From the sequence record MK327941.1: a stretch of 64,000 bases of DNA. One strand, written 5' to 3'. Positions within the stretch are counted from its first letter, which is position 1, and the number at the start of each line of letters is the position of its first letter. The notes under the pieces were generated by a model. It made no database searches, was not told the origin of the DNA, and worked only from the letters and a program-made list of their open reading frames with translations. Made by a program: the position numbers and the translations under genes. Below, piece after piece: positions 1 through 64,000 of this stretch. Source of the stretch: Escherichia phage vB_EcoM_G37-3.

Positions 1-657
1 CTTCGCCAAATTTAACCATTGTCAGGCCGTAACGACTACTAAACAGACGTTTCAACTGTCCAACGATTTTAGAATCAGTGGTTATAATTTCCAATTCTTC
101 TACTTCACGAAAGAATTTTCTATCAGAATCAATAAACCAGCTAGTTCCTTTATGGTCTCTATCTTCGGTTGCGCTCATTAGAGTATGGTCTTTACCATCA
201 ATTTCAATTACATCAATTTGCCCACATGGACTAACATTTTTAACAGTAAAAGGTCTATAATTTATTGCTCGTGCAATAACATAATTAAGGTTAGATACGT
301 TTTCAGCATAATGGCAGAAGTCGGTCATAGCATTCGCATCTTTCCAAGTATAAGTTTTACCAACTTCCCATTTCTGGGGAACTTCTTCAACTTCACGAAA
401 GAATTTTCTATCGAATGGACTAAAGAAATATGTTGCAGTCCAAATGTCTTTTCCTGTAGCAGTTTTCGCCGTATGATAAACACCGTCTAGCTCTATTGCA
501 TTAATCCAACCGTTACCCTCGATCTCGATGATGGTAAATGGCTTGTCACCAATAGCTGCACTAATATCGCTGTTAAGTGGAGAAAGAACACCTTCTCCGT
601 TAGTAATAAACTCAGTTTTAGCGTTTTCATCTTTCCAGGTGTAAGTTTTACCAATTT
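1..657 (-). CDS. Partial ORF (C-terminus beyond window edge), KTYK/FFREV paralog family with two internal repeat units
   Basis: ATG at 655-657 on minus strand (MKWEIGKTYTWKD...), open to window edge; motifs KWE-GKTYTWKD and DRKFFREVEE each occur twice in the translation. Confidence 0.5.
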
Positions 658-679
658 CCCATTTCATAATATATTCCCC

Positions 680-1180
680 TTAACCGATTTTATCAAGTTC
701 GTTTAATGCTTTCTCTGCTTCCTGTATAGCTTGCACTCTTTCCGGCATTTTGTCAAGAAAATCTTTCAACTCTTCAAAACTGGAGATATGACGCAAGGCA
801 TTAGCACCGATAGCCGCATGTGATTTGCATTCAAAGCGGATTTTATAATTATCCATAGCCAATTTGAGAAGGTCTATTAGATCATATTCATGACCAGGCA
901 ATAAAACTTCTTTGAAGCACGCTCGGTCGCCATCGGAAAACCATATATTATCACCAACATCGATAGAACTAATATAATCCCCTTCGTGATTATAGATTGA
1001 ACGTACATTACCCCAACGGTCTACCGTAGCGACAGTAAATGGTTTATCTAGATATGTAAACACACCATCAATATTAGGTTTTTGTTCGTAACGCCAACAA
1101 TCACGCAAAATGCGCTTTTCGTCCTCACCAACCAACTTATATGTCTTCCCTTCTTCCCATTTCATAATATCATCTCTCAT
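680..1180 (-). CDS. Hypothetical protein, KTYK/FFREV paralog family
   Basis: 166-aa ORF starting MKWEEGKTYKL; shares N-terminal and DR-x-FKEV motifs with neighbouring ORFs. Confidence 0.55.
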   Translation of the reverse strand: MRDDIMKWEEGKTYKLVGEDEKRILRDCWRYEQKPNIDGVFTYLDKPFTVATVDRWGNVRSIYNHEGDYISSIDVGDNIWFSDGDRACFKEVLLPGHEYDLIDLLKLAMDNYKIRFECKSHAAIGANALRHISSFEELKDFLDKMPERVQAIQEAEKALNELDKIG

Positions 1181-1704
1181 TTTTGATACGTGATTCTAAT
1201 TGGATCATACGGTCGCGCGTTTGCTTGTATTCTCGAATAGCACCGATCCGGCTAGGCATACCATCAAGCACGCTCTTAATCCCTTCTATGGTAGTGATTT
1301 TAGCAATGCTATTATGTAACCCCATCTTATCGATCAACTGAATGTCGTAGGCTTCCATAAGCAGACCCAGACGTTCTAAAGTTAGGTCTTCTTTTTTCTT
1401 CCGATTCTGGAATCTTAGGTTCAATAGTAACTTCGGTAAAGAAACGGCGCTCACCTGACCAAAACCACACACCGGAACAACCAATAGGGGATTCTTTTAG
1501 CGTCATAGAGTCGTAACCACTGCCGATAATAGTAATTTCTCTAACATCACCATCATCGTCAATGTCTTCTACCATAAAAGGGCGACCAGCCAACAAGTCA
1601 ACAATACATCTGTTAATAGACGACGAAAATTTAGTCAGTTCGGCTTTCGACGCTTCGCATTCAATCTTGTAAGTTTTACCAACTTCCCATTCCATAATAA
1701 TCAC
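1170..1704 (-). pseudogene. Frameshifted member of KTYK/FFREV paralog family (two overlapping ORFs 1327-1704 and 1170-1484)
   Basis: N-terminal part MEWEVGKTYKI in one frame, paralog-like C-terminal part (DGMPSRIGAIREYK) in another; frames switch at homopolymer run 1392-1397. Confidence 0.45.
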
Positions 1705-1705
1705 C

Positions 1706-2209
1706 TCAAATAATTTTCACTGGAATACTATTAACAATCTTGTATTGTACTTGATTGTCAGACCCCCGCCACGGCTTCTTCGTTGGCATATCTTTAATAT
1801 AACGACCATCGATGAACATGTCAACTGATTCTACAATTTTTCTTTGCTCATCATTCAATTGGTCAAGGGTATAACCGGACCATAGCCAAATATCTTTATT
1901 TGGCATCCATGATTTTACTTCATCGATGATCCGCTGTACACCCTTTAAATTGCGTTTATACAGTGGATCGCCACCTAAGAATGTTAGCCCCTGAATAAAA
2001 TCAGGTCTAAGCAGATCCAGAATCAATCCCATTGTATCATCGGTGAATGGTTCCCCGTTCTTAGGATTGAGTATGCTAGCATTAAAGCAACCATCACATG
2101 CGTGTGAACATCCGGTAACGTAAAGGGAGACTCTCACTCCCTCACCGTTAACCATATCACAATCTTTAATATCGGCATAGCGTAGTTTGCCGTATGTATC
2201 AGAACTCAT
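1706..2209 (-). CDS. nrdG: Anaerobic ribonucleotide reductase activating protein NrdG (radical SAM)
   Basis: Translation aligns closely with E. coli/T4 NrdG (VNGEGVRVSLYVTGCSHACDGCFN, GGDPL, IWLWSGY, WRGSDNQ); ATG at 2207-2209, track start 2215 is TTG. Confidence 0.9.
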   Translation of the reverse strand: MSSDTYGKLRYADIKDCDMVNGEGVRVSLYVTGCSHACDGCFNASILNPKNGEPFTDDTMGLILDLLRPDFIQGLTFLGGDPLYKRNLKGVQRIIDEVKSWMPNKDIWLWSGYTLDQLNDEQRKIVESVDMFIDGRYIKDMPTKKPWRGSDNQVQYKIVNSIPVKII

Positions 2210-2215
2210 ATTCAA

Positions 2216-2353
2216 TTACCCCGAACTCGTTTACAATCTGCGCTTTATAGTAACCACCGCGAGATGCCAATAGATAAGCTGGGCTTAGGTATTCGTATTC
2301 ACGGATTTCTACTTGTGCGTTTTCAGTTTCCCAAATCAGTAAAGTCCACATAT
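2216..2353 (-). CDS. Small ORF (about 45 aa) missed by the 60-aa ORF track
   Basis: ATG about 2351-2353 preceded by strong RBS AGGAGA and a PeSL-type promoter; MWTLLIWETENAQVEIREYEY... Confidence 0.3.
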
Positions 2354-2393
2354 TTGATTCTCCTGTAAAGTTGTATCTCGTCTTGATGAATAT

Positions 2394-2422
2394 AGTATAG
2401 GGGATCTCGCGATCCCCGTCAA
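2394..2422 (-). promoter_or_regulatory. Early sigma70-type promoter with spacer palindrome (PeSL-like)
   Basis: Minus strand: TTGACG, palindrome GGGGATCGCGAGATCCCC in spacer, -10 TATACT, then leader and AGGAGA RBS. Confidence 0.55.
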
Positions 2423-2431
2423 GCGTTTATT

Positions 2432-2974
2432 TTAATTTTTTCGAATGTATTCAGACCATTCCTTCCCTGTCAGTTCGGTCCCATTCTGGAAACTGAAATA
2501 TTCATACGGCATCGAGTCAAGATAAAACAGGATCATACATCGCGCCATATAATACCAATCACGATTAAAGTAAACTACGTTATCACCATTACCATCAGCA
2601 CCTTTATCATAACCATCGCGGGTACGGGCAACCCATTGAATAGTATCATTTTTCTCACGGATAATAACAGGTTCCCAATATCCAGCACATCCAGCATGAC
2701 CACACGAACAAGTAAGGAAATATTGACCTTTTGCTTTGTTGTCATCCCATTCACGATGGATTGGTTCGATCTCGTGAAACAATGCCAAGCAATCATGATT
2801 ATGCAACACTGGCTTACCATCAATCAATGCATGGAATGTATACAAACGACCAGTAGACAGATAGCTATCCTCACGCTCAACCAGTTCAATAGCAATCTTT
2901 TTAGCTCGTTCTTTGTGTCGTTGTGCTTTACGCTTACGGTTTAATGATTTCATATTCACCCCACACATTATCAA
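2432..2974 (-). CDS. Hypothetical protein (180 aa)
   Basis: Minus-strand ORF in gene chain, start overlaps stop of upstream gene (ATGA). Confidence 0.5.
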   Translation of the reverse strand: MIMCGVNMKSLNRKRKAQRHKERAKKIAIELVEREDSYLSTGRLYTFHALIDGKPVLHNHDCLALFHEIEPIHREWDDNKAKGQYFLTCSCGHAGCAGYWEPVIIREKNDTIQWVARTRDGYDKGADGNGDNVVYFNRDWYYMARCMILFYLDSMPYEYFSFQNGTELTGKEWSEYIRKN

Positions 2975-3510
2975 AGGTCGCGATATAGTACATTATGAAA
3001 ATGAGAACTTGCATTACCAATATTGTAGATAATAAATTCTTCATCCGGCGCTTGCGCTACAAATTGAGTATGAGCAACCGCCACAACCTTAAAAATACGA
3101 TCCGTGATCTTGTGTTTAATTTCTGCCCCTACTTCCATAGGAACATATTCATTTGTTTCTGTTTCAGTCGCAAAACAGCCATCTTCTTCATAAGCACGAA
3201 TAAATCGGTCGCAATCAGTACGCTTAACAAATTCAAGAGTATATAATTCTCGTGAATTGTCGGTATAGACCAATACAGAATTATTATGATAGCGAATCAC
3301 ATACAGGTTATTATCATCGTCAATTACGCAAAAGCTACGGATTCCTTCGCCTTGACTCCAGCAGATATTAACCACCGTTCCTCTAATAAAAAAACTTTCC
3401 TTTAAATTAAAACTAGCCAATGTGCTAGCGTGCATTTTAACAACAACACCATCACCAATTTCCAGTTTACGAAGTTTAACTTCTTTGCTCAGTACACAAA
3501 ACATCATCAT
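2971..3510 (-). CDS. Hypothetical protein (179 aa)
   Basis: ORF starting MMMFCVLSKE with RBS GAGGA upstream and PeSL-type promoter. Confidence 0.5.
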   Translation of the reverse strand: MMMFCVLSKEVKLRKLEIGDGVVVKMHASTLASFNLKESFFIRGTVVNICWSQGEGIRSFCVIDDDNNLYVIRYHNNSVLVYTDNSRELYTLEFVKRTDCDRFIRAYEEDGCFATETETNEYVPMEVGAEIKHKITDRIFKVVAVAHTQFVAQAPDEEFIIYNIGNASSHFHNVLYRDL

Positions 3511-3539
3511 GTTGTCCTCTCGTTGTTTTCGATGTGAGC

Positions 3540-3567
3540 ATTATACATTAGCTAATCATGTTGTCAA
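3540..3567 (-). promoter_or_regulatory. Early sigma70-type promoter
   Basis: Minus strand TTGACA, 16-nt spacer, TATAAT, followed by conserved leader and RBS. Confidence 0.55.
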
Positions 3568-3576
3568 CACCCCAAA

Positions 3577-3606
3577 ACGAAAAAGCCGACCCTTTCGGAT
3601 CGGCTG
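3577..3606 (-). terminator. Rho-independent terminator downstream of nrdD
   Basis: Minus strand hairpin AGCCGATCC-GAAA-GGGTCGGCT followed by T-rich run. Confidence 0.6.
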
Positions 3607-3610
3607 AAAT

Positions 3611-5473
3611 TTACATGTGCTTAACGCGGTTTACCATCTCGGAGTGTTTCCCGTGGTTGAATGGACGCAGATCAACAGATCCAAGATATCCACTAACGCG
3701 ACGGATAACATTCATCTTTTCCAGATTGTCATTACCGCAATCAGGACAAACAAAACCAGACTCGGTCGCTCTCATTTCCTTAGTGGATCCGCATACATGA
3801 CATACATCAGAAGGAGTATTAACACCGAAGTAGTGCAATTTATCCATTGCATAGTCTACTACAGTTTCAAGACCTTTCAGGTTGTTTTTCATGTCTGGGA
3901 ACTCAACATAAGAGATCATGCCACCGGACGCCAGCCAGTGATAATCTTTCTCAAAGTCGATTTTCTCAAATGGAGTGACTTTCCGGTCTACGTCAAGATG
4001 GAATGAGTTGGTGTACCAGTCTTTATCGGTAGCACCCTTAACAATACCAAATTGCTCTCGGTCCAGTCGATTAAATCGATAGCAAAGGCTCTCGGCTGGC
4101 GTACCGTAAAGACTAAACCCAAGTCCGGTTTCATCCTTCCATTTTTCAGTATAATGACGCAAGATCTTAAGAATATGTTTACCGTATCGCTGCGCATCTT
4201 CCGAATCAAACGGATGAACATCAAACAGGACGCTCAATACCTCATGTAAACCAATATATCCAAGAGAGATACTAGCGCGACCATCTTTCAGAACTTCCAA
4301 AATTTCATCGTTTTGATGAATACGGAAAAATGCACCTTCTGTATACAGTACAGGAGCAACATTGGCTTTAGCCCCTTTTAAAGCGTCTACGCGACTCATG
4401 AGCGCATCAAAGCAAATAGGCATACGATTAGCTAGCTCTTGTTCGAATAGCTCAATTCTGCGCATTACAGACGCTTTACCAGCACGACGCGCGGCAATAA
4501 GGGCAATACGCGGAAGATTTAGAGTCACAACACCTAAGTTATTACGTCCGTCTAATACTTCTTCGCCTTTCTCATTATGCCACACACCCAGGAAGCTACG
4601 ACAACCCATCGGGCTAACCGGAACACTAGATCCGGTGATACTACGGTTATTCTTCGCAGAGATATAATCAGGGTAAAGACGCTTACTCGAACATTCCAAT
4701 GCAAGTTGCTTAATGTCGTAGTTCGGATCTTCCGGTTTAAGGTTTAATCCTTCTTCTAAGAACATCACCAGCTTAGGAAACACCGGAGTGATACCATCTT
4801 TACCTAAACCTTTAGTTCGAACGTTCAGGATCGCTTTCTGAATCAGTTTTTCTTCCCAGCTAGTACCCATACCAAAGGTTAAAGTCACAAAAGGCGTTTG
4901 ACCGTTGGTGGAGAACAAAGTGTTGATTTCATATTCCAACGCTTGATACCCGTCTAAAGTTTCTTTTTCTGTCTTCTCTTGTGCATAGAGAGTATCAGCT
5001 TTGATTCCGTAGGTTTCGGCATCAGCAAGGTGTTTATGATATGTTTTCTCAACATACGGTGCTAACACCTGATCGATGTTTGCGATTGTGGTCCCGCCAT
5101 ATTGATGACTTGCCACCTGTGCGATAATTTGAGCGGTTACAGCACAAGCAACGCCGATTGATTTCGGACTTTCGATTTGTGCGCTACCCAATTTAAAACC
5201 ATTCTCTAACATGTCTTTTAGATTAACAAGACAGCAGTTAGTAAACGGCATAGCGGGTGCATAATCCATATCATGATAATGAATATCACCGTCTACATGC
5301 GCTTTATAGATGTGCTCAGGTAACACGGTTTTAGCAATCTGTTTAGACACAGCACCAGCAATCAGATCTCGACGTGTCGGGAATGTTCGCGCGTCTTTGT
5401 TCGCGTTCTCTTTGCTTACTTCGTTTTCTTTACCCGTTGCGATCTCTGTAATGTCTTTGATTAGTTTTTCCAT
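3611..5473 (-). CDS. nrdD: Anaerobic ribonucleoside-triphosphate reductase NrdD (glycyl radical enzyme), uninterrupted
   Basis: 620-aa ORF collinear with T4 NrdD (FPTRRDLIAGAVSK, PFTNCCLVNLKDMLENGFKLG, C-terminal Cys cluster CHVCGS...CPDCG). Confidence 0.95.
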   Translation of the reverse strand: MEKLIKDITEIATGKENEVSKENANKDARTFPTRRDLIAGAVSKQIAKTVLPEHIYKAHVDGDIHYHDMDYAPAMPFTNCCLVNLKDMLENGFKLGSAQIESPKSIGVACAVTAQIIAQVASHQYGGTTIANIDQVLAPYVEKTYHKHLADAETYGIKADTLYAQEKTEKETLDGYQALEYEINTLFSTNGQTPFVTLTFGMGTSWEEKLIQKAILNVRTKGLGKDGITPVFPKLVMFLEEGLNLKPEDPNYDIKQLALECSSKRLYPDYISAKNNRSITGSSVPVSPMGCRSFLGVWHNEKGEEVLDGRNNLGVVTLNLPRIALIAARRAGKASVMRRIELFEQELANRMPICFDALMSRVDALKGAKANVAPVLYTEGAFFRIHQNDEILEVLKDGRASISLGYIGLHEVLSVLFDVHPFDSEDAQRYGKHILKILRHYTEKWKDETGLGFSLYGTPAESLCYRFNRLDREQFGIVKGATDKDWYTNSFHLDVDRKVTPFEKIDFEKDYHWLASGGMISYVEFPDMKNNLKGLETVVDYAMDKLHYFGVNTPSDVCHVCGSTKEMRATESGFVCPDCGNDNLEKMNVIRRVSGYLGSVDLRPFNHGKHSEMVNRVKHM

Positions 5474-5486
5474 TGTATCACCTATG

Positions 5487-5512
5487 AAAAAGCGGGATTT
5501 TCTCCCGCTCGT
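5487..5512 (-). terminator. Rho-independent terminator
   Basis: Minus strand hairpin GCGGGAGAAAATCCCGC followed by TTTTT. Confidence 0.5.
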
Positions 5513-5518
5513 TGATAG

Positions 5519-6013
5519 TTATTTTACCAGTTCTGCTAATTCTTTTTCCGCCGATTCCAGTTCAGCCTTAAGCTGTTTAATCTCTTGTCGCTTCTTATTA
5601 GCGGCTTCCTGCTTACTATTTCGGATAACCTGATCTAGATACAACTCCCAATCCTGAATATTTTTGATAATGTAACCGTCAACATTAATTGGTCGGAGAT
5701 TCAGTAAAGCTTCCAGTTTAGTCGCAAAAACTTTAATTGCTGGTGTGAAGTATTCATATTCGTTATCTTCAAACCAATAACCTAGACTTGCATTATCAAT
5801 ACGAAGACGAAGTTCAAGATCAAGGTCTTTATCTTCGGTGTAAAGATCTTTCACCTGACCCAGCGAACTAACAACAACTTTAAAACGAATTTTATCTACA
5901 CCACCAAACACATCAGTAAGTATACCAGCAATTGAGCTATTAGCGCAAGATTGGTCGCTGAATGCGTCAAGGTTTTCTTTAGTTACAGTATACCAAACAT
6001 CTTGTACCCACAT
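5519..6013 (-). CDS. Hypothetical protein with C-terminal coiled coil (164 aa)
   Basis: ORF with ATG at 6011-6013, RBS GAGGAT. Confidence 0.5.
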   Translation of the reverse strand: MWVQDVWYTVTKENLDAFSDQSCANSSIAGILTDVFGGVDKIRFKVVVSSLGQVKDLYTEDKDLDLELRLRIDNASLGYWFEDNEYEYFTPAIKVFATKLEALLNLRPINVDGYIIKNIQDWELYLDQVIRNSKQEAANKKRQEIKQLKAELESAEKELAELVK

Positions 6014-6043
6014 AATATAATCCTCTCGTTGTTAAGTGGGAGT

Positions 6044-6071
6044 ATTATAGCATACTCCCTTCGCATGTCAA
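6044..6071 (-). promoter_or_regulatory. Early promoter with palindrome around -10 (PeSL-like)
   Basis: Minus strand TTGACA, spacer, TATAAT embedded in inverted repeat GGGAGTA...TACTCCC. Confidence 0.55.
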
Positions 6072-7246
6072 GCACTAACTTTTTTCTTTACTGCTTTCAC
6101 CTTCTGGCGAATTGCTCGAATCTCTTCGATCTCTTTTTCAGTATCTTTAACAATTTCTTTGCGATTCTGAATATCTTTATCGAGATTATCATCAAGTTTA
6201 GGCAGCATGTCAATCAAGAACTTTTTAAAGTCTTTCAGGTTTCGGATAACAGCACCTTCACCCATTACCGCCACGCCTACACCATCCGGCAGGTCGCCAA
6301 ACAGTTTAACCAGTTCAGACAGATGATCATGATCTTCTAGTGCTTCTTCCGGTTCAGATGGCAGTTCCACAAAGTAATAACGTTCATCATTGCTGATCAG
6401 GTGATACCAGCAAAGCCCAAAAGATTTAGGAGTATATTCTACACCACCAACTTCAACTGCGTCAACACTTCCGAAAGAATCTACTTTAGTTACCTTAAAT
6501 CCATGTTCCAGCGTTTTAATAATTTCAATAACATGACTGGATACGGTTTCAGTATTAAACCAATGAGGCAAATTATGTGGATTTGGCTTGTATCGTTCGC
6601 CTACTTTAAATCTCTGACCACGCTCTTGCATACGGACATATTCAACTCGCGTGATTTCCGCGAAGTATTCAAATTCGCCACCGTCAAACACAGAAGCCCA
6701 TTGATCACAAAAACGATCTGCCTTAACAGTTTCACCTTTCGCGGTGATCATGGTAGCTGATCCGTGCAATTCTTCTTCAACTAAAAAGCCATATTCGACA
6801 AAATCAACAAGTTTCATAGCTTCTTTGTGATCTGGATCATGCTCTCCCCAGAATCGCTTAAATTCTTGCAAACCTTCTGGGGTAAACGAATAACATTTAC
6901 CTTTTTCAAAGTAAGTCGGCATTGCATCCTCTTTCTTGTTCATCGCTTCGTATGCCTCTTTTGAGATGCGTTTAAAGTATTTACGCTCATTGTGCATAAT
7001 CATAGTAGCCCAATAATCAACAATATCATTAGCGGAATAAACTACATCTCCAGCTTCAATAGTAATAACATGACCGTGGTCATCTTTTTCTAATACTTTA
7101 AAGCCCTTTTCTACGATTTCAGCAACACGAATATGACCACGGCGCGAAGCATCGGTCAGAATAATTGAATAGCGAGAAAAGTCTAGAAACTCATCTTTAC
7201 CGCCTTCACGGAATGCATAGTAATGACCTTCAAAGAATTTAGCCAT
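6068..7246 (-). CDS. Hypothetical protein, KTYK/GFKV/ERKYF paralog family, three internal repeat units (392 aa)
   Basis: Repeated GFKV-x-VD-x-G and ERKYFKR motifs shared with ORFs 7303-7887 and 7884-8156. Confidence 0.55.
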   Translation of the reverse strand: MAKFFEGHYYAFREGGKDEFLDFSRYSIILTDASRRGHIRVAEIVEKGFKVLEKDDHGHVITIEAGDVVYSANDIVDYWATMIMHNERKYFKRISKEAYEAMNKKEDAMPTYFEKGKCYSFTPEGLQEFKRFWGEHDPDHKEAMKLVDFVEYGFLVEEELHGSATMITAKGETVKADRFCDQWASVFDGGEFEYFAEITRVEYVRMQERGQRFKVGERYKPNPHNLPHWFNTETVSSHVIEIIKTLEHGFKVTKVDSFGSVDAVEVGGVEYTPKSFGLCWYHLISNDERYYFVELPSEPEEALEDHDHLSELVKLFGDLPDGVGVAVMGEGAVIRNLKDFKKFLIDMLPKLDDNLDKDIQNRKEIVKDTEKEIEEIRAIRQKVKAVKKKVSA

Positions 7247-7276
7247 AATATAATCCTCTCGTTGTTTAGATGGGAG

Positions 7277-7305
7277 TATCTTACTACTCCCGTTTCATCA
7301 TGTCA
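7277..7305 (-). promoter_or_regulatory. Early promoter with palindrome around -10 (PeSL-like)
   Basis: Minus strand TTGACA, 17-nt spacer, TAAGAT within GGGAGTAG...ACTCCC inverted repeat. Confidence 0.55.
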
Positions 7306-7887
7306 AGCGTTAAATGACTTTTGGATCTCTTTCAGTTCAGCTACTTTATCGGCGCTATATTTTGCTTGATGTTCCATGCGCTTAAGCTCACCTTTGATAT
7401 AGGTTTCTAGCTTAGGTTTATTCTCAATCAGAAAATCTTTCAAGTCATCGGCATTTTTAAAGTATAGCTGATTATCAAAGCTAAAATCTTCCAGCGTCAA
7501 TGATACCAAAGAAGACTTCGCAAACAAGTTAATCAGATCTTCCAGAGATTCTTCTTTCTTAATTGGTTTCATTTCTTCAAACTGCTTTTTAGTGATGCGT
7601 TTAAAGTATTTTCGCTCGTTTGCAGCAATCAGAACAGATGCACCTTCATACTCATGAGTTTCTACCAGATACACACGCCCCATCGCATCAACAGTGAGAA
7701 CTTTAAAGCCGTTACAAAGCACGTCATACAAGAACTTATTATGTTGCGGACATCGTTTGATAAATTCTGCGACTGTTTCTGCACTACGGAAAGTATAGTA
7801 ACGACCTCGTTCAAAAACAGCGTCATTGGGTGACTTAACCGAATATACTTTGTATGTTTTCTGTACCATAATATAATCCTCTATCAT
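7303..7887 (-). CDS. Hypothetical protein, same paralog family (194 aa)
   Basis: Contains NERKYFKRITKKQFEEM and GFKVLTVD motifs; C-terminal LKDFL-x-KPKL motif as in ORF 680-1180. Confidence 0.55.
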   Translation of the reverse strand: MIEDYIMVQKTYKVYSVKSPNDAVFERGRYYTFRSAETVAEFIKRCPQHNKFLYDVLCNGFKVLTVDAMGRVYLVETHEYEGASVLIAANERKYFKRITKKQFEEMKPIKKEESLEDLINLFAKSSLVSLTLEDFSFDNQLYFKNADDLKDFLIENKPKLETYIKGELKRMEHQAKYSADKVAELKEIQKSFNA

Positions 7888-8156
7888 TTCACTAATTGAA
7901 CAGCACGGAACAGAATGCGGTCACACGGAAGCAGCATAAATTCCCAACGCGGATCAAAGTCTTTAGCGGTATATGTTTTCCCATCAACCGAGATTTCACT
8001 TACATAACCAATAGGTGACACTTTAAGAACAGTAAATCCATTCTTGATGACTTCGTAGGTATCTTTCAATCCTTCGTAGTCATCCTCTAGGAAGTCTTTA
8101 CGTGCTTGCTCAGATTTAAAAACATAGGCCACACCGGATTTAAACATCTTACGCAT
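7884..8156 (-). CDS. Hypothetical protein, short member of same paralog family (90 aa)
   Basis: GVAYVFKSEQARKDF and NGFTVLKV motifs. Confidence 0.5.
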   Translation of the reverse strand: MRKMFKSGVAYVFKSEQARKDFLEDDYEGLKDTYEVIKNGFTVLKVSPIGYVSEISVDGKTYTAKDFDPRWEFMLLPCDRILFRAVQLVK

Positions 8157-8187
8157 TGTTGATTCTCCTTCTTGATTAGATGGGAGT

Positions 8188-8216
8188 ATTTTACTACTCC
8201 CATTTCATGTTGTCAA
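8188..8216 (-). promoter_or_regulatory. Early promoter with palindrome around -10 (PeSL-like)
   Basis: Minus strand TTGACA, 17-nt spacer, TAAAAT within GGGAGTAG...ACTCCC inverted repeat. Confidence 0.55.
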
Positions 8217-8219
8217 CCA

Positions 8220-8708
8220 CTATCTTAATCTTTGTATGAATTGTTTCTTATACTTCTTCGTGATCTCTTCTCTTGTATCCGCGTCACAGTAATCGAAACC
8301 TTCTGCGTCCATAATAGCAACCATCTCCGCTCGTGTCAAGCGTGAAAATCGTTTTACTTTATCAACAGCATATTGAGGATGTAAATGATTGTTGGTGTAG
8401 TCTCCTTTGATGTAATTAACATAGTTTGTAGCCCAAACAACGAAATCAGCACCTAAAGCACCAACACCAAACCGTTTAAAGTCTCCGGTCAACGATCCTT
8501 CTAGGCGGTTGCAACACGAATGAAGCAATCCCCTTACGCGGCCTTGCCCTTTCCCATCTAGATCGTGGTCGTGGTCAAGATGGTTTTTGCTCATATCCTC
8601 AAAAAGTGGCAATTGACAAAGGGGGCAAATGCCCCCCTGTTTTTCGAATAGTTCTTGTTTGTACTCTTTAGCACTCTTAGCAGTCAGTAACATAAATTCA
8701 CCCTCCAA
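8220..8708 (-). CDS. 49: Endonuclease VII (Holliday junction resolvase), T4 gene 49 homolog
   Basis: Matches T4 gp49 zinc-binding core (CPLCQ...HLDHDH...GKVRGLLHSCCN). Confidence 0.85.
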   Translation of the reverse strand: MEGEFMLLTAKSAKEYKQELFEKQGGICPLCQLPLFEDMSKNHLDHDHDLDGKGQGRVRGLLHSCCNRLEGSLTGDFKRFGVGALGADFVVWATNYVNYIKGDYTNNHLHPQYAVDKVKRFSRLTRAEMVAIMDAEGFDYCDADTREEITKKYKKQFIQRLR

Positions 8709-8717
8709 AGAAGGTAT

Positions 8718-9011
8718 TTAACCATTAATCTTGTTTTTGACTACAAAGGATCGGAACTCATCAAAACCACCGATATAATCACCATCATAGAAAATCTGCG
8801 GCATGGTGGCAATAACTTCTACCCCTGCGCGATCCTGAATATCGGCAATGATAGAATCAATCTTTACCGGACGACCGTTTTCGTCCACACCATCATTAAC
8901 CGGAATGTAGATGTAAGGGATCTTACGCGCTTCACAAAGGCGCTTTGCATTCTGGCAATACTTACAGTTGTAACCTTCAAAACCAAAAATTTCTACCATG
9001 TTATACCTCAA
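8718..9011 (-). CDS. nrdC: Glutaredoxin/thioredoxin-like NrdC
   Basis: CKYCQNAKRL redox motif and MPQIFYDGDYIGGFDE resemble T4 NrdC. Confidence 0.75.
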   Translation of the reverse strand: MRYNMVEIFGFEGYNCKYCQNAKRLCEARKIPYIYIPVNDGVDENGRPVKIDSIIADIQDRAGVEVIATMPQIFYDGDYIGGFDEFRSFVVKNKING

Positions 9012-9820
9012 TCTACGTTAGTTACATAAACTTCTTGCGTATCAGAAGACTTACCACCTGAACGATCTAGGCAATAGGTCTTATTCAACAGGACGCAGTT
9101 TAAATCATTCCGCTTGATAAAGTCAAGGAGATGATCATTTACCTTTCCCTTATGATGCGTGACATTACTGATACCAAACTGAAAACCACGCGCCATAATC
9201 GATTCTACCCACTGATAGAATTTAATCTCTTCCTCGTCACTCCAGAACTTATTATATTCCGCAGAAGTGATAAGGTACGGCGGGTCCAAATAAACGAAAT
9301 CACCTGGCAAGATCTCGATCTCGTCATAGCGACCAGACGTAAAACTGATTCGACCGTCTTTGTTTTCTTCCTTAAAATTCAGGACACGCTCTACCGCGTT
9401 TTCGTTAAAAGTCCGGCGACCAAAATTAGCATTAAATTCTCCCTTCCTGTTATGGCGGTTAATGTTGCTAAAACTGTGCTGAATCAGAACAAACAGAGAT
9501 AGCGGATCTGGATTCTCATTATACTTCTTGCGGAATGCCATATAAGAATCTTTATCATCACGAGACAAACCATTCTCGGCAATAATCAGCTTGATCGTAG
9601 AAACCGGATCAGGACACTCGTCAATCGCTTTGTACGCGTCAATTAAGCGGTGATCATAGTCATTAGCCAGAACACCCCCTTCGACGTACAGAGACACGCT
9701 CAAGCCACCACAAAAGGCATCAACAAAGCGGTTATAGTGCTTAGGGAAATACTTACTAACACTTGGCAATAACTTTTCCTTATTGCCAGTATAGGGAATT
9801 AAACCTAATGCTTTCTTCAT
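9008..9820 (-). CDS. dam: DNA adenine methyltransferase (Dam-like, alpha class)
   Basis: N-terminal FVDAFCGGLSVSL (motif I) and FVYLDPPYLITSAEYNKFW (motif IV DPPY), collinear with T4 Dam. Confidence 0.85.
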   Translation of the reverse strand: MKKALGLIPYTGNKEKLLPSVSKYFPKHYNRFVDAFCGGLSVSLYVEGGVLANDYDHRLIDAYKAIDECPDPVSTIKLIIAENGLSRDDKDSYMAFRKKYNENPDPLSLFVLIQHSFSNINRHNRKGEFNANFGRRTFNENAVERVLNFKEENKDGRISFTSGRYDEIEILPGDFVYLDPPYLITSAEYNKFWSDEEEIKFYQWVESIMARGFQFGISNVTHHKGKVNDHLLDFIKRNDLNCVLLNKTYCLDRSGGKSSDTQEVYVTNVD

Positions 9821-10251
9821 TATCCCTTCCTCAAATAAGTTCGCTCAATCTCTACCAGTTCGAAAAATTCATCCCAATCACACGGAAAATTGCAGTTTCC
9901 AAAATGGTCTTCATTGTAAAGCTCTTTACCGGATGGCAACTTAATATCTGTTACAGTATACCAACCGCAACAATCACAATCACCCTCAACAACAGAAACT
10001 TTCGTCGGAATTTGCATCATTGCCAGATAGGTCGGCACGTCAGACTGTTCAAAGATCATGTAACCTTCATTGTCAAACGAAACAAAATTATCATCGCCCA
10101 AAAAAGGGATATAGTGGTCATAATCGGTTACAGGTTGACCGTGCAATTCCCATTCTACAATTTTAACATTACCACTAAACTTGATACCCATCATATCAAC
10201 CATAAAATGAGTATCGTCAATGTAAATCTTACTAGGAGTTGGATAAACCAT
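9820..10251 (-). CDS. Hypothetical protein (143 aa, Cys-rich segment GDCDCCGW)
   Basis: Minus-strand ORF in tightly packed early gene chain. Confidence 0.5.
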   Translation of the reverse strand: MVYPTPSKIYIDDTHFMVDMMGIKFSGNVKIVEWELHGQPVTDYDHYIPFLGDDNFVSFDNEGYMIFEQSDVPTYLAMMQIPTKVSVVEGDCDCCGWYTVTDIKLPSGKELYNEDHFGNCNFPCDWDEFFELVEIERTYLRKG

Positions 10252-10261
10252 TATATAATCC

Positions 10262-10558
10262 TCATATCTCAGAGAATAGAATCTCTGTTAGCTTCACTGA
10301 CTGCTCTCTGAATGTTAGCGTATACTCGAAAGGAAAGTCAACACCTAATTTCAGAAGAGAATAGCCTACCGCCTCTTTATGCTTATCTGTTAGGGCAATC
10401 CTAACCAATTCCAGTTGAATCTCTTTAGGCGGTGAATGGATAGTAACACGGGTATCATGCAATGTCCAGTCACCATTACGAATCAAGATTAACGGTTTAT
10501 CGTCATTGAAGATCACCGACCCCTTTCCGGTCGGTGAGTGTTTTATACTAATCATCAA
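10262..10558 (-). CDS. Hypothetical protein (98 aa)
   Basis: ORF in minus-strand gene chain. Confidence 0.45.
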   Translation of the reverse strand: MMISIKHSPTGKGSVIFNDDKPLILIRNGDWTLHDTRVTIHSPPKEIQLELVRIALTDKHKEAVGYSLLKLGVDFPFEYTLTFREQSVKLTEILFSEI

Positions 10559-10769
10559 ATTCTAAGAAATATTCTGGAACGATATAACCGTTAAAGTCAT
10601 TGCACTTATAAAAATGTGGTGCATTTAATGCTGGATGAGCGTTTGTAAAGAGTTTACCCTCTAGAAACAGAATGTAATTAATAGGTCTAATACCTACAGA
10701 ATCAGGGTCTAAACCTTTTTCTTTCAGTTCAGCCAGCGTTAAAACTCGTCCAGATCGTAACTTAGCCAT
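10548..10769 (-). CDS. Hypothetical protein (73 aa)
   Basis: ORF in minus-strand gene chain. Confidence 0.4.
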   Translation of the reverse strand: MAKLRSGRVLTLAELKEKGLDPDSVGIRPINYILFLEGKLFTNAHPALNAPHFYKCNDFNGYIVPEYFLEFDD

Positions 10770-11055
10770 GATTTACCCCTAATTCATCAAGATTATGTCG
10801 CAGCATTTCAGAGTATTTTTCTACTTCCTTGATCTTAGTGTGGATCTCCACGATCTCATCTTCACTATCAGAAAGTTTAATAGCAATCGCGAGCGTGCTT
10901 TTACCAGCTTTCATAGTCTCTTTCCGTTCAACCAATAGATCCGCGTGTTTCAATAGCAATTCTTCACGTCGAACATAAGCGACGGTCAAAGCCTCATCAG
11001 CGATTTCTAAAGCATTTTCAGCGACACCAACAACCATTTTACGAGTAGACAGCAT
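10762..11055 (-). CDS. Hypothetical coiled-coil protein (97 aa)
   Basis: ORF in minus-strand gene chain. Confidence 0.45.
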   Translation of the reverse strand: MLSTRKMVVGVAENALEIADEALTVAYVRREELLLKHADLLVERKETMKAGKSTLAIAIKLSDSEDEIVEIHTKIKEVEKYSEMLRHNLDELGVNHG

Positions 11056-11069
11056 AAATTCACCTCACA

Positions 11070-11378
11070 TTATTTCACGTTAACGCCGTCATAAATCCAG
11101 CCGACGCTATTTGGTTTAACAGTTTTACCATAGGATGCATACTTAATCAAGCATGGGTTAACATCATTATCAAATCTTCCTAAACGTACTCCCAAATCAG
11201 GAATATCCATGTATGCGGCTTTATATCCCCATGTGCCATATTCAGAATCAATCTCAACCGGACGGCCTTTAAAAGCATACACTACACCGTGACGGTCAAC
11301 GATAACATAACAATAACCAGCCGGAAGATACACAGTTTCGCCGTAAACTTTAACTGGAGTAGCAGAAGAGATAAACAT
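11070..11378 (-). CDS. Hypothetical protein (about 103 aa)
   Basis: Likely ATG at MFISSATPVKV preceded by RBS GAGGAT and PeSL-type promoter; track start 11414. Confidence 0.5.
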   Translation of the reverse strand: MFISSATPVKVYGETVYLPAGYCYVIVDRHGVVYAFKGRPVEIDSEYGTWGYKAAYMDIPDLGVRLGRFDNDVNPCLIKYASYGKTVKPNSVGWIYDGVNVK

Positions 11379-11413
11379 AATATAATCCTCACATCGTTCA
11401 TTTGATGCGGTCA

Positions 11414-11441
11414 TTATATGATAACCGCATTTTCATGTCAA
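11414..11441 (-). promoter_or_regulatory. Early promoter with palindrome around -10 (PeSL-like)
   Basis: Minus strand TTGACA, spacer, TATAAT embedded in GCGGTTATCATATAATGACCGC inverted repeat. Confidence 0.55.
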
Positions 11442-11447
11442 CAGTTT

Positions 11448-11756
11448 TTAAAAATCTTCTTCCGGTTTATATCGACCGTCATCAACTGGTTTTGGGCTGA
11501 ATCCGGTATGTTTGCGCGGCTTCGCTTCCGGTTTCCCCGCAATCATCAAACCAAAACATTTCAGCCCCTTATAACACATAACAATATCAACCACGGTCCA
11601 CGTTATAGGCCATACGATTGCAGCAATACAAAATGCTCCTGTATCGACCTCTTTGGTGTCCTTGTCGAATCTGGCGTACAAGCAGAATACTAGATACGAG
11701 ATCATTGCACCCGTAGTCCAGATATAAAGCACACTGACAATATCTTGTGTTGTCAC
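11448..11756 (-). CDS. Hypothetical membrane protein (two predicted TM helices)
   Basis: GTG start with RBS GGAGGA at 11761-11766; hydrophobic segments MISYLVFCLYA and IAAIVWPITWTVVDIVM. Confidence 0.45.
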   Translation of the reverse strand: MTTQDIVSVLYIWTTGAMISYLVFCLYARFDKDTKEVDTGAFCIAAIVWPITWTVVDIVMCYKGLKCFGLMIAGKPEAKPRKHTGFSPKPVDDGRYKPEEDF

Positions 11757-11766
11757 GTTATCCTCC

Positions 11767-12045
11767 TTACATGTCTTGCAGTGCATAAAAGCATTTTTCT
11801 TCATAGTCATAGAAAATGTCAAAGTATGCTTTTTCTACATACTCACCATTGATCCAAGCGGCAGTAACAATCAGAGTGGTCCAGTTCGATCCGCTCTCAA
11901 CGGTAAAGGTTTTAATACCCAGCTTCGCTGCCAAGTCGAACGCAAACCGGACGCAACCACGGCAGGAAGTGATATTTGAAGTTTTGATTTTAAAGCCACC
12001 GCGAGTTTTGGTAATTTCTACTTTAGCGAAAGACAGGTTGCTCAT
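11767..12045 (-). CDS. Hypothetical protein (92 aa)
   Basis: ATG 12043-12045 preceded by RBS AAGGAGAATCAA and PeSL-type promoter. Confidence 0.5.
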   Translation of the reverse strand: MSNLSFAKVEITKTRGGFKIKTSNITSCRGCVRFAFDLAAKLGIKTFTVESGSNWTTLIVTAAWINGEYVEKAYFDIFYDYEEKCFYALQDM

Positions 12046-12087
12046 TTTGATTCTCCTTAAGAAAGTGTGTTTCGTTTTGATGTGTGT

Positions 12088-12116
12088 AGTATAGGGGATA
12101 TGTGATCCCCTGTCAA
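12088..12116 (-). promoter_or_regulatory. Early promoter with spacer palindrome (PeSL-like)
   Basis: Minus strand TTGACA, spacer GGGGATCACATATCCCC (inverted repeat), TATACT. Confidence 0.6.
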
Positions 12117-12123
12117 CAACTTT

Positions 12124-12333
12124 TTATGATTTTAGTGAATTAACCACTACATCAAAATGATGTACAGAGTACACCTTATTAAACACATATTCATCGTGTT
12201 TAGGAATAGCCCCTAATCGCTCTATTTCGCTCGCTGACACGATAAACCGTTTATCCGGTGCATTTACCTTATATGCTTCAACAACGCACGGAAAACGCGT
12301 TTTAGCGAGTTCGGGATAGTTTTCTGACTCCAT
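12124..12333 (-). CDS. Hypothetical protein (start uncertain; track ORF 12124-12453 overlaps next ORF)
   Basis: ORF 12124-12453 overlaps 12353-12694 by 100 nt in another frame; internal ATG at 12331-12333 avoids overlap. Confidence 0.3.
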   Translation of the reverse strand: MESENYPELAKTRFPCVVEAYKVNAPDKRFIVSASEIERLGAIPKHDEYVFNKVYSVHHFDVVVNSLKS

Positions 12334-12352
12334 CAGGACAATGAATACCCTG

Positions 12353-12694
12353 TTACATTGATTGTAGAATCCTGTTTTTGATTTCATCAAGTTTTCTTCT
12401 ATGTTCAAGTCGTGCAATCTTCTTTTCATGATTTCGTTGGTTCTTGTCTTCACAGTTTACCCACTCAACAAGATCTTTACCTAACTCGAAAGCCCATTCT
12501 CGGTCTTGCTTTACGTTTTGTAGGTATGGACTTTCTGACACTCTACGAAGTGATGTTGTCGTAACAAGAATGATCCCAGGAATGGTCGGATGTTCCTTTC
12601 CATATACAATCGGACGGGAATCACTTTCGACACCTTGTAAGAAGGTGTATCCTGAATCATTCAGCAACAAATACATTTTCGGTTCGTTCATCAC
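12353..12694 (-). CDS. Hypothetical protein, small-protein family (LLLNDSGYTFLQGV...LVTT)
   Basis: Shares motif pattern with ORFs 12691-12948 and 13979-14200. Confidence 0.45.
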   Translation of the reverse strand: MMNEPKMYLLLNDSGYTFLQGVESDSRPIVYGKEHPTIPGIILVTTTSLRRVSESPYLQNVKQDREWAFELGKDLVEWVNCEDKNQRNHEKKIARLEHRRKLDEIKNRILQSM

Positions 12695-12948
12695 AGATTC
12701 CTCAACCAGTTATTAAAGCGAGCAAAGCATGATTCTTTTCGTGCTTTTTCTGCTTTACGGGCAAATCTATCCAAGAAACACCATTCATAATCATCATTGT
12801 AAATTCCCTCAAAGGAAGCTCCAGCTTTGCGTAATTCTTTGGTTGTTACCAAGAAACTATCATAGAAGGGAGTTCCTCTAACAATGATCGGAAGTTTAAC
12901 ACCTTTCAAGAAAGAATAATCGGCATCATTAATAATTTCAATTTTCAT
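12691..12948 (-). CDS. Hypothetical protein, same small-protein family
   Basis: EIINDADYSFLKGVKLPIIVRG...FLVTTKELRKAG aligns with neighbour. Confidence 0.45.
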   Translation of the reverse strand: MKIEIINDADYSFLKGVKLPIIVRGTPFYDSFLVTTKELRKAGASFEGIYNDDYEWCFLDRFARKAEKARKESCFARFNNWLRNL

Positions 12949-13193
12949 TTTACATTATCTCCATAGATCTTTCCAGCAATATCAATTTCACCAGCACGAA
13001 CATCTAGGATAAGATGCGGTAGGTGTATGCAGTTTTCCCACCCTACGCGCTTCATTTCTTCTACGGTAACGTAAGCCCACCCGTTAGCTGTAATAACGTC
13101 TACTTCAACCTTGAGAGGAAAGCAAGACTTTTCTATGTCTTCGAATCCGACAATATGTTTTGTTGTTGAATATGGAATATATCCTGTGATCAT
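12945..13193 (-). CDS. Hypothetical protein (82 aa)
   Basis: ORF in overlapping (ATGA-type) gene chain. Confidence 0.4.
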   Translation of the reverse strand: MITGYIPYSTTKHIVGFEDIEKSCFPLKVEVDVITANGWAYVTVEEMKRVGWENCIHLPHLILDVRAGEIDIAGKIYGDNVK

Positions 13194-13435
13194 TTTGTGA
13201 TCTCCTTATACTCAACACACCATAAGCGGGTAGCCCATGATAAACGCTCATACCGCTGGCAGAAATCGGACCATAGATATTGTGTACCGTCTTGCATGGT
13301 TGAAATATGCGTTTTCTCACCTACTTTCACGAAAGAAGTATTCGATTTTGTGATCTCGACCGGAGTATATCCGAAAGCTGTCGGTATTACTGATTCGTTG
13401 GTCTTCATTCTATATTCCTCACTCTTCTGTTTCAT
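13190..13435 (-). CDS. Hypothetical protein (81 aa)
   Basis: ORF in gene chain. Confidence 0.4.
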   Translation of the reverse strand: MKQKSEEYRMKTNESVIPTAFGYTPVEITKSNTSFVKVGEKTHISTMQDGTQYLWSDFCQRYERLSWATRLWCVEYKEITK

Positions 13436-13655
13436 TTCTTTTATATGGTACTATAACAGGATTAATACAGCAAGCACCAATTACGTTATGAGCACCACAA
13501 TTTAAGCATTTATAATCATGGAACTTATTAAGGAATCGCCCGAACTCATAACCGACTAACGCCGCGTGTACTTGAGTCTCGATCTCATCCATATCAGCCA
13601 ATGTTTTAACCTTCATAATATAATCCTCAAATACTGGTTTTGCGAAGATGGTCAT
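13419..13655 (-). CDS. Hypothetical Cys-rich small protein (CLNCG...CC)
   Basis: ORF in gene chain; putative zinc-binding cysteines. Confidence 0.4.
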   Translation of the reverse strand: MTIFAKPVFEDYIMKVKTLADMDEIETQVHAALVGYEFGRFLNKFHDYKCLNCGAHNVIGACCINPVIVPYKRNETEE

Positions 13656-13917
13656 TACATGCTTTTAATGCATCAGTCGAGGTGTCATAGCGAGTATTAT
13701 CATAGCACCAGTAACCATCTGTCAACTGATAAATTAATCCATCCTTTTTAGCGTCGATGAAAGACAATTCTTTGAAAGTTTCTACTTTCTTTGCTGATAC
13801 TCCACGGTCACGGCGTTTATAGAGTTTAGCTAAAACGCGTTCAGCTTGTTCCTCTTTATCGCCAGACAGATCCCAGATGACGTTTCTGATATGCTTGATT
13901 AATTGTTCAGTGGTCAT
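13627..13917 (-). CDS. Hypothetical protein (96 aa)
   Basis: ORF with RBS and PeSL-type promoter upstream. Confidence 0.45.
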   Translation of the reverse strand: MTTEQLIKHIRNVIWDLSGDKEEQAERVLAKLYKRRDRGVSAKKVETFKELSFIDAKKDGLIYQLTDGYWCYDNTRYDTSTDALKACNDHLRKTSI

Positions 13918-13948
13918 ATTTGATTCTCCTTAGTTGGTATGGTTATCA

Positions 13949-13975
13949 TTATACGGGGATTTCTCCCCGTGTCAA
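13949..13975 (-). promoter_or_regulatory. Early promoter with spacer palindrome (PeSL-like)
   Basis: Minus strand TTGACA, spacer CGGGGAGAAATCCCCG, TATAAT. Confidence 0.6.
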
Positions 13976-13978
13976 CAA

Positions 13979-14200
13979 TTAAATGATCTCTGCTTCACCG
14001 TTAAGGAAGAAAGACCATGTTTTGTTAGGATAACGAAGCGCCCATGATTCAGCAGTTTTAACACCAGCTTCGAACAATTGACGGCTGGTTACTTTAGCCA
14101 TACCATCTTCGATGGCAACGTTTTCAATAATCATCGGGTACTTAGCACCACGCATGAAACCGAAGCCAGCGGAAGATTTGATAATTTTAACAGTTGCCAT
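13979..14200 (-). CDS. Hypothetical protein, small-protein family (73 aa)
   Basis: ATG at MATVKIIKSSAGFGFMRG with RBS AGGAGAATCAAAA; track start 14254 lies inside promoter. Confidence 0.5.
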   Translation of the reverse strand: MATVKIIKSSAGFGFMRGAKYPMIIENVAIEDGMAKVTSRQLFEAGVKTAESWALRYPNKTWSFFLNGEAEII

Positions 14201-14239
14201 TTTTGATTCTCCTAGAAAGTGTCGTGTTTCGATGGGTGT

Positions 14240-14268
14240 ATTATGCAATAACACCGGATCGCTGTCAA
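14240..14268 (-). promoter_or_regulatory. Early sigma70-type promoter (PeSL-like cassette)
   Basis: Minus strand TTGACA, 17-nt spacer, CATAAT, conserved leader ACCCATCGAAACACGACAC. Confidence 0.5.
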
Positions 14269-14286
14269 CACTTTCTAAGAAAAATT

Positions 14287-14571
14287 TTAAATTAATCGAA
14301 TATAACCAAGAATTTCAGCGCCTTTAGCCAGTCCTAAAACTTCCCATTCAAGGTCGCCGTAGTCATAATTTGCAACCATCAACTGACCATTTTTCATGCA
14401 GCAATCATGAGAGAAAATTTTCCCCGTATAAACTACGATAGTAATAAACTTTCCTGATTCTGGCGGTGTGGAAGACAAAGCGACCATATGACCATTCAGC
14501 TTAGTCACCAGTGATGGAACAATAAAATTCGGGCTTACCTGAATACCGTTAAATTCGTTTGTGTCTTTCAT
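14287..14571 (-). CDS. Hypothetical protein (94 aa)
   Basis: ORF in gene chain. Confidence 0.45.
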   Translation of the reverse strand: MKDTNEFNGIQVSPNFIVPSLVTKLNGHMVALSSTPPESGKFITIVVYTGKIFSHDCCMKNGQLMVANYDYGDLEWEVLGLAKGAEILGYIRLI

Positions 14572-14918
14572 GCCAGACCTCGCAAAACACTAATAGCATA
14601 ATCATGCTGGTTATTCATAATATCAATTGCATTGTGATAACGAGCTAAACCATCAAGGATAAATTCTTGTTTATCCTGTTTCAGTTTTGTATCACGCGCA
14701 GCCATAAGAGCATCAAGAACAGGTCCAAAGTGATTATCTAATTCATCTTCGGTTGCAATGTTTCCTATTGCCTCGTCGATCCGTGATTCTAATGCTTGCT
14801 TTTCGTTGATCACTTGCTGGGTATATTCCAACACATCAAGAATATCGCGGGTAACGTCGCCATGATAAGGTATTCCCGCATGAAAATGATCAATTAATCG
14901 CTGAATATCAATGTTCAT
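14568..14918 (-). CDS. Hypothetical protein (116 aa)
   Basis: ORF in gene chain (ATGA overlap). Confidence 0.45.
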   Translation of the reverse strand: MNIDIQRLIDHFHAGIPYHGDVTRDILDVLEYTQQVINEKQALESRIDEAIGNIATEDELDNHFGPVLDALMAARDTKLKQDKQEFILDGLARYHNAIDIMNNQHDYAISVLRGLA

Positions 14919-15253
14919 TTGTAACCCTCCTCTGAAAGCACATCCCAGATCGTTGCGTCAAGATGCATTAAATTCCACATAATAGAGTCATAACTACCGA
15001 AGCCAGAAGTAAAAATTACATCACACTGGCGATATGTCTTATGAAAATCGGTGGCTGTCTCTGCATCAATCGGCATATCGTCACCGGAAAGCACCAGACA
15101 TTTAAGAATCATAACTCTGTTAGCCGTTGGCGCTTGCTTAGTCTTTTCAGCATATTTTTCGATGATCCGTTTTGCCTTTTCTTCTTTGATACGTCCAGAC
15201 CAAATCCGGTTTCGGTATTGATTCATAATAATTTCAATCACATCATTTTGCAT
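14915..15253 (-). CDS. Hypothetical protein (112 aa)
   Basis: ORF in gene chain. Confidence 0.45.
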   Translation of the reverse strand: MQNDVIEIIMNQYRNRIWSGRIKEEKAKRIIEKYAEKTKQAPTANRVMILKCLVLSGDDMPIDAETATDFHKTYRQCDVIFTSGFGSYDSIMWNLMHLDATIWDVLSEEGYK

Positions 15254-15452
15254 TCTTCACGGTCTCCATAATTGTTTTGTAAGCCAGCTTAAGATGATCA
15301 CCGAAAAACTTTGCAGTGTTACCCTTCGGATCGCGGAGCATGGTTTCTACGATCTCATCGGCAGTAACAATTTCTCCTTTCTTTGCTGCATGTTCTACCA
15401 TATACTTCAAAGTTTCTTCGGAAGCAAGTGCTGCGGCTACTGGATTAATCAT
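15243..15452 (-). CDS. Hypothetical protein (69 aa)
   Basis: ATG 15450-15452 with RBS and PeSL-type promoter. Confidence 0.45.
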   Translation of the reverse strand: MINPVAAALASEETLKYMVEHAAKKGEIVTADEIVETMLRDPKGNTAKFFGDHLKLAYKTIMETVKNAK

Positions 15453-15481
15453 TTTGGTTCTCCTTTGTTGTCGATGTGTGC

Positions 15482-15510
15482 ATTATGCTATACCCTATTC
15501 CTGTTGTCAA
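15482..15510 (-). promoter_or_regulatory. Early sigma70-type promoter (PeSL-like cassette)
   Basis: Minus strand TTGACA, 17-nt spacer, CATAAT, conserved leader. Confidence 0.5.
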
Positions 15511-15520
15511 CACCTAAAAA

Positions 15521-15550
15521 CGAAAAAGCCACCCTTTCGGATGGCTTTTT
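15521..15550 (-). terminator. Rho-independent terminator
   Basis: Minus strand hairpin GCCATCCGAAAGGGTGGC followed by TTTTTCGTTTTT. Confidence 0.6.
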
Positions 15551-15780
15551 GATTATATTTTATTCACGTCCATTTGTATAGTAGTGTTTGAATCGACCTT
15601 TGCTAAACTAGTTAAACATAGTAACCAATTCACCATCCCTTTCCAATGATAACCCTTCCTCGTCTTAGACGGGTCTTCCGATTCGGCAGTAATTGAACAC
15701 GCGAAAGTATGAGGAAGCCAAATAGTTGTGTTAATGCTAGTATTCTTTTACTTCTGGTATGCATCCCACGGTGACTAACA

Positions 15781-16180
15781 TTAAGCCAGTTGAGTGAGTT
15801 TATAAATTGTTTTAAAGCATAGAGCTTTGATATCGTCTAAAACACTCTGTAACGAGCTATCAACATCATTATAAATCTCACTAGCCATTTGCGTTAACTC
15901 TTGCAAATAGGCAATTTCGCTAATCTCCTTGCGGACGACCAACTTTGGCTGATAACGACCAGTGATCCCAATATTGGTTTCAGTGAAATTATCAACCAAT
16001 TCTTGCATTTCAAGATAGAACTCTTCTAGAGCCTTATGTTTTGCATAAGATCCAGGACCAGTTACCCCAAAATGCGCAGAATGCATATAAGTAACACTCA
16101 TCAGACATTCACCGATAAAGCGGTCAACTTTATTAGCCTTTCCCTCTTCGGACGTCTTTAGAAAATCACTGAATTTCATG
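15781..16180 (-). CDS. Hypothetical protein (about 133 aa)
   Basis: Probable ATG at MKFSDFLKTSEEGK with RBS GGAGAA; track start 16278. Confidence 0.45.
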
Positions 16181-16468
16181 TTCTCGATTCTCCATATTAT
16201 GCAACAGAACAAATTGTTGTGCGGCATATCCCCCCATAATAAAACACTGCCTAGAATCCATACATTTACTACGAGCATACATCTTCATAATATGGGCATG
16301 AAATTTCTGGCTGGTTTCAATGGAAGGAGATATTTTGTTTACATATACTATCATTGCGCCGTCGAAATAATCAGTAAAGTCACCAGTTGGATCATATTGA
16401 TCAGCACTGACACTTCCGACCGCAGTCAAGCATATTGCCGCTGTTAGAGTTTTACGAATAAATGACAT
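16166..16468 (-). CDS. Hypothetical secreted protein with N-terminal signal peptide
   Basis: MSFIRKTLTAAICLTAVGSVSA signal-like N-terminus; RBS GGGGGA; TATAAATA late-promoter motif upstream. Confidence 0.45.
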   Translation of the reverse strand: MSFIRKTLTAAICLTAVGSVSADQYDPTGDFTDYFDGAMIVYVNKISPSIETSQKFHAHIMKMYARSKCMDSRQCFIMGGYAAQQFVLLHNMENREHEIQ

Positions 16469-16476
16469 AAGTCATT

Positions 16477-16518
16477 CCCCCAGATTGAAAATATTCAGTT
16501 ATATTTATAATCTGGGGC
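16477..16518 (-). promoter_or_regulatory. T4 late-promoter motif TATAAATA inside an inverted repeat
   Basis: Minus-strand TATAAATA (plus 16502-16509) flanked by CCCCAGATT / AATCTGGGG arms. Confidence 0.45.
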
Positions 16519-16536
16519 TTTATTTATGATTAACTC

Positions 16537-17133
16537 TTATTTGGTAGTACCGTCAATAAAATGTTTACGGCACACAGAAACATATTTATCCTCTGCGCCG
16601 ACTTCTATTTGAGCACCATCGCGAATAACATTACCCTCTTTATCTACACGAAGGACCATTGTTGCTTTCTTGCCACAATGACAAATACCTTTCATTTCGA
16701 CCAGTTTATCAGCAAGTGCCATCAATGCCGCAGATCCTTCAAATAGATTGCCCTGAAAGTCAGTGCGAAGGCCATAGCACAGTACAGGGATATTTGCATC
16801 ATCGACAAGCGCACACAAGCCTAAAACATGCTCTTTAGTCATAAATTGGGCTTCGTCTACAAAAACTGCATCTGGACGCCATCGATCCGGTCTACGTTTA
16901 CCTAACGATTCACGATAAACCAAATCGAAAAGATCATCCGATTTAGTGAAGGTGATCGCTGGAGCACTTAGACCAATTCGGGAAACAACTTCACTTTCTG
17001 AATATCGATTATCAATCGCTGGCTTAAGAATTAATACTCGCATATCACGTTCGGTATAGTTATAAGCACTTTGTAACAGAGAAGTTGATTTGCCAGCGTT
17101 CATAGATGCATAGTAGAAATATAATTGCGCCAT
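16537..17133 (-). CDS. tk: Thymidine kinase
   Basis: ASMNAGKST P-loop, VDEAQF, C-terminal CHCGKKA zinc motif; collinear with T4 Tk. Confidence 0.9.
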   Translation of the reverse strand: MAQLYFYYASMNAGKSTSLLQSAYNYTERDMRVLILKPAIDNRYSESEVVSRIGLSAPAITFTKSDDLFDLVYRESLGKRRPDRWRPDAVFVDEAQFMTKEHVLGLCALVDDANIPVLCYGLRTDFQGNLFEGSAALMALADKLVEMKGICHCGKKATMVLRVDKEGNVIRDGAQIEVGAEDKYVSVCRKHFIDGTTK

Positions 17134-17426
17134 TAATTAATCTCCAAAAATCCAGCAAGACCTAAACCGATATAAGTCCAGATACCAATAAAAAAGATGT
17201 TAATGCTCATGACAAGGATAAACCCTTTTAGCGTTTTAGGATATCCGACCCAATATTCCCGACCATCTTCTAACCGGATCAACTTATTTCCTTGCGAGTC
17301 CATATCAACCACAACATGTTTATTTCGAGATTGCAATAGATATTGTTTTACAATCTCCACACCCGCCATAATAACAATAACGAAAATAAAAGTCCACACA
17401 ACAAGATTAATGATAGTCTCAAGCAT
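17133..17426 (-). CDS. Hypothetical membrane protein (two TM helices)
   Basis: Hydrophobic N- and C-terminal segments. Confidence 0.45.
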   Translation of the reverse strand: MLETIINLVVWTFIFVIVIMAGVEIVKQYLLQSRNKHVVVDMDSQGNKLIRLEDGREYWVGYPKTLKGFILVMSINIFFIGIWTYIGLGLAGFLEIN

Positions 17427-17661
17427 TTTCTATCACCTCCACCCAATCAGGTGTTTCCTGAAAGACTCCTTCACCTTCATGATGGTCGCAACCTTTATTG
17501 CTGCAATACATCCACCAATCCCACATTCCCCACGGTAAACGCTGCATATCGTCGTTACAGCAAGTGAATATAATAGGCCAACCACATCTAACACATCGGC
17601 AGTTTTCCTTCATGTGTGCGGTATTAGGCTTCTTCATAGATGACTCCAATATAATCGACAT
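17419..17661 (-). CDS. Hypothetical Cys-rich protein
   Basis: CRCVRCGW...CCND...CDHH cysteine/histidine cluster. Confidence 0.4.
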   Translation of the reverse strand: MSIILESSMKKPNTAHMKENCRCVRCGWPIIFTCCNDDMQRLPWGMWDWWMYCSNKGCDHHEGEGVFQETPDWVEVIENA

Positions 17662-17864
17662 TTACATTTAGGGCAATGCGGTTCTTTAATATAATACCCG
17701 TCTGTCTTTGGAACACTAACAGGAGCGGTTTTTATATTGTATTCAGTGAAACAACGAAAACAAGTTACGTTTTCTACAGACTGACGTTTCACCCAATCAC
17801 CGGAATATAGATCATTTTTATTTGTCATATTCAACCACCACAATGTTAATGTCTGGAGTAGCAA
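17634..17864 (-). CDS. Hypothetical zinc-ribbon protein
   Basis: CFRC...CPKCKC motif; start probably at internal MTNKND. Confidence 0.4.
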   Translation of the reverse strand: MLLQTLTLWWLNMTNKNDLYSGDWVKRQSVENVTCFRCFTEYNIKTAPVSVPKTDGYYIKEPHCPKCKCRLYWSHL

Positions 17865-18273
17865 TATTAATGATCTCTTCTACACATTCCCACTCAAGGC
17901 CACCGATACCGCAACCGATTTTAGGAATATAGAAAGGCTGTATAGCACCTTCAAAAACATCATTGATAGTCTCAAATCCTTTCAGGATAGCACCATATTC
18001 AGCATTTGGACCCGGTCGGAATTGGGTATAGAGATTCACCCCGCACCAGTTATAACCATTAACTTGATGCGTCCAGACACTAAACCCACCCAGCTTTTCT
18101 ACCTTACCGCGAGAAGTTTGCTTGTCAATCTCTAACGCTTGCGGGAACTCTTTCGCGATCTTTGCAGCAATACCAGCGCCCATAGTATGAAAACAATTAC
18201 AACCATGAATTAAATGACCGTTTCCTTGTTTAAACAGGGCGATGAGATCGCCCTTTACAGTATCAATAATCAT
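17818..18273 (-). CDS. Macro-domain-like protein (putative ADP-ribose binding/hydrolase)
   Basis: GDLIALF...GHLIHGCNCFHTMGAGIAAKI resembles the macro-domain N-x-x-N / GGG-V-A-x-AI signature; assignment by eye only. Confidence 0.45.
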   Translation of the reverse strand: MIIDTVKGDLIALFKQGNGHLIHGCNCFHTMGAGIAAKIAKEFPQALEIDKQTSRGKVEKLGGFSVWTHQVNGYNWCGVNLYTQFRPGPNAEYGAILKGFETINDVFEGAIQPFYIPKIGCGIGGLEWECVEEIINIATPDINIVVVEYDK

Positions 18274-18288
18274 AATATAAACCTCTCA

Positions 18289-18648
18289 TTAGTCACGGGA
18301 AGACAACCCAGCCATAAAACGGCTTAACAGTGTGTCGCGATAAGCAAAGCATAATTGCTTATCAGGGGCAGTATCACAAAGGTTGCGTTTTGTTTTAGCA
18401 AAGCTGGCAATACTCAGATCCCACGCTCGATTTTTTCGTTTTTCGTCTCGACCTTGTTTGTATGCTTCATCAAGTTCGAGCGCGATAAAATCACTACACA
18501 TGTTATCATCATCACAGAAAGTTTTAATGATCTTTTTGTTGATCTCAAATCCTTTGTATTCGAACTTTGGATAAGGGCGCTCATTACTAGCAAGCGCACC
18601 AGCAGAGAACATCATAGCAATCATAGCAATTATTGTCAACTTTTTCAT
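18289..18648 (-). CDS. Hypothetical periplasmic/secreted protein
   Basis: N-terminal MKKLTIIAMIAMMFSAGALA signal peptide. Confidence 0.45.
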   Translation of the reverse strand: MKKLTIIAMIAMMFSAGALASNERPYPKFEYKGFEINKKIIKTFCDDDNMCSDFIALELDEAYKQGRDEKRKNRAWDLSIASFAKTKRNLCDTAPDKQLCFAYRDTLLSRFMAGLSSRD

Positions 18649-18655
18649 ATATTCC

Positions 18656-19246
18656 TCAATAGCGTTTAGTCTTAAGAATGCCTTTACTCTTTAGATGGTT
18701 AGCCTTTTTTAGTACGTCATCAGCATAACCTAATCCGGCTTTATAGTTCCATCCAGCATTGTAAGAAGCTAGCGCGAGTCGGATATTACCGTTTCGAACA
18801 TCCAGCCAGTATGCTAACTCATCCATCGCGTAGAATGCAGAAACCTCGCGATTCATGATAAAGTTGATAGTCTGGCGATCACTCATTTTAACACCGCGCT
18901 TTGCATTTTTCGCTTTCACCGTTTTAAGGTAATTTTGAAATAATCCATAAGCATGATGATTTTTCTTTGGTGCTAAGTTTGCACCCGCGCTTGATTCTTG
19001 CCATGCGATACCCGCCAGGATGTGACCTAAACCCTTTCCGTTATAGCGAATATTCGGATGGTACTTTTTCAACTTACCGCTTTTCTCAAATTGCTCGCCG
19101 TATTGATAGGCGAAATGTAAATTATCTAGTTGGTGTGGTGTAAAGTTGTCTATCGGCGCTTTTTTGATCGGTGCGCTAGTCGATGCGTGTGTAGCACCAA
19201 CGGCTAGTGACAGACTCAATACTATCGCTTTTAGAACTTTTAACAT
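18656..19246 (-). CDS. Putative lytic transglycosylase-like protein with signal peptide
   Basis: Signal peptide then AWQESSAG...YGLFQ...SYNAGW motifs resembling the SLT/lysozyme-like fold. Confidence 0.55.
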   Translation of the reverse strand: MLKVLKAIVLSLSLAVGATHASTSAPIKKAPIDNFTPHQLDNLHFAYQYGEQFEKSGKLKKYHPNIRYNGKGLGHILAGIAWQESSAGANLAPKKNHHAYGLFQNYLKTVKAKNAKRGVKMSDRQTINFIMNREVSAFYAMDELAYWLDVRNGNIRLALASYNAGWNYKAGLGYADDVLKKANHLKSKGILKTKRY

Positions 19247-19281
19247 TAATTTCTCCTGTTTGGCTTAACTTTCTGATTCCA

Positions 19282-19308
19282 TAATATAGCCCTATCACCA
19301 GAAAGTCA
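19282..19308 (-). promoter_or_regulatory. Putative early sigma70 promoter for regB
   Basis: Minus strand TTGACT, 15-nt spacer, TATATT, RBS AGGAGA before ATG. Confidence 0.4.
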
Positions 19309-19332
19309 AGCATTATTTTTAACCAATTTCCA

Positions 19333-19755
19333 TTATTGGTCTACCTTCAAAACAACCGCCGACATTTTACCCGCCAGTCGTTTTGGATTCTCTATAATCA
19401 TTCGGCAGCATAGACCGTGATATGGCTTACCCTCTTCGATTAGATCTACTGTCATCCCGATCCACATGTTACCGTCAGTAATTTCTAATCGATTCGGTCG
19501 GTCTTCCATTTTCAGGAAGTCGAAGATCTCCGGCAAACGAGTTTCTATCTTATTGAATAGTTCCATTGTCTTATGTTCATCGATATGACGATCGGTTAGA
19601 CGGTCGATCATATGCGGACTAAAGCGAATGAAAATATACTCACCATAACCATCATTCAAGCACTTTTCTTTGATCTTCGCATTGGTTTTGCGCATTTCGG
19701 TTTCGAAGAATCTACGCAGCTTACTACGGCGAACATGTACGTTAATTGTTTCCAT
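19333..19755 (-). CDS. regB: Endoribonuclease RegB
   Basis: METINVHVRRSKLRRFFETEMRK...RLEITDGNMW...LCCRMIIENPKRLAGK matches T4 RegB; track ORF extends upstream to 19827. Confidence 0.8.
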   Translation of the reverse strand: METINVHVRRSKLRRFFETEMRKTNAKIKEKCLNDGYGEYIFIRFSPHMIDRLTDRHIDEHKTMELFNKIETRLPEIFDFLKMEDRPNRLEITDGNMWIGMTVDLIEEGKPYHGLCCRMIIENPKRLAGKMSAVVLKVDQ

Positions 19756-19759
19756 TTTA

Positions 19760-20095
19760 TTATCCTTTCTTAAACAAATTGCGAATCCAGTATACAAACG
19801 GGATTTCTTTAAACTTGAACTTGTCAATAGTTAATTCTTTAGTAGCAAGATGAATACCATAAGCATCATGTGTCACGATATGCCATTTTCTATAGTCCAA
19901 ATGTGAACAACCGTCTGGATCTAGGTTAATAAGAGTTTCTCGCTCACTAGGATTATTTTTCCACAATTTTGTAATAGGATCGCACATAATTCGACCTAGC
20001 GTACCATGAATAATCTCACAACGGTAAAGTTTTCCAGCAGTGAGATAGGCGCACCCGTCATAGTCTGTATAAACAAACACTTCTTTAACACTCAT
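19760..20095 (-). CDS. Hypothetical protein, GC(S/A)HLD small-protein family
   Basis: Probable start MSVKEVFVYTDYDGCAYL with RBS and PeSL-type promoter; motif DPDGCSHLD. Confidence 0.45.
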   Translation of the reverse strand: MSVKEVFVYTDYDGCAYLTAGKLYRCEIIHGTLGRIMCDPITKLWKNNPSERETLINLDPDGCSHLDYRKWHIVTHDAYGIHLATKELTIDKFKFKEIPFVYWIRNLFKKG

Positions 20096-20123
20096 TTTAA
20101 TACTCCTTTGTTTCGATGGGGGT

Positions 20124-20152
20124 ATATTACTACCCCCGTTTTGTTGTGTCAA
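20124..20152 (-). promoter_or_regulatory. Early promoter with palindrome around -10 (PeSL-like)
   Basis: Minus strand TTGACA, 17-nt spacer, TAATAT within GGGGGTAG...ACCCCC inverted repeat. Confidence 0.55.
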
Positions 20153-20413
20153 CTACTTTTTCAAGATTTTTTTAATTGCGTTCCAAAGACCTTTATTCTC
20201 AGGTTGTTTTGGTTCTTCGATCAGTGTCCAGGTTCGACCGTCTAAGTGTGCACAATTTTTAAGACAAATAAAAATCTGGTGTCCTTTATCATCACGGATA
20301 TAACCACTATTCGCAAATCTTTCATGTGGTGTATATTCATACAGTGTATTTGGTGTAATATACTTGCGGTTACTATAAGGTGTCATCACATACATCATGG
20401 TACTAACTCCCAT
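20153..20413 (-). CDS. Hypothetical protein, GC(S/A)HLD family
   Basis: Motif NCAHLDGRTW shared with neighbours. Confidence 0.4.
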   Translation of the reverse strand: MGVSTMMYVMTPYSNRKYITPNTLYEYTPHERFANSGYIRDDKGHQIFICLKNCAHLDGRTWTLIEEPKQPENKGLWNAIKKILKK

Positions 20414-20589
20414 TTATCACCGCGAAGATGAGAACATCCACCATCAAGAAGGATCGTAATACGAAACCCCGCATCATCTTCAATATACCCGATAGTCGGT
20501 GGATTTTCGTCGTCTCGTGTCGGGGTAAAATCATACATCTTTCCGGGCGTAATATCTTGTCCTTTATTACTATTGGTATAAACTTGCAT
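20395..20589 (-). CDS. Hypothetical protein, GC(S/A)HLD family
   Basis: Motif DGGCSHLRGDKW shared with neighbours. Confidence 0.4.
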   Translation of the reverse strand: MQVYTNSNKGQDITPGKMYDFTPTRDDENPPTIGYIEDDAGFRITILLDGGCSHLRGDKWELVP

Positions 20590-20610
20590 TTTCTTAATCT
20601 CCTATATTAA

Positions 20611-21309
20611 CTAACCACGGGTATAGTGTTCCAGAACAACGGTCAGATGAATATATTCTAATAAATCCTTCCAAAAGTCAACATCTGGTTCTTCCGGCAT
20701 ACCGTTTTTCTTTGCCTCTTCACGCGCGAGTTTAACACGCTCGTAGAGATCTTTCAATTCTTCCCGCACATTATCAAAGGTTCTTTCTCCTAACTTACAC
20801 GCTAAAATAGAAGAACGTCGCGCGAGCGGGAATTGTAGATCACCAGTTTGATAGATTTCAAGTAGCTGATAACCAACACGCAGAGCATGAGAAAGATCTT
20901 TCCAGTTACTGAAATACTTTTCAGATTTTGCTACCTGCTTTTTGAGATAACCAGACAAACCCCACATCCCAACATGATAGAATTTATCGCGATGTGTTCT
21001 GATGTATTCCCATTCTCTGGAGGATTCAATCAACATGTTACTAGGCGCGTGCACCATGTCAATAGCGCCGATATCGCCTTTACATGCCAGATTGATAAAC
21101 CGTTTTAGACTGAACATATTAACGTCAATATCGTCTTTGGTGTTCTTGATACCTTGACCGCTAGTGCTTTGGTCATAGTGTTCTTTCATCGATCCTAAGA
21201 TAATTTCTTTCGCAGTCGGAACAAAGATACCACGATAATCTTTATCTGAATTTTCAGTATCAAGGCCGTATAAGTGAGATCCGAAGACCATTTTAACCAT
21301 AGTATGCAT
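20611..21309 (-). CDS. Putative nucleotidyltransferase-fold protein
   Basis: N-terminal FGSHLYGLDTENSDKDYRGIF fits the G-S-x9-D-x-D nucleotidyltransferase signature. Confidence 0.45.
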   Translation of the reverse strand: MHTMVKMVFGSHLYGLDTENSDKDYRGIFVPTAKEIILGSMKEHYDQSTSGQGIKNTKDDIDVNMFSLKRFINLACKGDIGAIDMVHAPSNMLIESSREWEYIRTHRDKFYHVGMWGLSGYLKKQVAKSEKYFSNWKDLSHALRVGYQLLEIYQTGDLQFPLARRSSILACKLGERTFDNVREELKDLYERVKLAREEAKKNGMPEEPDVDFWKDLLEYIHLTVVLEHYTRG

Positions 21310-21327
21310 AATTAAACCCTCAGTTGA

Positions 21328-21921
21328 TTAAACGTATTCAGCGACAACATTGTGTTTAAAATTACCACTTCTTTTTGGATTTGGATTTTTCAATCGACTA
21401 TGTATTAAATTTTTGTTATATCCGGTTGCTTTAGACGCTTCTCCAATACTTTGATAAACAACACCATCAACACGAATCGGACGAGACTTATTAAACAGTT
21501 TATTCAATCCGGTATCATATGCATGGTTTTGGTTTTCTTGTCTTGTTGCGATCTCAAGATTCCAAACACAATTACAAGATTTTACCCCACTTTTATGATT
21601 AATTTCAAGCCCTTCACAATCACCTATAAAGTGTTCAGCGACTAGTCTATGAATATAGCGATATTTCTTAGTTTCCCCGTCATGCAAGCATACATTATAA
21701 TAACCATCACCAGCGCGTTTAGGTCGGAGTAGTTTACCTTTAACACGTTTTATAGTAGGGAACTCACCAAATTGATTTCGCTGGATAAAAGGAATCTCTC
21801 GGTCAAGTGAACGGATTCGACCATAGTTAGATACTTGATAAAACCCCCCATAGCCCTTAATCTGCTTCCATATCTCGGGGATTTCAACACCATCAATAAC
21901 AACAAGTTTAAGTTCTTCCAT
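21328..21921 (-). CDS. HNH homing endonuclease (Mob-like)
   Basis: YQVSNYGRIRS (NUMOD4-like) and HRLVAEHFIGDCEGLEINHKSGVKSCNCVWNLE (HNH) motifs. Confidence 0.75.
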   Translation of the reverse strand: MEELKLVVIDGVEIPEIWKQIKGYGGFYQVSNYGRIRSLDREIPFIQRNQFGEFPTIKRVKGKLLRPKRAGDGYYNVCLHDGETKKYRYIHRLVAEHFIGDCEGLEINHKSGVKSCNCVWNLEIATRQENQNHAYDTGLNKLFNKSRPIRVDGVVYQSIGEASKATGYNKNLIHSRLKNPNPKRSGNFKHNVVAEYV

Positions 21922-21933
21922 ATATCACCTCAT

Positions 21934-21962
21934 AAAAATAAAGCCAACCCTTTCGGATTGGC
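21934..21962 (-). terminator. Rho-independent terminator downstream of GrcA-like gene
   Basis: Minus strand hairpin AGCCAATCC-GAAA-GGGTTGGCT followed by T-rich tract. Confidence 0.55.
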
Positions 21963-21969
21963 TTGTGTA

Positions 21970-22386
21970 TTACATAGATTCCGTAAAGGTACGGGTGATA
22001 ATATCAAGTTGCTGTTCGCGTGTCAAGGCATTGAAGCGGGTAGCATAACCACTGATTCGAATTGTAAGCTGCGGGTACTTTTCAGGATTTTCTAACGCAT
22101 CAAGAAGAGTCTCCCGACGCAGTACGTTCGCGTTTAGGTGCATTCCCCCTTCGATAATCGGTTTACCCGCATCGATTTCGCAAATTCGAAAATTGGTCTT
22201 ATGCAGCGCCAGCGAATCGACGTCTTCTGCGGTGATCACATGGTCTTCTGCGAAAGTTTTACTAACAATTACTTTAGCGCCGATCAGTGCTTTCGGTTCG
22301 GATACCAGAATCATAGGCGCGAAGTGTCCACCAATAATAGTACCTTTATGCTCACCTTTCATGATTTGAATTGCTTTAAATTCCAT
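21970..22386 (-). CDS. grcA: Autonomous glycyl radical cofactor GrcA/YfiD-like protein
   Basis: C-terminus [57 protein letters not shown] is near-identical in pattern to E. coli GrcA glycyl radical motif (RVSGY). Confidence 0.8.
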
Positions 22387-22521
22387 AATTCACCTCTTAT
22401 AGATCAGGACGTTCGTCATTAATTTTACCAACCAAAACACCATAGAGTTTATCAGGTTGGATTTTACGATTCTTTTTAATTGTAGCACGAAATCGACGAG
22501 CTACGCTATCTTTATTTTTCA

Positions 22522-23013
22522 TTAGTTGATACCTAAGCCAATGAAAATAGGTTGGTCTTCTACACTACCCCTTCCAACACTAAATCGATTCAATTCTAAA
22601 AACTGCAATACGCTGTCAGTAAATCCGCGCATGGTAGTATCTAGGATAAAAATTGTTTTGTCAAGACTACGACCTCGCCATGTGATCGGATTCAGGAAAG
22701 TTCGGATCGACGTACAATCTACATTTGAAATATTTACATTTTCACCGCGACCGCGATCTCGGATCGTTTTGGCATGTTCCCGCGTCGTTGAAACGATAAA
22801 GACACTATAGCCTTTTCTCGTATAATGGTCATATAACTTGATTGTAGCGTCTGTATGCCCTGTCTGACGTCCTAAATTGATTGAGACAATGGAATCTAGG
22901 TCATCAGCAAAATTGCGTCGCTTACGACGTTCTATGATGCCATTTACGGCAGATACACACGCAGCATAAATCAAATCTTTACTTTCTAATTCTAAATCAA
23001 TGTCAATATTCAT
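22522..23013 (-). CDS. Hypothetical protein (163 aa)
   Basis: ORF with ATG and RBS; no recognised domain. Confidence 0.45.
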   Translation of the reverse strand: MNIDIDLELESKDLIYAACVSAVNGIIERRKRRNFADDLDSIVSINLGRQTGHTDATIKLYDHYTRKGYSVFIVSTTREHAKTIRDRGRGENVNISNVDCTSIRTFLNPITWRGRSLDKTIFILDTTMRGFTDSVLQFLELNRFSVGRGSVEDQPIFIGLGIN

Positions 23014-23021
23014 GGTAAAGT

Positions 23022-23056
23022 CTCCAGTGAACGGGGAGAGATCCTTAGATTGTCTC
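23022..23056. other. Stable GC-rich stem-loop downstream of endolysin gene
   Basis: Inverted repeat AACGGGGAGA...TCTCCCCGTT. Confidence 0.4.
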
Positions 23057-23075
23057 CCCGTTGATGGTTAATATT

Positions 23076-23465
23076 TTATTTTGGATCTGGGTATTTGCTG
23101 TGTGGTAGCTGAAAATGAACACCGTCTTTAAACGATACCCAATCCCCACCCCATTCAACAGGAACACCCAATTCTCGACCAGCTTGTTTAAATGCATCCG
23201 CGATCATGCGGTAGTATTTCATGTTCCATGTATCCTTATCTTTCGGATACGCTACAACATCAACCGCGAAACCGTGAAGATGACGAGATTTCATAGTCTT
23301 AGATTTACCTTCCGCAACATATTTCTTTTGCGTTTCTAGACTACGCACACCTTCCGTAATACCAAAATCGACCAGAGTCAGTTCTAACGCACGATGAACG
23401 ACTTTTACCAGATCAGGATGTACACCAACAAGCCGATCTTTGCTTCTTTGAGATAATTTAAACAT
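23076..23465 (-). CDS. M15-family L-alanyl-D-glutamate peptidase (T5 Lys-type endolysin)
   Basis: Aligns with phage T5 endolysin: KVVHRALELT, SRHLHGFAVDV, DAFKQAGRELG, GGDW, DGVHFQL (zinc-binding H/D residues). Confidence 0.75.
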   Translation of the reverse strand: MFKLSQRSKDRLVGVHPDLVKVVHRALELTLVDFGITEGVRSLETQKKYVAEGKSKTMKSRHLHGFAVDVVAYPKDKDTWNMKYYRMIADAFKQAGRELGVPVEWGGDWVSFKDGVHFQLPHSKYPDPK

Positions 23466-23493
23466 TATTCACCCCCTTTGTGAGTGATAATAT

Positions 23494-23685
23494 TTAGATT
23501 CCGGCGATCCTGCATATAGTTCTTGTATTAGCACCAATCAGGATCGCATTAACGACAACCATTCCCCAATCAACCCACTGATTATTATAAATGCTAAACC
23601 CGTTTGCAAGACCAAATACAAGCATTCCGGTACACATACTCAGAGCAATAATCAACATCACGGTAAAACCAAATGCAAATCTCAT
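23494..23685 (-). CDS. Small membrane protein (2 TM)
   Basis: Hydrophobic 63-aa ORF immediately upstream of endolysin. Confidence 0.4.
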   Translation of the reverse strand: MRFAFGFTVMLIIALSMCTGMLVFGLANGFSIYNNQWVDWGMVVVNAILIGANTRTICRIAGI

Positions 23686-23686
23686 A

Positions 23687-23953
23687 TTATTTTCCTTTTC
23701 TCTGTTTACGTTTATAAAAGTAATACATTACCTCATCGCGTCCGGTGATCCAACATGCTAGGGCGGTAAACAGGTTTACAATTCCCAACACACCTACTGA
23801 CGCGGCGCTGTCAACAGACATAGGAACAGTAAAGGCCATAGCTAACATAGCAACGCCACAAATGACATTAAGCACCATTATAATAAGACCGAAGAAAACC
23901 ATTGTCAATCCTCCGACACAAGAAAACCAACAATCACGCCAGTGATAAGACAT
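23687..23953 (-). CDS. Small membrane protein with basic C-terminal tail (holin-like features)
   Basis: Multiple hydrophobic helices then YKRKQRKGK tail. Confidence 0.4.
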   Translation of the reverse strand: MSYHWRDCWFSCVGGLTMVFFGLIIMVLNVICGVAMLAMAFTVPMSVDSAASVGVLGIVNLFTALACWITGRDEVMYYFYKRKQRKGK

Positions 23954-24096
23954 GATGCACCGCTAATCAGACAACCCGCGCCCATAGTTTCCCACCAGAT
24001 CAGAGAAGCGACAATAACACAGAATCCCCATACTACCGCAATCACAACATAGGCAAGGGTCGCCCAAAACATATATTTGTTCATAATAAATCCCAT
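23905..24096 (-). CDS. Small membrane protein
   Basis: Hydrophobic 63-aa ORF; start may be internal. Confidence 0.35.
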   Translation of the reverse strand: MGFIMNKYMFWATLAYVVIAVVWGFCVIVASLIWWETMGAGCLISGASCLITGVIVGFLVSED

Positions 24097-24269
24097 TCAC
24101 CAAACAAATAAGAAAAAAGCCATATCAACAGAAACGAGGCAATTGATCCGGCAAGCAAAATGATATTAGAGAATCCGCCGTCTATCCAGGCGACAAAACA
24201 GAATACGCCAGTATAGAAGCATAAACCCATTACAAAGCATACTATAAGCAACCATAGACAAAACTCCAT
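24081..24269 (-). CDS. Small membrane protein
   Basis: Hydrophobic 62-aa ORF with RBS GGAGGG. Confidence 0.35.
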   Translation of the reverse strand: MEFCLWLLIVCFVMGLCFYTGVFCFVAWIDGGFSNIILLAGSIASFLLIWLFSYLFGEWDLL

Positions 24270-24330
24270 AGAAAGCCCTCCAGCGAGATAAATTAGTGCG
24301 GGTAGTGGAATGTACTACCCGCTTTGTTAA

Positions 24331-24489
24331 TCAACGCAGAGCTTCTTCTAGCGCGATCCCAAACCATCCACAAACAACGCCCATACAGACAGCTACAAGA
24401 AGATTCATTCTCTCTTTAGGGATCATTGCAATCATAACAACAACCATACAGAAAGCCATTACCATTGAAGTTAACATTTGTTCAACCAT
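24331..24489 (-). CDS. Small membrane protein (about 52 aa) missed by ORF track
   Basis: ATG 24487-24489 with RBS AAGGTG; MVEQMLTSMVMAFCMVVVMIAMIPKE... Confidence 0.3.
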   Translation of the reverse strand: MVEQMLTSMVMAFCMVVVMIAMIPKERMNLLVAVCMGVVCGWFGIALEEALR

Positions 24490-24491
24490 TA

Positions 24492-24830
24492 TCACACCTT
24501 TAAAGTCATAGACGCATAAACATTAATGCCAGGCCAGTTAGGATCGCAATTATACTCAACATCCCACAAATAAAGCGGTTTAGATGTATCAGCCAAGTTT
24601 TTAAAATCTTCTACCCACATTTCAAGGCTATATGATGGATAAACTAGGCTATCATATCCGCCGTAACGTTGGCCTACTGGTCGGTCAGTAAAAACTACCT
24701 CAAGATCCGGTAATTCTTTTTCAAGGATAACCGCCAGCGCATAAATCAGACGGTCTTCCTTGTTACGCTGCCGAAGGACCGTTGTCAATTGGTTTTTCTG
24801 GTTCACTAGCAAGCACCTACACATTTTCAC
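24492..24830 (-). CDS. Hypothetical protein (112 aa)
   Basis: ORF in gene chain. Confidence 0.45.
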   Translation of the reverse strand: MKMCRCLLVNQKNQLTTVLRQRNKEDRLIYALAVILEKELPDLEVVFTDRPVGQRYGGYDSLVYPSYSLEMWVEDFKNLADTSKPLYLWDVEYNCDPNWPGINVYASMTLKV

Positions 24831-25083
24831 AGAATGAAATTTTCACAGACACAATTTTACCATAAGTGAAGAATGAATATACATTATCGAGATATTCAAC
24901 GTCACCTACAATCACATCAAACTGCGGATCAGCCACTGCCGCAACATATTCTACCAGTTCATCAAGAGAATGCAACTTAATTTCATCAATTCGGCTGTAT
25001 TTGGTTGCATCTTTGATTTTAAAACCACGTTCTTTCAGCTTATCAATCAGAATTTCACGCGGAGTTTCAAACAGTTTGCTCAT
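24817..25083 (-). CDS. Hypothetical protein (88 aa)
   Basis: ATG with RBS GAGGAT. Confidence 0.45.
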   Translation of the reverse strand: MSKLFETPREILIDKLKERGFKIKDATKYSRIDEIKLHSLDELVEYVAAVADPQFDVIVGDVEYLDNVYSFFTYGKIVSVKISFCENV

Positions 25084-25104
25084 AATATAATCCTCACATT
25101 AAAT

Positions 25105-25302
25105 CTAAAATTTGTTAACGACGAATTGCATAATTAGACTAATCACAAACATTGCAAACCAAGTATAAATGCAACAGATAAAAGCTACATACAATTCAAT
25201 CTGGTCAGAGAATACACCGGGTAAAAGCATTAGCAAAATAACAACAGTAAAGACGCTAGCGATACCCGCAACAAAACCAATATCATTTTTACTAATCGTC
25301 AT
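25105..25302 (-). CDS. Small membrane protein
   Basis: Hydrophobic ORF; ATG just inside TTG track start. Confidence 0.4.
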   Translation of the reverse strand: MTISKNDIGFVAGIASVFTVVILLMLLPGVFSDQIELYVAFICCIYTWFAMFVISLIMQFVVNKF

Positions 25303-25303
25303 C

Positions 25304-25447
25304 AAGTCACCGTTTTGTAAAGAAACACAATAAAATCCAAGACAAGAAAGACAGTGTAAATGATCATCGTCAAGACAGTAAACACTGTCAAATTTTCATC
25401 GTTAGTTAATTCATAGTCGCCCATCCATACAATCACAAGATATAGCA
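25304..25447 (-). CDS. Small membrane protein (about 48 aa), coordinates approximate
   Basis: MLYLVIVWMGDYELTNDENLTVFTVLTMIIYTVFLVLDFIVFLYKTVT; stop overlaps next start (TGATG). Confidence 0.25.
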
Positions 25448-25502
25448 TTGAAAGAATGGAAGCACCTACGAAGTTAAAAAAAACATATTCTTGAGCGTCA
25501 TA

Positions 25503-25685
25503 TTAACAACCATCGCGGCTTAAGTCAACAGCAATTGCATACAGCATAATGAATATGCTAGCAGATCCGAGAATCAATGCACCATCACATTTTGAAACTC
25601 GCTCATCAAAATGTAACATTATCCATCCGAGGATGTTAAAGGCGCAGACCGCGCCTATGTTCGCTAACCAATTAATCTTTTTCAT
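25503..25685 (-). CDS. Small membrane protein
   Basis: Hydrophobic 60-aa ORF. Confidence 0.4.
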   Translation of the reverse strand: MKKINWLANIGAVCAFNILGWIMLHFDERVSKCDGALILGSASIFIMLYAIAVDLSRDGC

Positions 25686-25693
25686 AATATACC

Positions 25694-26020
25694 TTAGAAA
25701 GAAACAGTTTTCAAGAAATCCAGATTTTTAGTACCGAAAACAGAAAAGTAGTGTTTTCCTTTTTCGGTTTTAGAGAAAGCGATTGTCTTCTCTACATGGT
25801 GACGGAAGCCAGACAGACGATCACCCAGGTCAAGGCGGCAAGCGTAAGTAGTGCCGTTTTCGAAAGTAACCTCGATTTGAGTTTTGTCATATTCGCTTTC
25901 ATAGGCTTTTGCTGCCGCGTCCTGTGCTTTACGCTCGAAGTCTTCGAAGTGGAATACTTCGTTTGCGTTAGCGAATACAGAAGATTCAGAGAAGATAACT
26001 TTAACAGATACTGGTTTCAT
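25694..26020 (-). CDS. Hypothetical protein (108 aa)
   Basis: ATG with RBS AAGGAGTATCAA and PeSL-type promoter. Confidence 0.5.
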   Translation of the reverse strand: MKPVSVKVIFSESSVFANANEVFHFEDFERKAQDAAAKAYESEYDKTQIEVTFENGTTYACRLDLGDRLSGFRHHVEKTIAFSKTEKGKHYFSVFGTKNLDFLKTVSF

Positions 26021-26052
26021 TTTGATACTCCTTAGTAGTTCGTGTTTCGTTT

Positions 26053-26081
26053 CGATGGGTGTATTATGCTATACACCCTCT
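26053..26081 (-). promoter_or_regulatory. Early sigma70-type promoter (PeSL-like cassette)
   Basis: Minus strand TTGACA, 17-nt spacer, CATAAT, conserved leader ACCCATCGAAACGAAACACGAAC. Confidence 0.5.
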
Positions 26082-26099
26082 CGCGTGTCAACAACTTTT

Positions 26100-26288
26100 T
26101 TAGTCTTTTTTCATAATTTCTAGAGCAGTTTCTACAGCACCTTTCCAACCTTCCCACATAATGGACATAGTAAGGAAGTTAAAGCACCCGCAGGAATCAA
26201 CCTTTTTAGAGATAAACCATTCTACAAACGCTTCGCTCATACCATGCTCTTTAGCGGATTCGCGTAATTGTTCAATTTGGTCTTCCAT
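26100..26288 (-). CDS. Hypothetical protein (62 aa)
   Basis: ORF in gene chain. Confidence 0.45.
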   Translation of the reverse strand: MEDQIEQLRESAKEHGMSEAFVEWFISKKVDSCGCFNFLTMSIMWEGWKGAVETALEIMKKD

Positions 26289-26310
26289 AGTATCACCTCA
26301 ACACTTAACG

Positions 26311-26505
26311 TTATTCAAACTCAAACGGTCTATTCAACCTATTGTAAAAGTACATATAACAAGCAAAATTATGCTTTGGCTGTACCGTATCAGATAGACA
26401 CGCTTTTACAGCCTCGCGGTCCGATGGGTCTACACCCTCAGCTTTAAGTAATGCTAAAATCTGGTTATAGCGTACTCTTAGTTGTACTAATGGTTTATCC
26501 CCCAT
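26311..26505 (-). CDS. Hypothetical protein (64 aa)
   Basis: ORF in gene chain. Confidence 0.4.
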   Translation of the reverse strand: MGDKPLVQLRVRYNQILALLKAEGVDPSDREAVKACLSDTVQPKHNFACYMYFYNRLNRPFEFE

Positions 26506-26514
26506 ATTACCCCC

Positions 26515-26742
26515 TTATAGTTGATCAGCAATGTATGCGGTGCATTTGCGGAGTTTAGCCATAGCACCACCTTTCATGTCGCTTGCGCCTACAATGTTCA
26601 TGATCTCTAAGCGATCAGCCGGATTCAGTCTAGTAGCCAAGATCTGGTTAGCCAGTTCCATTTTACCCATCTGCGGTTCCATCTCAAACATTTCACGCTC
26701 AAAGTCGATAATTTCTTTTGCTGCGTCTTTAAAGTTAATCAT
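26515..26742 (-). CDS. Hypothetical protein (75 aa)
   Basis: ATG with RBS GGAGGACCAAA and PeSL-type promoter. Confidence 0.45.
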   Translation of the reverse strand: MINFKDAAKEIIDFEREMFEMEPQMGKMELANQILATRLNPADRLEIMNIVGASDMKGGAMAKLRKCTAYIADQL

Positions 26743-26771
26743 TTTGGTCCTCCCGTTTCGTTGATGGTTGT

Positions 26772-26800
26772 ATTGTAGGGGAGTTATCCTCCCCTGTCAA
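26772..26800 (-). promoter_or_regulatory. Early promoter with spacer palindrome (PeSL-like)
   Basis: Minus strand TTGACA, spacer GGGGAGGATAACTCCCC, TACAAT. Confidence 0.6.
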
Positions 26801-26808
26801 CACTTTTA

Positions 26809-26994
26809 TCAGAAATATGCAATATAGTTTGCCAGTCCTACAGAGTCATCATTCGGCATTGCTTTTACCGCCAGTTCAAACCCTGCTTCAACTTTCTGTT
26901 TAGCGGATTCTTCGTTATAACCCCAGATGACCAGAATAGCTACTACGTTTTCTTTGCTTACTGCTTTCAGTGCTTTAGTGATGCGACGTGCCAT
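26809..26994 (-). CDS. Hypothetical protein (61 aa)
   Basis: ATG with RBS GGAGAATCAAATT and PeSL-type promoter. Confidence 0.45.
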   Translation of the reverse strand: MARRITKALKAVSKENVVAILVIWGYNEESAKQKVEAGFELAVKAMPNDDSVGLANYIAYF

Positions 26995-27040
26995 AATTTG
27001 ATTCTCCGTTTAAGAAAGTGTGTTTCGTTTCGATGGGTGT

Positions 27041-27069
27041 ATTATGCTATAGGCGTGATCTGGTGTCAA
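27041..27069 (-). promoter_or_regulatory. Early sigma70-type promoter (PeSL-like cassette)
   Basis: Minus strand TTGACA, 17-nt spacer, CATAAT, conserved leader. Confidence 0.5.
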
Positions 27070-27094
27070 CAACTTTTTTAAAAAATTTTAGGCA

Positions 27095-27125
27095 ATAAAA
27101 AAGCCACTCCGAAGAGTGGCTTATA
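27095..27125 (-). terminator. Rho-independent terminator
   Basis: Minus strand hairpin GCCACTC-TTCG-GAGTGGC followed by TTTTTT. Confidence 0.6.
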
Positions 27126-27271
27126 GGGAAGGTAGCGAATCTTCCTTATCTCCAACCTGCTAGCGGCCTAGCAAGTGAATGCTTTAGCGTACCGGATCAC
27201 CCCCATACGCTGTAATAAATGCGGCTAGGTGACGTCCAAATCATTCTAACCGCGCTGTCTTTAGTTCACTA

Positions 27272-27490
27272 TTATTTATATCGCTTTCTCTCGCGACGTT
27301 TTTGATCTTCTTCCTTGATAGAGTTAAACGCATCAAAAAGACACATGACACTAATAATAAACATAACCGTATTTTCTACGATATCCCACGGCTTCGCATC
27401 GGTACAGATTCCCCAAACTGTAAGAAATGCAAATAGTGCAGAAGAGATCACAAGCATGATACTTGCTAAGATATAAAAAGTCATTTTCAT
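27272..27490 (-). CDS. Small membrane protein
   Basis: Hydrophobic ORF with basic C-terminus KEEDQKRRERKRYK. Confidence 0.4.
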   Translation of the reverse strand: MKMTFYILASIMLVISSALFAFLTVWGICTDAKPWDIVENTVMFIISVMCLFDAFNSIKEEDQKRRERKRYK

Positions 27491-27681
27491 GGTTTTACCT
27501 CAATTCTTCGATATTCATCACACATCCACGCAGTAAGCAAGAATCCCAACACATAAGCAACAAAATACGTTAATGCTTCTTCTGGTTTCGTGCTATGTAT
27601 CATCAGTAAACCAGCGAGAACGGTCTTAACAATTGCATTTAAAATAATTAACCACGCAAATAATTTCATCGTTTGCCCCAT
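27487..27681 (-). CDS. Small membrane protein
   Basis: Hydrophobic 64-aa ORF. Confidence 0.4.
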   Translation of the reverse strand: MGQTMKLFAWLIILNAIVKTVLAGLLMIHSTKPEEALTYFVAYVLGFLLTAWMCDEYRRIEVKP

Positions 27682-27905
27682 TTCGGTCGAGTCTTTTCAA
27701 ACTTATACATTCCGTAACAATCTCGAATCATCCACGTAACAAGAGCACCAGTCAACACAGACAATACACAGAAGAAGTAAAACGGTCCGGTTGCATTATC
27801 AACATGAGCAAGCCAGGTAAAGAAAACACATGCAAGGAATGTAAAGAACATCATAAAACACAAGAAAGCAAAATATTTTATGCTACTCATAGCGCCACCA
27901 TACAA
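27666..27905 (-). CDS. Small membrane protein
   Basis: Hydrophobic 79-aa ORF. Confidence 0.4.
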   Translation of the reverse strand: MYGGAMSSIKYFAFLCFMMFFTFLACVFFTWLAHVDNATGPFYFFCVLSVLTGALVTWMIRDCYGMYKFEKTRPKWGKR

Positions 27906-27993
27906 CAGATCATAAGAAAACCCAACGCAATAAGAATTGCATCAAATTTAGTGAACTCAGATCCACCTATCAACATCATTCGTTCCTGTTCAT

Positions 27994-28236
27994 TCATAGA
28001 TCACAGAGCCATCTTAAAGCACCACATAAAGCGATCAAAAGACTAGGTATAAACGAGACTAAAACAAGACTACAAAAATCATCTAAGGTAACGCCGGAAT
28101 AGCTACCTACTGTAACAACACCGATCATCAGACACAGAAAGAAAACAAATGCAATCAGAAACAAAGTATTGCTAAACAGTTTAGTGATCATTAGACACCC
28201 CACGACGATCAATTTCAAAAACTTTTTTACCATCAA
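27994..28236 (-). CDS. Small membrane protein
   Basis: Hydrophobic 80-aa ORF. Confidence 0.4.
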   Translation of the reverse strand: MMVKKFLKLIVVGCLMITKLFSNTLFLIAFVFFLCLMIGVVTVGSYSGVTLDDFCSLVLVSFIPSLLIALCGALRWLCDL

Positions 28237-28384
28237 CGAAGCATGTCACAACTGCCTCGTTGACTTCCGCAAATTGTTGTGTTACCCACTTAAGGTCAGA
28301 GCGAAACAATGTTCTATTAATAACAAATGTTTTACCTTTCTTATCCATACCCATAAATTTTGCTTTAACCATATCCAATTCCAT
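28181..28384 (-). CDS. Hypothetical protein (67 aa), overlaps downstream ORF in another frame
   Basis: ORF with ATG; 56-nt overlap with 27994-28236. Confidence 0.35.
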   Translation of the reverse strand: MELDMVKAKFMGMDKKGKTFVINRTLFRSDLKWVTQQFAEVNEAVVTCFVDGKKVFEIDRRGVSNDH

Positions 28385-28552
28385 ATTATCACCTTATTTG
28401 CTAATCGCTAAACCCAATCCGAAGAGAGCACCCGATGCTACAGTATACCCGAAAGTTTCAAAGGAAGTAAAGATATCTAAGCCGCCAGCTAACAGAGTTG
28501 CTGTAAACAGAGTACCAGCTACGAACATAAAAGTTTTACCGATAAATTTCAT
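28385..28552 (-). CDS. Small membrane protein (about 55 aa) missed by ORF track
   Basis: ATG 28550-28552 with RBS AAGGAGAATCAAA and PeSL-type promoter; MKFIGKTFMFVAGTLFTATLLAGG... Confidence 0.35.
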
Positions 28553-28583
28553 TTTGATTCTCCTTTCGTTTGTTTGTGGGGGT

Positions 28584-28612
28584 ATCTTACTACCCCCGTT
28601 TCATGTTGTCAA
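28584..28612 (-). promoter_or_regulatory. Early promoter with palindrome around -10 (PeSL-like)
   Basis: Minus strand TTGACA, 17-nt spacer, TAAGAT within GGGGGTAG...ACCCCC inverted repeat. Confidence 0.55.
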
Positions 28613-28618
28613 CTATTT

Positions 28619-28991
28619 TTAAGAATATTTTACTTCGTCTACAATATCTTTCATGACATTGATTTCCATTCCGGTCAGAACACGTTGGAACATGTGCTGC
28701 ACATACGCTTTCAGGTATTCATTTGATGGCTTGCTATCGAAAGTCTTTTTAGTGTAGTAGTCATCACCGAAAGCTACTGTAATTACATTTTCGTCGTCGT
28801 TCCAAGCGATATAAGCAAATTTGCCGTTATCCCAGAAGCGAGCACTAATTGCTACTTTTGTTGAATCGAATCCTACTTCGCTGTGAGATTCAAGAACTAC
28901 TTGCGTGCCAGTTTCTTTATGAATGTAGTAGCGGGATACTAAGTCAAAGTTACGGGTGTAGTGACATTCAAATTTATCTTTAAACATCATC
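28619..28991 (-). CDS. Hypothetical protein (about 124 aa)
   Basis: Probable ATG at MMMFKDKFECHY with RBS AGGAGAATCAAA; track start 29062 lies in promoter. Confidence 0.45.
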
Positions 28992-29030
28992 ATTTTGATT
29001 CTCCTAAGTGTGTTTCGTTTCGATATGTGC

Positions 29031-29059
29031 ATTATGCTATAGTCGTTTATGGTTGTCAA
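29031..29059 (-). promoter_or_regulatory. Early sigma70-type promoter (PeSL-like cassette)
   Basis: Minus strand TTGACA, 17-nt spacer, CATAAT, conserved leader. Confidence 0.5.
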
Positions 29060-29062
29060 CAC

Positions 29063-29100
29063 CTAAAAACAAAAAACCCCGAAAATTTTTCGGGGTATAA
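29063..29100 (-). terminator. Rho-independent terminator downstream of 57B
   Basis: Minus strand hairpin CCCCGAAAAATTTTCGGGG followed by TTTTTTG. Confidence 0.6.
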
Positions 29101-29102
29101 AA

Positions 29103-29573
29103 TTACAGTTTGGTCGTCCACTCCAGGTCTAGATCTTCGACATACTCATGAGATCGGACAATCTCTAAATCGAACTCTAGGTCAGTGCCAAATTTACGCG
29201 CACCAACATCATAAGAAAGCGTGATATGCGGTACATATTCAGGATAATCCCACGTCGCACCTAAAGCAGTGCCGATATCGTGTCTGAATTGCATGTAGTC
29301 GCTTTCAAATGCCAACACAAGTGCATTAGTACCGGATTGAGTTTCAAACACTTTCAGATGACACAGAGAGCCTAAGAACTTCTCCCCTTCTTCTGGGATA
29401 AACGGAACATAGACACGAGAATATAAGATAGTGCTATGCAGTTTATCACGAGGAACGGCATTAGGCAGATCGTAGAACTCCTGCAATTTTTCAATGCGGT
29501 CTAGTGTATCCTCAGTGAATTTAACCGCCGCATATGTACCTTTAACGGATTCTCTAAACGGGGTCATAATCAA
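29103..29573 (-). CDS. 57B: 2H-phosphoesterase-fold protein, T4 57B/Acb1-like (anti-CBASS cyclic-nucleotide phosphodiesterase)
   Basis: Two H-x-T motifs (LHSTILYS, PHITLSY) typical of 2H phosphoesterases; position next to 57A and gene 1 as in T4. Confidence 0.65.
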   Translation of the reverse strand: MIMTPFRESVKGTYAAVKFTEDTLDRIEKLQEFYDLPNAVPRDKLHSTILYSRVYVPFIPEEGEKFLGSLCHLKVFETQSGTNALVLAFESDYMQFRHDIGTALGATWDYPEYVPHITLSYDVGARKFGTDLEFDLEIVRSHEYVEDLDLEWTTKL

Positions 29574-29836
29574 GCCTCCGTGATCAGTTCTACTTCCTCT
29601 TCTGCGTCTTCCGCTGCTTCGTCTTTAGGGAGAAGTGCTTTCACTTCTTCGACAATAGCATCAAGGGAAACAGTCCCGTTTTCGTCTGGCTGAATACCCA
29701 GAATGCGTACCAGTTCCATCAATACACGCTCACGATCTTTCAGTTGGCCTTCTAAGAATGCGGCCTTTTCTTGAGTGTCAAACAGACGTACTTTCAGGAC
29801 ATTAATCATTTGTTCATGCTGATTGGACATATTCAC
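29570..29836 (-). CDS. 57A: Tail fibre assembly chaperone gp57A-like
   Basis: Small acidic coiled-coil protein, syntenic with T4 57A. Confidence 0.6.
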   Translation of the reverse strand: MNMSNQHEQMINVLKVRLFDTQEKAAFLEGQLKDRERVLMELVRILGIQPDENGTVSLDAIVEEVKALLPKDEAAEDAEEEVELITEA

Positions 29837-29862
29837 ATCTCCTACTTGTTGATAACTTTTTA

Positions 29863-30519
29863 TTAAATGTTCGCGAGAATCGCGCTTTCAAATTCTTCTA
29901 ATGTACCATTATTTATGATAATGGTTTCACCGTCAATAGGCAAAATTCCTTTTTCGGTGGAGTGAGTCGATACAATACCAGTATCACGATGAATATGCAA
30001 CACCTTAGCACCCATAGCACGCATGAGAGCAATTTCAATAGGCTGACGCACATCAACCACTACAAAATACCCTTCTTCATTTTTGCGCTTCATAAACTCA
30101 TTCACGAAGAGATTACACCAATAAAGCGGATTGATCAAGTTAACCATTATATCAGTACCGAGAGTGGTTAACATGAGACGAATAGACCAGACGTTATTAT
30201 GTTTTTCGCCGATCTCATTAACGACCTTGTAAATCTCAGCCAGACGATCACAAGTAAAGGAACTACCGCCATACTTCGAATCTAGCATAAGCAGACACTG
30301 AATAAACCACTTATGCGCGGTATAGGTATCAATACCTAGATCGGCTTCTCTGTCACGCCCCAACCCGTCAAAGTCAAGATAAGTCAGACCTAAGTCTGGT
30401 TGACATTCGCACAATATTTCTTTGATCGGTGCTGCCAGTTGATAACTATGTCCATCAATGATTAACGCGGCAGTGTCTTTTCCTACTCGCTTTTTACCAC
30501 AAAGTGCAATCAATTTCAT
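29863..30519 (-). CDS. 1: Deoxynucleoside monophosphate kinase (gene 1)
   Basis: MKLIALCGKKRVGKDT P-loop and overall collinearity with T4 gp1. Confidence 0.85.
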   Translation of the reverse strand: MKLIALCGKKRVGKDTAALIIDGHSYQLAAPIKEILCECQPDLGLTYLDFDGLGRDREADLGIDTYTAHKWFIQCLLMLDSKYGGSSFTCDRLAEIYKVVNEIGEKHNNVWSIRLMLTTLGTDIMVNLINPLYWCNLFVNEFMKRKNEEGYFVVVDVRQPIEIALMRAMGAKVLHIHRDTGIVSTHSTEKGILPIDGETIIINNGTLEEFESAILANI

Positions 30520-30534
30520 TATATAAGCCTCTTA

Positions 30535-31125
30535 TTACTTTCTAAAAGCAGGGTGCATAGCTTTAATACCTTCCACCCTCTGACGATCCGCCGCCTGAAT
30601 TGCTGGGCGAGGAACGATCAGTTGACCATCACGTTCAATGCTCATTGTTTTAAAGGGAAGAATTGCAGTACACACCAGAGATTCATGCATATCATCGGTG
30701 TATGTTAACTCAAGTTCCCCCAATTGTGAACACCAACAACCATAAAAGTTAAAAGTGCACACAATGTTACGTCGTTCGTTGTCCATCATGTGAACTTGAA
30801 CGGCTTCCGGCATTGAATCCTTCCACGCAGTGGAGTTACCGTTATTGTAGTCTACTATAGAAAGCATCCATGTGTAAAGGTTTAGATAGCTTTCCAAATG
30901 CTCATCGACAATAAACCGGACTACCAACGGGTCAAACTCCACATGACTAGACGGATAATCAGCGACCGCCAAACCATATTGTCCAGCAACTTGCTTAGTC
31001 GGTGGAATGGTTATAGCCGGAAGTGTAACACCTTGAGCATTTAAAGTAAAGCCTTTTGTTAGTTGTCCATCTGGAATATTGATCTGCCAGTTGCTGGGGT
31101 TAGCATAGTTAAAGAGATTAGACAT
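30535..31125 (-). CDS. 3: Tail completion / sheath stabiliser protein gp3 (by synteny)
   Basis: ORF between gene 1 and gene 2 homologs; assignment mainly positional. Confidence 0.55.
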   Translation of the reverse strand: MSNLFNYANPSNWQINIPDGQLTKGFTLNAQGVTLPAITIPPTKQVAGQYGLAVADYPSSHVEFDPLVVRFIVDEHLESYLNLYTWMLSIVDYNNGNSTAWKDSMPEAVQVHMMDNERRNIVCTFNFYGCWCSQLGELELTYTDDMHESLVCTAILPFKTMSIERDGQLIVPRPAIQAADRQRVEGIKAMHPAFRK

Positions 31126-31315
31126 TACTGATTCCTCAAATGAAAATATTTATTAACAATTGTCGCTTTGCGACGTGCCGGAGGCATTGACTACTTTTTA
31201 ACCGAAACAAATTTTCTATTATTCTAAAGATCTTTCTTCGTTTTGGTTATGTTTTAACCAATAACTATATTTTTATACAGTAATAAATAAAACGGGTACT
31301 ATACGAGGACTTCTT

Positions 31316-31570
31316 ATGACAGAAGACATTTTGTTAAAACTCTATGATCGTCTGGATAACGAATTAGCAACATTGCGGGGTGAAGTTCTCTATTTGTCTA
31401 AATGCAATACAGATCTGCTTAAGCAGATTGCAGAAAGGGATGATCAAATAAAATCCCTTTCAGGTGCATTACGTGATCGCGACAAGGCATTAGAGATTTT
31501 ACAGCGTGTTACCAATAAGGAAGAATTAAAAGACTTCTTACATGGTTATGCTCATGCTATCGATCTATAA
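31316..31570 (+). CDS. Hypothetical coiled-coil protein (84 aa), plus-strand gene inside minus-strand block
   Basis: ATG with RBS GAGGA; ends at bidirectional hairpin. Confidence 0.4.
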   Translation: MTEDILLKLYDRLDNELATLRGEVLYLSKCNTDLLKQIAERDDQIKSLSGALRDRDKALEILQRVTNKEELKDFLHGYAHAIDL

Positions 31571-31574
31571 TAAA

Positions 31575-31600
31575 AAAGCCCGTCATTGACGGGCTTAATC
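31575..31600. terminator. Bidirectional hairpin terminator
   Basis: AGCCCGTCA-TTGACGGGCT hairpin; T-run on minus strand side. Confidence 0.5.
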
Positions 31601-32743
31601 TTAACTATTGATCATATCAATGACGTTTTGTAGCTCTGATATGGATAGCGTTTCTGTATATCCATCGGGCATATCTTCTTTACTAACATAGAAACCTTTA
31701 TACTTTTTCTTTATTGCACATTCCATAGAAAGAGCATCATCACCGTTATCGTATTTTTTATAAAATGTCAACTCATGACGAAATATAGATTTTGAAGATT
31801 GGTTTTGTATTCTTTTTATTAATCTGTTGTTGGTTATACCAAATTTTATAGCAACCGCAACATCTTCTTTGTATAAAGTTTGTACATAAATGTATGCAGG
31901 TTTATTCCTCTTAAATCCATGATTGCTACACATAGGGCAACCGCTATTTTTTGATACGTAGTCTCCTAAGTTTGGCGTAAATTCATGTCCGCTACTACAA
32001 CGCATTACCAATTTTGTTTTTAGCATTCCTCTATACTCACCGCCAACAAAATCAACAAATGTATCACCTTTATCAATCGCCTTATCTGTTATTTCCTTTA
32101 CTACTTGCTCAGTTGACTTCTTGTTTTTACCTGAACATAGTTTACATCTAGATCCATTAACTAAAAACGAGTGACCGGATGCAGTATATTCATGTCCATT
32201 AGGGCATTTAACTAAGATATTTCTTTCATAAAAATCTTTATAATCAGACACATAGTCAATGACTTCGTGGTCTTTTTGGTTATTCCTCATCTCTGTTAGC
32301 AACTCTTCGCTATTCCAGCGTTTACCCTTAACGCAGAGACAACCATGACCTTGATAAAGATATATAAATTTCTTAGTAAAGTTTTTGTTGCAATCAGGAC
32401 AATGCATTAGTAATTCTGTCATTTGACCTGTATATCCTTTAGGAATATCGATCAATGTGTATTTTCCGCATATTGTCTTTAATGCATCATCTATTCTTTC
32501 TTTGGTCCAGCGTAAGCGACCAGTGCATTCATGACATTTTACACCCAGTCTAAGAGTATCTAAACTAAATATAGTTGACGTATGTCCTTTATCACATTTT
32601 AACTTAAATCTAGTATCCTTTGCGTTGGTGTATTCTCCGACTAGACCATACCATTCATAACCACATGGGATATGTTCTTTTACCTTCTCTAGATATACAC
32701 CGAACGGTCTAGGAACTGAATTAGGTTTTCTTTCTTTAGTCAT
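31601..32743 (-). CDS. Multi zinc-ribbon protein with C-terminal GIY-YIG-like (T5orf172-type) domain; putative homing-endonuclease-like selfish gene
   Basis: At least six C-x2-C ... GH pairs; C-terminal AYIYVQ...IKFGITNN...GYTETLSIS resembles the T5orf172 motif pattern; inserted between gene 3 and gene 2. Confidence 0.55.
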   Translation of the reverse strand: MTKERKPNSVPRPFGVYLEKVKEHIPCGYEWYGLVGEYTNAKDTRFKLKCDKGHTSTIFSLDTLRLGVKCHECTGRLRWTKERIDDALKTICGKYTLIDIPKGYTGQMTELLMHCPDCNKNFTKKFIYLYQGHGCLCVKGKRWNSEELLTEMRNNQKDHEVIDYVSDYKDFYERNILVKCPNGHEYTASGHSFLVNGSRCKLCSGKNKKSTEQVVKEITDKAIDKGDTFVDFVGGEYRGMLKTKLVMRCSSGHEFTPNLGDYVSKNSGCPMCSNHGFKRNKPAYIYVQTLYKEDVAVAIKFGITNNRLIKRIQNQSSKSIFRHELTFYKKYDNGDDALSMECAIKKKYKGFYVSKEDMPDGYTETLSISELQNVIDMINS

Positions 32744-32761
32744 ATTTTTATATCCTGTAAA

Positions 32762-32785
32762 TTAAAGCGCCGTCACCAGCGGCGC
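32762..32785. other. Hairpin between gene 2 and inserted gene
   Basis: Inverted repeat AGCGCCG-TCACCAG-CGGCGCT. Confidence 0.4.
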
Positions 32786-32799
32786 TATTTTTATAATCA

Positions 32800-33621
32800 T
32801 TAAAACAATTTCCACACCTTACGAGCATCATATTTCTTGTCTTTGCTCATAAACTGGTAGGTCGGAAGATACACAACCGTGCTCCAATCTTTTGGTGCGA
32901 TCTCAATCAGTTTTGTTTGGATGTGTCCAGGCAAATATGCTTTGATCATGTGGTCTGCGCCTCTCATACCTTTAACATCACTCCATTTAATTTTTAAACG
33001 AGTTTTATTACTAAGAGTAGGTGTACTCGCGTATTGTCGCAACAACGCTTCTAAGAACTGCTGGCGAGCTTTAGGTGGCGCATAGTGCAAGTTCAAACCT
33101 AGCATAATCTCGTTTCCCGCTTTAGATGTACCAAATCCTAGACAGATAATCAAGGGGTATCGGTCAAAGAATGGCAAAGAATCCCGATATTTTGGGTTAT
33201 ACGCATAAGTATAGATCCGTCCCACTTGTGGTTTTACTACCTGATGACCTTTTACACCATCCTTGATGGTCTTCATAAACCACTCCTGTGATTTTTCTTT
33301 AGGACGACTCTTTGATACAGCACGCATAGACGCACGAAAATCATTAATCATCATCATTGCGCGTTGCTGCTTATTGAGACCCTTTGCGCCTTTCCCTTTT
33401 AGTTTTTCAACTTCTATTGCTGTTTTAATTTCGCTGGCATAACGAGACATACTTTTAGTGAAAGTCGCATAGGCTATTCCCTTAGAATCTGCAAATGCTT
33501 TAGCTGTCATTCCTTTGGCTTTTGCTTTCGCAAATTCTACACCCAATTCGACCCACTGTTTAGACTTTCGTTTTTTGGGAGACGGCTTTTCGTCTTCTGT
33601 GATTATTTCAAATACGCTCAT
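32800..33621 (-). CDS. 2: DNA end protector protein gp2
   Basis: 273-aa basic protein, syntenic with T4 gp2 (between genes 3 and 4). Confidence 0.7.
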   Translation of the reverse strand: MSVFEIITEDEKPSPKKRKSKQWVELGVEFAKAKAKGMTAKAFADSKGIAYATFTKSMSRYASEIKTAIEVEKLKGKGAKGLNKQQRAMMMINDFRASMRAVSKSRPKEKSQEWFMKTIKDGVKGHQVVKPQVGRIYTYAYNPKYRDSLPFFDRYPLIICLGFGTSKAGNEIMLGLNLHYAPPKARQQFLEALLRQYASTPTLSNKTRLKIKWSDVKGMRGADHMIKAYLPGHIQTKLIEIAPKDWSTVVYLPTYQFMSKDKKYDARKVWKLF

Positions 33622-33632
33622 AATATTATCCT

Positions 33633-34106
33633 CTATTTGTTAAGCCCTTTAAAGCCAAACACTTTCTTTAATGCATGTTCGGTGATGATCTTAAACTCCA
33701 TGTTATGCTTTTGGCATAATTTCACGGCAGCTAACCATTTTTCAGTATTTTTTGTGTATGTCCATACTTCATGCATATATCGTTGCTTTGTCTTCGCGGT
33801 CATTCTTTTTGGCTTTTCCGGTGGCCTTGTCTCTTTAGCTGGTTTAACTTCCCATAAATGCTCCTTGCCATCATCAAACTTAACGTAAAAATCCATAAAG
33901 TATCTGTGTCTTTTCCCGTCTGTTGATGACTCATAAGGAATTACTACGGTCTCAGATCCCCATTTTGAAACTCTAGGATTGCGGTCTAGCCACTGCATGA
34001 TCCATCTTTCCCAGCTTGAACGGTATGTGATCTTACGTATATCCCCTTTATACTTTTCCTTATTCTCAGGAACATACTTGCCCTTATAAGTGTTAGATCC
34101 TCCCAT
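33633..34106 (-). CDS. 4: Head completion protein gp4
   Basis: Aligns with T4 gp4 (GKYVP, YRSSWERW, VVIPY, DGKRHRYFMDFY, FKIITEH). Confidence 0.8.
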   Translation of the reverse strand: MGGSNTYKGKYVPENKEKYKGDIRKITYRSSWERWIMQWLDRNPRVSKWGSETVVIPYESSTDGKRHRYFMDFYVKFDDGKEHLWEVKPAKETRPPEKPKRMTAKTKQRYMHEVWTYTKNTEKWLAAVKLCQKHNMEFKIITEHALKKVFGFKGLNK

Positions 34107-34110
34107 TTTA

Positions 34111-34157
34111 GCACCCTTTATTATAAATACATAATACTATTTATCAATTGAGGGTGC
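34111..34157 (+). promoter_or_regulatory. T4-type late promoter TATAAATA (34122-34129) flanked by inverted repeat, upstream of gene 53
   Basis: Exact TATAAATA; arms TAGCACCCT / AGGGTGCTA. Confidence 0.6.
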
Positions 34158-34161
34158 TAAA

Positions 34162-34716
34162 ATGCTCTTTTCTTTCTTCCCTGCCATTGAATACAACGGC
34201 AAGATGATTACTGACATTGTGCGCAATTACCGCGCCTATTTCAACGCAATAATTTCTGATTATAACATACAAACATATTACATTCAAGGTAGTCCACGAC
34301 CGGAACAAGTTGCATATGAAGTATACGGAAACCAACAACTTTATTGGATCTTGCTGATGCTTAATGACGTATACGATCCGTTCCATGACTGGATCACCGA
34401 TCAAGAGACAGCATATGAATCAGCCGAACAGCGATATGCAAATGTAGGAGGAAATCAAGTATTATACCACGTTGATATTGACGGAAACAAGTATTGGAAT
34501 CTTACCGAATATCCGAAAGGATCAAGCAATTGGTATGATAAAGGGGATATTCATCATCGTCATTTGCAGTTTCAAGGTGCACTATCGGCAGTAGACACAC
34601 TGGAAGATGCGATCCTCCGTAATGAGGAACGACGCAAGATCAAGATCATAGATCCTACACAAATTAAACAATTTATTAACGCATTCATTCGAGAAATGGA
34701 AAAGGCTGATGTGTAA
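34162..34716 (+). CDS. 53: Baseplate wedge protein gp53
   Basis: Aligns with T4 gp53 (YYIQGSPRPE, QLYWILLMLND, WYDKGD, GALSAVDT). Confidence 0.8.
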   Translation: MLFSFFPAIEYNGKMITDIVRNYRAYFNAIISDYNIQTYYIQGSPRPEQVAYEVYGNQQLYWILLMLNDVYDPFHDWITDQETAYESAEQRYANVGGNQVLYHVDIDGNKYWNLTEYPKGSSNWYDKGDIHHRHLQFQGALSAVDTLEDAILRNEERRKIKIIDPTQIKQFINAFIREMEKADV

Positions 34717-34727
34717 GGTGATTAATT

Positions 34728-36527
34728 ATGCTAATGTTTAATAACTCCGTTAAATGGTTTACCGGAATTGTAGAAAACAGGGAAGACCCATTAATGCTGG
34801 GTCGTGTTCAGGTTAGGATTCATGGTATACATCCCTCGCTATCCGCACACGGTGACATTCAAGGTCTTCCAACCGAAGATCTATTATGGATTACGCCAGT
34901 ACAAGATATTACAAGCGCGGCGATCTCCGGTATAGGTCAAAGCCCTACTGGTATTGTTGAAGGTTCAATGGTATTTGGTTTGGCTTTAGATGAACGTTAT
35001 TTAAACTGCGTTATTCTTGGTACTATTGCCGGACAATATACAGAGAAACCACTCACTACAGAGGGTTTTTGTGACCCTTCTGGTGCATATCCTCGTTATA
35101 TTGGTAATGATGTTAATATTCTTGCTCGTGGCGGTATTAACCCAGAAACCGGACAAACAACAAAACCTGATAGTGTCTATATTCGAGATGAAAACACTGG
35201 AGTTGCAGTAAATCCAGACGACGAGCCATTAGACCAAATTCCGGTTGATGATAATCCTGATTTTACAATAGAAAAAATGCTGCGGGGCGATGAGGGATAT
35301 CGCGAGAAATGGTATCTTGATTCAGAAGGATATCCGACAATAGGCATCGGGCATTTGATCATTTATAAGAAAACCAGTGATCTTGGTATTATCAATAATG
35401 AACTTTCTAAGCTGGTAGGGCGTGAAGTTACAAACGGAAGACTTACCGCCGAAGAAGTTAGTAAAGTATTTGCCGACGATATAGAAAAGACTCGTCGTGA
35501 TATGCGCAAACATCCACGAATTGCACCTGTCTATAATAAATGTAATGCCTCTCGTCGCATGGCATTAGAAAATATGGCGTTTCAAATGGGTGTTGGTGGA
35601 TTGGGTAAATTTAAGAATAGTCTTGCTGCGATGTTAGCGGAAGAATGGAAACAAGCCTATGATGGATTACGTCAATCGGTATGGGCTAACCAAACTCCAG
35701 GACGCTCCAGCCGTGTTTCTAAAATTATTTTAACTGGTAACTTAGAATCATATGGCGTAATTGCTCCAAAGAAAGAGGAATCAATTTCTGATGATCCGCG
35801 AGAACGTTTGAGAAATGCCCGTATTGCTGCCTATAAGACGCAGAGAGCAGAAGAAGACCCAGAAGCACCGTTTACCCCACAAGACACACGAATCATGTTT
35901 AAAGAGCCTAAGAGTTCGTATTCTGCAAGGTATCCATATAACCATGTGTACGAGTCAGAGAGCGGTCATATTATCGAGATTGATGATACTCCTTCTCATG
36001 AGCGATATCATCGTAAACATCCTTCTGGTACATTTGAAGAAACCAGACCGGACGGAACGAGGGTAGAAAAGATTGAAGGCGATGATTATCTGATCGTTAA
36101 ACAAGGCCGGAAAGTAAACGTCAAGGGTAATTTGCAAGTTGTTGTTGAAGGTGACGCGCAAGTTTATTATATGGGTAATGTGATGCAAACCGTTGATGGT
36201 AACGTCACTGAATTTATTCGTGGCAATGTTAATCAGACCGTTGAAGGTACTGCTAACATGCATGTTGTTGGTGATGTTATCGCACAGCTTGACGCTAATT
36301 TGACGGCTAACGTCAAGGGTAATGCTGAATTAATGATCGAGGGTAACACTACCGAAACAATTAAAGGTAACTATGATTTAACCGTTGAGGGTAATTTTAA
36401 TATGACAGTCAATGGCACTAAATCAGATCAGGTTAATGGTGACTGGTCCCGTAATTGTGGTGCAAGCGTTAAAGATATTGCATCTGGTACAGTTAAAATT
36501 GATGGTAGCCGTATTGATCTTGGGTGA
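34728..36527 (+). CDS. 5: Baseplate hub + tail lysozyme gp5 (cell-puncturing device)
   Basis: OB-fold N-terminus, lysozyme domain GYPTIGIGHLI..., C-terminal beta-helix VxGxxxxx repeats. Confidence 0.95.
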   Translation: MLMFNNSVKWFTGIVENREDPLMLGRVQVRIHGIHPSLSAHGDIQGLPTEDLLWITPVQDITSAAISGIGQSPTGIVEGSMVFGLALDERYLNCVILGTIAGQYTEKPLTTEGFCDPSGAYPRYIGNDVNILARGGINPETGQTTKPDSVYIRDENTGVAVNPDDEPLDQIPVDDNPDFTIEKMLRGDEGYREKWYLDSEGYPTIGIGHLIIYKKTSDLGIINNELSKLVGREVTNGRLTAEEVSKVFADDIEKTRRDMRKHPRIAPVYNKCNASRRMALENMAFQMGVGGLGKFKNSLAAMLAEEWKQAYDGLRQSVWANQTPGRSSRVSKIILTGNLESYGVIAPKKEESISDDPRERLRNARIAAYKTQRAEEDPEAPFTPQDTRIMFKEPKSSYSARYPYNHVYESESGHIIEIDDTPSHERYHRKHPSGTFEETRPDGTRVEKIEGDDYLIVKQGRKVNVKGNLQVVVEGDAQVYYMGNVMQTVDGNVTEFIRGNVNQTVEGTANMHVVGDVIAQLDANLTANVKGNAELMIEGNTTETIKGNYDLTVEGNFNMTVNGTKSDQVNGDWSRNCGASVKDIASGTVKIDGSRIDLG

Positions 36528-36535
36528 GGTAACTA

Positions 36536-37105
36536 ATGGTTGAAATTCTTCCGATGAGTTCAAAATTGGAGGATATCAGCGAGCGAGAAATCTTTGAGGT
36601 GGTGTTCTCTTATAAAGCAACGCCACCGGATGCAAATACCACATACACGATTAAAGAGTTTAAGATCAGCGAGTATCGCCCTAATAAGGGCGTTACCGTT
36701 GAAGAAACTAAAATATCTGGTGAGTATCGGGATAGTTTTTCGCTTGGCGCGGATTCTCTTAAATATATAACGAAAGATAGAATTAAAAAATCTGCCGGAA
36801 GTTTTGATGATTTACCAGATCCAACTACCGCAGATCTATATTATTTTAACGCTCCTACACGTCTACAGGAGGTTTATACTTATAAAGTAACCCTAACCTA
36901 TATCCAATCTGTTTCAGAGTCTTCTGGTGGTTCTGGTGAAGGAAATAGTGGTGGTTCCAGTAGCCGAGAGGGTGCTGGTGAAACTAATCCGCCTCCGGTA
37001 GTAACCGAGCACACAATAGAGAAAGTTTATACTCAAACCGTTTTTGGAAATTGGGATGTGTGGAGTAAACAGTTAAGAGATTATGTTAGAAGAAGTGAGG
37101 GATAA
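36536..37105 (+). CDS. Hypothetical protein (gene 5.1 position)
   Basis: 189-aa ORF with Gly/Ser-rich linker; positional analog of T4 5.1. Confidence 0.45.
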   Translation: MVEILPMSSKLEDISEREIFEVVFSYKATPPDANTTYTIKEFKISEYRPNKGVTVEETKISGEYRDSFSLGADSLKYITKDRIKKSAGSFDDLPDPTTADLYYFNAPTRLQEVYTYKVTLTYIQSVSESSGGSGEGNSGGSSSREGAGETNPPPVVTEHTIEKVYTQTVFGNWDVWSKQLRDYVRRSEG

Positions 37106-37106
37106 T

Positions 37107-37646
37107 ATGATTGAAGTAATTCATTACACCAAAGAAGATGAAATTTTATATAATAGACTACATGAACTATTTTATGAAGTTGACGGAAAGGTTTATAGAA
37201 GGTTCTCTCGTGGACGTTCTAAAGCCGGAAGTCTAGTTGGTGGATTGAAGATAAATCCATGTGGATATAGATATTGGAGACTTGCTGTTGATGGTAAAGA
37301 GTTTCAGAGGTCTCATGTTGTTTATCATATGCATCACGGACACACTCCAAAAAAACCACTACAAATAGATCATATTAACACAAACTCCCTTGACGACCGA
37401 GTTAGCAATTTAAGACCAGTAACAGTTACTCAACAAATGTACAACCAAAATAAACAATCCGATTGCACATCTTCATATATTGGTGTTAATTGGAATAAAA
37501 ATTCCAAAAAATGGGAAGCTAGAATTAGAGCTAATGGAAAACGAATCCGTTTAGGTCTATTTGATAATGAAATTGACGCTGCGATTGCCTATAACACCGC
37601 TGCATTATCTAGAGATTCAAAAGTTAACAAATTAAACGATGTATGA
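37107..37646 (+). CDS. HNH homing endonuclease with AP2-like DNA-binding domain
   Basis: HVVYHMHHGHTPKKPLQIDHINTNSLDDRVSNLR (HNH) and YIGVNWNKNSKKWEARIRANGKRIRLGLF (AP2-like); ATG at 37107 with RBS GAGGGA. Confidence 0.75.
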   Translation: MIEVIHYTKEDEILYNRLHELFYEVDGKVYRRFSRGRSKAGSLVGGLKINPCGYRYWRLAVDGKEFQRSHVVYHMHHGHTPKKPLQIDHINTNSLDDRVSNLRPVTVTQQMYNQNKQSDCTSSYIGVNWNKNSKKWEARIRANGKRIRLGLFDNEIDAAIAYNTAALSRDSKVNKLNDV

Positions 37647-37661
37647 GGATGGGGGTGTTTA

Positions 37662-37955
37662 ATGGCTGGATTATCCTACGATAAAGCTAAAACTACAGGG
37701 CACGGAAACTACCCACCTACTGTAATTAATGCAACTCAATCGAAGGTATTTGTTGAGGGTATCCCTGTATTAGTAGAAGGAGACCCAATTACACCACACA
37801 CAAAAACAACAAAGCCTTATGATACACACGGGGGAACTACGGTCGCCAGTACCCCGAAAGTCTTTGTTACCGGAAAGAAAGCAATTCAAATGGCAGATCG
37901 TATTAGCTGTGGCGATACCGTCGCTATGGCATCACCGAAGGTTTATATCAAATGA
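37662..37955 (+). CDS. 5.4: PAAR-repeat spike tip protein gp5.4
   Basis: 97-aa protein directly upstream of gene 6, as T4 gp5.4. Confidence 0.75.
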
Positions 37956-39601
37956 CAAAGCAAAAGATTACACAAATTCCTGATATTTTTAATGCTGCTA
38001 CATTCGATGAAATTAAAAGCGCATTAACAGACTGGATGAGAAACCAGGAAGAATTTAAAGATTTTGATTTTAATGGTGCTGGTATTAACGTATTGATGGA
38101 CTTGCTCGCATATAATACCCTTTATATTCAGCAATTCGCCAACGCCGCGCTATATGAATCTTTTATCAGAACGGCAATTAAGCGTAGTTCAGTTGTTCAA
38201 GCCGCGCAAGATTTAGGATATTTGCCAGCAAGTAAAACTAGTGCATCAACTACAATTATGTTGCATGTATCACATCCACGAAATCCGGCAAGTATTCGAA
38301 TCCCACGAGGAACTAAATTTATTGCAAGTGTGGACCGCCAGACGTCTTATCCGTTTGTTACTACAGAAGACGTTGTGAGCGTTTTAGGTTCAAATGGTTT
38401 ATATACTCCTATGCTTAAAGTCGCACAAGGTCGTATTGTTCGTACAGAAATGTTATTTGATCCGAAGAAACAAATTCTGATCCGCGATCCTGATATTGAC
38501 CGCGCTCAGGTTAAATTGTGGGTGGATGGGGCTGAATGGAAAGACTGGACGCGAGAAAGTATTGTTAATGCAACTGGCGCCAGTAATATTTTCTATATGC
38601 GTGAAACCGTAGACGGTCATACAGAAATCTTCTTTGGTGAAGGTGAATCAACTTTATCTGCTGCTGGCGGTGCACTGGAAGCAAATTATATTGGTGGACT
38701 TAAGCCGTCAACTGGTGCTAATATTGTTATTGAATATATTAGCACTAAAGGCGCGGAAGCAAACGGATCTGTCAATTTCACATACGCGGATACCCTTGCA
38801 TCTATCTCTATTGTTAAAATTATTGAGAATCCGACAAATGATCGTGATTATGTCGGTGCAGATGGTGGTGGTGATCCTGAATCAATCGAACGTATTCGTG
38901 AACTTGCTCCGGTAATGCGTGAATCTCAGCGTCGTTGTGTTACTGCTTCCGACTATGAGGCTTTTGTATCTAGCCGTTTTGGTAGTATTGTTCAGGCGGT
39001 ACAATGTTTCACCGATCGAGAAAAACCAGGTTATGCTTTTGTTGCTGTTAAGCCTAAATCTGGTTTGCGATTGACAACTATTCAAAAAGAAGATATGCGG
39101 GATTATCTGGCAAAATATAACCTTGCCCCTATCACACCGAGCATCATTGACCCTAACTATCTGTATATTAAACAGAATATTAAAGTTTCCTATTCAATCA
39201 ATGACTTATCAGAATCAGAGCAGTGGTTGCGCGGTGCGGTTATTGATCAGATTGATGCATATTATACCGACGAAGTGGAAATTTTTAACCAGACCTTTAG
39301 TAAGTCTAAAATGCTTGCGCGTATTGACAAAGCTGATGTATCTGTGATAGGTTCTAGTGCAGAAATAGAGATGGTTCGAGAGATCGACAACTTCTATAAA
39401 GCACCTATGGCGGGAATCAAGTTTTTAAACCAGTATAAGAGCGGAATCAAGTCTAGTTCGTTCAACTTCGAAAAGGACGGTAAACAATACCCGATCCATT
39501 ATGTAAGTACAGAAATGAACAAAGAATCCGGTTTAGCTAAATTGCTGGTTGGACCTTTCCCTGTTGATTCTACAATCGCTTTACCGCACTTCCGGCACTG
39601 A
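37952..39601 (+). CDS. 6: Baseplate wedge protein gp6, N-terminal frame (interrupted by frameshift)
   Basis: 549-aa ORF at gene 6 position; terminates prematurely at 39599-39601. Confidence 0.75.
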
Positions 39602-39854
39602 TTTTGATAAAGAGGTTATTGACGGTGCGGACCTATACTTTGAGGTTGGAGAGGTTCAGCATTATGACGACCTTATTTCATGGGATCTGGGTAAACTGAA
39701 TATCAATAGCGATCGCTTTACTGGTTCATATATTGAGTTGACAGCTAAACCGATTGCTGATAACATCTTTACTAAAGACGGTTCTTTGATCGTGTTTGAA
39801 AACGATCTCCGTCCTCAGTACACAACTATTAGTCTGGAGGCAATTGCTCAATGA
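39537..39854 (+). CDS. 6: gp6 C-terminal segment in +1 frame (ends with ATGA overlap onto gene 7)
   Basis: Open frame from 39537; stop TGA overlaps gene 7 ATG at 39851. Confidence 0.55.
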   Translation, partial: LNCWLDLSLLILQSLYRTSGTDFDKEVIDGADLYFEVGEVQHYDDLISWDLGKLNINSDRFTGSYIELTAKPIADNIFTKDGSLIVFENDLRPQYTTISLEAIAQ

Positions 39855-42800
39855 TTAAAGCGCCTAGTGTAACTAGCTTGACAATAGAAAAATTGTCTGC
39901 TAATCAGGCGTATATCACATGGGATGACGTAGGCGAAAACTTCTTTTATTTTGTGGAGTTAGCCGAAACCAGAACACGAGACGGGGAGATCATCCCCGTC
40001 GATGAGTTAAGCTGGGTAAACCTGGGATATACTGCCGAACAAAACTGGTTTGAGGATAAAAACCTTTTTCCAGAATATTATTACAAGTTTCGTGTAGCAG
40101 TAGCCGCAGAAGGATTTGAACAAAGTAAATGGGTTGAGACAGAAGAGTTTCAGACATTTAAAACAAACGCATATAATTTTTCTATGATGCGAGAGTTCAA
40201 CCTTGCAAACGAGTTTATAAAGGAAAAATTTACATACGATAATCGAGAGTATGTCAAGTTTAATACCGACCTTATTCAAGCATCATTGATGAAGGAAGAT
40301 TTTGTCTTTAGTCCTGAATATGCAAACATGACAAATATCTCAAACTACATTGTAGTTGATGAGAACTTTCATGAAATACAGGACCACATAGAAAAAGTTT
40401 GTACTGATATAAACCACACTATGTTAGCGGAAATGAACGGTGTTTTGTACCTTTTCGAACGGTTCCAGCCGATCGTGAAAGTGTCAAATGATAAAGGCCA
40501 ATCATGGAAGGCATACAAGGCTTTTAATGACCGTGTAGGCAATCCGGTTTCCCGTACATGCGTTTATCAGTCTAAAACCACTACTTACGTTTTAGGATAT
40601 GACCGAATCTTTTACGGACGACAAGCGAGCGATACTCGATGGAGCGCGGACGATGTTCGATTTAGTGATGATACGATCACTTTTGCAAAGGTCGGTGACG
40701 AAAACGATTTAGGCTTTGACGTTGAGGTCTTTGGTGTATTTTCCAGATTAACAGGTGATACCACAAAATACGCCGAAGCTATGGCGTGTAGTGATGACTA
40801 TTTGTGGGTTGGTGCTAAAGATGTTATTCGCCGGATTCGTCTTAAGAATACTCCTGTTGATACCGTACAGGGTTCGCCTACGTTTGGAGAAAAAATATTC
40901 GATCCTGATGTTATCCGAGTAACAGGAAATGATAAAGCTGTCATTCAGAAAATGGATGTGGTCGACGGTAAATTGCTTGTATTTGTTACGGGTGAAGTTA
41001 AACAGCGTTATCAAGATCCAACTAAACCAGAAAACGTTGTTCCGTCAGATGATGCGGGTGTATACTTAATAGGGAGTGATGGTCTGTCTTTTCAGAGAGT
41101 ATTTGGCAACACTCCGCAGGAAAGGGAATATATTCAGCATGGGTTCAGTAATATGTCAACCAATGGTGATGAGGTGTTCATAAGCCATTATAATCATCAC
41201 TTCGAAAGCATTTTACCTGATCCAGAAACTGCCGAGAAATATGAATTGGGAGAAGCTGTAAAATATTCTCATGAGCCAACTTATCTAACTGATAAGAAAA
41301 TACATCAAACTACTTTCAGAGCAAGTTATGATGATTTGCGTATTTGGGAGTTAGGACCGCAAGCGTATTATAATGAGGCCGATTATACATGGATGCGTCG
41401 AAACGGTGTCCGTGTGTGGATCACAAATGATAATCGCCCGTTGGTTGTTTATCCAGAGGTTATCTATACTCAAGAAGTTGATACATCTGGCATTCTTGAC
41501 CAAAATAGGATCAACCGAGAAGTTTATGATAAAGGGACCGTGACCTGTTATCTTAACAATGTTAAATTTGAAGGATTCAAACAATATGCATCCGGTGTAA
41601 TGTTCCATAAAAACACAGGAGAGATCATAGGATTCTATCAATTTAATTATCGTGTTCGTGATCAGGTTGGTGTATATTGGAAACCTACAAATGTAGCATT
41701 TGTTGCTGAATTGCAAAATCAGGTTCGAGAGGTTCCCTGGGTTCCGGTTCACTACGATCGAGAGCAAGATCCAGATTTGCGGCCTTTACTGAATAAGATG
41801 ACCCCTGATAGCTTTTTACTTGAGAACGAAAATTTCAGAAAATTCTCTGAATATTATCTGCAATTCTTAAGCGATGGTTCAGGAACATATTATAATAAAC
41901 TAAAAAATCTGATTAAAAACAAATATCCACGCGAGAAAGATGCATATGAGTATCTTTGGTCAGAGATGAACAAACGAAACATCTATGCAGATAAAAACAA
42001 GCGAGATGCGGTAGTAAGATTCTTTGAATCCCGCAAATCAGATTTTTATTCCACTAAGGGCGTGGAGGCTTCTTATAAGTTCTTGTTTAAGTTACTTTAT
42101 AATGAAGATGTGGAAATTGAGGTTGAATCACAAGCCGGACTAGAGTATGATATTGTTGTTAGTTCAACGAACATTGACGAGGATATCGTAGGTCGCACGA
42201 TTTATACTCCAACCGGACGGGCTAACGTGACGTATCTTGAAAGGGAATATGAAGGTGGTCGCCTACGCTGGCGAGTAACCATTCATAACCTGATCGGGCG
42301 GTTCGAAGAAGGTCAAGTGATCAAATCAGAGAAAACAGCGTTTGAAGGGATGATCCTTGTTGGTGTACGTGGTAAAGAGTTGTTGAGTAGTTCAATCGAC
42401 TATATCAACCGCTCACGAAGCCAATACACCATGAAGATTAAAAGTGCATTGCCAGTTTCGCGCTATGCAAATGATGTAATGCGATTCGTTCATCCTGTCG
42501 GCTTTGGGTTTATCGGTGTTACCCTGCTTACGATGTTCATTAACAGCGGGTTGAGCATGAAGCACACCGAGACGATAATTCAATCTCTGAAAAATTATAA
42601 GTTTGACAGCGGATTGCCTAGCGTGTATCCTGATCGGGTGGCAGACCTTGACGTTGACGGAAACATTAAGAAAGACCCGCTTACCGGAAAAGCATTATAT
42701 TTGACTTCACCTTTAATCGGTGATGAATTTCCGGTTCCTCCTGAATATGATCAGGAGAACAGCGAATTGTTCCACGGACTTAAAGCAAGCGAACGAAGAT

Positions 42801-42937
42801 TTGCAATGAGTCCACTGTTTGACCAGTCGGCGGTAACATTCTCTATGTTCCGTGAGCTTGTGGATAAACGGTTGAAGGATAATATAGGGAATCCACGCGA
42901 TCCGAAGAATCCGACACAGAGGAAAATTAATGGCTAA
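39851..42937 (+). CDS. 7: Baseplate wedge protein gp7
   Basis: 1028 aa, collinear with T4 gp7 (IKAPSVTSL, YLFERFQPIVKVSNDKGQSWKA, NPRDPKNPTQ). Confidence 0.92.
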   Translation: MIKAPSVTSLTIEKLSANQAYITWDDVGENFFYFVELAETRTRDGEIIPVDELSWVNLGYTAEQNWFEDKNLFPEYYYKFRVAVAAEGFEQSKWVETEEFQTFKTNAYNFSMMREFNLANEFIKEKFTYDNREYVKFNTDLIQASLMKEDFVFSPEYANMTNISNYIVVDENFHEIQDHIEKVCTDINHTMLAEMNGVLYLFERFQPIVKVSNDKGQSWKAYKAFNDRVGNPVSRTCVYQSKTTTYVLGYDRIFYGRQASDTRWSADDVRFSDDTITFAKVGDENDLGFDVEVFGVFSRLTGDTTKYAEAMACSDDYLWVGAKDVIRRIRLKNTPVDTVQGSPTFGEKIFDPDVIRVTGNDKAVIQKMDVVDGKLLVFVTGEVKQRYQDPTKPENVVPSDDAGVYLIGSDGLSFQRVFGNTPQEREYIQHGFSNMSTNGDEVFISHYNHHFESILPDPETAEKYELGEAVKYSHEPTYLTDKKIHQTTFRASYDDLRIWELGPQAYYNEADYTWMRRNGVRVWITNDNRPLVVYPEVIYTQEVDTSGILDQNRINREVYDKGTVTCYLNNVKFEGFKQYASGVMFHKNTGEIIGFYQFNYRVRDQVGVYWKPTNVAFVAELQNQVREVPWVPVHYDREQDPDLRPLLNKMTPDSFLLENENFRKFSEYYLQFLSDGSGTYYNKLKNLIKNKYPREKDAYEYLWSEMNKRNIYADKNKRDAVVRFFESRKSDFYSTKGVEASYKFLFKLLYNEDVEIEVESQAGLEYDIVVSSTNIDEDIVGRTIYTPTGRANVTYLEREYEGGRLRWRVTIHNLIGRFEEGQVIKSEKTAFEGMILVGVRGKELLSSSIDYINRSRSQYTMKIKSALPVSRYANDVMRFVHPVGFGFIGVTLLTMFINSGLSMKHTETIIQSLKNYKFDSGLPSVYPDRVADLDVDGNIKKDPLTGKALYLTSPLIGDEFPVPPEYDQENSELFHGLKASERRFAMSPLFDQSAVTFSMFRELVDKRLKDNIGNPRDPKNPTQRKING

Positions 42938-43925
42938 TGAAAATAGTGTGATCTATCGCTCAATCATTACTAGTAAATTCAGAACGGAAAAACTTCTGAA
43001 TTTCTATAATTCTGTAGGCGATGGGGCAAATCAAATTACAATTTATGGAACGTTTGGACGTTCGGAGCCGTGGTCAGAAAACGAAAAAGAGGTGGGCTTT
43101 GCCCCACCTTATCCGACCGATTCAACGGCTGGTGTTGTTGACATGTGGACCCATATGATGGGGGCGGTTAAGATTAACAAATCACTTCTTGATGCGGTTA
43201 TCCCTCGTAAAGATTGGGGTGATACCGGACAGGATAACCCGCGCACATTCTTTATCAATGACATTGTTGTTGTCAACTCAGCACCATATAACCGAACTGA
43301 TGTTGGTAGCGGCTGGATGGTGTATCGCGTAACCGATGTTCCTGATCGCGGTTACTGCTCGATTTCAAGCATTGACGCTAAAGTAGAGTGTTTGAAGTTG
43401 GGCGGAAAGTGGACACCCACTCATGAATCAATTGCGCCACCTGTAGGAAAGGGCGATTCTATTGATATGGGTGATGGGTATCGTTGGGAATATCTGTACA
43501 CAATTCCACCTGATGCGGCGATCAACCGTTGCACCAATGAACATATTGTTGTACCGTTCCCCGATGAACTGCGACAAGATCCGGCGCGTTGGGGTTATGA
43601 CAATGTGATCACCTGGTATAATGACTATAATCTGCTTTATCGGCTGAAAGTAGTAACTTTGCGTTTTCAGGCTTATATGGACTCTGCGCAATTCCCAACT
43701 ACCGCGTTAGTGGGTAATACTGGTTTCCGTCAGTTAAGCATTATCCTTAACCCATTGGAAAAGAAAGCACGCCCTAGCGATCCAGACGTTAAAGCGGTTG
43801 AAGATAAGTACCGACCGCAAGACTTAGAGCCACACTCAGGCGAAATGATCTACATGGAAAACCGACAACCTATCGTTCGGTCATTAGATCAAACAGAACT
43901 TGTTTCTGTATTGTTTGAGTTCTAA
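42930..43925 (+). CDS. 8: Baseplate wedge protein gp8
   Basis: VIYRSIITSKFRTEKLLNFYNS, FGRSEPW matches T4 gp8. Confidence 0.9.
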   Translation: MANENSVIYRSIITSKFRTEKLLNFYNSVGDGANQITIYGTFGRSEPWSENEKEVGFAPPYPTDSTAGVVDMWTHMMGAVKINKSLLDAVIPRKDWGDTGQDNPRTFFINDIVVVNSAPYNRTDVGSGWMVYRVTDVPDRGYCSISSIDAKVECLKLGGKWTPTHESIAPPVGKGDSIDMGDGYRWEYLYTIPPDAAINRCTNEHIVVPFPDELRQDPARWGYDNVITWYNDYNLLYRLKVVTLRFQAYMDSAQFPTTALVGNTGFRQLSIILNPLEKKARPSDPDVKAVEDKYRPQDLEPHSGEMIYMENRQPIVRSLDQTELVSVLFEF

Positions 43926-43941
43926 GTGTATGATTTAAAAA

Positions 43942-43966
43942 GCCAATTCTAGAGAGTTGGCTTTTT
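43942..43966 (+). terminator. Rho-independent terminator after gene 8
   Basis: Hairpin AGCCAA-TTCTAGAGAG-TTGGCT followed by TTTTT. Confidence 0.6.
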
Positions 43967-43969
43967 CTA

Positions 43970-43997
43970 TTTTGGGTGTTGACAATCTTGTCTGATA
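43970..43997 (+). promoter_or_regulatory. Sigma70-type promoter driving inserted cassette
   Basis: TTGACA (43970-43975), 16-nt spacer, TATAAT (43992-43997); RBS GGAGGA before ATG 44036. Confidence 0.65.
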
Positions 43998-44035
43998 AGG
44001 TATAATGCTCACATCTAAACAACGGAGGATAAATT

Positions 44036-44293
44036 ATGGCACGTCGTAAATTTACAGATAATTGTGAAGCAATTCAGGTATCCCCTTGCGGTTGGGATGT
44101 GATCGCGAACGGTGAAAAGATCGGAGAGATCATCGATCATACTCATTCATCACTAGCCGATTACACCGATGAACTATGGGAGGGTATCAACTTCATGAAT
44201 GACACTAAACGATTCAAGACTATCGACGAAGCTATCTATTTTGTGTATAATCCAACTTTCGGTATGTGGGGAACTAGAAAATGGCACGCGTAA
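44036..44293 (+). CDS. Hypothetical protein (85 aa), cassette gene 1
   Basis: ATG with RBS GGAGGA; no recognised domain. Confidence 0.5.
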   Translation: MARRKFTDNCEAIQVSPCGWDVIANGEKIGEIIDHTHSSLADYTDELWEGINFMNDTKRFKTIDEAIYFVYNPTFGMWGTRKWHA

Positions 44294-44613
44294 ACATTAA
44301 ACTACACTACACAATGGGTAAAGCTAAGTTCCCAATGCAAAAGCATTACTATGGTCTACGTGCACAAGATCCAAAACTCTATGGTACTCATTGGTTTTGT
44401 AAACATGATAACCAATGGCACACATACGAAGAAATGCACGAGATGATGAAACAGGGTATTGAATTGAGTTATTCTAATTATGACCATCGTATAACTTGCA
44501 TTCGAAAATTGAAACGATGGATTCGTAAGAATCCGCAATTTAAAAACTTTGTGTTCTTTATGTCTCATGTTTATTTGGGACATAGCGTTACCGTCACAGC
44601 AAAGGTTAAATAA
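44281..44613 (+). CDS. Hypothetical protein (110 aa, His/Trp-rich), cassette gene 2
   Basis: ORF overlapping upstream stop; no recognised domain. Confidence 0.5.
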   Translation: MARVNIKLHYTMGKAKFPMQKHYYGLRAQDPKLYGTHWFCKHDNQWHTYEEMHEMMKQGIELSYSNYDHRITCIRKLKRWIRKNPQFKNFVFFMSHVYLGHSVTVTAKVK

Positions 44614-45452
44614 TGGCACGACTTTCTAAACAAGAACAAAAATTACACGATCGGGTGATGGAGTTGATTAATTCAGATCGCCCATTGACATATGAAGAAA
44701 AAGAATTTTGCTATAATAACTATCATGGCGATGGTCTAGGCGGTTCAGGTGCATTCTTTACCCCAGAAGGGCTTGCATGGGATTTTACCATCGATGCACA
44801 TTGCACAGGAAAAGTATTAGATCTTTGTGCTGGGATCGGTCGCTTATCTTTTTGTATGTTACATCGTTGTAAGCCAGAAAAGATCGTATGCGTCGAACTC
44901 AATCCAGAATTTGCGCGGATTGGCAAGCGACTATTACCGGAGGCAGAATGGATCACCAGCGATGTATTCGAATTTGAGTCAAACGAAAAATTCGATGTGG
45001 TGATCAGCAATCCACCCTTCGGGAAAATCAATACAACCGACACAAAGGATGTATTTGAGTACACTGGTGGCGAATTTGAATTTAAGGTTATGACATTAGG
45101 CCAGAAGTTTGCCGATGTAGGTTATTTTATTGTTCCTTCTGGTTCCGCTGGTTTTGCCTATTCCGGCAGACCTTATTATGACGGGACCATGAAGTCTAAT
45201 AAATATCTAAAATGGAGCAAACAAACTGGTTTGGTGACTTATGCCGGATGTGGGATCGATACATCAATCTATCGTGATGAATGGCATAGTACCAACGTTT
45301 TAACAGAAGTGGTTGAGGTTCGGTATTACGAGAAAGAAGCCGTAGAAGCGCCTAAATCACGTCCTAACGAACAAATAGAAGAAAGTAAGGAGATTACCTT
45401 ACCGAAACAGGAAAGCGAGTCTGGGACGCTCTCAGATTTGTTTGACATTTAA
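44613..45452 (+). CDS. Putative gamma-class amino-methyltransferase (N6-adenine-type, NPPF motif), cassette gene 3
   Basis: FFTPEGLAWDF (motif X), VLDLCAGIGRLS (motif I), DVVISNPPFGK (motif IV) in order X-I-IV. Confidence 0.65.
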   Translation: MARLSKQEQKLHDRVMELINSDRPLTYEEKEFCYNNYHGDGLGGSGAFFTPEGLAWDFTIDAHCTGKVLDLCAGIGRLSFCMLHRCKPEKIVCVELNPEFARIGKRLLPEAEWITSDVFEFESNEKFDVVISNPPFGKINTTDTKDVFEYTGGEFEFKVMTLGQKFADVGYFIVPSGSAGFAYSGRPYYDGTMKSNKYLKWSKQTGLVTYAGCGIDTSIYRDEWHSTNVLTEVVEVRYYEKEAVEAPKSRPNEQIEESKEITLPKQESESGTLSDLFDI

Positions 45453-45454
45453 TT

Positions 45455-45482
45455 ATAAGCCGTCCTTGTGGACGGCTTTTTT
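45455..45482 (+). terminator. Rho-independent terminator after cassette
   Basis: Hairpin AGCCGTCC-TTGT-GGACGGCT followed by TTTTTT. Confidence 0.65.
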
Positions 45483-45492
45483 GTATGTGTTT

Positions 45493-45500
45493 TATAAATA
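45493..45500 (+). promoter_or_regulatory. T4-type late promoter TATAAATA upstream of gene 9
   Basis: Exact TATAAATA about 27 nt before gene 9 ATG. Confidence 0.6.
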
Positions 45501-45527
45501 ATACATCATAACATGAGGAATTAAACA

Positions 45528-46382
45528 ATGGCACAAGTTCCAAAGAAAAGAATAGACACAGGTACTGTCGGCAATCCATCGACTGGCGATATCTTATATG
45601 ATGGCGGTAATAAAATTAACGATAACTTTGATTCAATATATGACGCATTTGCTGATCAACGTCTAAAAGAGATTGATCATGGTGCTGGTCGAATGGTTAT
45701 TCATGCCACGGGATACTATCAGAAACACCCACGACAAAGCTATGCAGGGTCGGCGGTAGAGATTGGTAGCTTACATGATATTGACACAACTCAAGGCGCA
45801 TTAATAGCAATTCTTCCTAAAGCTAAAGTCGGTGAGGGTGTTGTGTTCATAAATAGTAACGGTAGCTTTTCGGCAACAACACCACTAAACATTAGAACTC
45901 AAGCAGGAGATTCTATTAGCGGGTATTCCGGTGACGCGGTAATAACTCAACCTTTCTCAAAAGTCACCGTCTGGTGTACTGCCGTCGAAGGTAGTAGAGT
46001 TACCTGGCGGCTAGGCATCGAAAGTATGTTTACCGACACAACCACACCACTAGATAGGACAGTTAATGTAACTGGAGTTGCAACCAACGTTGCTATTGCA
46101 GCAAAAACAGAATATGTATCAATTAAACTATTAACAACCGCTAGCAATACGACGGGTTCAAAAATGCGCTCAAGCGAAACTCTATTGATGATTGATGCCA
46201 GAGCCGGAAAAGTTTACGCGACAGAATATGCGGTTTTACAGAAAACAGAAGACGAATTATACACGGTTCGTTATTTCATTGGTTCCGGCGATAAAGTATA
46301 TGCAGAGTATAAGGCTACTGGCGAAAATATTCGTTTAGCAGTTAAAGCCACAGACACTATTAAAATCGGGGTTGCTACATGA
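45528..46382 (+). CDS. 9: Baseplate wedge / long tail fibre socket protein gp9
   Basis: KKRIDTGTVGNPSTGDILYDGGNKINDNFDSIYDAF matches T4 gp9. Confidence 0.9.
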   Translation: MAQVPKKRIDTGTVGNPSTGDILYDGGNKINDNFDSIYDAFADQRLKEIDHGAGRMVIHATGYYQKHPRQSYAGSAVEIGSLHDIDTTQGALIAILPKAKVGEGVVFINSNGSFSATTPLNIRTQAGDSISGYSGDAVITQPFSKVTVWCTAVEGSRVTWRLGIESMFTDTTTPLDRTVNVTGVATNVAIAAKTEYVSIKLLTTASNTTGSKMRSSETLLMIDARAGKVYATEYAVLQKTEDELYTVRYFIGSGDKVYAEYKATGENIRLAVKATDTIKIGVAT

Positions 46383-48181
46383 AACAATTAATTAATATCG
46401 GTAACGTTGTAGATGACGGTACTGGTGATTATCTAAGAAAAGGCGGTCAAAAGATCAACGACAACTTTTCTGAACTTTATACTAAGCTGGGGGATGGAGA
46501 TACCCCCCACGCATCCGGTGCATGGAAAACGCATACAGATCCATTATTAAAGCCTAATTTTGGTGATGCGTGGGCTATCAATACAACAAACAACGCGGTG
46601 TCGGTAGAGCTTCCTAAAGGTGGCGTTGGTGATTATAACAAGACAATTAAACTTCGTGATGTTTGGCGCTCGTGGGCGTCTCATAACGTAACACTTAAGC
46701 CAGCACAAGGTGATACCATTAAGGGATCTCCAATCGACCGTGAGTTGTATAAAGATTTTATGGATGTTGAATTGGTTTATTGTGCGCCTGGACGCTGGGA
46801 ATATATCGAAAATAAGCGAGTTGACACGATCACCACGTCTGACCTAAGCACAGTAGCTAAGGAAGTTTATATTGCCACAGAAGGGCAAACAGATTTCCCT
46901 AATGTATTTGGTTCTAACACATATAACACTCGAAATGTTGAAGTATATTATCGAGGAAACCTTTTATATTATGGCAAGTCTTTTAGTAATGACTCTAACT
47001 ACGGTTCAATCGGTGAGGATGGATCACTTGTTGAACTTGATGGCAAAAGCATAAAACTTCGTTTTCCTTGTTCGGCTGGGGACACCGTTCAAATTATTAC
47101 ATATATGGACGGAATTGCATCATTCCGGTCTAGTTATATCACACACACAATTAGAGTGTATGATACCGGAATGACAGCACTAGAAACTATTCCGGGTGAA
47201 GTGTGGGTAGGTGATTTATCGACGAAAAAAGAATTTACCAATGCTGATTTGGGAGTTAGTAAACGTGATATAATTAACCCAAATTCATTTGAGTTATTAA
47301 TAAATGGTACTCAAATGATTAAAGCTGGTGATGCTGATCTTCCTTCGTTTGTTTGTGAAGGTGCTGACGGAGAAACCGAAGAGAGTTGCGCACTTGCTGG
47401 CGGTCAGTGGGTACAGTCTGGAGAAGATTATTCACTGGTATTTGATGAGAATAGCATTGTAACAGGGATTAAATTAGCTAAAGCGTTGGACAATAGAGAT
47501 ACTATCACAATTCGTTGGTTTAATAACGATATCGGAACTCTATTAGAATGGGATGGTGTCGGCGGAATTAAAGAAAAAGCAGACAAGATTTATCTCAATA
47601 ACGAAGACGAAGTTAATTTAACAAAACAAATTGAATATACCGACTTCCAGAATCCCAGCCAGAAAAACACTCGTCCGGCAGAAGAGTATTCAGGTCGAAT
47701 TATGGATATATATGCACTGTTTGATATTTTCCATCCGATCGGCACGATATACGAAAACGCACATAACCCAGCTAACCCAGCGACCTATATGGGTATTGGT
47801 ATCTGGGTTCGGTATGCGGAAGGAGAATTTCTTGCTGGTTGGTCTTCCGATGCCAGCGACCAGAATTTTGCATTAAACAATAACGATCTTGATATTCATG
47901 GACAACCTACACACACCGCTGGTGGTACTGGTGGTGAAGTTGCCTATCAAATCAAGAAAGATATGATTCCTGAATTACAATCCAGCGATCGTGTTTTGGT
48001 GAAAGACGATACAGGGTCAATTATCATTGGTGGTTGTCAAGTTGATCCCGATGCGGCAGGTCCAGCGTTTACGAAATATAGAGAGGATATCGTAAAAGTT
48101 AATTCTGGAAATGCTGATCCATCAATGATGGGCATTCTTCCTCCATATCGCACCGTTCATCGCTGGTTAAGGGTAGGTTAA
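46379..48181 (+). CDS. 10: Baseplate wedge protein gp10
   Basis: MKQLINIGNVVDDGTGDYLRKGGQKINDNF matches T4 gp10. Confidence 0.9.
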   Translation: MKQLINIGNVVDDGTGDYLRKGGQKINDNFSELYTKLGDGDTPHASGAWKTHTDPLLKPNFGDAWAINTTNNAVSVELPKGGVGDYNKTIKLRDVWRSWASHNVTLKPAQGDTIKGSPIDRELYKDFMDVELVYCAPGRWEYIENKRVDTITTSDLSTVAKEVYIATEGQTDFPNVFGSNTYNTRNVEVYYRGNLLYYGKSFSNDSNYGSIGEDGSLVELDGKSIKLRFPCSAGDTVQIITYMDGIASFRSSYITHTIRVYDTGMTALETIPGEVWVGDLSTKKEFTNADLGVSKRDIINPNSFELLINGTQMIKAGDADLPSFVCEGADGETEESCALAGGQWVQSGEDYSLVFDENSIVTGIKLAKALDNRDTITIRWFNNDIGTLLEWDGVGGIKEKADKIYLNNEDEVNLTKQIEYTDFQNPSQKNTRPAEEYSGRIMDIYALFDIFHPIGTIYENAHNPANPATYMGIGIWVRYAEGEFLAGWSSDASDQNFALNNNDLDIHGQPTHTAGGTGGEVAYQIKKDMIPELQSSDRVLVKDDTGSIIIGGCQVDPDAAGPAFTKYREDIVKVNSGNADPSMMGILPPYRTVHRWLRVG

Positions 48182-48182
48182 T

Positions 48183-48827
48183 ATGATTTCTAAAACACGT
48201 TCTAAAGCAAGCGTATTTTCTAGCGACGCAGCATTCATTTCATACGATCCGGGGTCGAAAGACCCCATTATTGGTGACATTCGCCCAATTGGTGGATTAA
48301 ACGTAGACCAATCTCGCAAAGGTTCTTTTATTAACAACGTACAATCAGCCATTGATGATTTGTATAGCATTTCTATGCTTAATGTCGGTGATGTATTGGT
48401 AACTACAAATTCAACTCCACCGGAAGCGGCTGGACAAATAGAAACTCTTTCTTTCACTGGAACGGTAACAAATAAACACGATCCAGCCGCGACAAAAGTT
48501 GTAATTGAAGTTTTGGGTTATCCATTTGTTGTTAATGTTGGAACATCGAATGTTGCATTATGCGAAATGGTCACAACAAAATTTACTGAATTGAAAGACA
48601 AAAGTATCTTATTCTCTAAAGTTGAGAGGAAAGGTACTGGCAACGATAAAATAGAGATTCAGTATATTGATTCAAACGCACACGAAGCAACGGTCGTAGA
48701 AAAATATGGTATTAGCGTTCGTGGGGAAATAAATTCCCCTGCTCGTTATGGTTATGGTGCATGGTCCAGATTGGGAACGGAAGAAAAATTTGATTCAACA
48801 CTATTTTATTTTAAGCGTATTGCGTAA
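48183..48827 (+). CDS. 11: Baseplate wedge protein gp11
   Basis: C-terminus GYGAWSRLGTEEKFDSTLFYFKRIA matches T4 gp11. Confidence 0.88.
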   Translation: MISKTRSKASVFSSDAAFISYDPGSKDPIIGDIRPIGGLNVDQSRKGSFINNVQSAIDDLYSISMLNVGDVLVTTNSTPPEAAGQIETLSFTGTVTNKHDPAATKVVIEVLGYPFVVNVGTSNVALCEMVTTKFTELKDKSILFSKVERKGTGNDKIEIQYIDSNAHEATVVEKYGISVRGEINSPARYGYGAWSRLGTEEKFDSTLFYFKRIA

Positions 48828-48838
48828 GGTGTAAAATT

Positions 48839-50242
48839 ATGAATAACACTATTAATCACGTAAAAGACGATGCACAGTATGTTAAGTTTGACCCTACCGG
48901 AAATTGGCCTAGCAATATAAAAAACGTACAAGCGGCATTAGCCGCTATTCAGGGATTTGCGATTGCAGGTCTTCCAACGGCAACCGAAGAAACAGCGGGT
49001 ATTGCTGAAATTGCTACTCAACAAGAAGTAGATGATGGGTTGGATGGAACGAAAATTGTTACCCCAAAAACATTGGCTGTTAAGCTGTCAAGACCGGACG
49101 CAACAAAACTTGTCAAAGGGATCACTCGCTATGCTAATAACGATGAAGCTATGGGCGATACTCCAAATATTGCAATTGGTCCTGATACATTAACCCATGT
49201 ATTCGAGAACAAGAAAGCAACGGAAACCGTACAGGGTACAATTAAAATCTGTTCTATGGATGCGGCAAAAATAGGTAGCGATGACACTATGGCAGTAACG
49301 CCTAAAAAGATGCACGCTGCTATTGCTCAGATTGTTCCAGGGTTGATTCCAGAACAAAACACGGCGACCGAGTCCCGTGAGGGTTTAGTTAGACTGGCGA
49401 CAAGCCAACAAACGCTTGCTGGTACTATCAGAGAAGGATTTGCCGTTAGTCCATATGCATTTTCCAACGCAAGAGCCAATGAAAATCAGGCGGGTACTGT
49501 TAAAATTGCCTCATCCCAACAAATGATTGACGGCAATGACAACACAGTAGTAGTATCAGCACAAAAATTTGCGAACACTAAAGCAACCACTGGACAATTC
49601 GGTGTTGTTAAGCTAACAGATAACCCAGGATCAGGCGAGGCAAACACAGCACTGTCGGCAAACGCTCGTGTATTGCCTCTAAGTGGTGGTGTCGTTACTG
49701 GTGATGTGTATCGTCATAGCGGAGGCGACGGAAACCAGTTTATCATTAAAAATGAACTGGATGGTCTTTGTATGCCTATTGGTGGCATCATTCTTACAGC
49801 ATTTAACAGTTTCGACCACGCACAATTCAAAATCTGTAACGGTCAATGGTTAAATAAACACCAATATCCAGTATTATTTTCACGAATCGGTTTCACTTAT
49901 GGCGGAGATGGTGGAGACAACTTTGCTCTACCCGATATGCGAGGGCTTGTTGCTAGAGGATGCGACCACGGTCGAGGACTAGACCCAGGTCGTGGATTTG
50001 GTACTTATCAAGACGACACCATGCAACATATGACAGGTAACTTCCCTGTAGCTAACCGTTGGCGCGGTTGGACTGGTGGTGCATTTGCCATCACAGGCGG
50101 TCAATGGAGCACGAACTATAAAAACGGTGGTGGCGATGATTGGGGTAGTATTGTTAACTTTGACAGCGCAAGACAGGTTAGAACGTCTGGCGAAACTCGC
50201 GTTAAAAGCCTTGCATTAAACTACATGATAAGGGTACAATAA
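48839..50242 (+). CDS. 12: Short tail fibre protein gp12
   Basis: YVKFDPTGNWPSNIKNVQAALAAI and repeated GT-x-KIA / GVVKLT motifs as in T4 gp12. Confidence 0.88.
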   Translation: MNNTINHVKDDAQYVKFDPTGNWPSNIKNVQAALAAIQGFAIAGLPTATEETAGIAEIATQQEVDDGLDGTKIVTPKTLAVKLSRPDATKLVKGITRYANNDEAMGDTPNIAIGPDTLTHVFENKKATETVQGTIKICSMDAAKIGSDDTMAVTPKKMHAAIAQIVPGLIPEQNTATESREGLVRLATSQQTLAGTIREGFAVSPYAFSNARANENQAGTVKIASSQQMIDGNDNTVVVSAQKFANTKATTGQFGVVKLTDNPGSGEANTALSANARVLPLSGGVVTGDVYRHSGGDGNQFIIKNELDGLCMPIGGIILTAFNSFDHAQFKICNGQWLNKHQYPVLFSRIGFTYGGDGGDNFALPDMRGLVARGCDHGRGLDPGRGFGTYQDDTMQHMTGNFPVANRWRGWTGGAFAITGGQWSTNYKNGGGDDWGSIVNFDSARQVRTSGETRVKSLALNYMIRVQ

Positions 50243-52011
50243 TGATCGAACAGTTAAACATTCGAAAGATCCCTAACGTCGATGGTGTCCCTGGAGAGGG
50301 ACAGCATTCTATTAGCTGGATTAAAAATGGTGAATGTCTAAGCGCAGCAACCACAGAAACAGGACACGAGGGGACGCTTAACCGCGCCCCTTATGCGATT
50401 CAAGAAAATATTGTTCGTCTGGATGAAAATTCTAAGACAACGGTAACAAAAGTTAACGAAGTTGTTACAGCAGTTAATGATATTAAAACTACTTTAGGCG
50501 CGGTTGCTGATGGTAGTATTATTGATATTGTCAATCAAACTATTGCAAAGGTTGAGTCTGTAGAAGAAAATTTAGGAGAAACTTCAAGGACATTACAAAC
50601 CACAGTAGATGAACTGGCGGAGACAGGAAAGAAAATTGGTGTTCGTCCGGCAGCAGATCCGAGTACACGAACAATATATGATGATATTTCTTTCATCAAA
50701 CAAGAATTGGGCGCTTTCCCTAACTTCAATATCAACGGTTCTCCAGATCCGGGTAGTTCCGGTTCCGGTATCAAATATCGAGTTATCCAGAATACGGAAG
50801 CATTAAACAACCACGGTCAGCGAATCCGCCAACTAGAAAACGACTGGCAAGATTCTGACGTTGGAGAGCTAACAAAACAAGTTAACAAAATGCGAAGCGA
50901 GCTAGGCGATACATCACTAGCAACACAGGACAATGTTTATCTTCGTCTTCGCACAAATACTCGCAATATCGCTAGTATATCAAACGAAGTTCAGGAAGTA
51001 AAGAAAGCGATTCTATTTGAATCAATTCCTGATATCGGGACTAAAGTAACTAAGCTACAATCTGATTATACACAGCTTAATGATGAAGTCAACGGCGTTG
51101 ACGCTGGTATCCGTCCTCGTTTAACTCTTCTGGAAAATAATATTGGCAATCCTCAAGCCGCTGGAAGTATTGATTATCGATTGACTAATCAAGAACGGGA
51201 ATGTGTAGATCTTAAATCTGTTGTCGGTGTTAGTGGTGCTGATGGCCTACGTGGTGAGGTTGCACGAATATCTAACACAGTTGGTACTGATAGTGAGCGT
51301 CATACTATCGCAGGTCGTCTAAAAATTGTAGAAAACACACAGGGACGACTAGAAGCTAGCGTACAGGATATCGAGCAAATGATCGGCGATCGAGATTCCG
51401 GTCTAACCGCCGGGGTTATTAAGCTGTCAAGCGACATGTACGGTAATCCAGAAGGAAGCACGCAGCTTGAACAAGATGGGATCGTGAAAACTGTTAAGGA
51501 ATTGAGCACATCCAATGCAAGTAAGGTAACAGACGTTCCTGATGATGGTTTCCATTATCTACGTAAGCACGGGGAATGGGTTCAGGTCGCATGGGCGGCT
51601 GGTGCATTTAAAAACACCGCTCAGATTGATATTACTCTCGACGGACAAGATCAATACAAAGGAATCCCGCTAAACGATATGACCGAAGAAGTTCCTGCGC
51701 GTGGAATGGTTAAGAGCGAATCTATTGTTACGGTTAACGACAAAGGCTTATTCCGTTGTGTTTTCCGTTGTTCTGTACATGCTGCACATAACGCTACTTT
51801 CGTAGTCGGTATTGCTAAAAATGGTCAGATTGTACATGAGGTACGAAATGGTCAGTATGGAACTGATGATTTAATTAGCTATTCTACCAGTGCTTTCCTA
51901 AATATTGAAAAGGGCGACCGGATCGATATTCGCATTAAGGGCGTATCCGAAGAAACATTAGCGCAACAGCTACAAATTAAAGAGTTCCTCTTTGGAATTT
52001 CTCCGGTATAA
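50242..52011 (+). CDS. wac: Fibritin (whisker antigen control) Wac
   Basis: N-terminus VDGVPGEGQHSISWIKNGE matches T4 fibritin; coiled-coil body. Confidence 0.85.
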   Translation: MIEQLNIRKIPNVDGVPGEGQHSISWIKNGECLSAATTETGHEGTLNRAPYAIQENIVRLDENSKTTVTKVNEVVTAVNDIKTTLGAVADGSIIDIVNQTIAKVESVEENLGETSRTLQTTVDELAETGKKIGVRPAADPSTRTIYDDISFIKQELGAFPNFNINGSPDPGSSGSGIKYRVIQNTEALNNHGQRIRQLENDWQDSDVGELTKQVNKMRSELGDTSLATQDNVYLRLRTNTRNIASISNEVQEVKKAILFESIPDIGTKVTKLQSDYTQLNDEVNGVDAGIRPRLTLLENNIGNPQAAGSIDYRLTNQERECVDLKSVVGVSGADGLRGEVARISNTVGTDSERHTIAGRLKIVENTQGRLEASVQDIEQMIGDRDSGLTAGVIKLSSDMYGNPEGSTQLEQDGIVKTVKELSTSNASKVTDVPDDGFHYLRKHGEWVQVAWAAGAFKNTAQIDITLDGQDQYKGIPLNDMTEEVPARGMVKSESIVTVNDKGLFRCVFRCSVHAAHNATFVVGIAKNGQIVHEVRNGQYGTDDLISYSTSAFLNIEKGDRIDIRIKGVSEETLAQQLQIKEFLFGISPV

Positions 52012-52018
52012 GAAATTA

Positions 52019-52041
52019 AAGGGGCGTTAAGCCCCTTTTCC
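52019..52041 (+). terminator. Rho-independent terminator after wac
   Basis: Hairpin AGGGGC-GTTA-AGCCCCT followed by TTTT. Confidence 0.6.
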
Positions 52042-52057
52042 GTTTATAGGTGATATT

Positions 52058-52990
52058 ATGTCAGGATATGTAACCAATAACCCAAGAGAATTAAAAGACG
52101 CTATTCTGCGTCGTTTAGGCGCACCAGTAATTAACGTAGAAGTCACAGAAGACCAGATTTACGATTGTATTCAGAGAGCACTAGAACTCTATGGGGAATA
52201 TCATTTCGATGGTGTGAATAAAGGATATAAAGTATTTCGTGTTAGTGCAGAGCAAGCGCAACACGGGGTATTTGATTTAAGCGATTCTGGAGTATTCGCA
52301 GTAACTAAAATAATTCGAACAAACGTAGGTAGCGCGGCTACGATGGATGGTACTGCCGTTTATCCGTGGTTTACTGACTTTCTGTTGGGTTTAGCGGGTG
52401 TAAATGGCGGTTTAGGATCTGGCTGTAGTAAATTTTATGGTCCAAATGCAATGGGCGGTGATCTGGGATATTTCGAACAGCTTATGAGCTATCGCGCAAC
52501 TATGCAAAATATGCTCAATCCGCTTCCAGATTATTGGTATAATAGCGCAAACGGACAACTTAAGATTACAGGAAACTTCCGAGAAGGTGATCTCATTGTT
52601 GTTGAATTATATGTTAAAAGCTATATAGACGTTCCTGATATGATCGGTGCGGTTGCTGGTTATGCTCATGCGGGAGGATGTTCTACCGCTGGCGGGATTA
52701 GCGCCGTTTATGATAACCCAACTGCTGGTTTAAGCGGGATTGTTGCTGGCATGGGACCGATCCGTGATAACAAGCAGGGCGCATATAATAACCGTTGGGT
52801 TAAAGACATGGCAACCGCTTTCACTAAGGAGGTGTGGGGGTCCATCATGGCTAAACATCAAGGTCTGCAATTACCCGGAGGTGTCACTGTTGATGGTATC
52901 CGAATCATTGAAGAAGCACGCGCCGACATTGAGAAATTGCGACAAGAACTACTTGACTTAGATCCACCATTTGGTATACTAATGATTTGA
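52058..52990 (+). CDS. 13: Neck protein gp13
   Basis: 310-aa ORF at gene 13 position after wac. Confidence 0.8.
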
Positions 52991-53007
52991 TTTATTGGGG
53001 GAGTATT

Positions 53008-53652
53008 ATGAAAAGACGAAACACATTTTTACGATTGTATGTTACCGAATTTTTATCATCCTCCGGCAAAAAGATATATGGAGGGAAACGACACTCTCCA
53101 TATAAAAATTTCGAATCAGACCCGTATGTCGGGTCTGGAGTGATTATAAAACGAGCAATAGAAAAATATGGAAAGGATTGTGTAATTTCCATATCTTGGT
53201 CAAAACCATTTGAAACACCAGAATTATTGAAAGAGGCCGAAGAATTATTAATAGACGAACTCAAAGACAAATATTCCTATTTTTGCGCTAATTTGGTTAA
53301 AGGTGGACAAGGTGGTTCATATTATGACAAAGACAAAAATCCACGCGTAGGAAAAAAGAGAACTAAAGAAAGTCGAAATAAAATGTCAGAGGCAGCAAAA
53401 AATAGAAAATGGACAGAAGAAGGGTTGAAACGTAGAATCGAAGCAACAATTAAAATGAAAAAAACAGCAAAAGTCCCAGATTTTTCTGGCGACAAAAATC
53501 CAGCCGCAAAGAAAATACAGGTAGGAGATCTTATTTTTAATACTGGAAAAGAATGCGCGAAATATTTTAATATATGTCAAGCAACGGTCATAGATAGGTG
53601 CAAAAATCAACGTCCTAAATGGAAAGAATGGAGATATTATGATTCAATATAA
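53008..53652 (+). CDS. GIY-YIG homing endonuclease (Seg-like)
   Basis: [24 protein letters not shown] (GIY-x10-YIG) and C-terminal basic DNA-binding region; ATG at 53008 with RBS GGGGGA. Confidence 0.7.
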
Positions 53653-54385
53653 TTCTAACTTATTCGCAAGACTAGAAAATGGTAGCGGATATGATAAAAC
53701 ATACGCGACGGAGATTTTAAATCCGTGGGTGAATTTTAATTCACATACAAACACCCAGACGTTAGCCGACGTTATGGTCGCCGAAGCTATTCAGATGCGA
53801 GGTGTAGAATTATATTACATCCCTCGTGAATTTGTCAAACCAGATATGATATTTGGTGAGGATGTTCAAAGCAAATTTACTAAAGCATGGAAATTTGCGG
53901 CTTATATTAACTCATTTGATGGGTATGAAGGAGCGGGTAACTTCTTCTCTAGTTTCGGTTATCAAGCCAATGATGAACTAACTTTTACGGTTAACCCCAA
54001 CCTATTCAAGCATCAAGTAGATGATCAAGAGCCAAAATCAGGTGACTTGATTTATATTCCAATGAGTAATGATTTATTTGAAATCTCATATGTAGAGCCA
54101 TATCAGCCGTTTTTTCAGGCTGGCAAAAATGCCATGCGTAAAATTATTGCAGAGAAATTCGTGTATAGCGGCGAGGAATTGCGACCAGAATTACAACGCA
54201 ATGAGGGAATTAATGTTGATGAGTTTGCGGATCTGGACCTTGCACCGATCACTAATCTGGACGGATTAACAGATATCAACTTAGAACAGTACAAAGAAGA
54301 TAAGCAATTCAGAAGCGAAGGACAAGATTTTATTGACCCGTTTGATCCTATTAATGGCAAGGGTTCACCTTTTGCTAATTTTTGA
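53639..54385 (+). CDS. 14: Neck protein gp14
   Basis: 248-aa ORF at gene 14 position. Confidence 0.8.
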
Positions 54386-54411
54386 TAAATACTCATAAAC
54401 AAGGGGGTCAA

Positions 54412-55245
54412 ATGTTCGGTTGGCACTATAATTCGTCAATTAGACGGTATATTGTATTGCTGGGTAATTTATTCTCCGGCGTACAAATTAAAAGGGTGCG
54501 TAGTGACGGTGAGCGTTTTATTAAAGTTCCTATCACCTACGCAAAGAAAGAAAAATTCATGATGAGTCTGGACAAATATAACAATATCTCAAGCGAGGAA
54601 GACGTAGCAAAGGTAGAAACTATTTTACCGCGTATGTGTCTTTCTTTGATTGATATGACATACGCCCAGAACTTTAAAACAAATATTGCAAATAAGACAG
54701 TACCAAAATATACGGCTGATGGAATCAGGAGTGTGACACAATATAATCCTGTACCATATAAGTTTACTTTCGAGTTGGGGATTTATACACGTAACGAAGA
54801 TGATATGTTTCAGATAATTGAACAGATTCTCCCTTACTTCCAGCCTCATTTTAACTGTAAGATTAAAGAACTACACGGCAATGATGTATGGATTGATCGA
54901 GATATTCAGGTCACAATTAGTTCTATTACTCCAGATGAACAGGTAGGCGAAGATAAGTTTTCTCGTCGTCGTCTTGAGTGGACCATCATGTTTGAGTTCA
55001 TCGGGTTTATCTATCCTCCAGCTACCGACGTTAAGGGGGAAATCAGAACGATTTATCTCGATTTTCATGCTAATTCTCGTGAATTAAATCCTAGCGGTAA
55101 TTTTGAATCTGTGGATCATGAGGTCGTTAAACGTGATGTTGAGCAAGAAGAATGGGATGGAACAATCAAAGAATCATATTCTAGTGATATTCCAATACCA
55201 GTTGCACCAACTCCACCGGGTCCACGTATTGTAAGAGAATTTTAA
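54412..55245 (+). CDS. 15: Tail sheath stabiliser / tail terminator gp15
   Basis: MFGWHYNSSIRRYIVLLGNLFSGVQIKR matches T4 gp15 N-terminus; ATG at 54412 with RBS AAGGGGG. Confidence 0.85.
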   Translation: MFGWHYNSSIRRYIVLLGNLFSGVQIKRVRSDGERFIKVPITYAKKEKFMMSLDKYNNISSEEDVAKVETILPRMCLSLIDMTYAQNFKTNIANKTVPKYTADGIRSVTQYNPVPYKFTFELGIYTRNEDDMFQIIEQILPYFQPHFNCKIKELHGNDVWIDRDIQVTISSITPDEQVGEDKFSRRRLEWTIMFEFIGFIYPPATDVKGEIRTIYLDFHANSRELNPSGNFESVDHEVVKRDVEQEEWDGTIKESYSSDIPIPVAPTPPGPRIVREF

Positions 55246-55258
55246 GAGGTAATTTATT

Positions 55259-57576
<2,318 letters not shown>

Positions 57577-57610
57577 ATACGATAATGCATAAAAAGATGA
57601 GGAAATTCTA

Positions 57611-59608
57611 ATGACTCTATTATCACCGGGTTTCGAAACGAAAGAAACTACTCTCTCCACTACCATTGTGCAATCTGCGACTGGTCGCGCGGCACTGGTG
57701 GGTAAATTCCAATGGGGTCCAGCTTTCCAGATTGTTCAAGTAACTAATGAAGTTGAATTAGTTAATAAATTTGGTCAGCCGGATAATAACACCGCAGACT
57801 ATTTCATGAGCGGGGCTAACTTCCTCCAGTATGGCAATGACCTGCGTGTTGTTCGTGTACTCAATAAAGAAAAAGCAAAAAACGCAACTGTCCTAGCTGG
57901 TAACGTAGAGTTTGAAATCACAAACGAAGGTTCTAACTACAAAGTAGGCGATTCAATTAAAGTAAAATACAATCGTCAGGATGTTGAAACCGCTGGCAAA
58001 GTAACCAAAGTAGATACCGAAGGTAAAATTAAAGGTATTTTCATCCCAACCGGGAAAATCATTTCTCTGGCTAAATCCATTGGTGTTTACCCTAATCTGG
58101 ATGGGTTTACCGTAGAAATCACTTCCGGCACTGGTAACTCAACTGCGGCAATTACCATTTCCAAAATTGTAACCGATTCCGGTCTTCTCTTAACGGATCT
58201 GGAAACTTCCCGTGCCAATATCACAAATCAAACTTTCTTGACTAAACTCAAGAAATATGATATGCCAGCGGTAAGTGCAATCTATGCGGGTGAGATCGGG
58301 GACTCTCTGGAAGTCGAGATCCTAGCACGTAGTGCGTTTAAGAACACCGCACCGGATCTGACAATGTATCCTTACGGCGGTACTCGCACCGCAGCACGCA
58401 ACCTGATTCCATATGCACCGCAGAATGATAATCAATATGCGTTTATTGTTCGTCGTGATGGTGTTGTGGTAGAATCCTATGTACTGTCTACTCTGAAAGG
58501 GGATAAAGACGTATACGGCAATTCTATCTATATGGACGACTTCTTTGCTCGTGGTTCTAGCCAGTACATCTATGCAACCGCTCAGGGCTGGGTAGATGGT
58601 TTCAGTGGTATTATCTCTCTTGCTGGTGGTGTGTCTGCTAACGAAGCAACGATCGGTGGAGTTGGTGCTGATCCGTTCATCGGTGCGATGATGCAAGGTT
58701 GGGATCTGTTTGCTGAACGAGAATCTATTCACGTAAACCTGTTGATTGCTGGTGCATGTGCTGGCGAAGGCGATGCGTTCTCTACCGTACAGAAACATGC
58801 TGTTTCCATCGGTGATGAGCGTCAGGATTGCTTAGTAATGGTTTCTCCGCCGCGTAGCACTGTTGTTAATATTCCGGTGACTACTGCAATTGATAACCTG
58901 ATTGCATGGCGCGAAGGTTCAGGAAACTATAATGAAAACAACATGAACATTAATACCACTTACGCGGTTATTGATGGTAACTACAAATATCAGTATGACA
59001 AATACAACGACGTAAACCGTTGGGTTCCGTTGGCTGCTGATATTGCTGGTTTGTGCGCTCGTACTGATGCTGTATCCCAGCCGTGGATGAGTCCGGCAGG
59101 TTATAACCGTGGTCAGATCATGAACGTGGTTAAACTGGCAATTGAGCCTCGTAAGGCGCACCGCGATCGTCTGTATCAGGCCGCAATTAACCCGGTAATC
59201 GGTGCTGGCGGTGAAGGGTTTATCCTAATGGGTGATAAAACCGCTACGACTGTTCCTAGCCCGTTTGACCGCATTAACGTTCGTCGTCTGTTTAACATGC
59301 TGAAAAAGAATATCGGCGATTCAAGCAAATACAAACTGTTTGAAAACAACGATAACTTTACTCGCGCTTCCTTCCGTATGGAGGTTTCGCAATATCTCAG
59401 CACGATTCGCTCTCTGGGTGGCATTTATGACTTCCGAGTACAATGCGACACCACGAATAACACGCCGGATGTAATTGATCGTAACGAATTTGTTGCTAGT
59501 ATGTTCATCAAACCAGCAAAATCGATCAACTATATCATGCTCAATTTCACTGCTGTTGCAACTGGTTCTGATTTTGACGAAATTATCGGTCCAGCTAACC
59601 AGGCATAA
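57611..59608 (+). CDS. 18: Tail sheath protein gp18
   Basis: MTLLSPGFETKETT... and extensive identity blocks with T4 gp18. Confidence 0.95.
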   Translation: MTLLSPGFETKETTLSTTIVQSATGRAALVGKFQWGPAFQIVQVTNEVELVNKFGQPDNNTADYFMSGANFLQYGNDLRVVRVLNKEKAKNATVLAGNVEFEITNEGSNYKVGDSIKVKYNRQDVETAGKVTKVDTEGKIKGIFIPTGKIISLAKSIGVYPNLDGFTVEITSGTGNSTAAITISKIVTDSGLLLTDLETSRANITNQTFLTKLKKYDMPAVSAIYAGEIGDSLEVEILARSAFKNTAPDLTMYPYGGTRTAARNLIPYAPQNDNQYAFIVRRDGVVVESYVLSTLKGDKDVYGNSIYMDDFFARGSSQYIYATAQGWVDGFSGIISLAGGVSANEATIGGVGADPFIGAMMQGWDLFAERESIHVNLLIAGACAGEGDAFSTVQKHAVSIGDERQDCLVMVSPPRSTVVNIPVTTAIDNLIAWREGSGNYNENNMNINTTYAVIDGNYKYQYDKYNDVNRWVPLAADIAGLCARTDAVSQPWMSPAGYNRGQIMNVVKLAIEPRKAHRDRLYQAAINPVIGAGGEGFILMGDKTATTVPSPFDRINVRRLFNMLKKNIGDSSKYKLFENNDNFTRASFRMEVSQYLSTIRSLGGIYDFRVQCDTTNNTPDVIDRNEFVASMFIKPAKSINYIMLNFTAVATGSDFDEIIGPANQA

Positions 59609-59641
59609 TCAGTAAATTAGCATAGATTAAAAGTTAAATCA

Positions 59642-59661
59642 AGCGGGGAGAAAATCCCCGC
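59642..59661 (+). other. Conserved stem-loop between genes 18 and 19
   Basis: AGCGGGGAG-AAAA-TCCCCGCT hairpin. Confidence 0.5.
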
Positions 59662-59681
59662 TCTATTAAGGAATATCAATT

Positions 59682-60176
59682 ATGGCACTCGATTTGAATG
59701 ATATTACACGCGGTTTCGAGTCTGGCGATTTTGCTCGTCCTAACCTGTTTGAAGTTGAGATACCGTATCTGGGGCAAAACTTTAAGCTGATGTGTAAGGC
59801 TGCGACTGTCCCGGCTGCTACCGTAGAAAAAATTGCTGTAGGCTATCAAAACCGTAAAATTAACATCGCTGGCGACCGTGTATACGACGACTGGACCATC
59901 ACTGTATTCAACGATGACGCACACAAGATCCGTGATGCTATCGTTGCATGGAGCGATCAGACACACGGCACTGGTTCGGCGATCACTGGTGCAACTCCTG
60001 CACAATATAAGAAACAAGCTATTGTTCGTCAACTTAACCGTAACACCGAATCAACTAGCGAAAAAACATTGTACGGTATTTTCCCAACCAACGTTGGTGA
60101 AGTAACCCTCGATTGGGAACAAAACAACGAAGTTGAAACGTTTGAAGTTACTTTTGCTATCGATTGGGTAGAATAA
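59682..60176 (+). CDS. 19: Tail tube protein gp19
   Basis: 164-aa ORF between sheath and portal genes, size and position as T4 gp19. Confidence 0.88.
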   Translation: MALDLNDITRGFESGDFARPNLFEVEIPYLGQNFKLMCKAATVPAATVEKIAVGYQNRKINIAGDRVYDDWTITVFNDDAHKIRDAIVAWSDQTHGTGSAITGATPAQYKKQAIVRQLNRNTESTSEKTLYGIFPTNVGEVTLDWEQNNEVETFEVTFAIDWVE

Positions 60177-60188
60177 ATATATTATCAT

Positions 60189-60207
60189 GCGGGGAGAAGT
60201 TCCCCGC
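60189..60207 (+). other. Conserved stem-loop between genes 19 and 20
   Basis: GCGGGGAGAAGTTCCCCGC hairpin, near-identical to hairpin at 59642-59661. Confidence 0.5.
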
Positions 60208-60234
60208 CTAATTTCTCCCAATTCGAGGTGAATA

Positions 60235-61800
60235 ATGTTTAGTAGATTAAAAATGCTTGCGCGTTGGGCTGATTTTGACAACGACAAATACGAAGAACAA
60301 ATTAAAGATAAAGCAGAGTCTATCGCCGCACCTAAAAACAATGATGGTGCTACGGAAGTAGAAATTAATGATAATTCACCTGCTAGCTCGTGGAACTCTC
60401 TTACCCAGCAATTTTACAGCACCGACCAGAAAATCAGCACAACTAAGCAATTAGTTAACACATATCGCGGTTTGATGAATAACCATGAAGTCGAAAACGC
60501 TGTACAAAATATCGTTAACGATGCGATTGTATTTGAAGAAGGTCATGAAGTTGTTTCATTAAATCTTGAGGCGACTGGCTTTAGTGAATCTGTAAAAGAG
60601 CGCATTCATGAAGAATTTAAAGATCTTTTAAACACTATCCAGTTTGATAGACGCGGTCAGGATATGTTCCGTCGCTGGTATGTCGATTCTCGTATTTTCT
60701 TCCATAAAATCATCGGCAAAAATCCAAAAGATGGTATCATAGAATTACGCCAGCTTGACCCACGTAATCTTGAATACGTTCGAGAGATCATTACAGAAGA
60801 CACACCGGAAGGTAAAATTTATAAAGCAACGAAAGAATATTTCATTTACACTGTAGGCAATAGCTCTTATTGCGCAGGTGGTCAAGTATTCTCTCCTAAT
60901 AGTCGCGTTAAAATCCCGCGTAGTGCTATTACATACGCTCACAGCGGCTTGATGGATTGCGATGATAAATATATCATTGGTTATTTGCATCGGGCTGTTA
61001 AGCCAGCAAACCAGCTTAAATTGTTGGAAGACGCAATGGTCGTTTATCGTATCACGCGTGCACCGGAACGCCGAGTGTTCTTTATTGATACCGGAAACAT
61101 GAACAACCGCAAGGCTGCACAGCACATGAACTCAGTGGCACAGTCTTTTAAAAACCGCGTTGTTTATGATGCATCGACTGGTAAACTTAAAAACCAGCAA
61201 GCAAATCTATCAATGACAGAGGACTACTGGTTACAGCGTCGAGATGGTAAAGCAATCACCGACGTTACTACTTTACCAGGTGCATCCGGTATGAGTGATA
61301 TCGATGATATTCGCTACTTTAACCGTAAATTGTATGAAGCGTTGCGTGTGCCATTGTCACGTAGCAATCTCTCCGATGCAAATATGGTGATCGGTGGTGA
61401 CGGTTCAGAAATTACTCGCGATGAGTTGGAATTTTCGAAATTCATTAGAACTCTGCAATCACAGTTTTCGGAAGTATTGCGCGATCCGCTTAAATATAAT
61501 CTGATTCTCAAAAATGTAATTACGGAAGACGATTGGGATCGTGAAATAAATAATATCAAGGTGGTTTTCCATCGGGACTCTTACTATACAGAAGTTAAAG
61601 ACGCGGAAATTTTAGAGCGTCGAATCGGTCTAATCGAACGTATTACACCTTACATTGGTAAATATTTCTCTAACCAGACAGTGATGCGTGACATTCTGAA
61701 ATATACCGATGACCAGATGGACACCGAGAAGAAACAGATCGAAGAAGAAGCGAACGATCCGCGCTTTAAACAAACTCCCGATGAAATAGAGGATTTTTAA
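60235..61800 (+). CDS. 20: Portal vertex protein gp20
   Basis: Identity blocks with T4 gp20 (RRWYVDSRIFFHKII, GYLHRAVKPANQLKLLEDA, MTEDYWLQRRDGKA). Confidence 0.92.
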   Translation: MFSRLKMLARWADFDNDKYEEQIKDKAESIAAPKNNDGATEVEINDNSPASSWNSLTQQFYSTDQKISTTKQLVNTYRGLMNNHEVENAVQNIVNDAIVFEEGHEVVSLNLEATGFSESVKERIHEEFKDLLNTIQFDRRGQDMFRRWYVDSRIFFHKIIGKNPKDGIIELRQLDPRNLEYVREIITEDTPEGKIYKATKEYFIYTVGNSSYCAGGQVFSPNSRVKIPRSAITYAHSGLMDCDDKYIIGYLHRAVKPANQLKLLEDAMVVYRITRAPERRVFFIDTGNMNNRKAAQHMNSVAQSFKNRVVYDASTGKLKNQQANLSMTEDYWLQRRDGKAITDVTTLPGASGMSDIDDIRYFNRKLYEALRVPLSRSNLSDANMVIGGDGSEITRDELEFSKFIRTLQSQFSEVLRDPLKYNLILKNVITEDDWDREINNIKVVFHRDSYYTEVKDAEILERRIGLIERITPYIGKYFSNQTVMRDILKYTDDQMDTEKKQIEEEANDPRFKQTPDEIEDF

Positions 61801-62043
61801 ATGAAACAATTTATCGAAGCAATTGAAACTCGCGATCTAACGCTGATCGAAAAAGAATTTGATAAGATCATGGAGGCTAAAAAAGCCCAGATCATCGAAT
61901 CCCAGCGTGTCGAAATCGCATCCAGTATCATGATCGAAGGTGAAGAAGAAAAAGACCGCGATGATGAAAAAGATATGGATGATGAGGACGACGAAGACGA
62001 AGATCGCAAAGACGATAAAAAAGACAAAGAAGACGACGAATAA
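61801..62043 (+). CDS. 67: Prohead core protein gp67
   Basis: 80-aa protein with highly acidic C-terminus, position as T4 gp67. Confidence 0.7.
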   Translation: MKQFIEAIETRDLTLIEKEFDKIMEAKKAQIIESQRVEIASSIMIEGEEEKDRDDEKDMDDEDDEDEDRKDDKKDKEDDE

Positions 62044-62055
62044 TAGGAAGCCAAC

Positions 62056-62463
62056 ATGATTAAAGATTTTACTCCTAAAGCTGACTTAGAAACTTTTCTG
62101 CCGGAAGCACAGGAAAAATTGGACATGTTGGCTATGTTTGAGTCAGAAGAACTATTGAAAATCGTTGAAGGTATCTCCGAGGATGAGCCGGAACTGGCGG
62201 TAGCAATGCTGTCTATCATCGACGGAATTACTGTAAATGAAGCAATGGTTAAACATGTAAACGCACGCGGGGAAGTTGCACGTAAGAAAGATCGCAAAAC
62301 CCGTGAGCGTAATGCTTACATGACTACTGGCCTAAGCAAAGCTAAACGCCGTCAAATTGCCCGTCGTGCTGCAAAAACCAAACGCGCAAATCCATCTATC
62401 GAACGTCATGCGGAACGTAAGCGCAAAAAAGCAATGCGTAAACGTAAGGCGTTAGGATTATAA
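62056..62463 (+). CDS. 68: Prohead core protein gp68
   Basis: 135-aa protein with basic C-terminus between gp67 and gp21. Confidence 0.65.
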   Translation: MIKDFTPKADLETFLPEAQEKLDMLAMFESEELLKIVEGISEDEPELAVAMLSIIDGITVNEAMVKHVNARGEVARKKDRKTRERNAYMTTGLSKAKRRQIARRAAKTKRANPSIERHAERKRKKAMRKRKALGL

Positions 62464-62474
62464 CAGGAAACAAC

Positions 62475-63170
62475 ATGGAAAAGAACGAATTACTGATCGA
62501 ACAATGGGGCGTTCCTGGTGCTCGCGGTAGTTCGTCATTGCTTGAATCATTTGATGATAAGGCTACAGGAAATCTCTATATTCAAGGGATTTTCCTGCAA
62601 GCCGAAACGGTAAACCGCAATAAACGCTGGTATCCTCGCAGTGTTCTAGAAAATGCGGTTACTAAATACATACATGAACAAGTTGAGACACATCAAGCTC
62701 TAGGCGAACTTAATCACCCAGCAAGAGCAATGCCAGATCCATCTAATGCTTGCATCATAATTGAAAAATTATGGTGGGAAGGTAATAACGTGATGGGTAA
62801 AGCCCGTGTTATTGAAGGGGATAAAGGCGCAGGTGATAAACTTGCGGCACTGATTCGCGCTGGCTGGATTCCTGGCGTTTCCTCCCGTGGGTTGGGTCGG
62901 TTGAAAGACTCTGGTCGCGGATACAATATTGTACAGGAAGGTTTTGTGTTGACGGTTGGTGTTGATGTTGTATGGGGTCCGAGCGCACCAGATGCGTGGG
63001 TAACTCCGGTGGTTGAGTCAACGGATAGCGATTCTAGCGCGTCAGACGCACCAGAAATCGATAAAACCGAAAAAGTGACTAACCCTACAGCCTCACAACA
63101 AAACATCGTAGAATTGAATAATAGCGCGTTTATGGCGCTCGCAGAAGCGTTATCTAAACGCTATAAATAA
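62475..63170 (+). CDS. 21: Prohead core scaffold protease gp21
   Basis: 231-aa ORF at gene 21 position; assignment by position and memory of T4 gp21 pattern. Confidence 0.85.
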   Translation: MEKNELLIEQWGVPGARGSSSLLESFDDKATGNLYIQGIFLQAETVNRNKRWYPRSVLENAVTKYIHEQVETHQALGELNHPARAMPDPSNACIIIEKLWWEGNNVMGKARVIEGDKGAGDKLAALIRAGWIPGVSSRGLGRLKDSGRGYNIVQEGFVLTVGVDVVWGPSAPDAWVTPVVESTDSDSSASDAPEIDKTEKVTNPTASQQNIVELNNSAFMALAEALSKRYK

Positions 63171-63201
63171 TAACGTCGTTATCAACAAGAAGGTTATAAC
63201 C

Positions 63202-63996
63202 ATGCTTAAAGAAATGCTGCTCGAAGAAGCAAAACAGATCACCGTAGACGTTGCTCTCGATGACCTGTTTGAATCCGTCGAACTGTCGCCGGAAGTAAAA
63301 GAAAATTTTGGTACTATCTACGCTCAGGCGGTAAAAGCTAATGCTGTTGCTCTGGCAGAAAGCCACATTGAAAAAATCGCCGCTAAAGCCGATGAACTGG
63401 TAGAATCAAAGGTCGAAGAAGCACGCACCGAGATTGAAACCAAACTGTACGAAGATGCAGATAAATTCCTGAATCACTTAGGCGCTAAATGGCTGGCAGA
63501 AAATAAAGAAGCCGTTACCCGTAATATTAAAGCGGATCTGTGCGAATCCCTGATTGGTTCTCTGAAAGATGTTTTCGTTACTCACAATGTTGTAGTACCG
63601 GAAGAATCTGTAGACGTTGTTGCTGAACTTGACGAAGCACTCAAAGAAGAAAAAGAAAAAACCTCTGAACTCTTTGATGCCAAACTGCAACTTGAAAGCG
63701 AAATTCGTGGCATGAAGCGCGAACAAGCGATCAATGAAAGCACTCGTGATCTTTCCGATACTCAGAAAGAAAAAGTAACCGCGCTGATTGAAGGTCTGGA
63801 ATATAGCGAAACTTTCGATAAGAAATTAACTGCAATTGTCGAAATGGTTGCTAAGAAAGAAGACAAACCAGCGAAGATTGAAGAATCACTAAATACTGAT
63901 GCCGACAAGCTGAATGTTATTGCAGAAGCTGTCGAAGAATCAGAGAAAAAGGCAACTGTAGATTCCGGCGTATCCCGCTACCTGAATTTCATCTAA
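63202..63996 (+). CDS. 22: Prohead core scaffold protein gp22
   Basis: 264-aa acidic coiled-coil protein following gp21. Confidence 0.8.
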   Translation: MLKEMLLEEAKQITVDVALDDLFESVELSPEVKENFGTIYAQAVKANAVALAESHIEKIAAKADELVESKVEEARTEIETKLYEDADKFLNHLGAKWLAENKEAVTRNIKADLCESLIGSLKDVFVTHNVVVPEESVDVVAELDEALKEEKEKTSELFDAKLQLESEIRGMKREQAINESTRDLSDTQKEKVTALIEGLEYSETFDKKLTAIVEMVAKKEDKPAKIEESLNTDADKLNVIAEAVEESEKKATVDSGVSRYLNFI

Positions 63997-64000
63997 TGTA

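What the first reader, a model, noticed from the sequence alone, without database searches (positions are those of the whole stretch)
1..8156. Expanded paralog family (at least six genes, nine or more domain copies) flanking the anaerobic RNR locus
ORFs 1-657, 680-1180, 1170-1704, 6068-7246, 7303-7887 and 7884-8156 share a repeat unit of roughly 90-100 aa. Its marks are an N-terminal (K/E)WE-x-GKTYK or QKTYK motif, a central (F)TV-x-VD-x-G-x-V block, and a C-terminal (D/E)R(K/A)(F/Y)F(K/R)(E/R)(V/I) motif. Several members carry two or three tandem copies, and some end with LKDFL-x-(M/N)P(E/K). The genes sit on both sides of nrdG-nrdD, and three of them each have their own PeSL-type promoter with the GGGAGTA...TACTCCC palindrome variant. 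This looks like a recently amplified gene-plus-promoter module of unknown function.
Basis: seen in the sequence. Interest (0 to 1): 0.65.

Follow-up and report, generated by a model that had tools for sequence, protein, structure and literature searches.

The report
Expanded GoF/Frd.2 barrel-protein family
The repeated genes around the anaerobic ribonucleotide reductase genes of this RB49-like coliphage are real paralogs, but they belong to the already described T4 GoF/Frd.2 family of small beta-barrel early proteins. The family is unusually expanded here, and its domains are swapped between related phages.

Summary
The window is a Krischvirus (RB49/Phi1-like T4-type coliphage). It holds seven family genes with ten copies of a ~90-aa unit, not six genes with nine. 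The missed member is ORF 5519-6013. Two more members lie outside the window, giving 9 genes and 12 units per genome.

The unit is not a new domain. A profile built only from the window's units finds T4 GoF (E 7e-8) and T4 Frd.2 (E 4e-5). AlphaFold models give the same five-stranded SH3/LSm-like barrel published for GoF/Frd.2/MotB.1 in 2025. The function of that family is still unknown.

"Recently amplified gene-plus-promoter module" is not supported:
- Units are only 22-51% identical.
- All paralogs sit at fixed positions in every relative checked.
- Four of them have no promoter cassette.
- Near-identical PeSL cassettes precede unrelated genes elsewhere in the window.

One thing is new. In the eight other Krischvirus genomes compared, the only divergent blocks in this 8.8-kb locus are individual domains of these proteins. 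Most are barrels. The flanks are 97-100% identical, which indicates domain-level allele exchange.

The most likely role is that of early, dimeric host-takeover proteins whose barrels recognise an RNA or a host factor of RNA metabolism. This is inferred, not shown.

The parts
1..667 (-). o049 homolog (Phi1 ORF049). It has two tandem barrel units (unit 1 at 380-667, unit 2 at 92-379) and the start of its C-terminal domain (1-91). The gene is cut by the window edge and is 274 aa in relatives.
   Evidence: Translation. HMM domain E-values 3e-26 and 3e-25. Full-length protein taken from GEC-3S.
680..1165 (-). o050: one barrel (890-1165) plus a C-terminal alpha/beta and long-helix domain (680-889, containing ELKDFLDKMPE).
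   Evidence: HMM E 2e-21. AlphaFold2 model with pLDDT 81.6, about 90 in the barrel. The barrel is replaced by a 42%-identical allele in Phi1/RB49/Brandy while the C-terminal domain stays 100% identical.
1170..1695 (-). o051: one barrel (1420-1695) plus a C-terminal domain. In this window it is interrupted by a 2-bp deletion between 1393 and 1394, so it reads as two overlapping ORFs (1327-1695 and 1170-1484).
   Evidence: Alignment to GEC-3S and to seven genomes. HMM E 1e-25.
It has one barrel (5732-6013) and a helical C-terminal domain (5519-5731).
   Evidence: Leave-out HMM E 2.4e-6, aligned over profile positions 2-83. PHROG 3710/5804 hits shared with the other members. pVOG VOG4723 is shared with o051 and o058 in the phage kvi annotation.
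6068..7246 (-). o058, annotated 'frd.2' / 'goF mRNA metabolism modulator' in RefSeq. It has three tandem barrels (6959-7246, 6647-6922, 6356-6619) plus a C-terminal domain with a ~55-residue helix (6068-6355).
   Evidence: Three HMM domains at 1e-18, 3e-16 and 4e-19. The AlphaFold2 model shows the same strand/helix pattern three times, then H302-317 and H337-391.
7303..7869 (-). o059: a 17-residue N-terminal extension, one barrel (7588-7818) and a C-terminal domain (7303-7587, containing DLKDFLIENKPK).
   Evidence: HMM E 3e-17. BLASTP to o058 at 7e-8. The barrel and the C-terminal domain each have two allele classes, found in all four combinations among nine genomes.
7884..8156 (-). o060: a solo barrel of 90 aa with no C-terminal domain.
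   Evidence: HMM E 4e-22. phrog_16115 plus cross-hits to phrog_5347 and phrog_622.
8182..8216 (-). PeSL cassette upstream of o060-o059. TTGACA, 17 nt, TAAAAT, with the GGGAGTA/TACTCCC stem-loop enclosing the -10 box.
   Evidence: Annotated as a promoter in GEC-3S.
7272..7306 (-). PeSL cassette upstream of o058. TTGACA, 17 nt, TAAGAT, with the same stem-loop.
6038..6071 (-). PeSL cassette upstream of o057. TTGACA, 16 nt, TATAAT (12 of 12 consensus matches), with the same stem arms.
   Evidence: Annotated as a promoter in GEC-3S.
5487..5509 (-). Intrinsic terminator after o057: AGCGGGA...TCCCGCT followed by TTTT. It separates o057 from nrdD.
   Evidence: Sequence. Annotated as a terminator in GEC-3S and G5211.
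1706..5473 (-). Intervening genes that are not family members: nrdG (1706-2215), o053/DUF7170 (2199-2351), o054 (2432-2974), o055 (2971-3510) and nrdD (3611-5473).
   Evidence: None gives a significant barrel-HMM hit.

Best explanation
The locus carries seven members of the T4 GoF/Frd.2 family of phage early proteins (nine per genome).

Architecture. Each protein is modular. It has one to three ~90-residue SH3/LSm-like five-stranded beta-barrels with two helices inserted after strand 1. In all members except o060 this is followed by a small alpha/beta element and a long helix that probably makes a coiled-coil dimer.

Expression. The genes are read from sigma-70-type early promoters. Three use their own PeSL cassettes. 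The others are read as part of the o053-nrdG-...-nrdH operon.

Proposed mechanism. The barrel is the recognition module and the C-terminal domain is the constant oligomerisation part. Within the genus the barrels, and in o059 also the C-terminal domain, exist as deeply diverged alleles that are exchanged by homologous recombination in the near-identical flanks. Related phages therefore carry different barrel repertoires. By homology with GoF, the most likely activity is post-transcriptional: binding an RNA, or a host factor of RNA decay or termination, early in infection to tune mRNA fate.

Shown here: paralogy, family membership, predicted fold, architecture, promoter and terminator consensus, and the allelic mosaic.

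Inferred: early timing, dimerisation, and the RNA-metabolism role.
For: Family membership. A profile made only from the nine window units finds T4 GoF at E 7e-8 and T4 Frd.2 at E 4e-5, both end to end. A broader profile that contains no GoF sequence gives GoF 3e-14. PHROG cross-hits include three 'goF' families.

Spread. BFVD gives 50 viral matches at E<=1e-3, and all that carry a name are 'uncharacterized' (or 'Dc2') phage proteins, mostly of T4-like phages.

Early promoters. There are consensus sigma-70 sites with PeSL stem-loops. PeSL promoter and terminator activity was shown experimentally in Phi1 (PMC2839356).

Recognition-module idea. Invariant residues are core aromatics (Y9, F43, F84) and G52. 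The only low-identity blocks in 8.8 kb across the other Krischvirus genomes coincide with these domains. Examples are the o050 barrel at 32-57% nucleotide identity, the o057 barrel at 53-65% and the o059 C-terminal domain at about 60%, against flanks of 97-100%. In these barrels dS is 0.36-0.49 against 0.05-0.07 in nrdD, nrdG and gp49, and dN/dS is 0.3-0.5 against 0.03-0.1. The o059 domains occur in all four allele combinations.

RNA link. GoF(D25Y) stabilises a reporter mRNA carrying the T4 gene 41 5' untranslated region. GoF and MotB.1 run partly as dimers (PMC12152347). frd.2 was the only unknown-function 'Fit' gene in a T4 CRISPRi-ART screen (PMC11879866).
Against: - No wild-type member of the family has a demonstrated activity. 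Wild-type GoF and MotB.1 had little effect on the reporter, and GoF pull-downs recovered only GoF (PMC12152347).
- Most barrels here are acidic (pI 4.3-5.3), which is unusual for RNA-binding LSm proteins.
- The C-terminal domains of the two subgroups are not demonstrably homologous by sequence.
- Inter-domain packing in the o058 model is unreliable (pTM 0.38).
- Early timing rests on consensus promoters only.
- The mosaic analysis used the window plus eight of the 58 available genomes.
Confidence: 0.55

Rival explanations
1. The proteins are protein-binding adaptors or decoys in a phage-host arms race, such as inhibitors of host defence systems or of other host proteins. The SH3/Tudor/KOW-like barrel would bind a host protein rather than RNA, for instance competing with NusG-KOW-type or Tudor-type domains for Rho or RNA polymerase. 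The allelic barrel repertoire would track variable host targets.
For: - Domain-restricted allelic diversity with raised dN/dS is typical of interaction surfaces under diversifying or balancing selection.
- The barrels are acidic.
- goF alleles were isolated as suppressors of host rho mutations (PMC12152347).
- The genes are dispensable in the laboratory, as accessory anti-host genes usually are (PMC12152347).
- Frameshifted variants exist in this window and in metagenomes.
Against: - GoF pull-downs found no host partner (PMC12152347).
- No test on a host carrying a defence system is available.
- The PADLOC library was not searched, and it holds models of defence proteins, not of anti-defence proteins.
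Confidence: 0.3
2. The paralogs are accessory factors of the anaerobic ribonucleotide reductase. They would act as chaperones or regulators of NrdD, NrdG or NrdH, which would explain why they flank and are co-transcribed with these genes.
For: o048-o051 lie between nrdG and nrdH with gaps of 2-12 nt or overlaps, so they are in the same operon. o057-o060 lie just upstream of nrdD.
Against: [quoted passage not shown]
- A ninth Krischvirus member, Dc2, sits next to gene 41.
- o057 is separated from nrdD by an intrinsic terminator.
- The nrdD region is a known plastic, PeSL-rich region (PMC2839356), so co-location is explained by insertion tolerance.
Confidence: 0.05
3. One reading: a recent amplification of a gene-plus-PeSL-promoter module.
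For: Three members carry nearly identical PeSL cassettes and 5' leaders. The two units of o049 are the closest pair at 51% amino-acid identity, and a single-unit o049 variant exists in metagenomes (P0035).
Against: - Unit identities are 22-51%, with no long nucleotide similarity.
- Positions are fixed in all relatives examined.
- Four of the seven in-window members lack a PeSL.
- Sister PeSLs drive unrelated genes.
- The family is spread through T4-like phages of many hosts, so the duplications are old.
Confidence: 0.04

Closest known systems
T4 GoF (ComC-alpha), 141 aa
   Same: The N-terminal barrel is homologous (E 7e-8 with a window-only profile and 3e-14 with the wider profile). It shares the motif pattern K-F/W-E-x-x-K-x-Y ... 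F-K/T-I/V ... G ... F-F-x-E-V. It is an acidic early protein with a barrel followed by a linker and a C-terminal domain.
   Different: GoF has a single barrel and a short C-terminal domain without the long helix. It lies between 39.2 and cef in T4, a position that is empty in Krischvirus. The position of the G84R suppressor is already K or R in five of the eleven Krischvirus units aligned (ten in the window plus o048). No functional data exist for the Krischvirus proteins.
T4 Frd.2 (Pfam PF03197 FRD2), 128 aa
   Same: The barrel is homologous (E 4e-5 with the window-only profile; BLASTP of Frd.2 against o058 unit 3 gives 6e-6). GenBank and RefSeq label o058 'frd.2'.
   Different: None of the window proteins reaches Pfam FRD2, even at E<=1, whereas T4 Frd.2 scores 5e-39. 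o058 has three barrels plus a coiled-coil tail (392 aa) and is not syntenic with T4 frd.2, which lies next to frd and gene 32.
T4 MotB.1
   Same: It is placed in the same structural family by PMC12152347. It gives a weak hit to the broad barrel profile (E 1.3e-3, full length).
   Different: It is not detected by the window-only profile (E 0.49). The relation is therefore only marginally supported here.
FeoA / SH3-like, Tudor and KOW small beta-barrels
   Different: There is no sequence relation. The scores are low and Foldseek E is >= 0.1. The two helices inserted between strands 1 and 2 are specific to the phage family.
PeSL cassettes of RB49/Phi1 (Arbiol et al. 2010; Comeau et al. 2014)
   Same: The three palindromes are PeSLs of the described subclass in which the stem-loop overlaps the -10 box, followed by a Shine-Dalgarno sequence and a start codon (PMC2839356).
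   Different: Nothing differs in kind. The GGGAGTA stem is a local variant of the GGGGGTA stem used elsewhere in the window, differing by one compensatory pair.

Membership tests
GoF/Frd.2/MotB.1 'LSm-like fold' family (Kim et al. 2025, PMC12152347) | Sequence homology of the N-terminal domain to T4 GoF and T4 Frd.2 | tested here: met
   The window-only profile gives GoF E 7e-8 and Frd.2 E 4e-5, both full length, in a database of 2,390 segments. The wider profile, which contains no GoF, gives GoF 3e-14.
GoF/Frd.2/MotB.1 'LSm-like fold' family (Kim et al. 2025, PMC12152347) | Predicted bent five-stranded antiparallel beta-sheet (small barrel) in the N-terminal half | tested here: met
   The o050 model has strands 8-11, 43-48, 54-58, 64-66 and 84-87 at pLDDT of about 90. 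The pattern repeats three times in o058.
GoF/Frd.2/MotB.1 'LSm-like fold' family (Kim et al. 2025, PMC12152347) | Nearest solved folds are FeoA-type SH3-like barrels | tested here: met
GoF/Frd.2/MotB.1 'LSm-like fold' family (Kim et al. 2025, PMC12152347) | Barrel joined by a linker to a variable C-terminal domain | tested here: met
   The variations here are 1-3 barrels, a long terminal helix, and o060, which has no C-terminal domain.
GoF/Frd.2/MotB.1 'LSm-like fold' family (Kim et al. 2025, PMC12152347) | Homology to MotB.1 | tested here: inconclusive
   E 1.3e-3 with the broad profile and E 0.49 with the window-only profile.
GoF/Frd.2/MotB.1 'LSm-like fold' family (Kim et al. 2025, PMC12152347) | Early (prereplicative) expression | not testable with these tools
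   Only consensus sigma-70 promoters and PeSLs are available. There are no expression data.
GoF/Frd.2/MotB.1 'LSm-like fold' family (Kim et al. 2025, PMC12152347) | Effect on mRNA stability (shown only for the GoF D25Y mutant) | not testable with these tools
   This needs a reporter or half-life assay.
Pfam FRD2 (PF03197) | Score above the Pfam gathering threshold | tested here: not met
   None of the ten locus proteins hits FRD2 at E<=1. T4 Frd.2 scores 133 bits.
Canonical Sm/LSm/Hfq proteins | Closest structural similarity to Sm or Hfq chains, and ring-forming Sm1/Sm2 motifs | tested here: not met
PeSL regulatory cassette (Arbiol et al. 2010, PMC2839356) | Sigma-70 consensus -35 and -10 boxes with a stable stem-loop overlapping or adjacent, in an intergenic position, followed by a Shine-Dalgarno sequence and a start codon | tested here: met
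   Three sites have 10-12 of 12 consensus matches, a 7-8-bp stem enclosing the -10 box, and predicted folding energies of -14 to -15 kcal/mol.
PeSL regulatory cassette (Arbiol et al. 2010, PMC2839356) | Promoter and terminator activity | not testable with these tools
   Shown for other PeSLs of Phi1 in PMC2839356, but not for these three.

The most novel reading that the evidence does not exclude
The barrels are hypervariable target-recognition cassettes, and the Krischvirus genus keeps several deep allelic lineages of each barrel. These lineages are reshuffled domain by domain between co-infecting phages, using the near-identical flanks and the conserved unit-boundary motifs as crossover sites. 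Each phage thus carries a personalised panel of up to 12 barrels on dimerising scaffolds, directed at variable host RNAs or host proteins. A dimer of the three-barrel o058 would display six barrels, an Hfq-like number. This would make the GoF family a diversifying host-interaction system rather than a set of housekeeping early genes.
Probability: 0.25. Interest if true: 0.6.

Novelty: new member of a known kind. Interest (0 to 1): 0.38.

Why it matters
The function of GoF has been an open question in T4 biology for decades, and the family was recognised as a structural family only in 2025. RB49-like phages turn out to carry the largest set seen here. They have nine genes and twelve barrels, against the three members reported for T4 in that paper (the T4 genome was not scanned here). 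This includes the only three-barrel protein among 1.84 billion cluster representatives searched.

These phages also provide natural allele swaps that change only the barrel while the rest of the protein and the genome stay almost identical. That is a ready-made experimental series for asking what the barrel recognises.

For annotation, five of the seven in-window genes are still labelled 'hypothetical protein' and can now be assigned to the family.

Tried and rejected
- Pfam and NCBIfam scans of all locus proteins gave no family apart from DUF7170 for o053.
- tblastn of o058 against 50,697 phage genomes found only Krischvirus, so single-sequence searches do not reach T4.
- The afdb50 fold library was not available.
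- The word-indexed database search returned only 32 hits.
- The exhaustive profile search gave only 50 clusters. The long multi-stretch proteins in that list (800-4000 aa, matching only profile columns ~30-75) were judged spurious from the match pattern alone; their sequences were not examined.
- A C-terminal-domain profile from o048-o051 did not find the C-terminal domains of o057-o059 (E 5.4 for o058). A common origin of the C-terminal domains is therefore suggested only by similar predicted secondary structure.
- I considered arguing that GoF D25 is a conserved helix cap across the subgroup. The column depends on the alignment method (compare), so I dropped it.
- I tested whether divergent barrel alleles arose by gene conversion from other paralogs. 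They are closest to the barrel at the same locus (42-77% against about 30%), so this was rejected.
- Other weak barrel-HMM hits in the window are not significant: 11767-12045 (E ~3e-3), 24820-25098 and 28622-29062.
- The whole T4 genome was not scanned. The T4 count of three comes from PMC12152347.

Full report
**What the window is**

The first 8.2 kb match 58 phage records, all Krischvirus (RB49, Phi1, JSE and GEC-3S-like T4-type coliphages). The closest is vB_EcoM_G5211 at 99.7% identity. All genes of the region lie on the minus strand.

Using the ORF list and the annotation of GEC-3S and Phi1, the gene order in the direction of transcription is as follows:
- gene 49 (8708-8220)
- o060 (8156-7884)
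- o059 (7869-7303)
- o058, labelled 'frd.2' (7246-6068)
- o057 (6013-5519)
- nrdD (5473-3611)
- o055, o054, o053
- nrdG (2215-1706)
- o051 (1695-1170)
- o050 (1165-680)
- o049 (667 to below 1, cut by the window edge)

**Check of the observation**

All-against-all BLASTP shows two subgroups, {o049, o050, o051} and {o058, o059, o060}. They are linked by o049-o060 (35 bits) and o049-o058. A profile built from five units finds o058 at E 1e-11 and o059 at E 2e-5 among the 595 six-frame segments of the window, and noise begins near E 0.1. The conserved columns are a Tyr in strand 1, Phe-x-Val, a Gly and a final Phe. The two units of o049 and the three of o058 are each recovered as separate, complete profile matches.

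The paralogy and the count of nine units in six genes are therefore correct. Four details need correction:
1. ORF 5519-6013 (o057) is a seventh member. A profile that excludes it and its orthologs still finds it at E 2.4e-6 over nearly the whole unit. It also shares PHROG cross-hits and a pVOG with the others.
2. The barrel of o059 starts at residue 18. The N-terminal 'QKTYK' is not the unit motif.
3. In this window o051 is split by a 2-bp deletion that none of seven other genomes has.
4. The LKDFL motif is followed by a long helix and is not the protein end.

**Extent of the family in the genome**

I scanned the complete genome of the 99.7% relative with the barrel profile. This gave two more members outside the window. 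One is ORF048, directly downstream of o049 (E 1e-21). The other is 'Dc2', next to gene 41 (E 3e-7). Nothing was found in the other 68 kb. The total is 9 genes and 12 barrels per genome.

**What the unit is**

Pfam and NCBIfam give nothing for these proteins. PHROGs link them to each other and to three families called 'goF mRNA metabolism modulator'. RefSeq already uses that name for o058 and o059.

[quoted passage not shown] A profile made only from the nine window units finds GoF at E 7e-8 and Frd.2 at E 4e-5, both over the full unit. A broader 46-sequence profile that contains no GoF gives GoF 3e-14 and MotB.1 1.3e-3.

AlphaFold2 on o050 (pLDDT 81.6, about 90 in the barrel) gives five strands with two helices inserted after strand 1. 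These are followed by helix, hairpin, helix and a long terminal helix. The o058 model repeats the barrel pattern three times and ends in a ~55-residue helix.

**Distribution**

An exhaustive profile search of 1.84 billion cluster representatives gave only 50 clusters at E <= 1e-3. Most are proteins of 120-270 aa with the unit at the N-terminus. A few have two units. The 392-aa three-unit protein is the maximum. BFVD gives 50 viral structural matches; all that carry a name are uncharacterised (or 'Dc2') proteins, mostly of T4-like phages of Aeromonas, Acinetobacter, Proteus, Serratia, Edwardsiella, Pectobacterium and others, sometimes more than one per phage. Multi-copy occurrence is thus not confined to Krischvirus, and the duplications are old.

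**Was it a recent gene-plus-promoter amplification?**

No.
- Units are 22-51% identical in protein. Nucleotide similarity is limited to 22-47-nt stretches at the unit ends.
- Every paralog is at the same place in all eight other Krischvirus genomes compared.
- The palindrome GGGAGTA..TACTCCC occurs three times against 0.01 expected. The sites are upstream of o060, o058 and o057, each inside a sigma-70 consensus promoter with the -10 box in the loop. This is the PeSL cassette of Arbiol et al. 2010, in the subclass where the stem-loop overlaps the -10 box.
- o059 and o049-o051 have no PeSL. The latter, with o048, follow nrdG with gaps of 2-12 nt and run into nrdH.
- A sister PeSL that differs by one compensatory base pair (GGGGGTA..TACCCCC) drives unrelated small genes at 20152 and 28612.

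The PeSLs therefore reflect the general organisation of plastic regions in these phages, not co-amplification with this gene family.

**A new feature: domain-level allelic mosaic**

I aligned the 8.8-kb locus of the window with seven other Krischvirus genomes, and compared the genes with eight. The identity is 97-100% everywhere except in five sharply bounded blocks. Each block coincides with one domain of a family member:

| Domain | Window coordinates | Divergent genomes | Nucleotide identity |
|---|---|---|---|
| o050 barrel | 841-1134 | Phi1, RB49, Brandy | 32-57% (first 60-nt bin, at the block edge, about 80%) |
| o057 barrel | 5680-5976 | Whisky, Brandy | 53-67% (Whisky 82% in the first bin) |
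| part of the o058 barrels | 6517-6696 | RB49, Brandy, kvi | 78-83% |
| o059 C-terminal domain | 7356-7535 | GEC-3S, RB49, Brandy, kvi | 58-67% |
| o059 barrel | 7596-7835 | Phi1, RB49, Whisky, Brandy | 75-87% |

The barrel of o048, outside the window, behaves the same way in the per-gene comparison.

Per-domain statistics are as follows:

| Region | Mean aa identity | dS | dN/dS |
|---|---|---|---|
| Barrels of o048, o050, o057 | 70-79% (minimum 45-56%) | 0.36-0.49 | 0.31-0.48 |
| Their own C-terminal domains | 93-98% | 0.10-0.23 | 0.09-0.21 |
| nrdD, nrdG, gp49 | about 99% | 0.05-0.07 | 0.03-0.09 |

Because dS is raised together with dN, these are old allelic lineages brought in by recombination rather than fast in-place evolution. 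The divergent alleles are closest to the barrel of the same locus, not to other paralogs. In o059 the two barrel alleles and the two C-terminal-domain alleles occur in all four combinations, which is direct evidence of crossover between the domains. Nothing comparable is seen in nrdD, nrdG, o053-o055 or gene 49. I found no mention of tandem units, RB49 or Krischvirus in the 2025 family paper, and no mention of these ORFs in the PeSL paper.

**Mechanism**

The following points are shown:
- a modular protein family of one to three barrels plus a helical tail
- consensus early promoters
- one intrinsic terminator after o057
- invariant residues that are core positions
- variability concentrated in the barrels

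The following points are inferred. The barrel is the recognition module. The tail is a constant dimerisation element; GoF and MotB.1 run partly as dimers. The proteins act early in infection. The only functional lead is from T4. goF alleles D25Y and G84R suppress the growth defect on rho mutants. GoF(D25Y) stabilises a reporter RNA carrying the gene 41 5' untranslated region. Wild-type GoF does not do so, and its pull-down gave no partner. frd.2 scored as the one unknown-function fitness gene in a T4 CRISPRi-ART screen.

I therefore rank 'early modulators of RNA fate' first. I give real weight to a protein-binding, arms-race role, because most barrels are acidic (pI 4.3-5.3), because the neighbours include RNA-polymerase-binding and Rho-binding barrels, and because of the allelic diversity. 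A role tied to the anaerobic reductase is unlikely, since T4 homologs and Dc2 lie elsewhere.

**Verdict**

It is wrong on recency and on the promoter module, and the domain is not new. I file it as new members of a known kind, with two features worth recording: the largest expansion and the only three-barrel form found, and domain-restricted allele exchange within the genus. Interest is moderate.

Noticed in passing
window 1393/1394 (o051, 1170-1695, minus strand): There is a 2-bp deletion (CT) relative to seven other Krischvirus genomes, including the 99.7% relative. It frameshifts o051 after about residue 100, leaving the barrel intact and the C-terminal domain out of frame. It may be a real pseudogene or a sequencing error. 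Metagenome clusters P0036, P0038 and P0073 are other truncated or frameshifted variants of o049 and o051.
   Followed up: partly
window 20118-20152 and 28578-28612 (minus strand): These PeSL cassettes have the stem GGGGGTA/TACCCCC. They are almost identical to the three GGGAGTA/TACTCCC cassettes of the locus and differ by one compensatory base pair, which supports a selected stem. They drive unrelated small genes, one of them a 52-aa membrane protein.
   Followed up: partly
window 19760-20152 and 20153-20413 (minus strand): Two adjacent small ORFs share a Cys-x-His-Leu-Asp-(Gly/Tyr)-Arg-x-Trp motif. They look like another small paralog pair.
   Followed up: no
window 11767-12045 (minus strand): This 92-aa ORF gives a weak hit to the barrel profile (E about 3e-3; '..IKTFTVESG...EEKCFYAL'). 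It could be a remote family member, but the hit is not significant.
   Followed up: partly
L005 13293-13943 (G5211; 'Dc2' of RB49), outside the window: A ninth family member (E 3e-7) lies immediately upstream of gene 41. This is the gene whose mRNA level is affected by the T4 GoF(D25Y) mutant. The adjacency may be coincidental.
   Followed up: partly
L005 32141-32641 (G5211 ORF048), just left of window position 1: An eighth family member (E 1e-21) lies directly downstream of o049 and overlaps nrdH by 4 nt. Four paralogs thus fill the space between nrdG and nrdH, a space that by recollection from the T4 map (not checked here) does not exist in T4.
   Followed up: yes
L005 6425-7268 (G5211) compared with T4 (L003 1703-4909): In Krischvirus, gene 39.2 is followed directly by dexA. 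The T4 block goF-cef-motB-motB.1-motB.2 is absent at the syntenic site, so the family members here are not positional orthologs of T4 goF or motB.1.
   Followed up: partly
window 2199-2351 (minus strand): o053 is a 50-aa DUF7170 protein (Pfam E 7e-18) that overlaps the start of nrdG. It has its own PeSL with the stem GGGGATC/GATCCCC at 2394-2422.
   Followed up: no
L001 12013-12768 (GEC-3S) and L011 5090-5845 (phiS): An HNH homing-endonuclease gene lies between nrdC and dam in GEC-3S and phiS. It is absent from the window and from RB49, Phi1 and G5211.
   Followed up: no

Follow-up and report, generated by a model that had tools for sequence, protein, structure and literature searches.

A record-specific frameshift splits the RB49 ORF051 homologue in the deposited genome of Escherichia phage vB_EcoM_G37-3

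In the deposited genome of Escherichia phage vB_EcoM_G37-3 (MK327941), two overlapping reading frames on the minus strand carry what look like the two ends of a single protein and meet at a run of six A on the coding strand. What is the significance of such an arrangement: does it represent a site at which ribosomes or RNA polymerase are programmed to slip from one frame into the other, the remains of a decaying duplicate, or simply a sequencing error? These three options had been put forward in a sequence-only reading of the 64,000-nucleotide stretch in which the locus lies, hereafter the window. The analysis described below indicates that the break is a record-specific frameshift and not a programmed slippage site or recoding signal, and that its most probable origin is an error in the MK327941 consensus or, failing that, a recently arisen null mutation of an accessory gene.

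One gene in two frames

The upstream reading frame, 1327-1704(-), encodes the N-terminus MEWEVGKTYKI; its true start codon is the ATG at 1695, which is preceded by the Shine-Dalgarno sequence GAGGTG, the GTG at 1704 being only the mechanical start of the open reading frame. Terminated by a stop codon at 1327-1329, it specifies a 122-aa product composed of the N-terminal domain plus 21 out-of-frame residues, which is identical to QBO64650.1 (G37_3_00053) and whose sole known occurrence is vB_EcoM_G37-3. The second frame, 1170-1484(-), is +1 relative to the upstream one, remains open from 1484 to its stop codon at 1170-1172 (translation ...EDLTLERLGLLMEAYDIQLIDK...DGMPSRIGAIREYK...RIKNER) and contributes, as the 3' piece, the C-terminal helical domain (EDLTLERLGLL...RIKNER). 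In a PHROGs profile search the two pieces matched adjoining parts of the single 165-position profile phrog_5347 (Table 1), a result far beyond chance that makes them the two parts of a single gene; the 175-aa protein, repaired or orthologous, matches positions 1-165 of the same profile (E=2e-66), a full-length match that comprises an N-terminal mixed alpha/beta domain and a C-terminal helical domain. The two ORFs are thus the N- and C-terminal halves of an RB49 ORF051 homologue, and the broken gene is a member of the phrog_5347 / RB49 ORF051-ORF050 family. The sequence-only reading, according to which the family N- and C-termini meet at the A6/T6 run, is borne out by these matches. Its proposal that either A7 or A5 would restore a single frame holds for A5 only; A8 would rejoin the frames as well, and A7 would not.

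Table 1. Features of the broken gene and its neighbours in the window, and frame-breaking indels of the same gene in other public sequences
Sequence	Feature	Position	Strand	Match or remark
Window	5' piece of ORF051 homologue	1327-1695	-	phrog_5347 positions 1-98, E=1.3e-42; QBO64650.1 exact match
Window	3' piece of ORF051 homologue	1170-1391	-, +1 frame	phrog_5347 positions 97-165, E=6e-19
Window	Lesion GAAGAAAAAAGAAGAC	1386-1401	-	A6 on coding strand = T6 at 1392-1397
Window	nrdG (anaerobic ribonucleotide reductase activase)	1706-2209	-	directly upstream of broken gene, same orientation
Window	RB49 ORF050 homologue, intact tandem paralogue, 161 aa	680-1165	-	phrog_5347 member
ECD7	ORF051-family gene (L002)	1106-1597		-1 in GGG
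SRR24962600	ORF051-family gene (L012)	1278-1803		-2 in GTGTG
ERZ28659585	ORF051-family gene (L013)	289-603		-1 in CCCC (C4)

The neighbourhood is that expected of this gene. Its place directly downstream of nrdG and in tandem with the ORF050 paralogue is common to G5211, ECD7, Phi1, GEC-3S, RB49 and KMB43 as well as to metagenome contigs, and with nrdG directly upstream the locus is identified as the krischvirus block nrdG-ORF051-ORF050-ORF049. The gene that is cut by the start of the window (1-668, minus strand; 274 aa, RB49p049 type) carries two tandem copies of the MKWEVGKTY N-terminal domain followed by a different helical C-terminus, such that a domain of this type is present in three consecutive genes.

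As to function, phrog_5347 comprises accessory proteins of T4-like phages and belongs to the PHROGs families of unknown function, and the broken gene itself sits among small genes of unknown function beside nrdG. The ORF051-homologue protein had no match in Pfam or in a profile search of PDB sequences, and its AlphaFold2 model (mean pLDDT 67) gave no significant fold match in the PDB (best E=0.12); the many fold matches in BFVD are all uncharacterised proteins of T4-like phages. The family is narrow: a search of 1.84 billion proteins yielded just 6 representative clusters at E<=1e-3.

A deletion in the linker that relatives do not share

The region shares 96-99% identity with RB49-like coliphages (genus Krischvirus), and in G5211, Phi1, GEC-3S and RB49 the orthologue (RB49p051) is a single 528-nt ORF of 175 aa. 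When the DNA of the window is aligned with that of G5211, Phi1, GEC-3S and ECD7, exactly 2 nt are missing from it at the site, the 175-aa allele of the relatives reading GAAGAAAAAGAAGAAGAC in place of GAAGAAAAAAGAAGAC. The relatives have GAAGAA AAA GAA GAA GAC here (E-E-K-E-E-D, with AAG in Phi1), that is, A5 or AAAAG followed by GAAGAAGAC, and hence the A6 run is not ancestral; in the window, the zero frame continues past the lesion as GAA AAA AGA AGA CCU. A natural 174-aa allele, GAAGAAAAAGAAGAC, occurs in metagenome contigs, and formally the window sequence is derived either from the 175-aa allele by loss of GA or from the 174-aa allele by gain of one A. The remaining substitutions place the window gene nearest to that of G5211, itself a carrier of the 175-aa allele.

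How exceptional is this state among related sequences? A tblastn search with the repaired protein matched 56 records, 50 of which contain an uninterrupted full-length ORF051-type ORF (85.7-98.9% identity) and four a divergent but likewise uninterrupted 162-aa allele in the same slot; the only broken ones are two records of ECD7, which owe their condition to a different lesion, a 1-nt deletion in a GGG run. All 34 phage records matched by a 71-nt probe have 73 nt, not 71, at the site. Exact-pattern scans of IMG/VR, JGI metagenomes and GTDB genomes did not find the window allele, nor was it found among INPHARED phages; because it occurs in none of the collections searched, the lesion has no independent confirmation. 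The comparison with orthologs that had been recommended thus shows a lesion unique to the window record, with relatives that read a single frame. Separately, this 528-nt gene has lost its frame independently, through indels at three further simple repeats, in public sequences from ECD7 and from two metagenome assemblies (Table 1); these indels could be repeated knock-outs of a dispensable gene or errors at error-prone repeats.

The lesion falls in the acidic inter-domain linker that joins the N-terminal domain of ~90 aa to the helical C-terminal domain of ~70 aa and that is, in the protein alignment, the sole length-variable part of the family (natural lengths 162 and 174-182 aa, with alleles of 174, 175, 176, 181 and 182 aa). 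The AlphaFold2 model is confident at residues 1-92 and drops to a pLDDT <50 at residues 94-105, where the lesion sits. The corresponding DNA is GAA-rich and triplet-repeat-like, and its length varies in frame in nature.

Outside the linker, the gene has been well kept. Pairwise dN/dS (omega) among orthologues is 0.02-0.23, the one exception being the G5211/ERZ27251044 pair, whose value of 0.42 stems from only 13 substitutions; the window lineage has accumulated four synonymous changes and one conservative change (L-to-I), and its downstream frame is untouched, with zero decay past the single indel. The ORF051 homologue is therefore under purifying selection, and since this constraint was in place until the lesion arose, the lesion must be very recent if it is genuine at all. 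The idea of a decaying duplicate survives these data only in part. The gene is indeed a paralogue, old and conserved, of its sole counterpart in the window (31% identity to the repaired gene); on the other side, it is intact in all compared relatives but ECD7 and shows no decay beyond the indel. The description was consequently rejected, as the two paralogues are so far apart in sequence and both are conserved across the genus.

Recoding signal, mutation or error

Programmed recoding at this locus would take the form of either a +1 ribosomal shift at A_AAA_AGA or slippage of RNA polymerase on A6 to A5 or A8, and its outcome would be a full-length protein alongside one limited to the N-domain. 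The local sequence is inviting in that tRNA-Lys can re-pair perfectly one base downstream in GAA AAA AGA AGA, the two codons that follow AAA are the rare Arg codon AGA, and a +1 shift would generate ...EEKEDLTLERL..., which is identical to the natural 174-aa allele. Programmed recoding sites are conserved, however, and this one is confined to a single record, all 54 phage records other than those of ECD7 being uninterrupted, without the two-frame arrangement and its shift heptamer, and the metagenome contigs examined likewise reading a single frame. Moreover, it is the lesion itself that creates both the A6 run and AGA_AGA, neither of which is present in the ancestral sequence. The shift needed is +1 or -2 and not the -1 that is typical of A-run sites, reading by eye revealed no SD-like or AGGAGG-like stimulator just upstream, and the downstream 111 nt contain no stand-out RNA structure (z=-0.94; 36 of 200 shuffles were as good). 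Slippage of RNA polymerase usually needs 7-9 or more A/T and A6 lies below the limit for the E. coli enzyme, being shorter than the runs on which it slips appreciably; even this A6 exists in the window only, with A5 or AAAAG in the relatives. Runs of this length are unremarkable: the window has 25 A6 and 16 T6, and 55 long ORFs together contain 27 runs of A>=6 on their coding strand. Nor is AGA a particularly rare codon for the phage (7.65 per 1000 codons), and the window has two other in-frame AGA_AGA pairs and eight AAA_AGA pairs. Taken together, these observations leave programmed ribosomal or transcriptional slippage scarcely credible at this site.

The same conclusion emerges when the locus is set beside known systems. 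It bears some resemblance to the +1 frameshift of prfB (RF2) and to transcriptional slippage in dnaX and IS elements, in all of which frames for the N- and C-terminal parts overlap with a homopolymer at the junction. Nevertheless, the prfB site is conserved across species and stimulated by an upstream SD and an in-frame stop, none of which is found here, and the slippage sites of dnaX and IS elements are conserved and contain A7-A9 or more, in contrast to the A6 and the single-frame relatives seen here. A closer parallel is the adventitious +1 frameshifting at paired rare Arg codons (AGA_AGA or AGG_AGG) in E. coli (PMC5009743), with which the site has in common a slippery P-site codon, two AGA codons and the need for a +1 shift, but from which it differs, as a merely putative shift site, in that its motif is unconserved and AGA is moderately used by the phage. 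At best, then, one would be dealing with leaky 'compensatory' frameshifting as opposed to a programmed signal.

If the break is not a signal, is it at least real? What bears on this most directly is the remainder of the window, which was aligned in its entirety to G5211 with every indel listed. With three exceptions, the indels fall between genes, have lengths divisible by three, or form pairs that compensate each other in divergent segments, and across the 64 kb only two are window-unique, uncompensated and frame-breaking in conserved CDSs, both of them 2-nt deletions. One is the lesion at 1393; the other lies at about 39590 in the baseplate wedge gene gp6 (37952-39854, plus strand), where CACTATTCC has become CACTTCC, and divides that gene into a 549-aa ORF (37952-39601) and an out-of-frame remainder (39549-39854). 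In 53 of 53 relatives the two bases are present and gp6 is a protein of 634 aa, the truncated 549-aa version having been deposited as QBO64735.1 of G37-3. Gene 6 is essential in T4, and the C-terminal part of gp6 builds the baseplate ring. A plaque-forming isolate is thus very unlikely to carry the gp6 lesion, which is probably a consensus error in MK327941, and its implausibility in a viable phage implies that the record contains errors of precisely the 2-nt-deletion type.

Two other differences in run length were considered as window-specific errors and rejected. In dmd (28198), a C4/C5 (coding G4/G5) difference falls 7 nt before the stop codon; G5211, JSE and PTE-Eco09 have one base more, and the last Dmd residues and the stop differ there, the window state being that of most relatives. 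The A8 run (25476-25483, plus strand; T8 on the coding minus strand) lies within the homologue of G5211_00112 / phi1p111, ~30 nt from the annotated start, and the length of the run ranges from 5 to 8 among relatives. The corresponding window ORF, 25302-25448(-), has 48 aa versus 69 aa annotated in G5211, and this small membrane-protein gene either has a misannotated start in the relatives or a variable 5' end. The alignment also revealed an uneven similarity to G5211, with identities of 99.64% over 1-21331, 91% over 21927-23091, 97.4% over 23122-31603, 99.06% over 32810-51105 and 99.992% over 51006-64000, and with unaligned gaps at 21331-21927 and 31603-32810; such a mosaic suggests recent recombination among co-circulating krischviruses.

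The genome in question, from a phage isolated from pig manure, has 167,832 bp, 283 CDS, no tRNA genes and a coverage of 456x, and G5211 comes from the same study (Korf et al. 2019, PMC6563267). The genomes of that study were sequenced by PacBio RSII (HGAP3) or MiSeq (SPAdes), the platform being unspecified for individual phages, and annotated with Prokka (PMC6563267). On balance, we lean towards the view that the break was introduced into the deposited vB_EcoM_G37-3 sequence by faulty consensus calling or assembly, mainly because the same record carries the second unique 2-nt deletion in a gene that is essential in T4; of the three options raised at the outset, sequencing error is accordingly the most likely one, given a record-specific 2-nt loss here and another in gp6. 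In that case, the ORF051 homologue would be broken solely in the record, by the loss of GA from a GAA-rich acidic linker stretch or, in an equivalent view, by the lengthening of the 174-aa allele's A5 run by one A, and the phage would probably make a normal full-length ORF051-type protein. Adjacent ORFs in different frames are also what CDS-splitting artefacts or null alleles look like in other deposited phage genomes (e.g. in the same gene of ECD7), and the likeness extends to the position of the break at a simple repeat, its restriction to one record and the otherwise perfect conservation of both halves. Unlike those splits, this one involves 2 nt instead of the usual 1 nt and a triplet-repeat-like linker with natural in-frame length variation. 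Not everything speaks for an artefact, since consensus indels should be rare at 456x coverage, a homopolymer error of the classic kind does not take the form of a 2-nt deletion, and the linker really is prone to indels.

It is for these reasons that a genuine, very recent loss-of-function mutation in a dispensable accessory gene, though it commands less of our confidence, deserves serious attention. It could have arisen in the GAA-rich linker, through slipped replication or a deletion between microhomologies, and would leave the 122-aa N-domain fragment, perhaps with some full-length protein owing to adventitious +1 slippage at AAA_AGA_AGA. That indel variation in the family is confined to the linker, and that the same short gene has suffered three further independent frame-breaking indels elsewhere, makes a real mutation quite plausible, and the high coverage of the record, together with the setting of the gene in a narrow family and among small neighbours without assigned function, points the same way. 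Against it stand the purifying selection (omega about 0.1), which argues that the gene matters, the intact downstream frame, the absence of the allele from every other sample, the possibility that the frameshifts in other assemblies are themselves errors, and above all the similar 2-nt deletion in gp6, which has very little chance of being genuine.

Should the lesion be real, it may be slightly leaky via AAA_AGA_AGA, by analogy with E. coli, in an adventitious and not a programmed manner. AGA is rare in E. coli, and krischviruses bring no tRNA genes of their own. Shifting at tandem AGA_AGA has been documented in this host, with an efficiency that depends on the expression level (Atkins et al. 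2016, PMC5009743). One could go further and propose that a real deletion has by chance made an efficient +1 site, on which tRNA-Lys slips at A_AAA_A while the ribosome stalls for want of the scarce tRNA-Arg(UCU) at two successive AGA codons. This we regard as a long shot; were it true, the phage would produce, besides the N-domain-only fragment, a low level of protein identical to the 174-aa allele, and the locus would offer an example of 'compensatory' frameshifting that rescues a fresh indel.

Meaning for the record and for the gene

The main value of these findings lies in curation. MK327941 annotates the N-terminal fragment as a 122-aa CDS in its own right, the C-terminal fragment being probably QBO64649.1, going by accession numbering, and gp6 is truncated in the same record. 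If, on the other hand, the lesion were real, it would mean that the gene of the RB49 ORF051 family is dispensable for laboratory growth, and leaky +1 frameshifting at AAA_AGA_AGA could then be studied in a naturally occurring example, while a phage devoid of tRNA genes infects its host.

Follow-up and report, generated by a model that had tools for sequence, protein, structure and literature searches.

Repeated promoter-hairpin modules in a coliphage genome segment are genuine, but already known since 2010 from their own group, the RB49/Phi1 type of T4-like coliphages (genus Krischvirus)

Promoter-early stem-loop (PeSL) elements were defined in the T4-like coliphages Phi1 and RB49 by Arbiol, Comeau, Kutateladze, Adamia and Krisch (2010, Genome Biol Evol 2:140; PMC2839356) as sigma70 promoters of consensus type that have an AT-rich tract ahead of them and a polyG/polyC stem-loop placed "between -35 and -10 or overlapping the -10". 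In that study, the PeSL206/205 promoter reached ~13,000 Miller units, with most clones acquiring -35 or -10 mutations, and the PeSL211/210 stem-loop, the sole one tested experimentally, cut lacZ as strongly as rrnB T1. PeSL exchange was proposed to proceed via ordinary homologous recombination over ~50-100 bp of repeated promoter sequence (PMC2839356), and mini-circles formed by exchange between two PeSLs have been published. The RB49 early-promoter consensus agrees with 5′-end mapping of early transcripts (Nolan et al. 2006). PeSLs were also described in T4/PST and KVP40/nt-1 (Comeau, Arbiol and Krisch 2014; PMC4122927), and a literature search found no functional work on PeSLs later than the known papers.

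The DNA analysed here, a 64-kb stretch referred to below as the window, is a segment of a Krischvirus genome with 96-100% identity to phages G5211, JSE, Phi1 and RB49 (100% to G5211 and 96% to Phi1 over positions 3000-12000). An earlier note on this sequence had listed 16 minus-strand sites and read them as sigma70-type early promoters with an embedded hairpin, resembling PeSLs. All 16 sites exist. A nhmmer profile built from them, by which the copy family was defined, recovered exactly those 16 (E 5e-19 to 7e-10); the coordinates in the note correspond to the 3′ ends of the minus-strand -10 hexamers, except 26053, which is 10 nt off the hexamer end at 26063. The same profile detected a seventeenth copy, absent from the note, on the plus strand (43958-44037, E 6e-9), and beyond these 17 copies it gave no match in the window with E below 0.8. 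A loose sigma70 scan was dropped as a definition of the family because it was too noisy (110 matches vs ~68 in shuffles). The Rfam search of the whole window returned zero matches. The copies, almost certainly PeSL elements for the reasons given below the list, are as follows, each numbered by the first base of its -35 box.

2340..2445, minus strand: copy 2422, repeat in spacer; -35 TTGACG 2422-2417; -10 TATACT 2399-2394; GGGGATC/GATCCCC 2400-2417 (7 bp, P = 0.003); ATG 2351
3497..3605, minus strand: copy 3567, upstream terminator; hairpin 3605-3584 followed by a T-run; -35 3567-3562; -10 TATAAT 3545-3540; ATG 3510; internal repeat P = 0.71
6007..6089, minus strand: copy 6071, repeat across the -10; -35 6071-6066; -10 TATAAT 6049-6044; GGGAGTAT/ATACTCCC 6038-6059 (8 bp, P = 0.002); ATG 6013
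7237..7324, minus strand: copy 7306, repeat across the -10; -35 7306-7301; -10 TAAGAT 7283-7278; GGGAGTA/TACTCCC 7272-7291 (7 bp, P = 0.001); ATG 7246
8156..8235, minus strand: copy 8216, repeat across the -10; -35 8216-8211; -10 TAAAAT 8193-8188; ATGGGAGTA/TACTCCCAT 8180-8203 (9 bp, 0/2000 shuffles); ATG 8156
11371..11462, minus strand: copy 11441, repeat across the -10; -35 11441-11436; -10 TATAAT 11418-11413; repeat 11405-11430 (inner gene-strand T·G wobble; P = 0.0025); ATG 11378
12039..12134, minus strand: copy 12116, repeat in spacer; -35 12116-12111; -10 TATACT 12093-12088; AGGGGAT/ATCCCCT 12093-12111 (P = 0.001); full conserved leader; ATG 12045
13912..13998, minus strand: copy 13975, repeat in spacer; -35 13975-13970; -10 TATAAT 13953-13948; ACGGGGA/TCCCCGT 13953-13970 (P = 0.0005); ATG 13917; junction of the gp38-cassette indel
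14191..14290, minus strand: copy 14268, weak repeat across the -10; -35 14268-14263; -10 CATAAT 14245-14240; GGTGT/ACACC 14235-14255 (5 bp, P = 0.09); ATG 14200
15444..15550, minus strand: copy 15510, upstream terminator; hairpin 15550-15523 followed by a T-run; -35 15510-15505; -10 CATAAT 15487-15482; ATG 15452; no internal repeat
20086..20172, minus strand: copy 20152, repeat across the -10; -35 20152-20147; -10 TAATAT 20129-20124; GGGGGTA/TACCCCC 20118-20137 (0/2000 shuffles); ATG 20095
26017..26112, minus strand: copy 26091, repeat across the -10; -35 26091-26086; -10 CATAAT 26068-26063; GGGTGTAT/ATACACCC 26057-26078 (8 bp, P = 0.003); ATG 26020
26731..26822, minus strand: copy 26800, repeat in spacer; -35 26800-26795; -10 TACAAT 26777-26772; AGGGGAG/CTCCCCT 26777-26795 (0/2000 shuffles); ATG 26742
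26991..27122, minus strand: copy 27069, upstream terminator; hairpin 27122-27101 followed by a T-run; -35 27069-27064; -10 CATAAT 27046-27041; exact conserved leader; ATG 26994; no internal repeat
28544..28631, minus strand: copy 28612, repeat across the -10; -35 28612-28607; -10 TAAGAT 28589-28584; GGGGGTA/TACCCCC 28578-28597 (P = 0.0005); ATG 28552
28982..29096, minus strand: copy 29059, upstream terminator; hairpin 29096-29076 followed by a T-run; -35 29059-29054; -10 CATAAT 29036-29031; ATG 28993; no internal repeat
43940..44038, plus strand: seventeenth copy, upstream hairpin; AAGCCAA...TTGGCTT and T-run 43940-43966; -35 TTGACA 43979-43984; -10 TATAAT 44001-44006; ATG 44036

The published description of PeSLs (PMC2839356) fits these cassettes point by point and supports the reading in the earlier note. 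Near-identical Phi1 orthologs were found for 15 of the 16 minus-strand copies, the sole exception being copy 13975, where the promoter core is swapped, and in every one of seven relatives a profile made from the window copies detected 16 copies within the syntenic 35 kb. The plan is that of the Phi1/RB49 elements, with the same genus, sequences and architecture and nothing essential different: an AT-rich tract, TTGACA-N16/17-TATAAT, a Gn-loop-Cn stem at one of three places (spacer, over the -10, upstream) and a Shine-Dalgarno sequence with ATG. As Arbiol et al. reported for PeSLs, which are concentrated in hyperplastic regions and mostly precede small ORFs of unknown function, 16 copies sit among small hypothetical early genes that follow one another over 27 kb, and the plus-strand copy precedes an inserted three-ORF cluster within the baseplate module. 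One of the three small ORFs behind this seventeenth copy, between baseplate genes, is a methyltransferase. The cassettes are thus almost certainly PeSLs of Krischvirus, the RB49/Phi1/JSE group of T4-like coliphages, and their recovery in a phage this close (96-100%) to the type phages is no new biology. The T4/PST and KVP40/nt-1 elements (PMC4122927) share with them the composite promoter-plus-stem-loop logic and the location in hyperplastic regions, where adjoining genes differ between related phages, but their promoters are TTTACW...TAYWAT and TTGYVH...TAWWAT instead of the near-perfect RB49-type sigma70 consensus, and their stems are AGNA-loop-TCNT and A3-4G3-loop-C3T3-4 instead of Gn/Cn.

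The promoter elements listed in the earlier note were recovered in the copies. The -35 box is TTGACA in 16 of the 17 copies (TTGACG at 2422); thirteen of the spacers measure 17 nt and the other four 16 nt. All four -10 variants that had been named are present (TATAAT five times, CATAAT five times, TATACT and TAAGAT twice each), and the remaining boxes are TACAAT, TAATAT and TAAAAT, once each; as expected for the near-consensus sigma70 promoters of PeSLs, every box is 0-2 bases away from TATAAT. The AT-rich upstream tract was also found, the 22 nt upstream of the -35 having a mean AT content of 71%, compared with 60% (sd 10%) in 22-mers drawn at random from the window. The distance from -35 to ATG is 57-75 nt, GGAG or GAGG stands ahead of the ATG in every copy, and in copies with an internal hairpin the upstream stop codon lies within ~25 nt of the -35. 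A conserved leader had been claimed for the cassettes in general; the full 20-nt version is carried by four copies, whereas the others lack it. Ten copies have the ribosome-binding module GGAGAATCAAA, which on the minus strand is confined to these cassettes. Enrichment of GATC (Dam site) in the promoter cores was significant genome-wide in RB49 and LF73P4 and not significant in the window, and it is confounded by the shared descent of GGGGATC stems. Promoters are annotated at the orthologous sites in the GEC-3S record, and the hairpin of copy 8216 is annotated as a terminator in the G5211 record.

The GC-rich inverted repeat ascribed to the module is internal in 11 of the 17 copies (7-9 bp), but it is marginal in copy 14268 and missing from the interior of five others. 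The repeat lies inside the spacer in four copies (2422, 12116, 13975, 26800) and straddles the -10 in seven (6071, 7306, 8216, 11441, 20152, 26091, 28612), plus the weak one of 14268. The five copies in which neither the spacer nor the -10 region holds a repeat (3567, 15510, 27069, 29059 and the plus-strand copy) carry instead a hairpin and T-run just upstream, which is also among the positions known for PeSLs. Stable PeSL stem-loops are known from the spacer, from sites overlapping the -35 or the -10, from upstream of the -35 and from immediately ahead of the start site. Four of the 16 minus-strand copies therefore belong to an upstream-terminator subclass and not to the spacer or -10 subclasses. 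Their hairpins were flagged by a terminator scan, so that four of the five upstream-type hairpins were recognized there as a hairpin followed by a U-run; that of the plus-strand copy (43940-43966), outside the scanned range, was read from the sequence.

Chance matches do not explain the repeats, since each of the 11 internal ones reached P ≤ 0.003 in 2000 shuffles. The MAFFT alignment matched the -10-straddling hairpins by sequence and offset the two stem registers by two columns; pair types were counted on a centre-aligned set pre-selected for pairing, and this count is informative for stem diversity only. At least six distinct stem sequences, each forming a significant repeat, occur among the copies (GGGGATC, GGGGAG, CGGGGA, GGGGGTA, GGGAGTA, GGGTGTAT and GCGGTTAT types). 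This diversity bears on the idea that the repeats are double-stranded DNA operators, bound by a dimeric phage protein that shuts off the early promoters or by a site-specific recombinase. A G-run/C-run theme is common to most stems, the overlap of the repeats with core promoter elements would let a bound protein block RNA polymerase, and a GGGG...CCCC-binding recombination protein was speculated on by Arbiol et al. (PMC2839356). However, the same half-site does not recur at a fixed position, the stems shifting by ~10 nt between two positions relative to the -35 and -10 with loops of 3 to 12 nt, and, apart from the usual T4-type set, these genomes have no reported integrase or recombinase. The G·T pairs described below, found on one strand only, would matter for a folded single strand and not for a duplex binding site. 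Operators seem very unlikely.

Comparison of eight genomes revealed that the stem arms vary in 2 of 168 columns, as rarely as the -35 (1/96) and -10 (1/45) boxes, while 30 of 126 other spacer columns (24%) vary (Fisher p=2e-10 for stem arms vs other spacer positions). The hairpin arms are under strong selection. Functionless repeats, copied as passengers with duplicated promoters, would be in keeping with the shared descent of several copies (the GGGAGTA trio and the pair 20152/28612). This explanation, already disfavoured, is barely credible, because the arms in an otherwise free spacer are as invariant as the promoter boxes and unrelated stem sequences each form a significant repeat.

The imperfect stem pairs also suggested the strand on which the hairpin folds. 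In the window and 15 loci from nine related Krischvirus genomes, scored by a strict stem rule and inspection by eye, six independent G·T wobbles, no A·C pair and four other mismatches were found on the gene strand (binomial p=0.03). As imperfect pairs on the gene strand were G·T but never A·C, the hairpin is suggested to act in RNA reading in from the upstream gene. The six events could partly reflect strand-biased mutation, the gene strand being G-rich over C. Minimum free energies of the sense and antisense strands of the hairpins showed no bias, since most stems are perfect palindromes. The measure of selection on the stem arms and this strand asymmetry pointing to RNA-level action are modest additions to the published picture.

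Each cassette occupies the gap from the stop codon of one early gene to the ATG of the next. It contains an AT-rich tract, a sigma70 promoter close to consensus, C-rich sequence leading up to a CAT start site, the conserved leader and a strong ribosome-binding site, and its promoter would be recognized by the unmodified RNA polymerase of the host immediately on infection. With the GC-rich hairpin placed upstream of the predicted transcription start, the transcript made from the cassette itself would lack it, and only read-through RNA from the upstream gene would contain it. Its most likely role there would be to insulate consecutive early transcription units from one another, as a terminator, attenuator or 3′ barrier. 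PeSLs would show a promoter and a transcription insulator packed by a phage into the same 45 bp. We infer that every copy is active and that the -10-straddling hairpins terminate or attenuate.

The three hairpin positions differ in their likeness to intrinsic (Rho-independent) terminators. All share the GC-rich hairpin, which in the copies of the upstream type is joined by a proper T-run. Where the stem lies in the spacer, the A/U-rich -10 box that comes right after it may serve as terminator tail, and one such stem-loop terminated in vivo: PeSL211/210 in Phi1 is of the spacer type, with GGGGATCGGTGATCCCC followed by TTATAAT. That the sole experimentally tested stem-loop belongs to the spacer subclass is a further modest addition. 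Published experiments cover a single stem-loop and a single wild-type promoter; both belong to the spacer subclass, and neither is a window copy. The -10-straddling hairpins differ from intrinsic terminators in that a AUCGAAAC-type sequence follows the stem and no U-run is present on the gene strand.

These straddling hairpins might instead be intrinsic terminators of antisense, plus-strand transcription, such as late-phase transcription entering the early region. The hairpins at 20115-20140 and 28576-28599 (copies 20152 and 28612) do pass the hairpin/T-rich-tail scan on the plus strand and fail it on the gene strand. The plus strand also reads GTTTC or ATTTC behind the stem in the orthologs of 7306 and 8216. 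Nevertheless, only two of the eight straddling hairpins passed, spacer-type hairpins have no T-run on the plus strand, wobble pairs favour gene-strand folding by six to zero, and the T-rich tail is the complement of a shared GAAAC spacer that may reflect common descent, which makes antisense termination highly improbable. As the straddling hairpins lack a terminator tail, yet are selected and apparently folded on the gene strand, they may not be terminators at all. They might be 3′-end protective or processing structures with cleavage at the downstream GGAG ribosome-binding site, or targets of a putative structure-specific factor moving PeSL cassettes in an integron-like way, both of which we consider unlikely. 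RegB, relevant to cleavage at GGAG, is encoded by these phages.

PeSLs were compared with morons and integron cassettes by Arbiol et al. (PMC2839356), as a small gene with its own promoter and terminator at permissive intergenic insertion sites; PeSLs differ from these systems in having no known integrase or attC-like site. With ~90-100 bp of near-identical sequence present ~40-50 times per genome, the cassettes may provide homology patches at which gene cassettes are from time to time exchanged, lost or gained through the recombination system of the phage, and they are among the few concrete candidates for the "linker" sequences required by modular theories of phage evolution. The earlier note had also pointed to modular gene shuffling, proposed for such elements. 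A search for recombination junctions in window 1-35000 against seven relatives found one indel junction in a PeSL, but this was only one of ~10 indel or replacement events, with ~0.9 expected by chance when PeSL +/-100 nt is taken as 9% of the region, so that the proposal is weakly supported and PeSLs appear not to be the main driver of differences there. The location of most gene-content differences in the region away from PeSLs likewise adds modestly to what was known; the other indels are mostly homing-endonuclease insertions or within-operon changes. A 2-kb difference beside PeSL 15510 was rejected as PeSL-associated: it is a deletion within a 714-aa ORF, and G2248 and JK32 have this ORF intact.

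The one junction concerns a 911-bp gp38 cassette, present in Phi1, JSE, RB49, GEC-3S and JK32 and missing from the window phage. It falls inside PeSL 13975 (13941-13979), with homology picking up again just after the -10, in the same zone as the published mini-circle crossovers. The site has a spacer-hairpin promoter here vs the gp38 cassette followed by an upstream-terminator promoter in Phi1, RB49 and JSE. This junction inside a PeSL, the published mini-circles, and the loop of 2422, inverted in RB49 vs other genomes (GCGA versus TCGC) as strand switching at a palindrome predicts, are compatible with hairpins acting mainly as DNA, that is, as cruciforms or single-strand hairpins that are cut (e.g. 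by endonuclease VII) or stalled at and become recombination hot spots, with an incidental effect on transcription. Stems of 7-9 bp are, however, short for cruciform extrusion, the crossovers of the published mini-circles, like the junction in the window, fall between -10 and ATG, outside the stem, the other regional indels are elsewhere, and an isolated stem-loop terminated transcription in a reporter. DNA-level action is therefore quite unlikely, and action of the hairpin in read-through RNA is preferred.

The earlier note had further proposed three palindrome subfamilies that track gene groups, for which there is mostly no support. The adjacent GGGAGTA trio (6071, 7306, 8216) agrees with this in part, whereas the other stem types are dispersed ahead of unrelated genes. 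Shared descent is clear for the trio and for the near-identical pair 20152/28612, and within the trio homologous genes follow only 7306 and 8216 (E about 5e-6).

Window positions 3000-12000 showed 100% identity to Escherichia phage vB_EcoM_G5211 and 96% identity to Krischvirus phages such as Phi1 and ECD7, while JSE was the best match to positions 12000-35000 (97.2% over 95%; G5211, 98.0% over 83%). The window therefore belongs, as a mosaic, to the RB49/Phi1/JSE group of T4-like coliphages. Positions 2394-29059 carry a series of small early genes on the minus strand, amid nrdD, nrdG, endonuclease VII, dam, tk, regB and dmd. An earlier note on this DNA had reported 16 modules resembling promoter-early stem-loop (PeSL) cassettes here, and all 16 sites bear the described module on the minus strand; each coordinate it gave marks where a -10 hexamer ends on its 3′ side, apart from 26053, which is off by 10 nt (hexamer end 26063). 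A profile HMM trained on these copies recovered the same 16 in the window (E 5e-19 to 7e-10) and an unreported 17th on the plus strand (43958-44037, E 6e-9), located after a gp8-like baseplate gene and before three small ORFs including one methyltransferase; the next match in the window reached only E=0.86.

The -35 element is TTGACA in 16 of the 17 copies, the spacer is 16 or 17 nt long, and the -10 box is TATAAT, CATAAT, TATACT, TAAGAT, TACAAT, TAATAT or TAAAAT. AT content is 71% in the 22 nt upstream of -35 (background, 60%). The leader described as conserved was found in four copies only, within 2 mismatches of the exact 20-nt sequence (0.02 expected); the ribosome-binding module GGAGAATCAAA is present in ten cassettes and absent elsewhere on the minus strand. 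A second translation-start module, GAGGATTATATTATG, matched 12 times on the minus strand with up to 2 mismatches, where chance would give 0.2 (sites including 6011, 7244, 7867, 10249, 11376, 13614, 18271, 25081, 30517 and 33619), only three of them within PeSLs and the remainder mostly at internal operon genes. A sigma70-like promoter outside the repeated family, TTGACT-17-TATTAT (19281-19309, minus strand), lies upstream of regB and is an annotated promoter in GEC-3S.

The repeated motifs of Phi1 (52 copies) and RB49 (51) lie mostly before ORFans in hyperplastic regions and end, on the 3′ side, in a Shine-Dalgarno sequence and start codon; they combine a consensus sigma70 promoter and an AT-rich upstream tract with a stable stem-loop, in many cases a polyG and then a polyC run, whose position defines five subclasses, most commonly between -35 and -10 or overlapping -10 (Arbiol et al. 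2010, PMC2839356). In that study, wild-type PeSL 206/205 gave ~13,000 Miller units, most other PeSL clones were mutated in -35 or -10, the PeSL211/210 stem-loop lowered lacZ to the same degree as rrnB T1, and mini-circles detected by inverse PCR had crossovers between -10 and the ATG. The RB49 early-promoter consensus fits 5′-end mapping of early transcripts (Nolan et al. 2006). PeSLs were extended to T4/PST and KVP40/nt-1 (Comeau et al. 2014, PMC4122927), whose consensus sequences differ from those of the Phi1/RB49 type; no later functional work was found in a literature search. Sequence orthology and each structural criterion examined support the earlier interpretation: the window cassettes, already known as PeSLs, are members of that family. 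The experimentally tested elements, as found in Phi1, both belong to the spacer subclass and none straddles -10; the gap of Phi1 212/210 reads TTGACA-GGGGATCGGTGATCCCC-TTATAAT. In this subclass the A/U-rich -10 box would be the tail that follows the hairpin.

A GC-rich repeat of 7-9 bp lies between -35 and about position -1 in 11 copies, each with P<=0.003 in 2000 shuffles of the same 39 bases. Copies are named below by the 5′ end of -35 on the minus strand.

Position of the inverted repeat in the cassettes
2422, 12116, 13975, 26800: in the spacer
6071, 7306, 8216, 11441, 20152, 26091, 28612: across -10
14268: marginal repeat (5 bp, P=0.09)
3567, 15510, 27069, 29059 and the plus-strand copy: no internal repeat; hairpin and T-run directly upstream (minus-strand ones from a terminator scan, the plus-strand one read off the sequence)

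The placement first proposed, in the spacer or straddling -10, therefore applies to 12 of the 16 sites, and the other four have an upstream hairpin instead. Stems include GGGGGTA, GGGAGTA, GGGTGTAT, GGGGATAT, GCGGTTAT, GGGGATC, GGGGAG and CGGGGA, each with a complementary partner. Stem sequences vary from copy to copy; the conserved property is pairing and not any single stem sequence. Three palindrome subfamilies had been said to co-segregate with gene groups; only the GGGAGTA trio (6071, 7306, 8216) is contiguous, and the other subfamilies are dispersed before unrelated genes. Within the trio, homology is limited to the first genes following 7306 and 8216 (E about 5e-6), suggesting local duplication. 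Promoter cores (-35 to -10) often contain GATC (Dam) sites, in many cases as the stem itself (GGGGATC...GATCCCC), and the phage encodes a Dam methylase at 9008-9820.

GATC sites in window cores
2400-2417
12105-12111
14255-14262
27056-27060

Genome-wide, cores contained 18 GATC sites vs 6.7 expected in RB49 and 17 vs 6.6 in LF73P4, a test confounded by shared descent of the copies; in the window the count was not significant (5 vs 2.6).

The syntenic region was compared with those of G5211, GEC-3S, Phi1, JSE, RB49, G2248 and JK32, every one of which gave 16 profile matches in the same order.

Variable columns across the eight genomes
Stem: 2/168
-35: 1/96
-10: 1/45
Loop: 10/77
Other spacer: 30/126
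Downstream: 27/192

The shuffle P values of the 11 copies speak against chance repeats, part of the outcome the earlier note had named as refuting. Stem and other spacer columns differed strongly (Fisher p=2e-10), a contrast that leaves passive inheritance of functionless repeats with almost no probability. Since the left arms sit in spacer DNA, whose individual bases sigma70 does not read, the constraint on the stems exceeds the promoter's own needs. In the 2422 hairpin (2400-2417), the 4-nt loop is reverse-complemented in RB49 (GGGGATC-TCGC-GATCCCC; L005 2780), while the window and the six other relatives have GCGA; this is the pattern expected from strand switching at a palindrome. The flipped loop hints at a purely DNA-level recombination role for the hairpins, but crossovers fall outside the stems, and such a role is unlikely.

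For the folding strand, Phi1 114300-164270, most of the remaining RB49 sequence and all of LF73P4 were added, giving about 120 unique promoter cores (profile matches: RB49 43, LF73P4 42; published, 51-52 per genome). Among imperfect stems in these cores, G·T wobbles on the gene strand arose independently six times, A·C pairs were absent, and four mismatches were of other kinds (G·T vs A·C, two-sided binomial p 0.03).

Gene-strand G·T wobbles
11441 site (window)
GEC-3S ortholog of 8216
Phi1 L008 4538
Phi1 L008 17724 and RB49 and LF73P4 orthologs
Phi1 L008 44469
RB49 L010 30635 and LF73P4 ortholog

Six G·T against zero A·C pairs make the gene strand the likelier one to fold, in the simplest case as RNA, though strand-biased mutation could contribute, as the gene strand has more G than C. 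That the repeats are duplex operators bound by a dimeric protein is improbable given these one-sided wobbles, the diverse stems and their differing positions among copies. Two plus-strand matches in the terminator scan would suit antisense terminators, but the wobbles point to the other strand and spacer-type hairpins lack plus-strand T-runs, making this reading very improbable. The hairpin would be missing from the cassette's own transcript and occur only in read-through RNA from upstream, because the predicted transcription start (the A of CAT, 7 nt after -10) lies at or beyond the 3′ arm.

Other structured elements were observed on the minus strand.

23040-23075, minus: intergenic G-run/C-run hairpin, ACGGGGAGA...TCTCCCCGT
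24298-24322, minus: intergenic G-run/C-run hairpin, GCGGGTAGT...ACTACCCGC
16462-16501, minus: inverted repeat CCCCAGAT...ATCTGGGG, just upstream of an rI-like gene
27095-27280, minus: 181-nt non-coding stretch between ORF 27272-27490 and PeSL 27069

The first two, with neither an associated sigma70 promoter nor a clear T-run, are free-standing PeSL-style stem-loops. The loop of the third holds a perfect TATAAATA, the T4 late-promoter consensus. This element resembles a PeSL with a late promoter in place of the early one, and the G5211 record lists it as a terminator. The 181-nt stretch starts directly after a TATAAATA motif resembling a late promoter, ends in a terminator (27122-27101), has an MFE of -64.6 kcal/mol (z=-4.3 vs shuffles) and is 96.5-99% conserved in 8 relatives; it had no match in Rfam and may be the gene of a phage small RNA.

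When window 1-35000 was compared with the seven relatives by chained blastn, about ten distinct indel or replacement events emerged. The earlier note, citing the gene shuffling proposed for these elements, had suggested looking for recombination junctions at them, and only one event has such a junction. This rate equals chance expectation, as PeSLs ±100 nt cover about 9% of the surveyed region. The published shuffling mechanism is compatible with the window, but it is not the main source of its variation. The PeSL-junction event, at 13941-13979, involves a 911-bp cassette with gp38 (adhesin) and terminators, which Phi1, JSE, RB49, GEC-3S and JK32 carry and the window, G5211 and G2248 lack. Its boundaries are the stop codon of the ORF080 homolog and a point just downstream of the -10 of PeSL 13975. 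The core of the next gene's promoter has been swapped: Phi1 has an upstream-terminator core, the window a spacer-hairpin core.

Other gene-content differences
21331-21930 (insertion; endonuclease at 21328-21921, minus): HNH/NUMOD4 homing endonuclease with I-TevI-like DNA-binding domain, inserted after nrdC.11
23091/23122: 651-bp gene missing
31601-32743, minus: 380-aa ORF with CapR-homology, treble-clef zinc-finger and weak T5orf172 domains, between ORF130 and gp2
GEC-3S and JSE: homing endonucleases
12948-13404 and 25099-25498: within-operon replacements
15552-15781: seemingly 'intergenic' remnant of a 714-aa ORF after internal deletion of about 2 kb

The HNH/NUMOD4 insertion is not in G5211, RB49, Phi1, GEC-3S or G2248, and JSE has a different endonuclease at the same spot. 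The CapR ORF is shared with JSE only; Phi1 and G2248 have another ORF in its place, and G5211, RB49, GEC-3S and JK32 lack it. The 714-aa ORF is intact in G2248 and JK32, and its remnant keeps the first codons and the last roughly 40 nt. Direct repeats at 95-1700, recurring every 290-530 bp or so (D7, D10 and D17 in the repeat scan), come from a tandem array of small paralogous genes, the homologs of ORF049-051.

Follow-up and report, generated by a model that had tools for sequence, protein, structure and literature searches.

Phage macrodomains are common, occurring in 41% of myoviruses in the viral survey of Iyer et al. 2022 (PMC9503650), and almost none of them has been characterized biochemically. 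When a T4 transposon library was screened on a DarTG2 host, tk.4 was the single significant HIDEN-SEQ match, and a clean tk.4 knock-out of T4 was sensitized to DarTG2 (preprint, bioRxiv 10.1101/2025.11.20.689424). In the same 2025 preprint, tk.4 was renamed adfM (anti-DarT factor Macrodomain), a similarity to the DarG of Mycobacterium tuberculosis was noted, and enzymatic removal of ADP-ribose from DNA by T4 Tk.4 was described with the words "seems likely" (bioRxiv 10.1101/2025.11.20.689424). The Tk.4 protein was also detected in the T2 infection proteome. Searches of the full-text literature found no published biochemistry of Tk.4-type proteins, and the available reports were the HIDEN-SEQ genetics, a mention in T2 RIL-seq/proteome work, and genome papers.

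Two other macrodomains act on the DNA modification made by DarT enzymes without being part of a DarTG pair. SCO6735 from Streptomyces coelicolor (PDB 5E3B), a Gln-type, ALC1/TARG1-like macrodomain, takes thymidine-linked ADP-ribose off DNA and protects cells from DarT in its wild-type form. Its activity was abolished by the Q85A substitution, and a water-activated, lysine-independent mechanism was proposed (PMC9411070). Chimallivirus AdfM (PhiKZ gp104), which is imported into the phage nucleus, removes DarT2 marks from DNA (PMC13309987).

The window analyzed here, a stretch of 64,000 nucleotides of Escherichia phage vB_EcoM_G37-3 (MK327941.1), belongs to a Krischvirus (RB49/JSE-like). Its region 16400-19900 showed 99.9% identity to Escherichia phage vB_EcoM_G5211 and about 98% identity to RB49, JSE, and GEC-3S. 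The gene of interest and the features around it are as follows.

17818..18273, minus strand: tk.4/adfM ortholog, 151 aa, single-domain macrodomain (ORF list, Pfam, AF2, Foldseek, comparison with T4 and JSE)
18281..18286, minus strand: Shine-Dalgarno sequence GAGAGG, 7 nt 5′ of the tk.4 ATG (sequence read directly)
18289..18648, minus strand: upstream gene vs, 119 aa, which stops 15 nt ahead of tk.4
17634..17828, minus strand: small gene on the 3′ side of tk.4, 64 aa, with the phage zinc-binding domain PF23903 (JSE annotation mapped; Pfam E 1.8e-23)
17419-17661, minus strand: second small zinc-binding gene, PF23895 (Pfam E 5.6e-34)
19281..19309, minus strand: candidate sigma-70-type early promoter TTGACT-17-TATTAT, 10/12, located 5′ of vs.1 (consensus scan)

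The ORF starts with ATG at 18273 and stops with TAA at 17818-17820 on the minus strand, as read from the sequence, and its translation in the ORF list includes GDLIALFKQGNGHLIHGCNCFHTMGAGIAAKI. The preliminary description had reported a 151-aa ORF in the tk-regB region carrying the stretch GDLIALF...GHLIHGCNCFHTMGAGIAAKI. The ORF with its start codon, stop codon, Shine-Dalgarno sequence, and quoted motif was found as described, between tk (16537-17133) and regB (19333-19755). The Shine-Dalgarno sequence lies inside the 15-nt gap behind the vs stop codon, and the last 11 nt of tk.4 are shared with the PF23903 gene, whose ATG is at 17828. With this short gap on one side and the overlap on the other, tk.4 belongs to a tightly packed minus-strand gene block, and the 11-nt overlap suggests that the PF23903 gene is translationally coupled to tk.4. 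By profile, two of the neighboring genes code for small proteins with phage zinc-binding domains, and the others for RegB, a Vs.1 that contains an SLT domain, and an RlaP/NrdC.11 nucleotidyltransferase. The two zinc-binding genes (17419-17661 and 17634-17828) follow one another with an overlap just 3′ of tk.4, and their products belong to different "phage zinc binding domain" families. The weak promoter candidate at 19281..19309 could drive vs.1-vs-tk.4-...-tk. Promoter-like sites in the region were not above shuffles (18 versus 13.9 ± 4.8 by consensus scan), and the promoter/terminator scan of the region likewise gave no excess over shuffles; a transcription unit containing tk.4 is therefore only suggested.

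The gene order tk...tk.4-vs-vs.1-regB is common to T4, JSE, and the window; in JSE, tk is followed by three small ORFs, tk.4, vs, vs.1, and regB. The product of ORF 17818-18273 aligned with T4 Tk.4 over 150 of its 151 residues (44% identity, E 9e-45), and the motifs HGCNCFHTMG.G and NLYTQF.PGPN were shared between the two proteins. The ORF is thus the syntenic ortholog of T4 tk.4. The identity to T4 Tk.4 is, however, just 44%, and the anti-DarTG2 phenotype is known from T4 alone. The same gene of JSE is annotated as "tk.4, phosphatase; Tk.4; contains A1pp phosphatase motif", and the T4 RefSeq record carries the same note. The novelty implied in the preliminary description was accordingly not borne out: the assignment to the macrodomains is correct but already known, since the RefSeq entries carry the A1pp/macro label and the role was described in the 2025 preprint. 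What is added here is a Gln-type, SCO6735-like site and the distinction of this protein from DarG and chimallivirus AdfM.

The macro-domain assignment, made by eye in the preliminary description, was upheld by Pfam, PADLOC, NCBIfam, and PDB profile searches and by a confident structure model. Pfam Macro (PF01661) matched over profile positions 1-118 of 118 with E 1.3e-6 and 28.7 bits, above the curated gathering score of 22 bits. DarG models were the sole matches in the PADLOC and NCBIfam libraries. The PADLOC model gave E 3.9e-14 over model positions 3-141 of 329, and NCBIfam antitoxin_DarG (NF048014), which has a cut-off of 250 bits, was matched with 48.4 bits over positions 2-141 of its 338; both matches were confined to the macrodomain part. 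In a single-sequence search, the nearest solved relative was the M. tuberculosis DarG macrodomain (5M3I, E 4.8e-8), and the other nearest solved relatives were BT1257, SCO6735, TARG1/OARD1, and Poa1p. When a profile of 43 family sequences was searched against the PDB, TARG1 was matched with E 2.9e-15, and TARG1, BT1257, DarG, SCO6735, and Poa1p all fell between E 1e-11 and 1e-15. The profile scores therefore did not set the tk.4 family closer to DarG or SCO6735 than to the other three.

The AlphaFold2 model, calculated from an alignment of 42 homologs with the T4 row left out, had a pLDDT of 95.6 and a pTM of 0.90 and showed an alternating strand/helix pattern. With this predicted model as the query, Foldseek returned 203 PDB matches at E<=0.001, with a probability of 1.00 on TARG1, DarG, Poa1p, and SCO6735. 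The TM values for TARG1, Thermus DarG, and M. tuberculosis DarG were 0.78, 0.80, and 0.78, respectively. The top 50 matches were macrodomains, except for a set of OSH55-series entries, which carry the description of computationally designed serine hydrolases. The model and the Foldseek matches agree on a three-layer alpha/beta/alpha macro fold. Two glycine-rich loops, MGAGIA (residues 31-36) and PKIGCGIGG (residues 117-125), align with the loops of TARG1, DarG, and SCO6735, are nearly invariant, and are predicted to hold the ADP-ribose diphosphate. The tk.4 product is a genuine macro-domain protein, and its fold is not in doubt.

Three segments of the gene encode the predicted active site.

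18166..18207, minus strand: codons H23-A36 (HGCNCFHTMGAGIA), predicted first ADP-ribose-binding loop (alignments)
18022..18036, minus strand: codons N80-Q84 (NLYTQ), with the Q84 codon CAA read from the sequence (alignments)
17899..17925, minus strand: codons P117-G125 (PKIGCGIGG), predicted second glycine-rich phosphate-binding loop (alignment)

Q84 aligned with the catalytic Lys of DarG (K80), TARG1 (K84), and PhiKZ AdfM (K78), and with Gln85 of SCO6735 and the Gln of BT1257. H23 aligned with H24 of SCO6735 and H23 of Poa1p, and N26 with N22 of DarG and N27 of SCO6735. The SCO6735 numbering was verified on the 5E3B chain. G124 took the place of the catalytic D125 of TARG1. Conservation was evaluated in an alignment of the query and 119 homologs (120 sequences). 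N26, G34, A36, N80, and Y82 were kept in all 120 sequences, P117, G120, and G122 in 119, Q84 in 118, and H23 in 116. Q84 was also kept in 80 of the 80 homologs from bacterial genomes, although this residue was absent from the search pattern. The equivalences of Q84, H23, and N26, combined with the role of Q85 in SCO6735, show that the catalytic constellation of the Tk.4 family is of the SCO6735 type and not of the DarG type. This Gln-for-Lys site singles out Q84, H23, and N26 as the residues of interest and shows DarG to be the wrong mechanistic template.

SCO6735 resembles the tk.4 product in having Gln at the catalytic-Lys position together with the His and Asn of loop 1, and, like the Tk.4 family, it is a stand-alone protein that is not paired with darT. 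The resemblance has limits: identity is about 22%, SCO6735 ranked 43rd in the Foldseek search, and its mobile loop after the Gln is 5 residues longer and bears two lysines, K89 and K94, that matter for activity on DNA by aiding DNA binding (PMC9411070). The tk.4 product has a corresponding 5-residue gap after Q84-F85 and no lysine in RPGPNAEY. The DarG2 macrodomains (M. tuberculosis 5M3I and T. aquaticus 5M31/5M3E) superposed with TM 0.78–0.80, and the asparagine of their N-C motif is kept in the tk.4 product. However, the catalytic K80 of the DarG FPTK motif is replaced by Q84 (NLYTQ), and the C-terminal DarT-binding domain of DarG is absent from the 151-aa protein. No darT was found beside tk.4, the neighbors of which are vs, vs.1, regB, the two genes for zinc-binding small proteins, and tk. 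A truncated DarG, lacking the C-terminal domain, the catalytic Lys, and a darT neighbor, was rejected as an identity of this protein.

Among the other solved relatives, human TARG1/OARD1 (4J5R) is a top neighbor by fold and profile, but its K84/D125 dyad corresponds to Q84/G124 in the tk.4 product. Bacteroides BT1257 (2FG1), also a top neighbor by fold and profile, has the Gln as in the tk.4 product. Yeast Poa1p (6LFR) has an HxCNC motif in common with the Tk.4 family; aligned via the T4 ortholog, H23 and T30 correspond to H23 and S30 of Poa1p, the catalytic His23/Ser30 of its HxCNC...S motif. Elsewhere the Poa1p site departs from that of the Tk.4 family, with Ser at the Gln position, and Poa1p is about 30 residues longer.

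Chimallivirus AdfM, likewise an orphan macrodomain encoded by a phage, shares its name and its proposed function with the tk.4 product. PhiKZ gp104 showed 26% identity with an hhalign probability of 97%, and it has a DarG-like site (N23 and K78), with K78 of its FPTK motif opposite Q84. Membership of the two proteins in one family was rejected on the basis of the 26% identity and the Lys in place of Gln, and PhiKZ gp104 represents a separate lineage. The name AdfM was given in papers of 2025-2026 to both PhiKZ gp104 (12518-13006) and the product of T4 tk.4 (6923-7390), which are 26% identical, and this name collision could mislead annotation transfer.

Homologs of Tk.4 were detected by tblastn in 2,731 of 50,697 phage records. 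The Krischvirus protein was about 68% identical to the Vequintavirus homologs (AlexBoehm and EduardKellenberger) and 44–50% identical to those of Tequatrovirus and Mosigvirus (T4-like). This greater closeness to Vequintavirus than to the T4-like phages suggests lateral exchange of tk.4 between unrelated coliphage groups. The homolog of Escherichia phage AlexBoehm (4001-4459) is situated amid unannotated small ORFs, without tk/vs synteny.

In bacteria, a scan of one genome per species gave at least 511 confirmed loci. Carriers include Ruegeria, Roseovarius, Desulfobacteraceae, Shewanella, and Pseudoalteromonas, with about 40–47% identity, as close as T4. The bacterial proteins were 140–159 aa long in 54 of 80 loci and shorter than 180 aa in 65 of 80. 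No conserved partner gene was found around the 80 homologs, since no neighbor family occurred in more than 9 loci, and no link to darT was found in these 80 loci. The neighbor families that recurred (M23 peptidase, ABC ATPase, ArgC, and SecA) represent clade-level housekeeping synteny. As no neighbor family beyond these housekeeping genes is shared, the Tk.4 family in bacteria is a stand-alone macrodomain and not a remnant of a darTG operon.

From these results we propose, as the reading that we moderately favor, that the tk.4 product acts as a stand-alone macrodomain hydrolase and, by means of Q84, H23, N26, and an activated water, releases the ADP-ribose that DarT2 has attached to thymidines of phage ssDNA. 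Krischvirus Tk.4 would probably be made before DNA replication. DarT2 of a host DarTG2 toxin-antitoxin system ADP-ribosylates thymidines in ssDNA and thereby blocks replication. The cleft formed by loop 1 (H23-A36) and loop 2 (P117-G125) would bind the ADP-ribose, and the macrodomain would hydrolyze the thymidine-ribose bond, so that replicating phage DNA would be protected from DarTG2. Because Q84 stands in place of Lys and, as in SCO6735, H23 and N26 are retained, catalysis would probably proceed through an activated water, with the ribose held in position by the Gln, and not through a lysine nucleophile. By analogy with T4 tk.4, the Krischvirus ortholog may be expected to protect from DarTG2. 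Likewise, the Gln/water mechanism attributed to Tk.4 and an enzymatic action on thymidine-linked ADP-ribose on DNA are drawn by analogy with SCO6735 and are presumed here. Because both the lysine-bearing loop of SCO6735 and the catalytic Lys of DarG are absent, activity on DNA cannot be assumed from homology.

The annotation of the gene points to a different substrate. PHROG 335 "phosphatase" (E 1e-61) and the RefSeq note "contains A1pp phosphatase motif" would fit a hydrolase of small molecules, with either ADP-ribose-1″-phosphate (as for Poa1p) or O-acetyl-ADP-ribose as its substrate, that removes by-products of RNA repair or of sirtuin reactions. Poa1p structures were among the top fold matches, HxCNC...G aligned with Poa1p, in which H23 and S30 are the residues mutated in 6lfs and 6lft, and an RlaP-type RNA-repair nucleotidyltransferase is encoded 2.3 kb away. 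We nevertheless regard this function as unlikely, since the "phosphatase" label derives from homology alone, Poa1p has Ser where the Tk.4 family has a near-invariant Gln, and the sole known phenotype of an ortholog is specific to DarTG2. Moreover, T4-type RNA repair (Pnk/Rnl) is not known to yield Appr>p. The fold and profile data also bear on a reversal of ADP-ribosylation on protein or RNA instead of DNA, by which marks set by other host ART defenses or toxins would be removed, or phage Alt/Mod-type enzymes would be tuned through removal of their marks. TARG1 is the best structural and profile match. Its substrates and those of SCO6735 include Glu/Asp-ADPr on protein and phosphate-linked ADPr of RNA and DNA (PMC9411070 among the sources), and the Krischvirus JSE encodes a ModB ART. 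The dyad K84/D125 of TARG1 is, however, replaced by Q84/G124, and such a role has no supporting phenotype. Arginine is the residue modified by T4-type ARTs (PMC8120803). The macrodomain class to which Tk.4 belongs is not known to cleave this linkage. We regard this role, too, as unlikely, and as a little less probable than a small-molecule function.

Protection also need not be enzymatic, because catalytically dead SCO6735, DarG, and TARG1 all still inhibit DarT by binding (PMC9411070). The tk.4 product might accordingly bind and inhibit DarT2 as an antitoxin mimic, as the phage proteins AdfA and AdfB do in inhibiting DarT directly, or it might sequester ADP-ribose immune signals such as Thoeris products, given that His-ADPR is the ligand of the macrodomain of ThsA in type II Thoeris. 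Against this, the dedicated DarT-binding domain of DarG is missing and the bacterial homologs have no DarT partner. The near-invariance of the cleft (H23, N26, Q84, and both Gly loops) in phages and in bacteria without DarT fits an enzyme better and argues for catalysis over toxin-specific binding, and we consider a non-catalytic mode of protection the most improbable of these alternatives. The preliminary description had suggested that the protein counters host ADP-ribosyltransferase toxins or NAD-derived defense signals, or regulates phage ADP-ribosyltransferases, and had proposed infecting hosts carrying DarTG with a knock-out phage. That infection has been carried out by others in T4, where sensitization of the clean tk.4 knock-out to DarTG2 speaks for the first of these roles (bioRxiv 10.1101/2025.11.20.689424), whereas the two others found no support.

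Extended to the whole family, the hydrolase reading favored above becomes more tentative: Tk.4 proteins may constitute a distinct, very widespread, Gln-type stand-alone clade that removes thymidine-linked ADP-ribose in a lysine-independent, water-activated, SCO6735-like manner. If so, phages would have recruited a general bacterial "genome-protector" hydrolase and not a truncated DarG antitoxin, and Tk.4 would represent a second, mechanistically different anti-DarT2 route beside the Lys-type chimallivirus AdfM. Tk.4-type removal would then perhaps extend to other ADP-ribose on nucleic acid or protein, and the substrate range might be wider, covering other ART-based defenses. As an anti-DarTG2 factor, Tk.4 helps predict which phages escape DarTG hosts, which is relevant to host range in phage therapy.

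Several other observations were made on this region and its relatives. Phage JSE has, within its first 44 kb, a gene for a modB-type RNA polymerase ADP-ribosyltransferase (9296-9799); with the macrodomain added, these Krischvirus phages possess a writer of ADP-ribose as well as a potential eraser. The product of vs (18289-18648, minus strand), which is 27% identical to T4 Vs, opens with a signal-peptide-like segment, MKKLTIIAMIAMMFSAGALA, and T4 Vs likewise opens with MTKILVLCIGLISFSASA. Such a start is odd for Vs, a "valyl-tRNA synthetase modifier" said to act on a cytoplasmic synthetase. Of all T4 genes, vs showed the strongest depletion in minimal medium (HIDEN-SEQ preprint, bioRxiv 10.1101/2025.11.20.689424).

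Three adjacent minus-strand ORFs located 5′ of regB (19760-20152, 20153-20413, and 20395-20589) appear paralog-like. No Pfam match was obtained for those of these small ORFs that were scanned, and their translations have the motif GYI.DD.G..I.I.L...C(A/S)HL.G..W in common. Beyond them on the minus strand, 20611-21309 and 21328-21921 comprise the NrdC.11-like nucleotidyltransferase gene, with a match to "RNA repair pathway DNA polymerase beta family" (RlaP) at E 3.4e-14, and an adjoining ORF annotated as a homing endonuclease in JSE.
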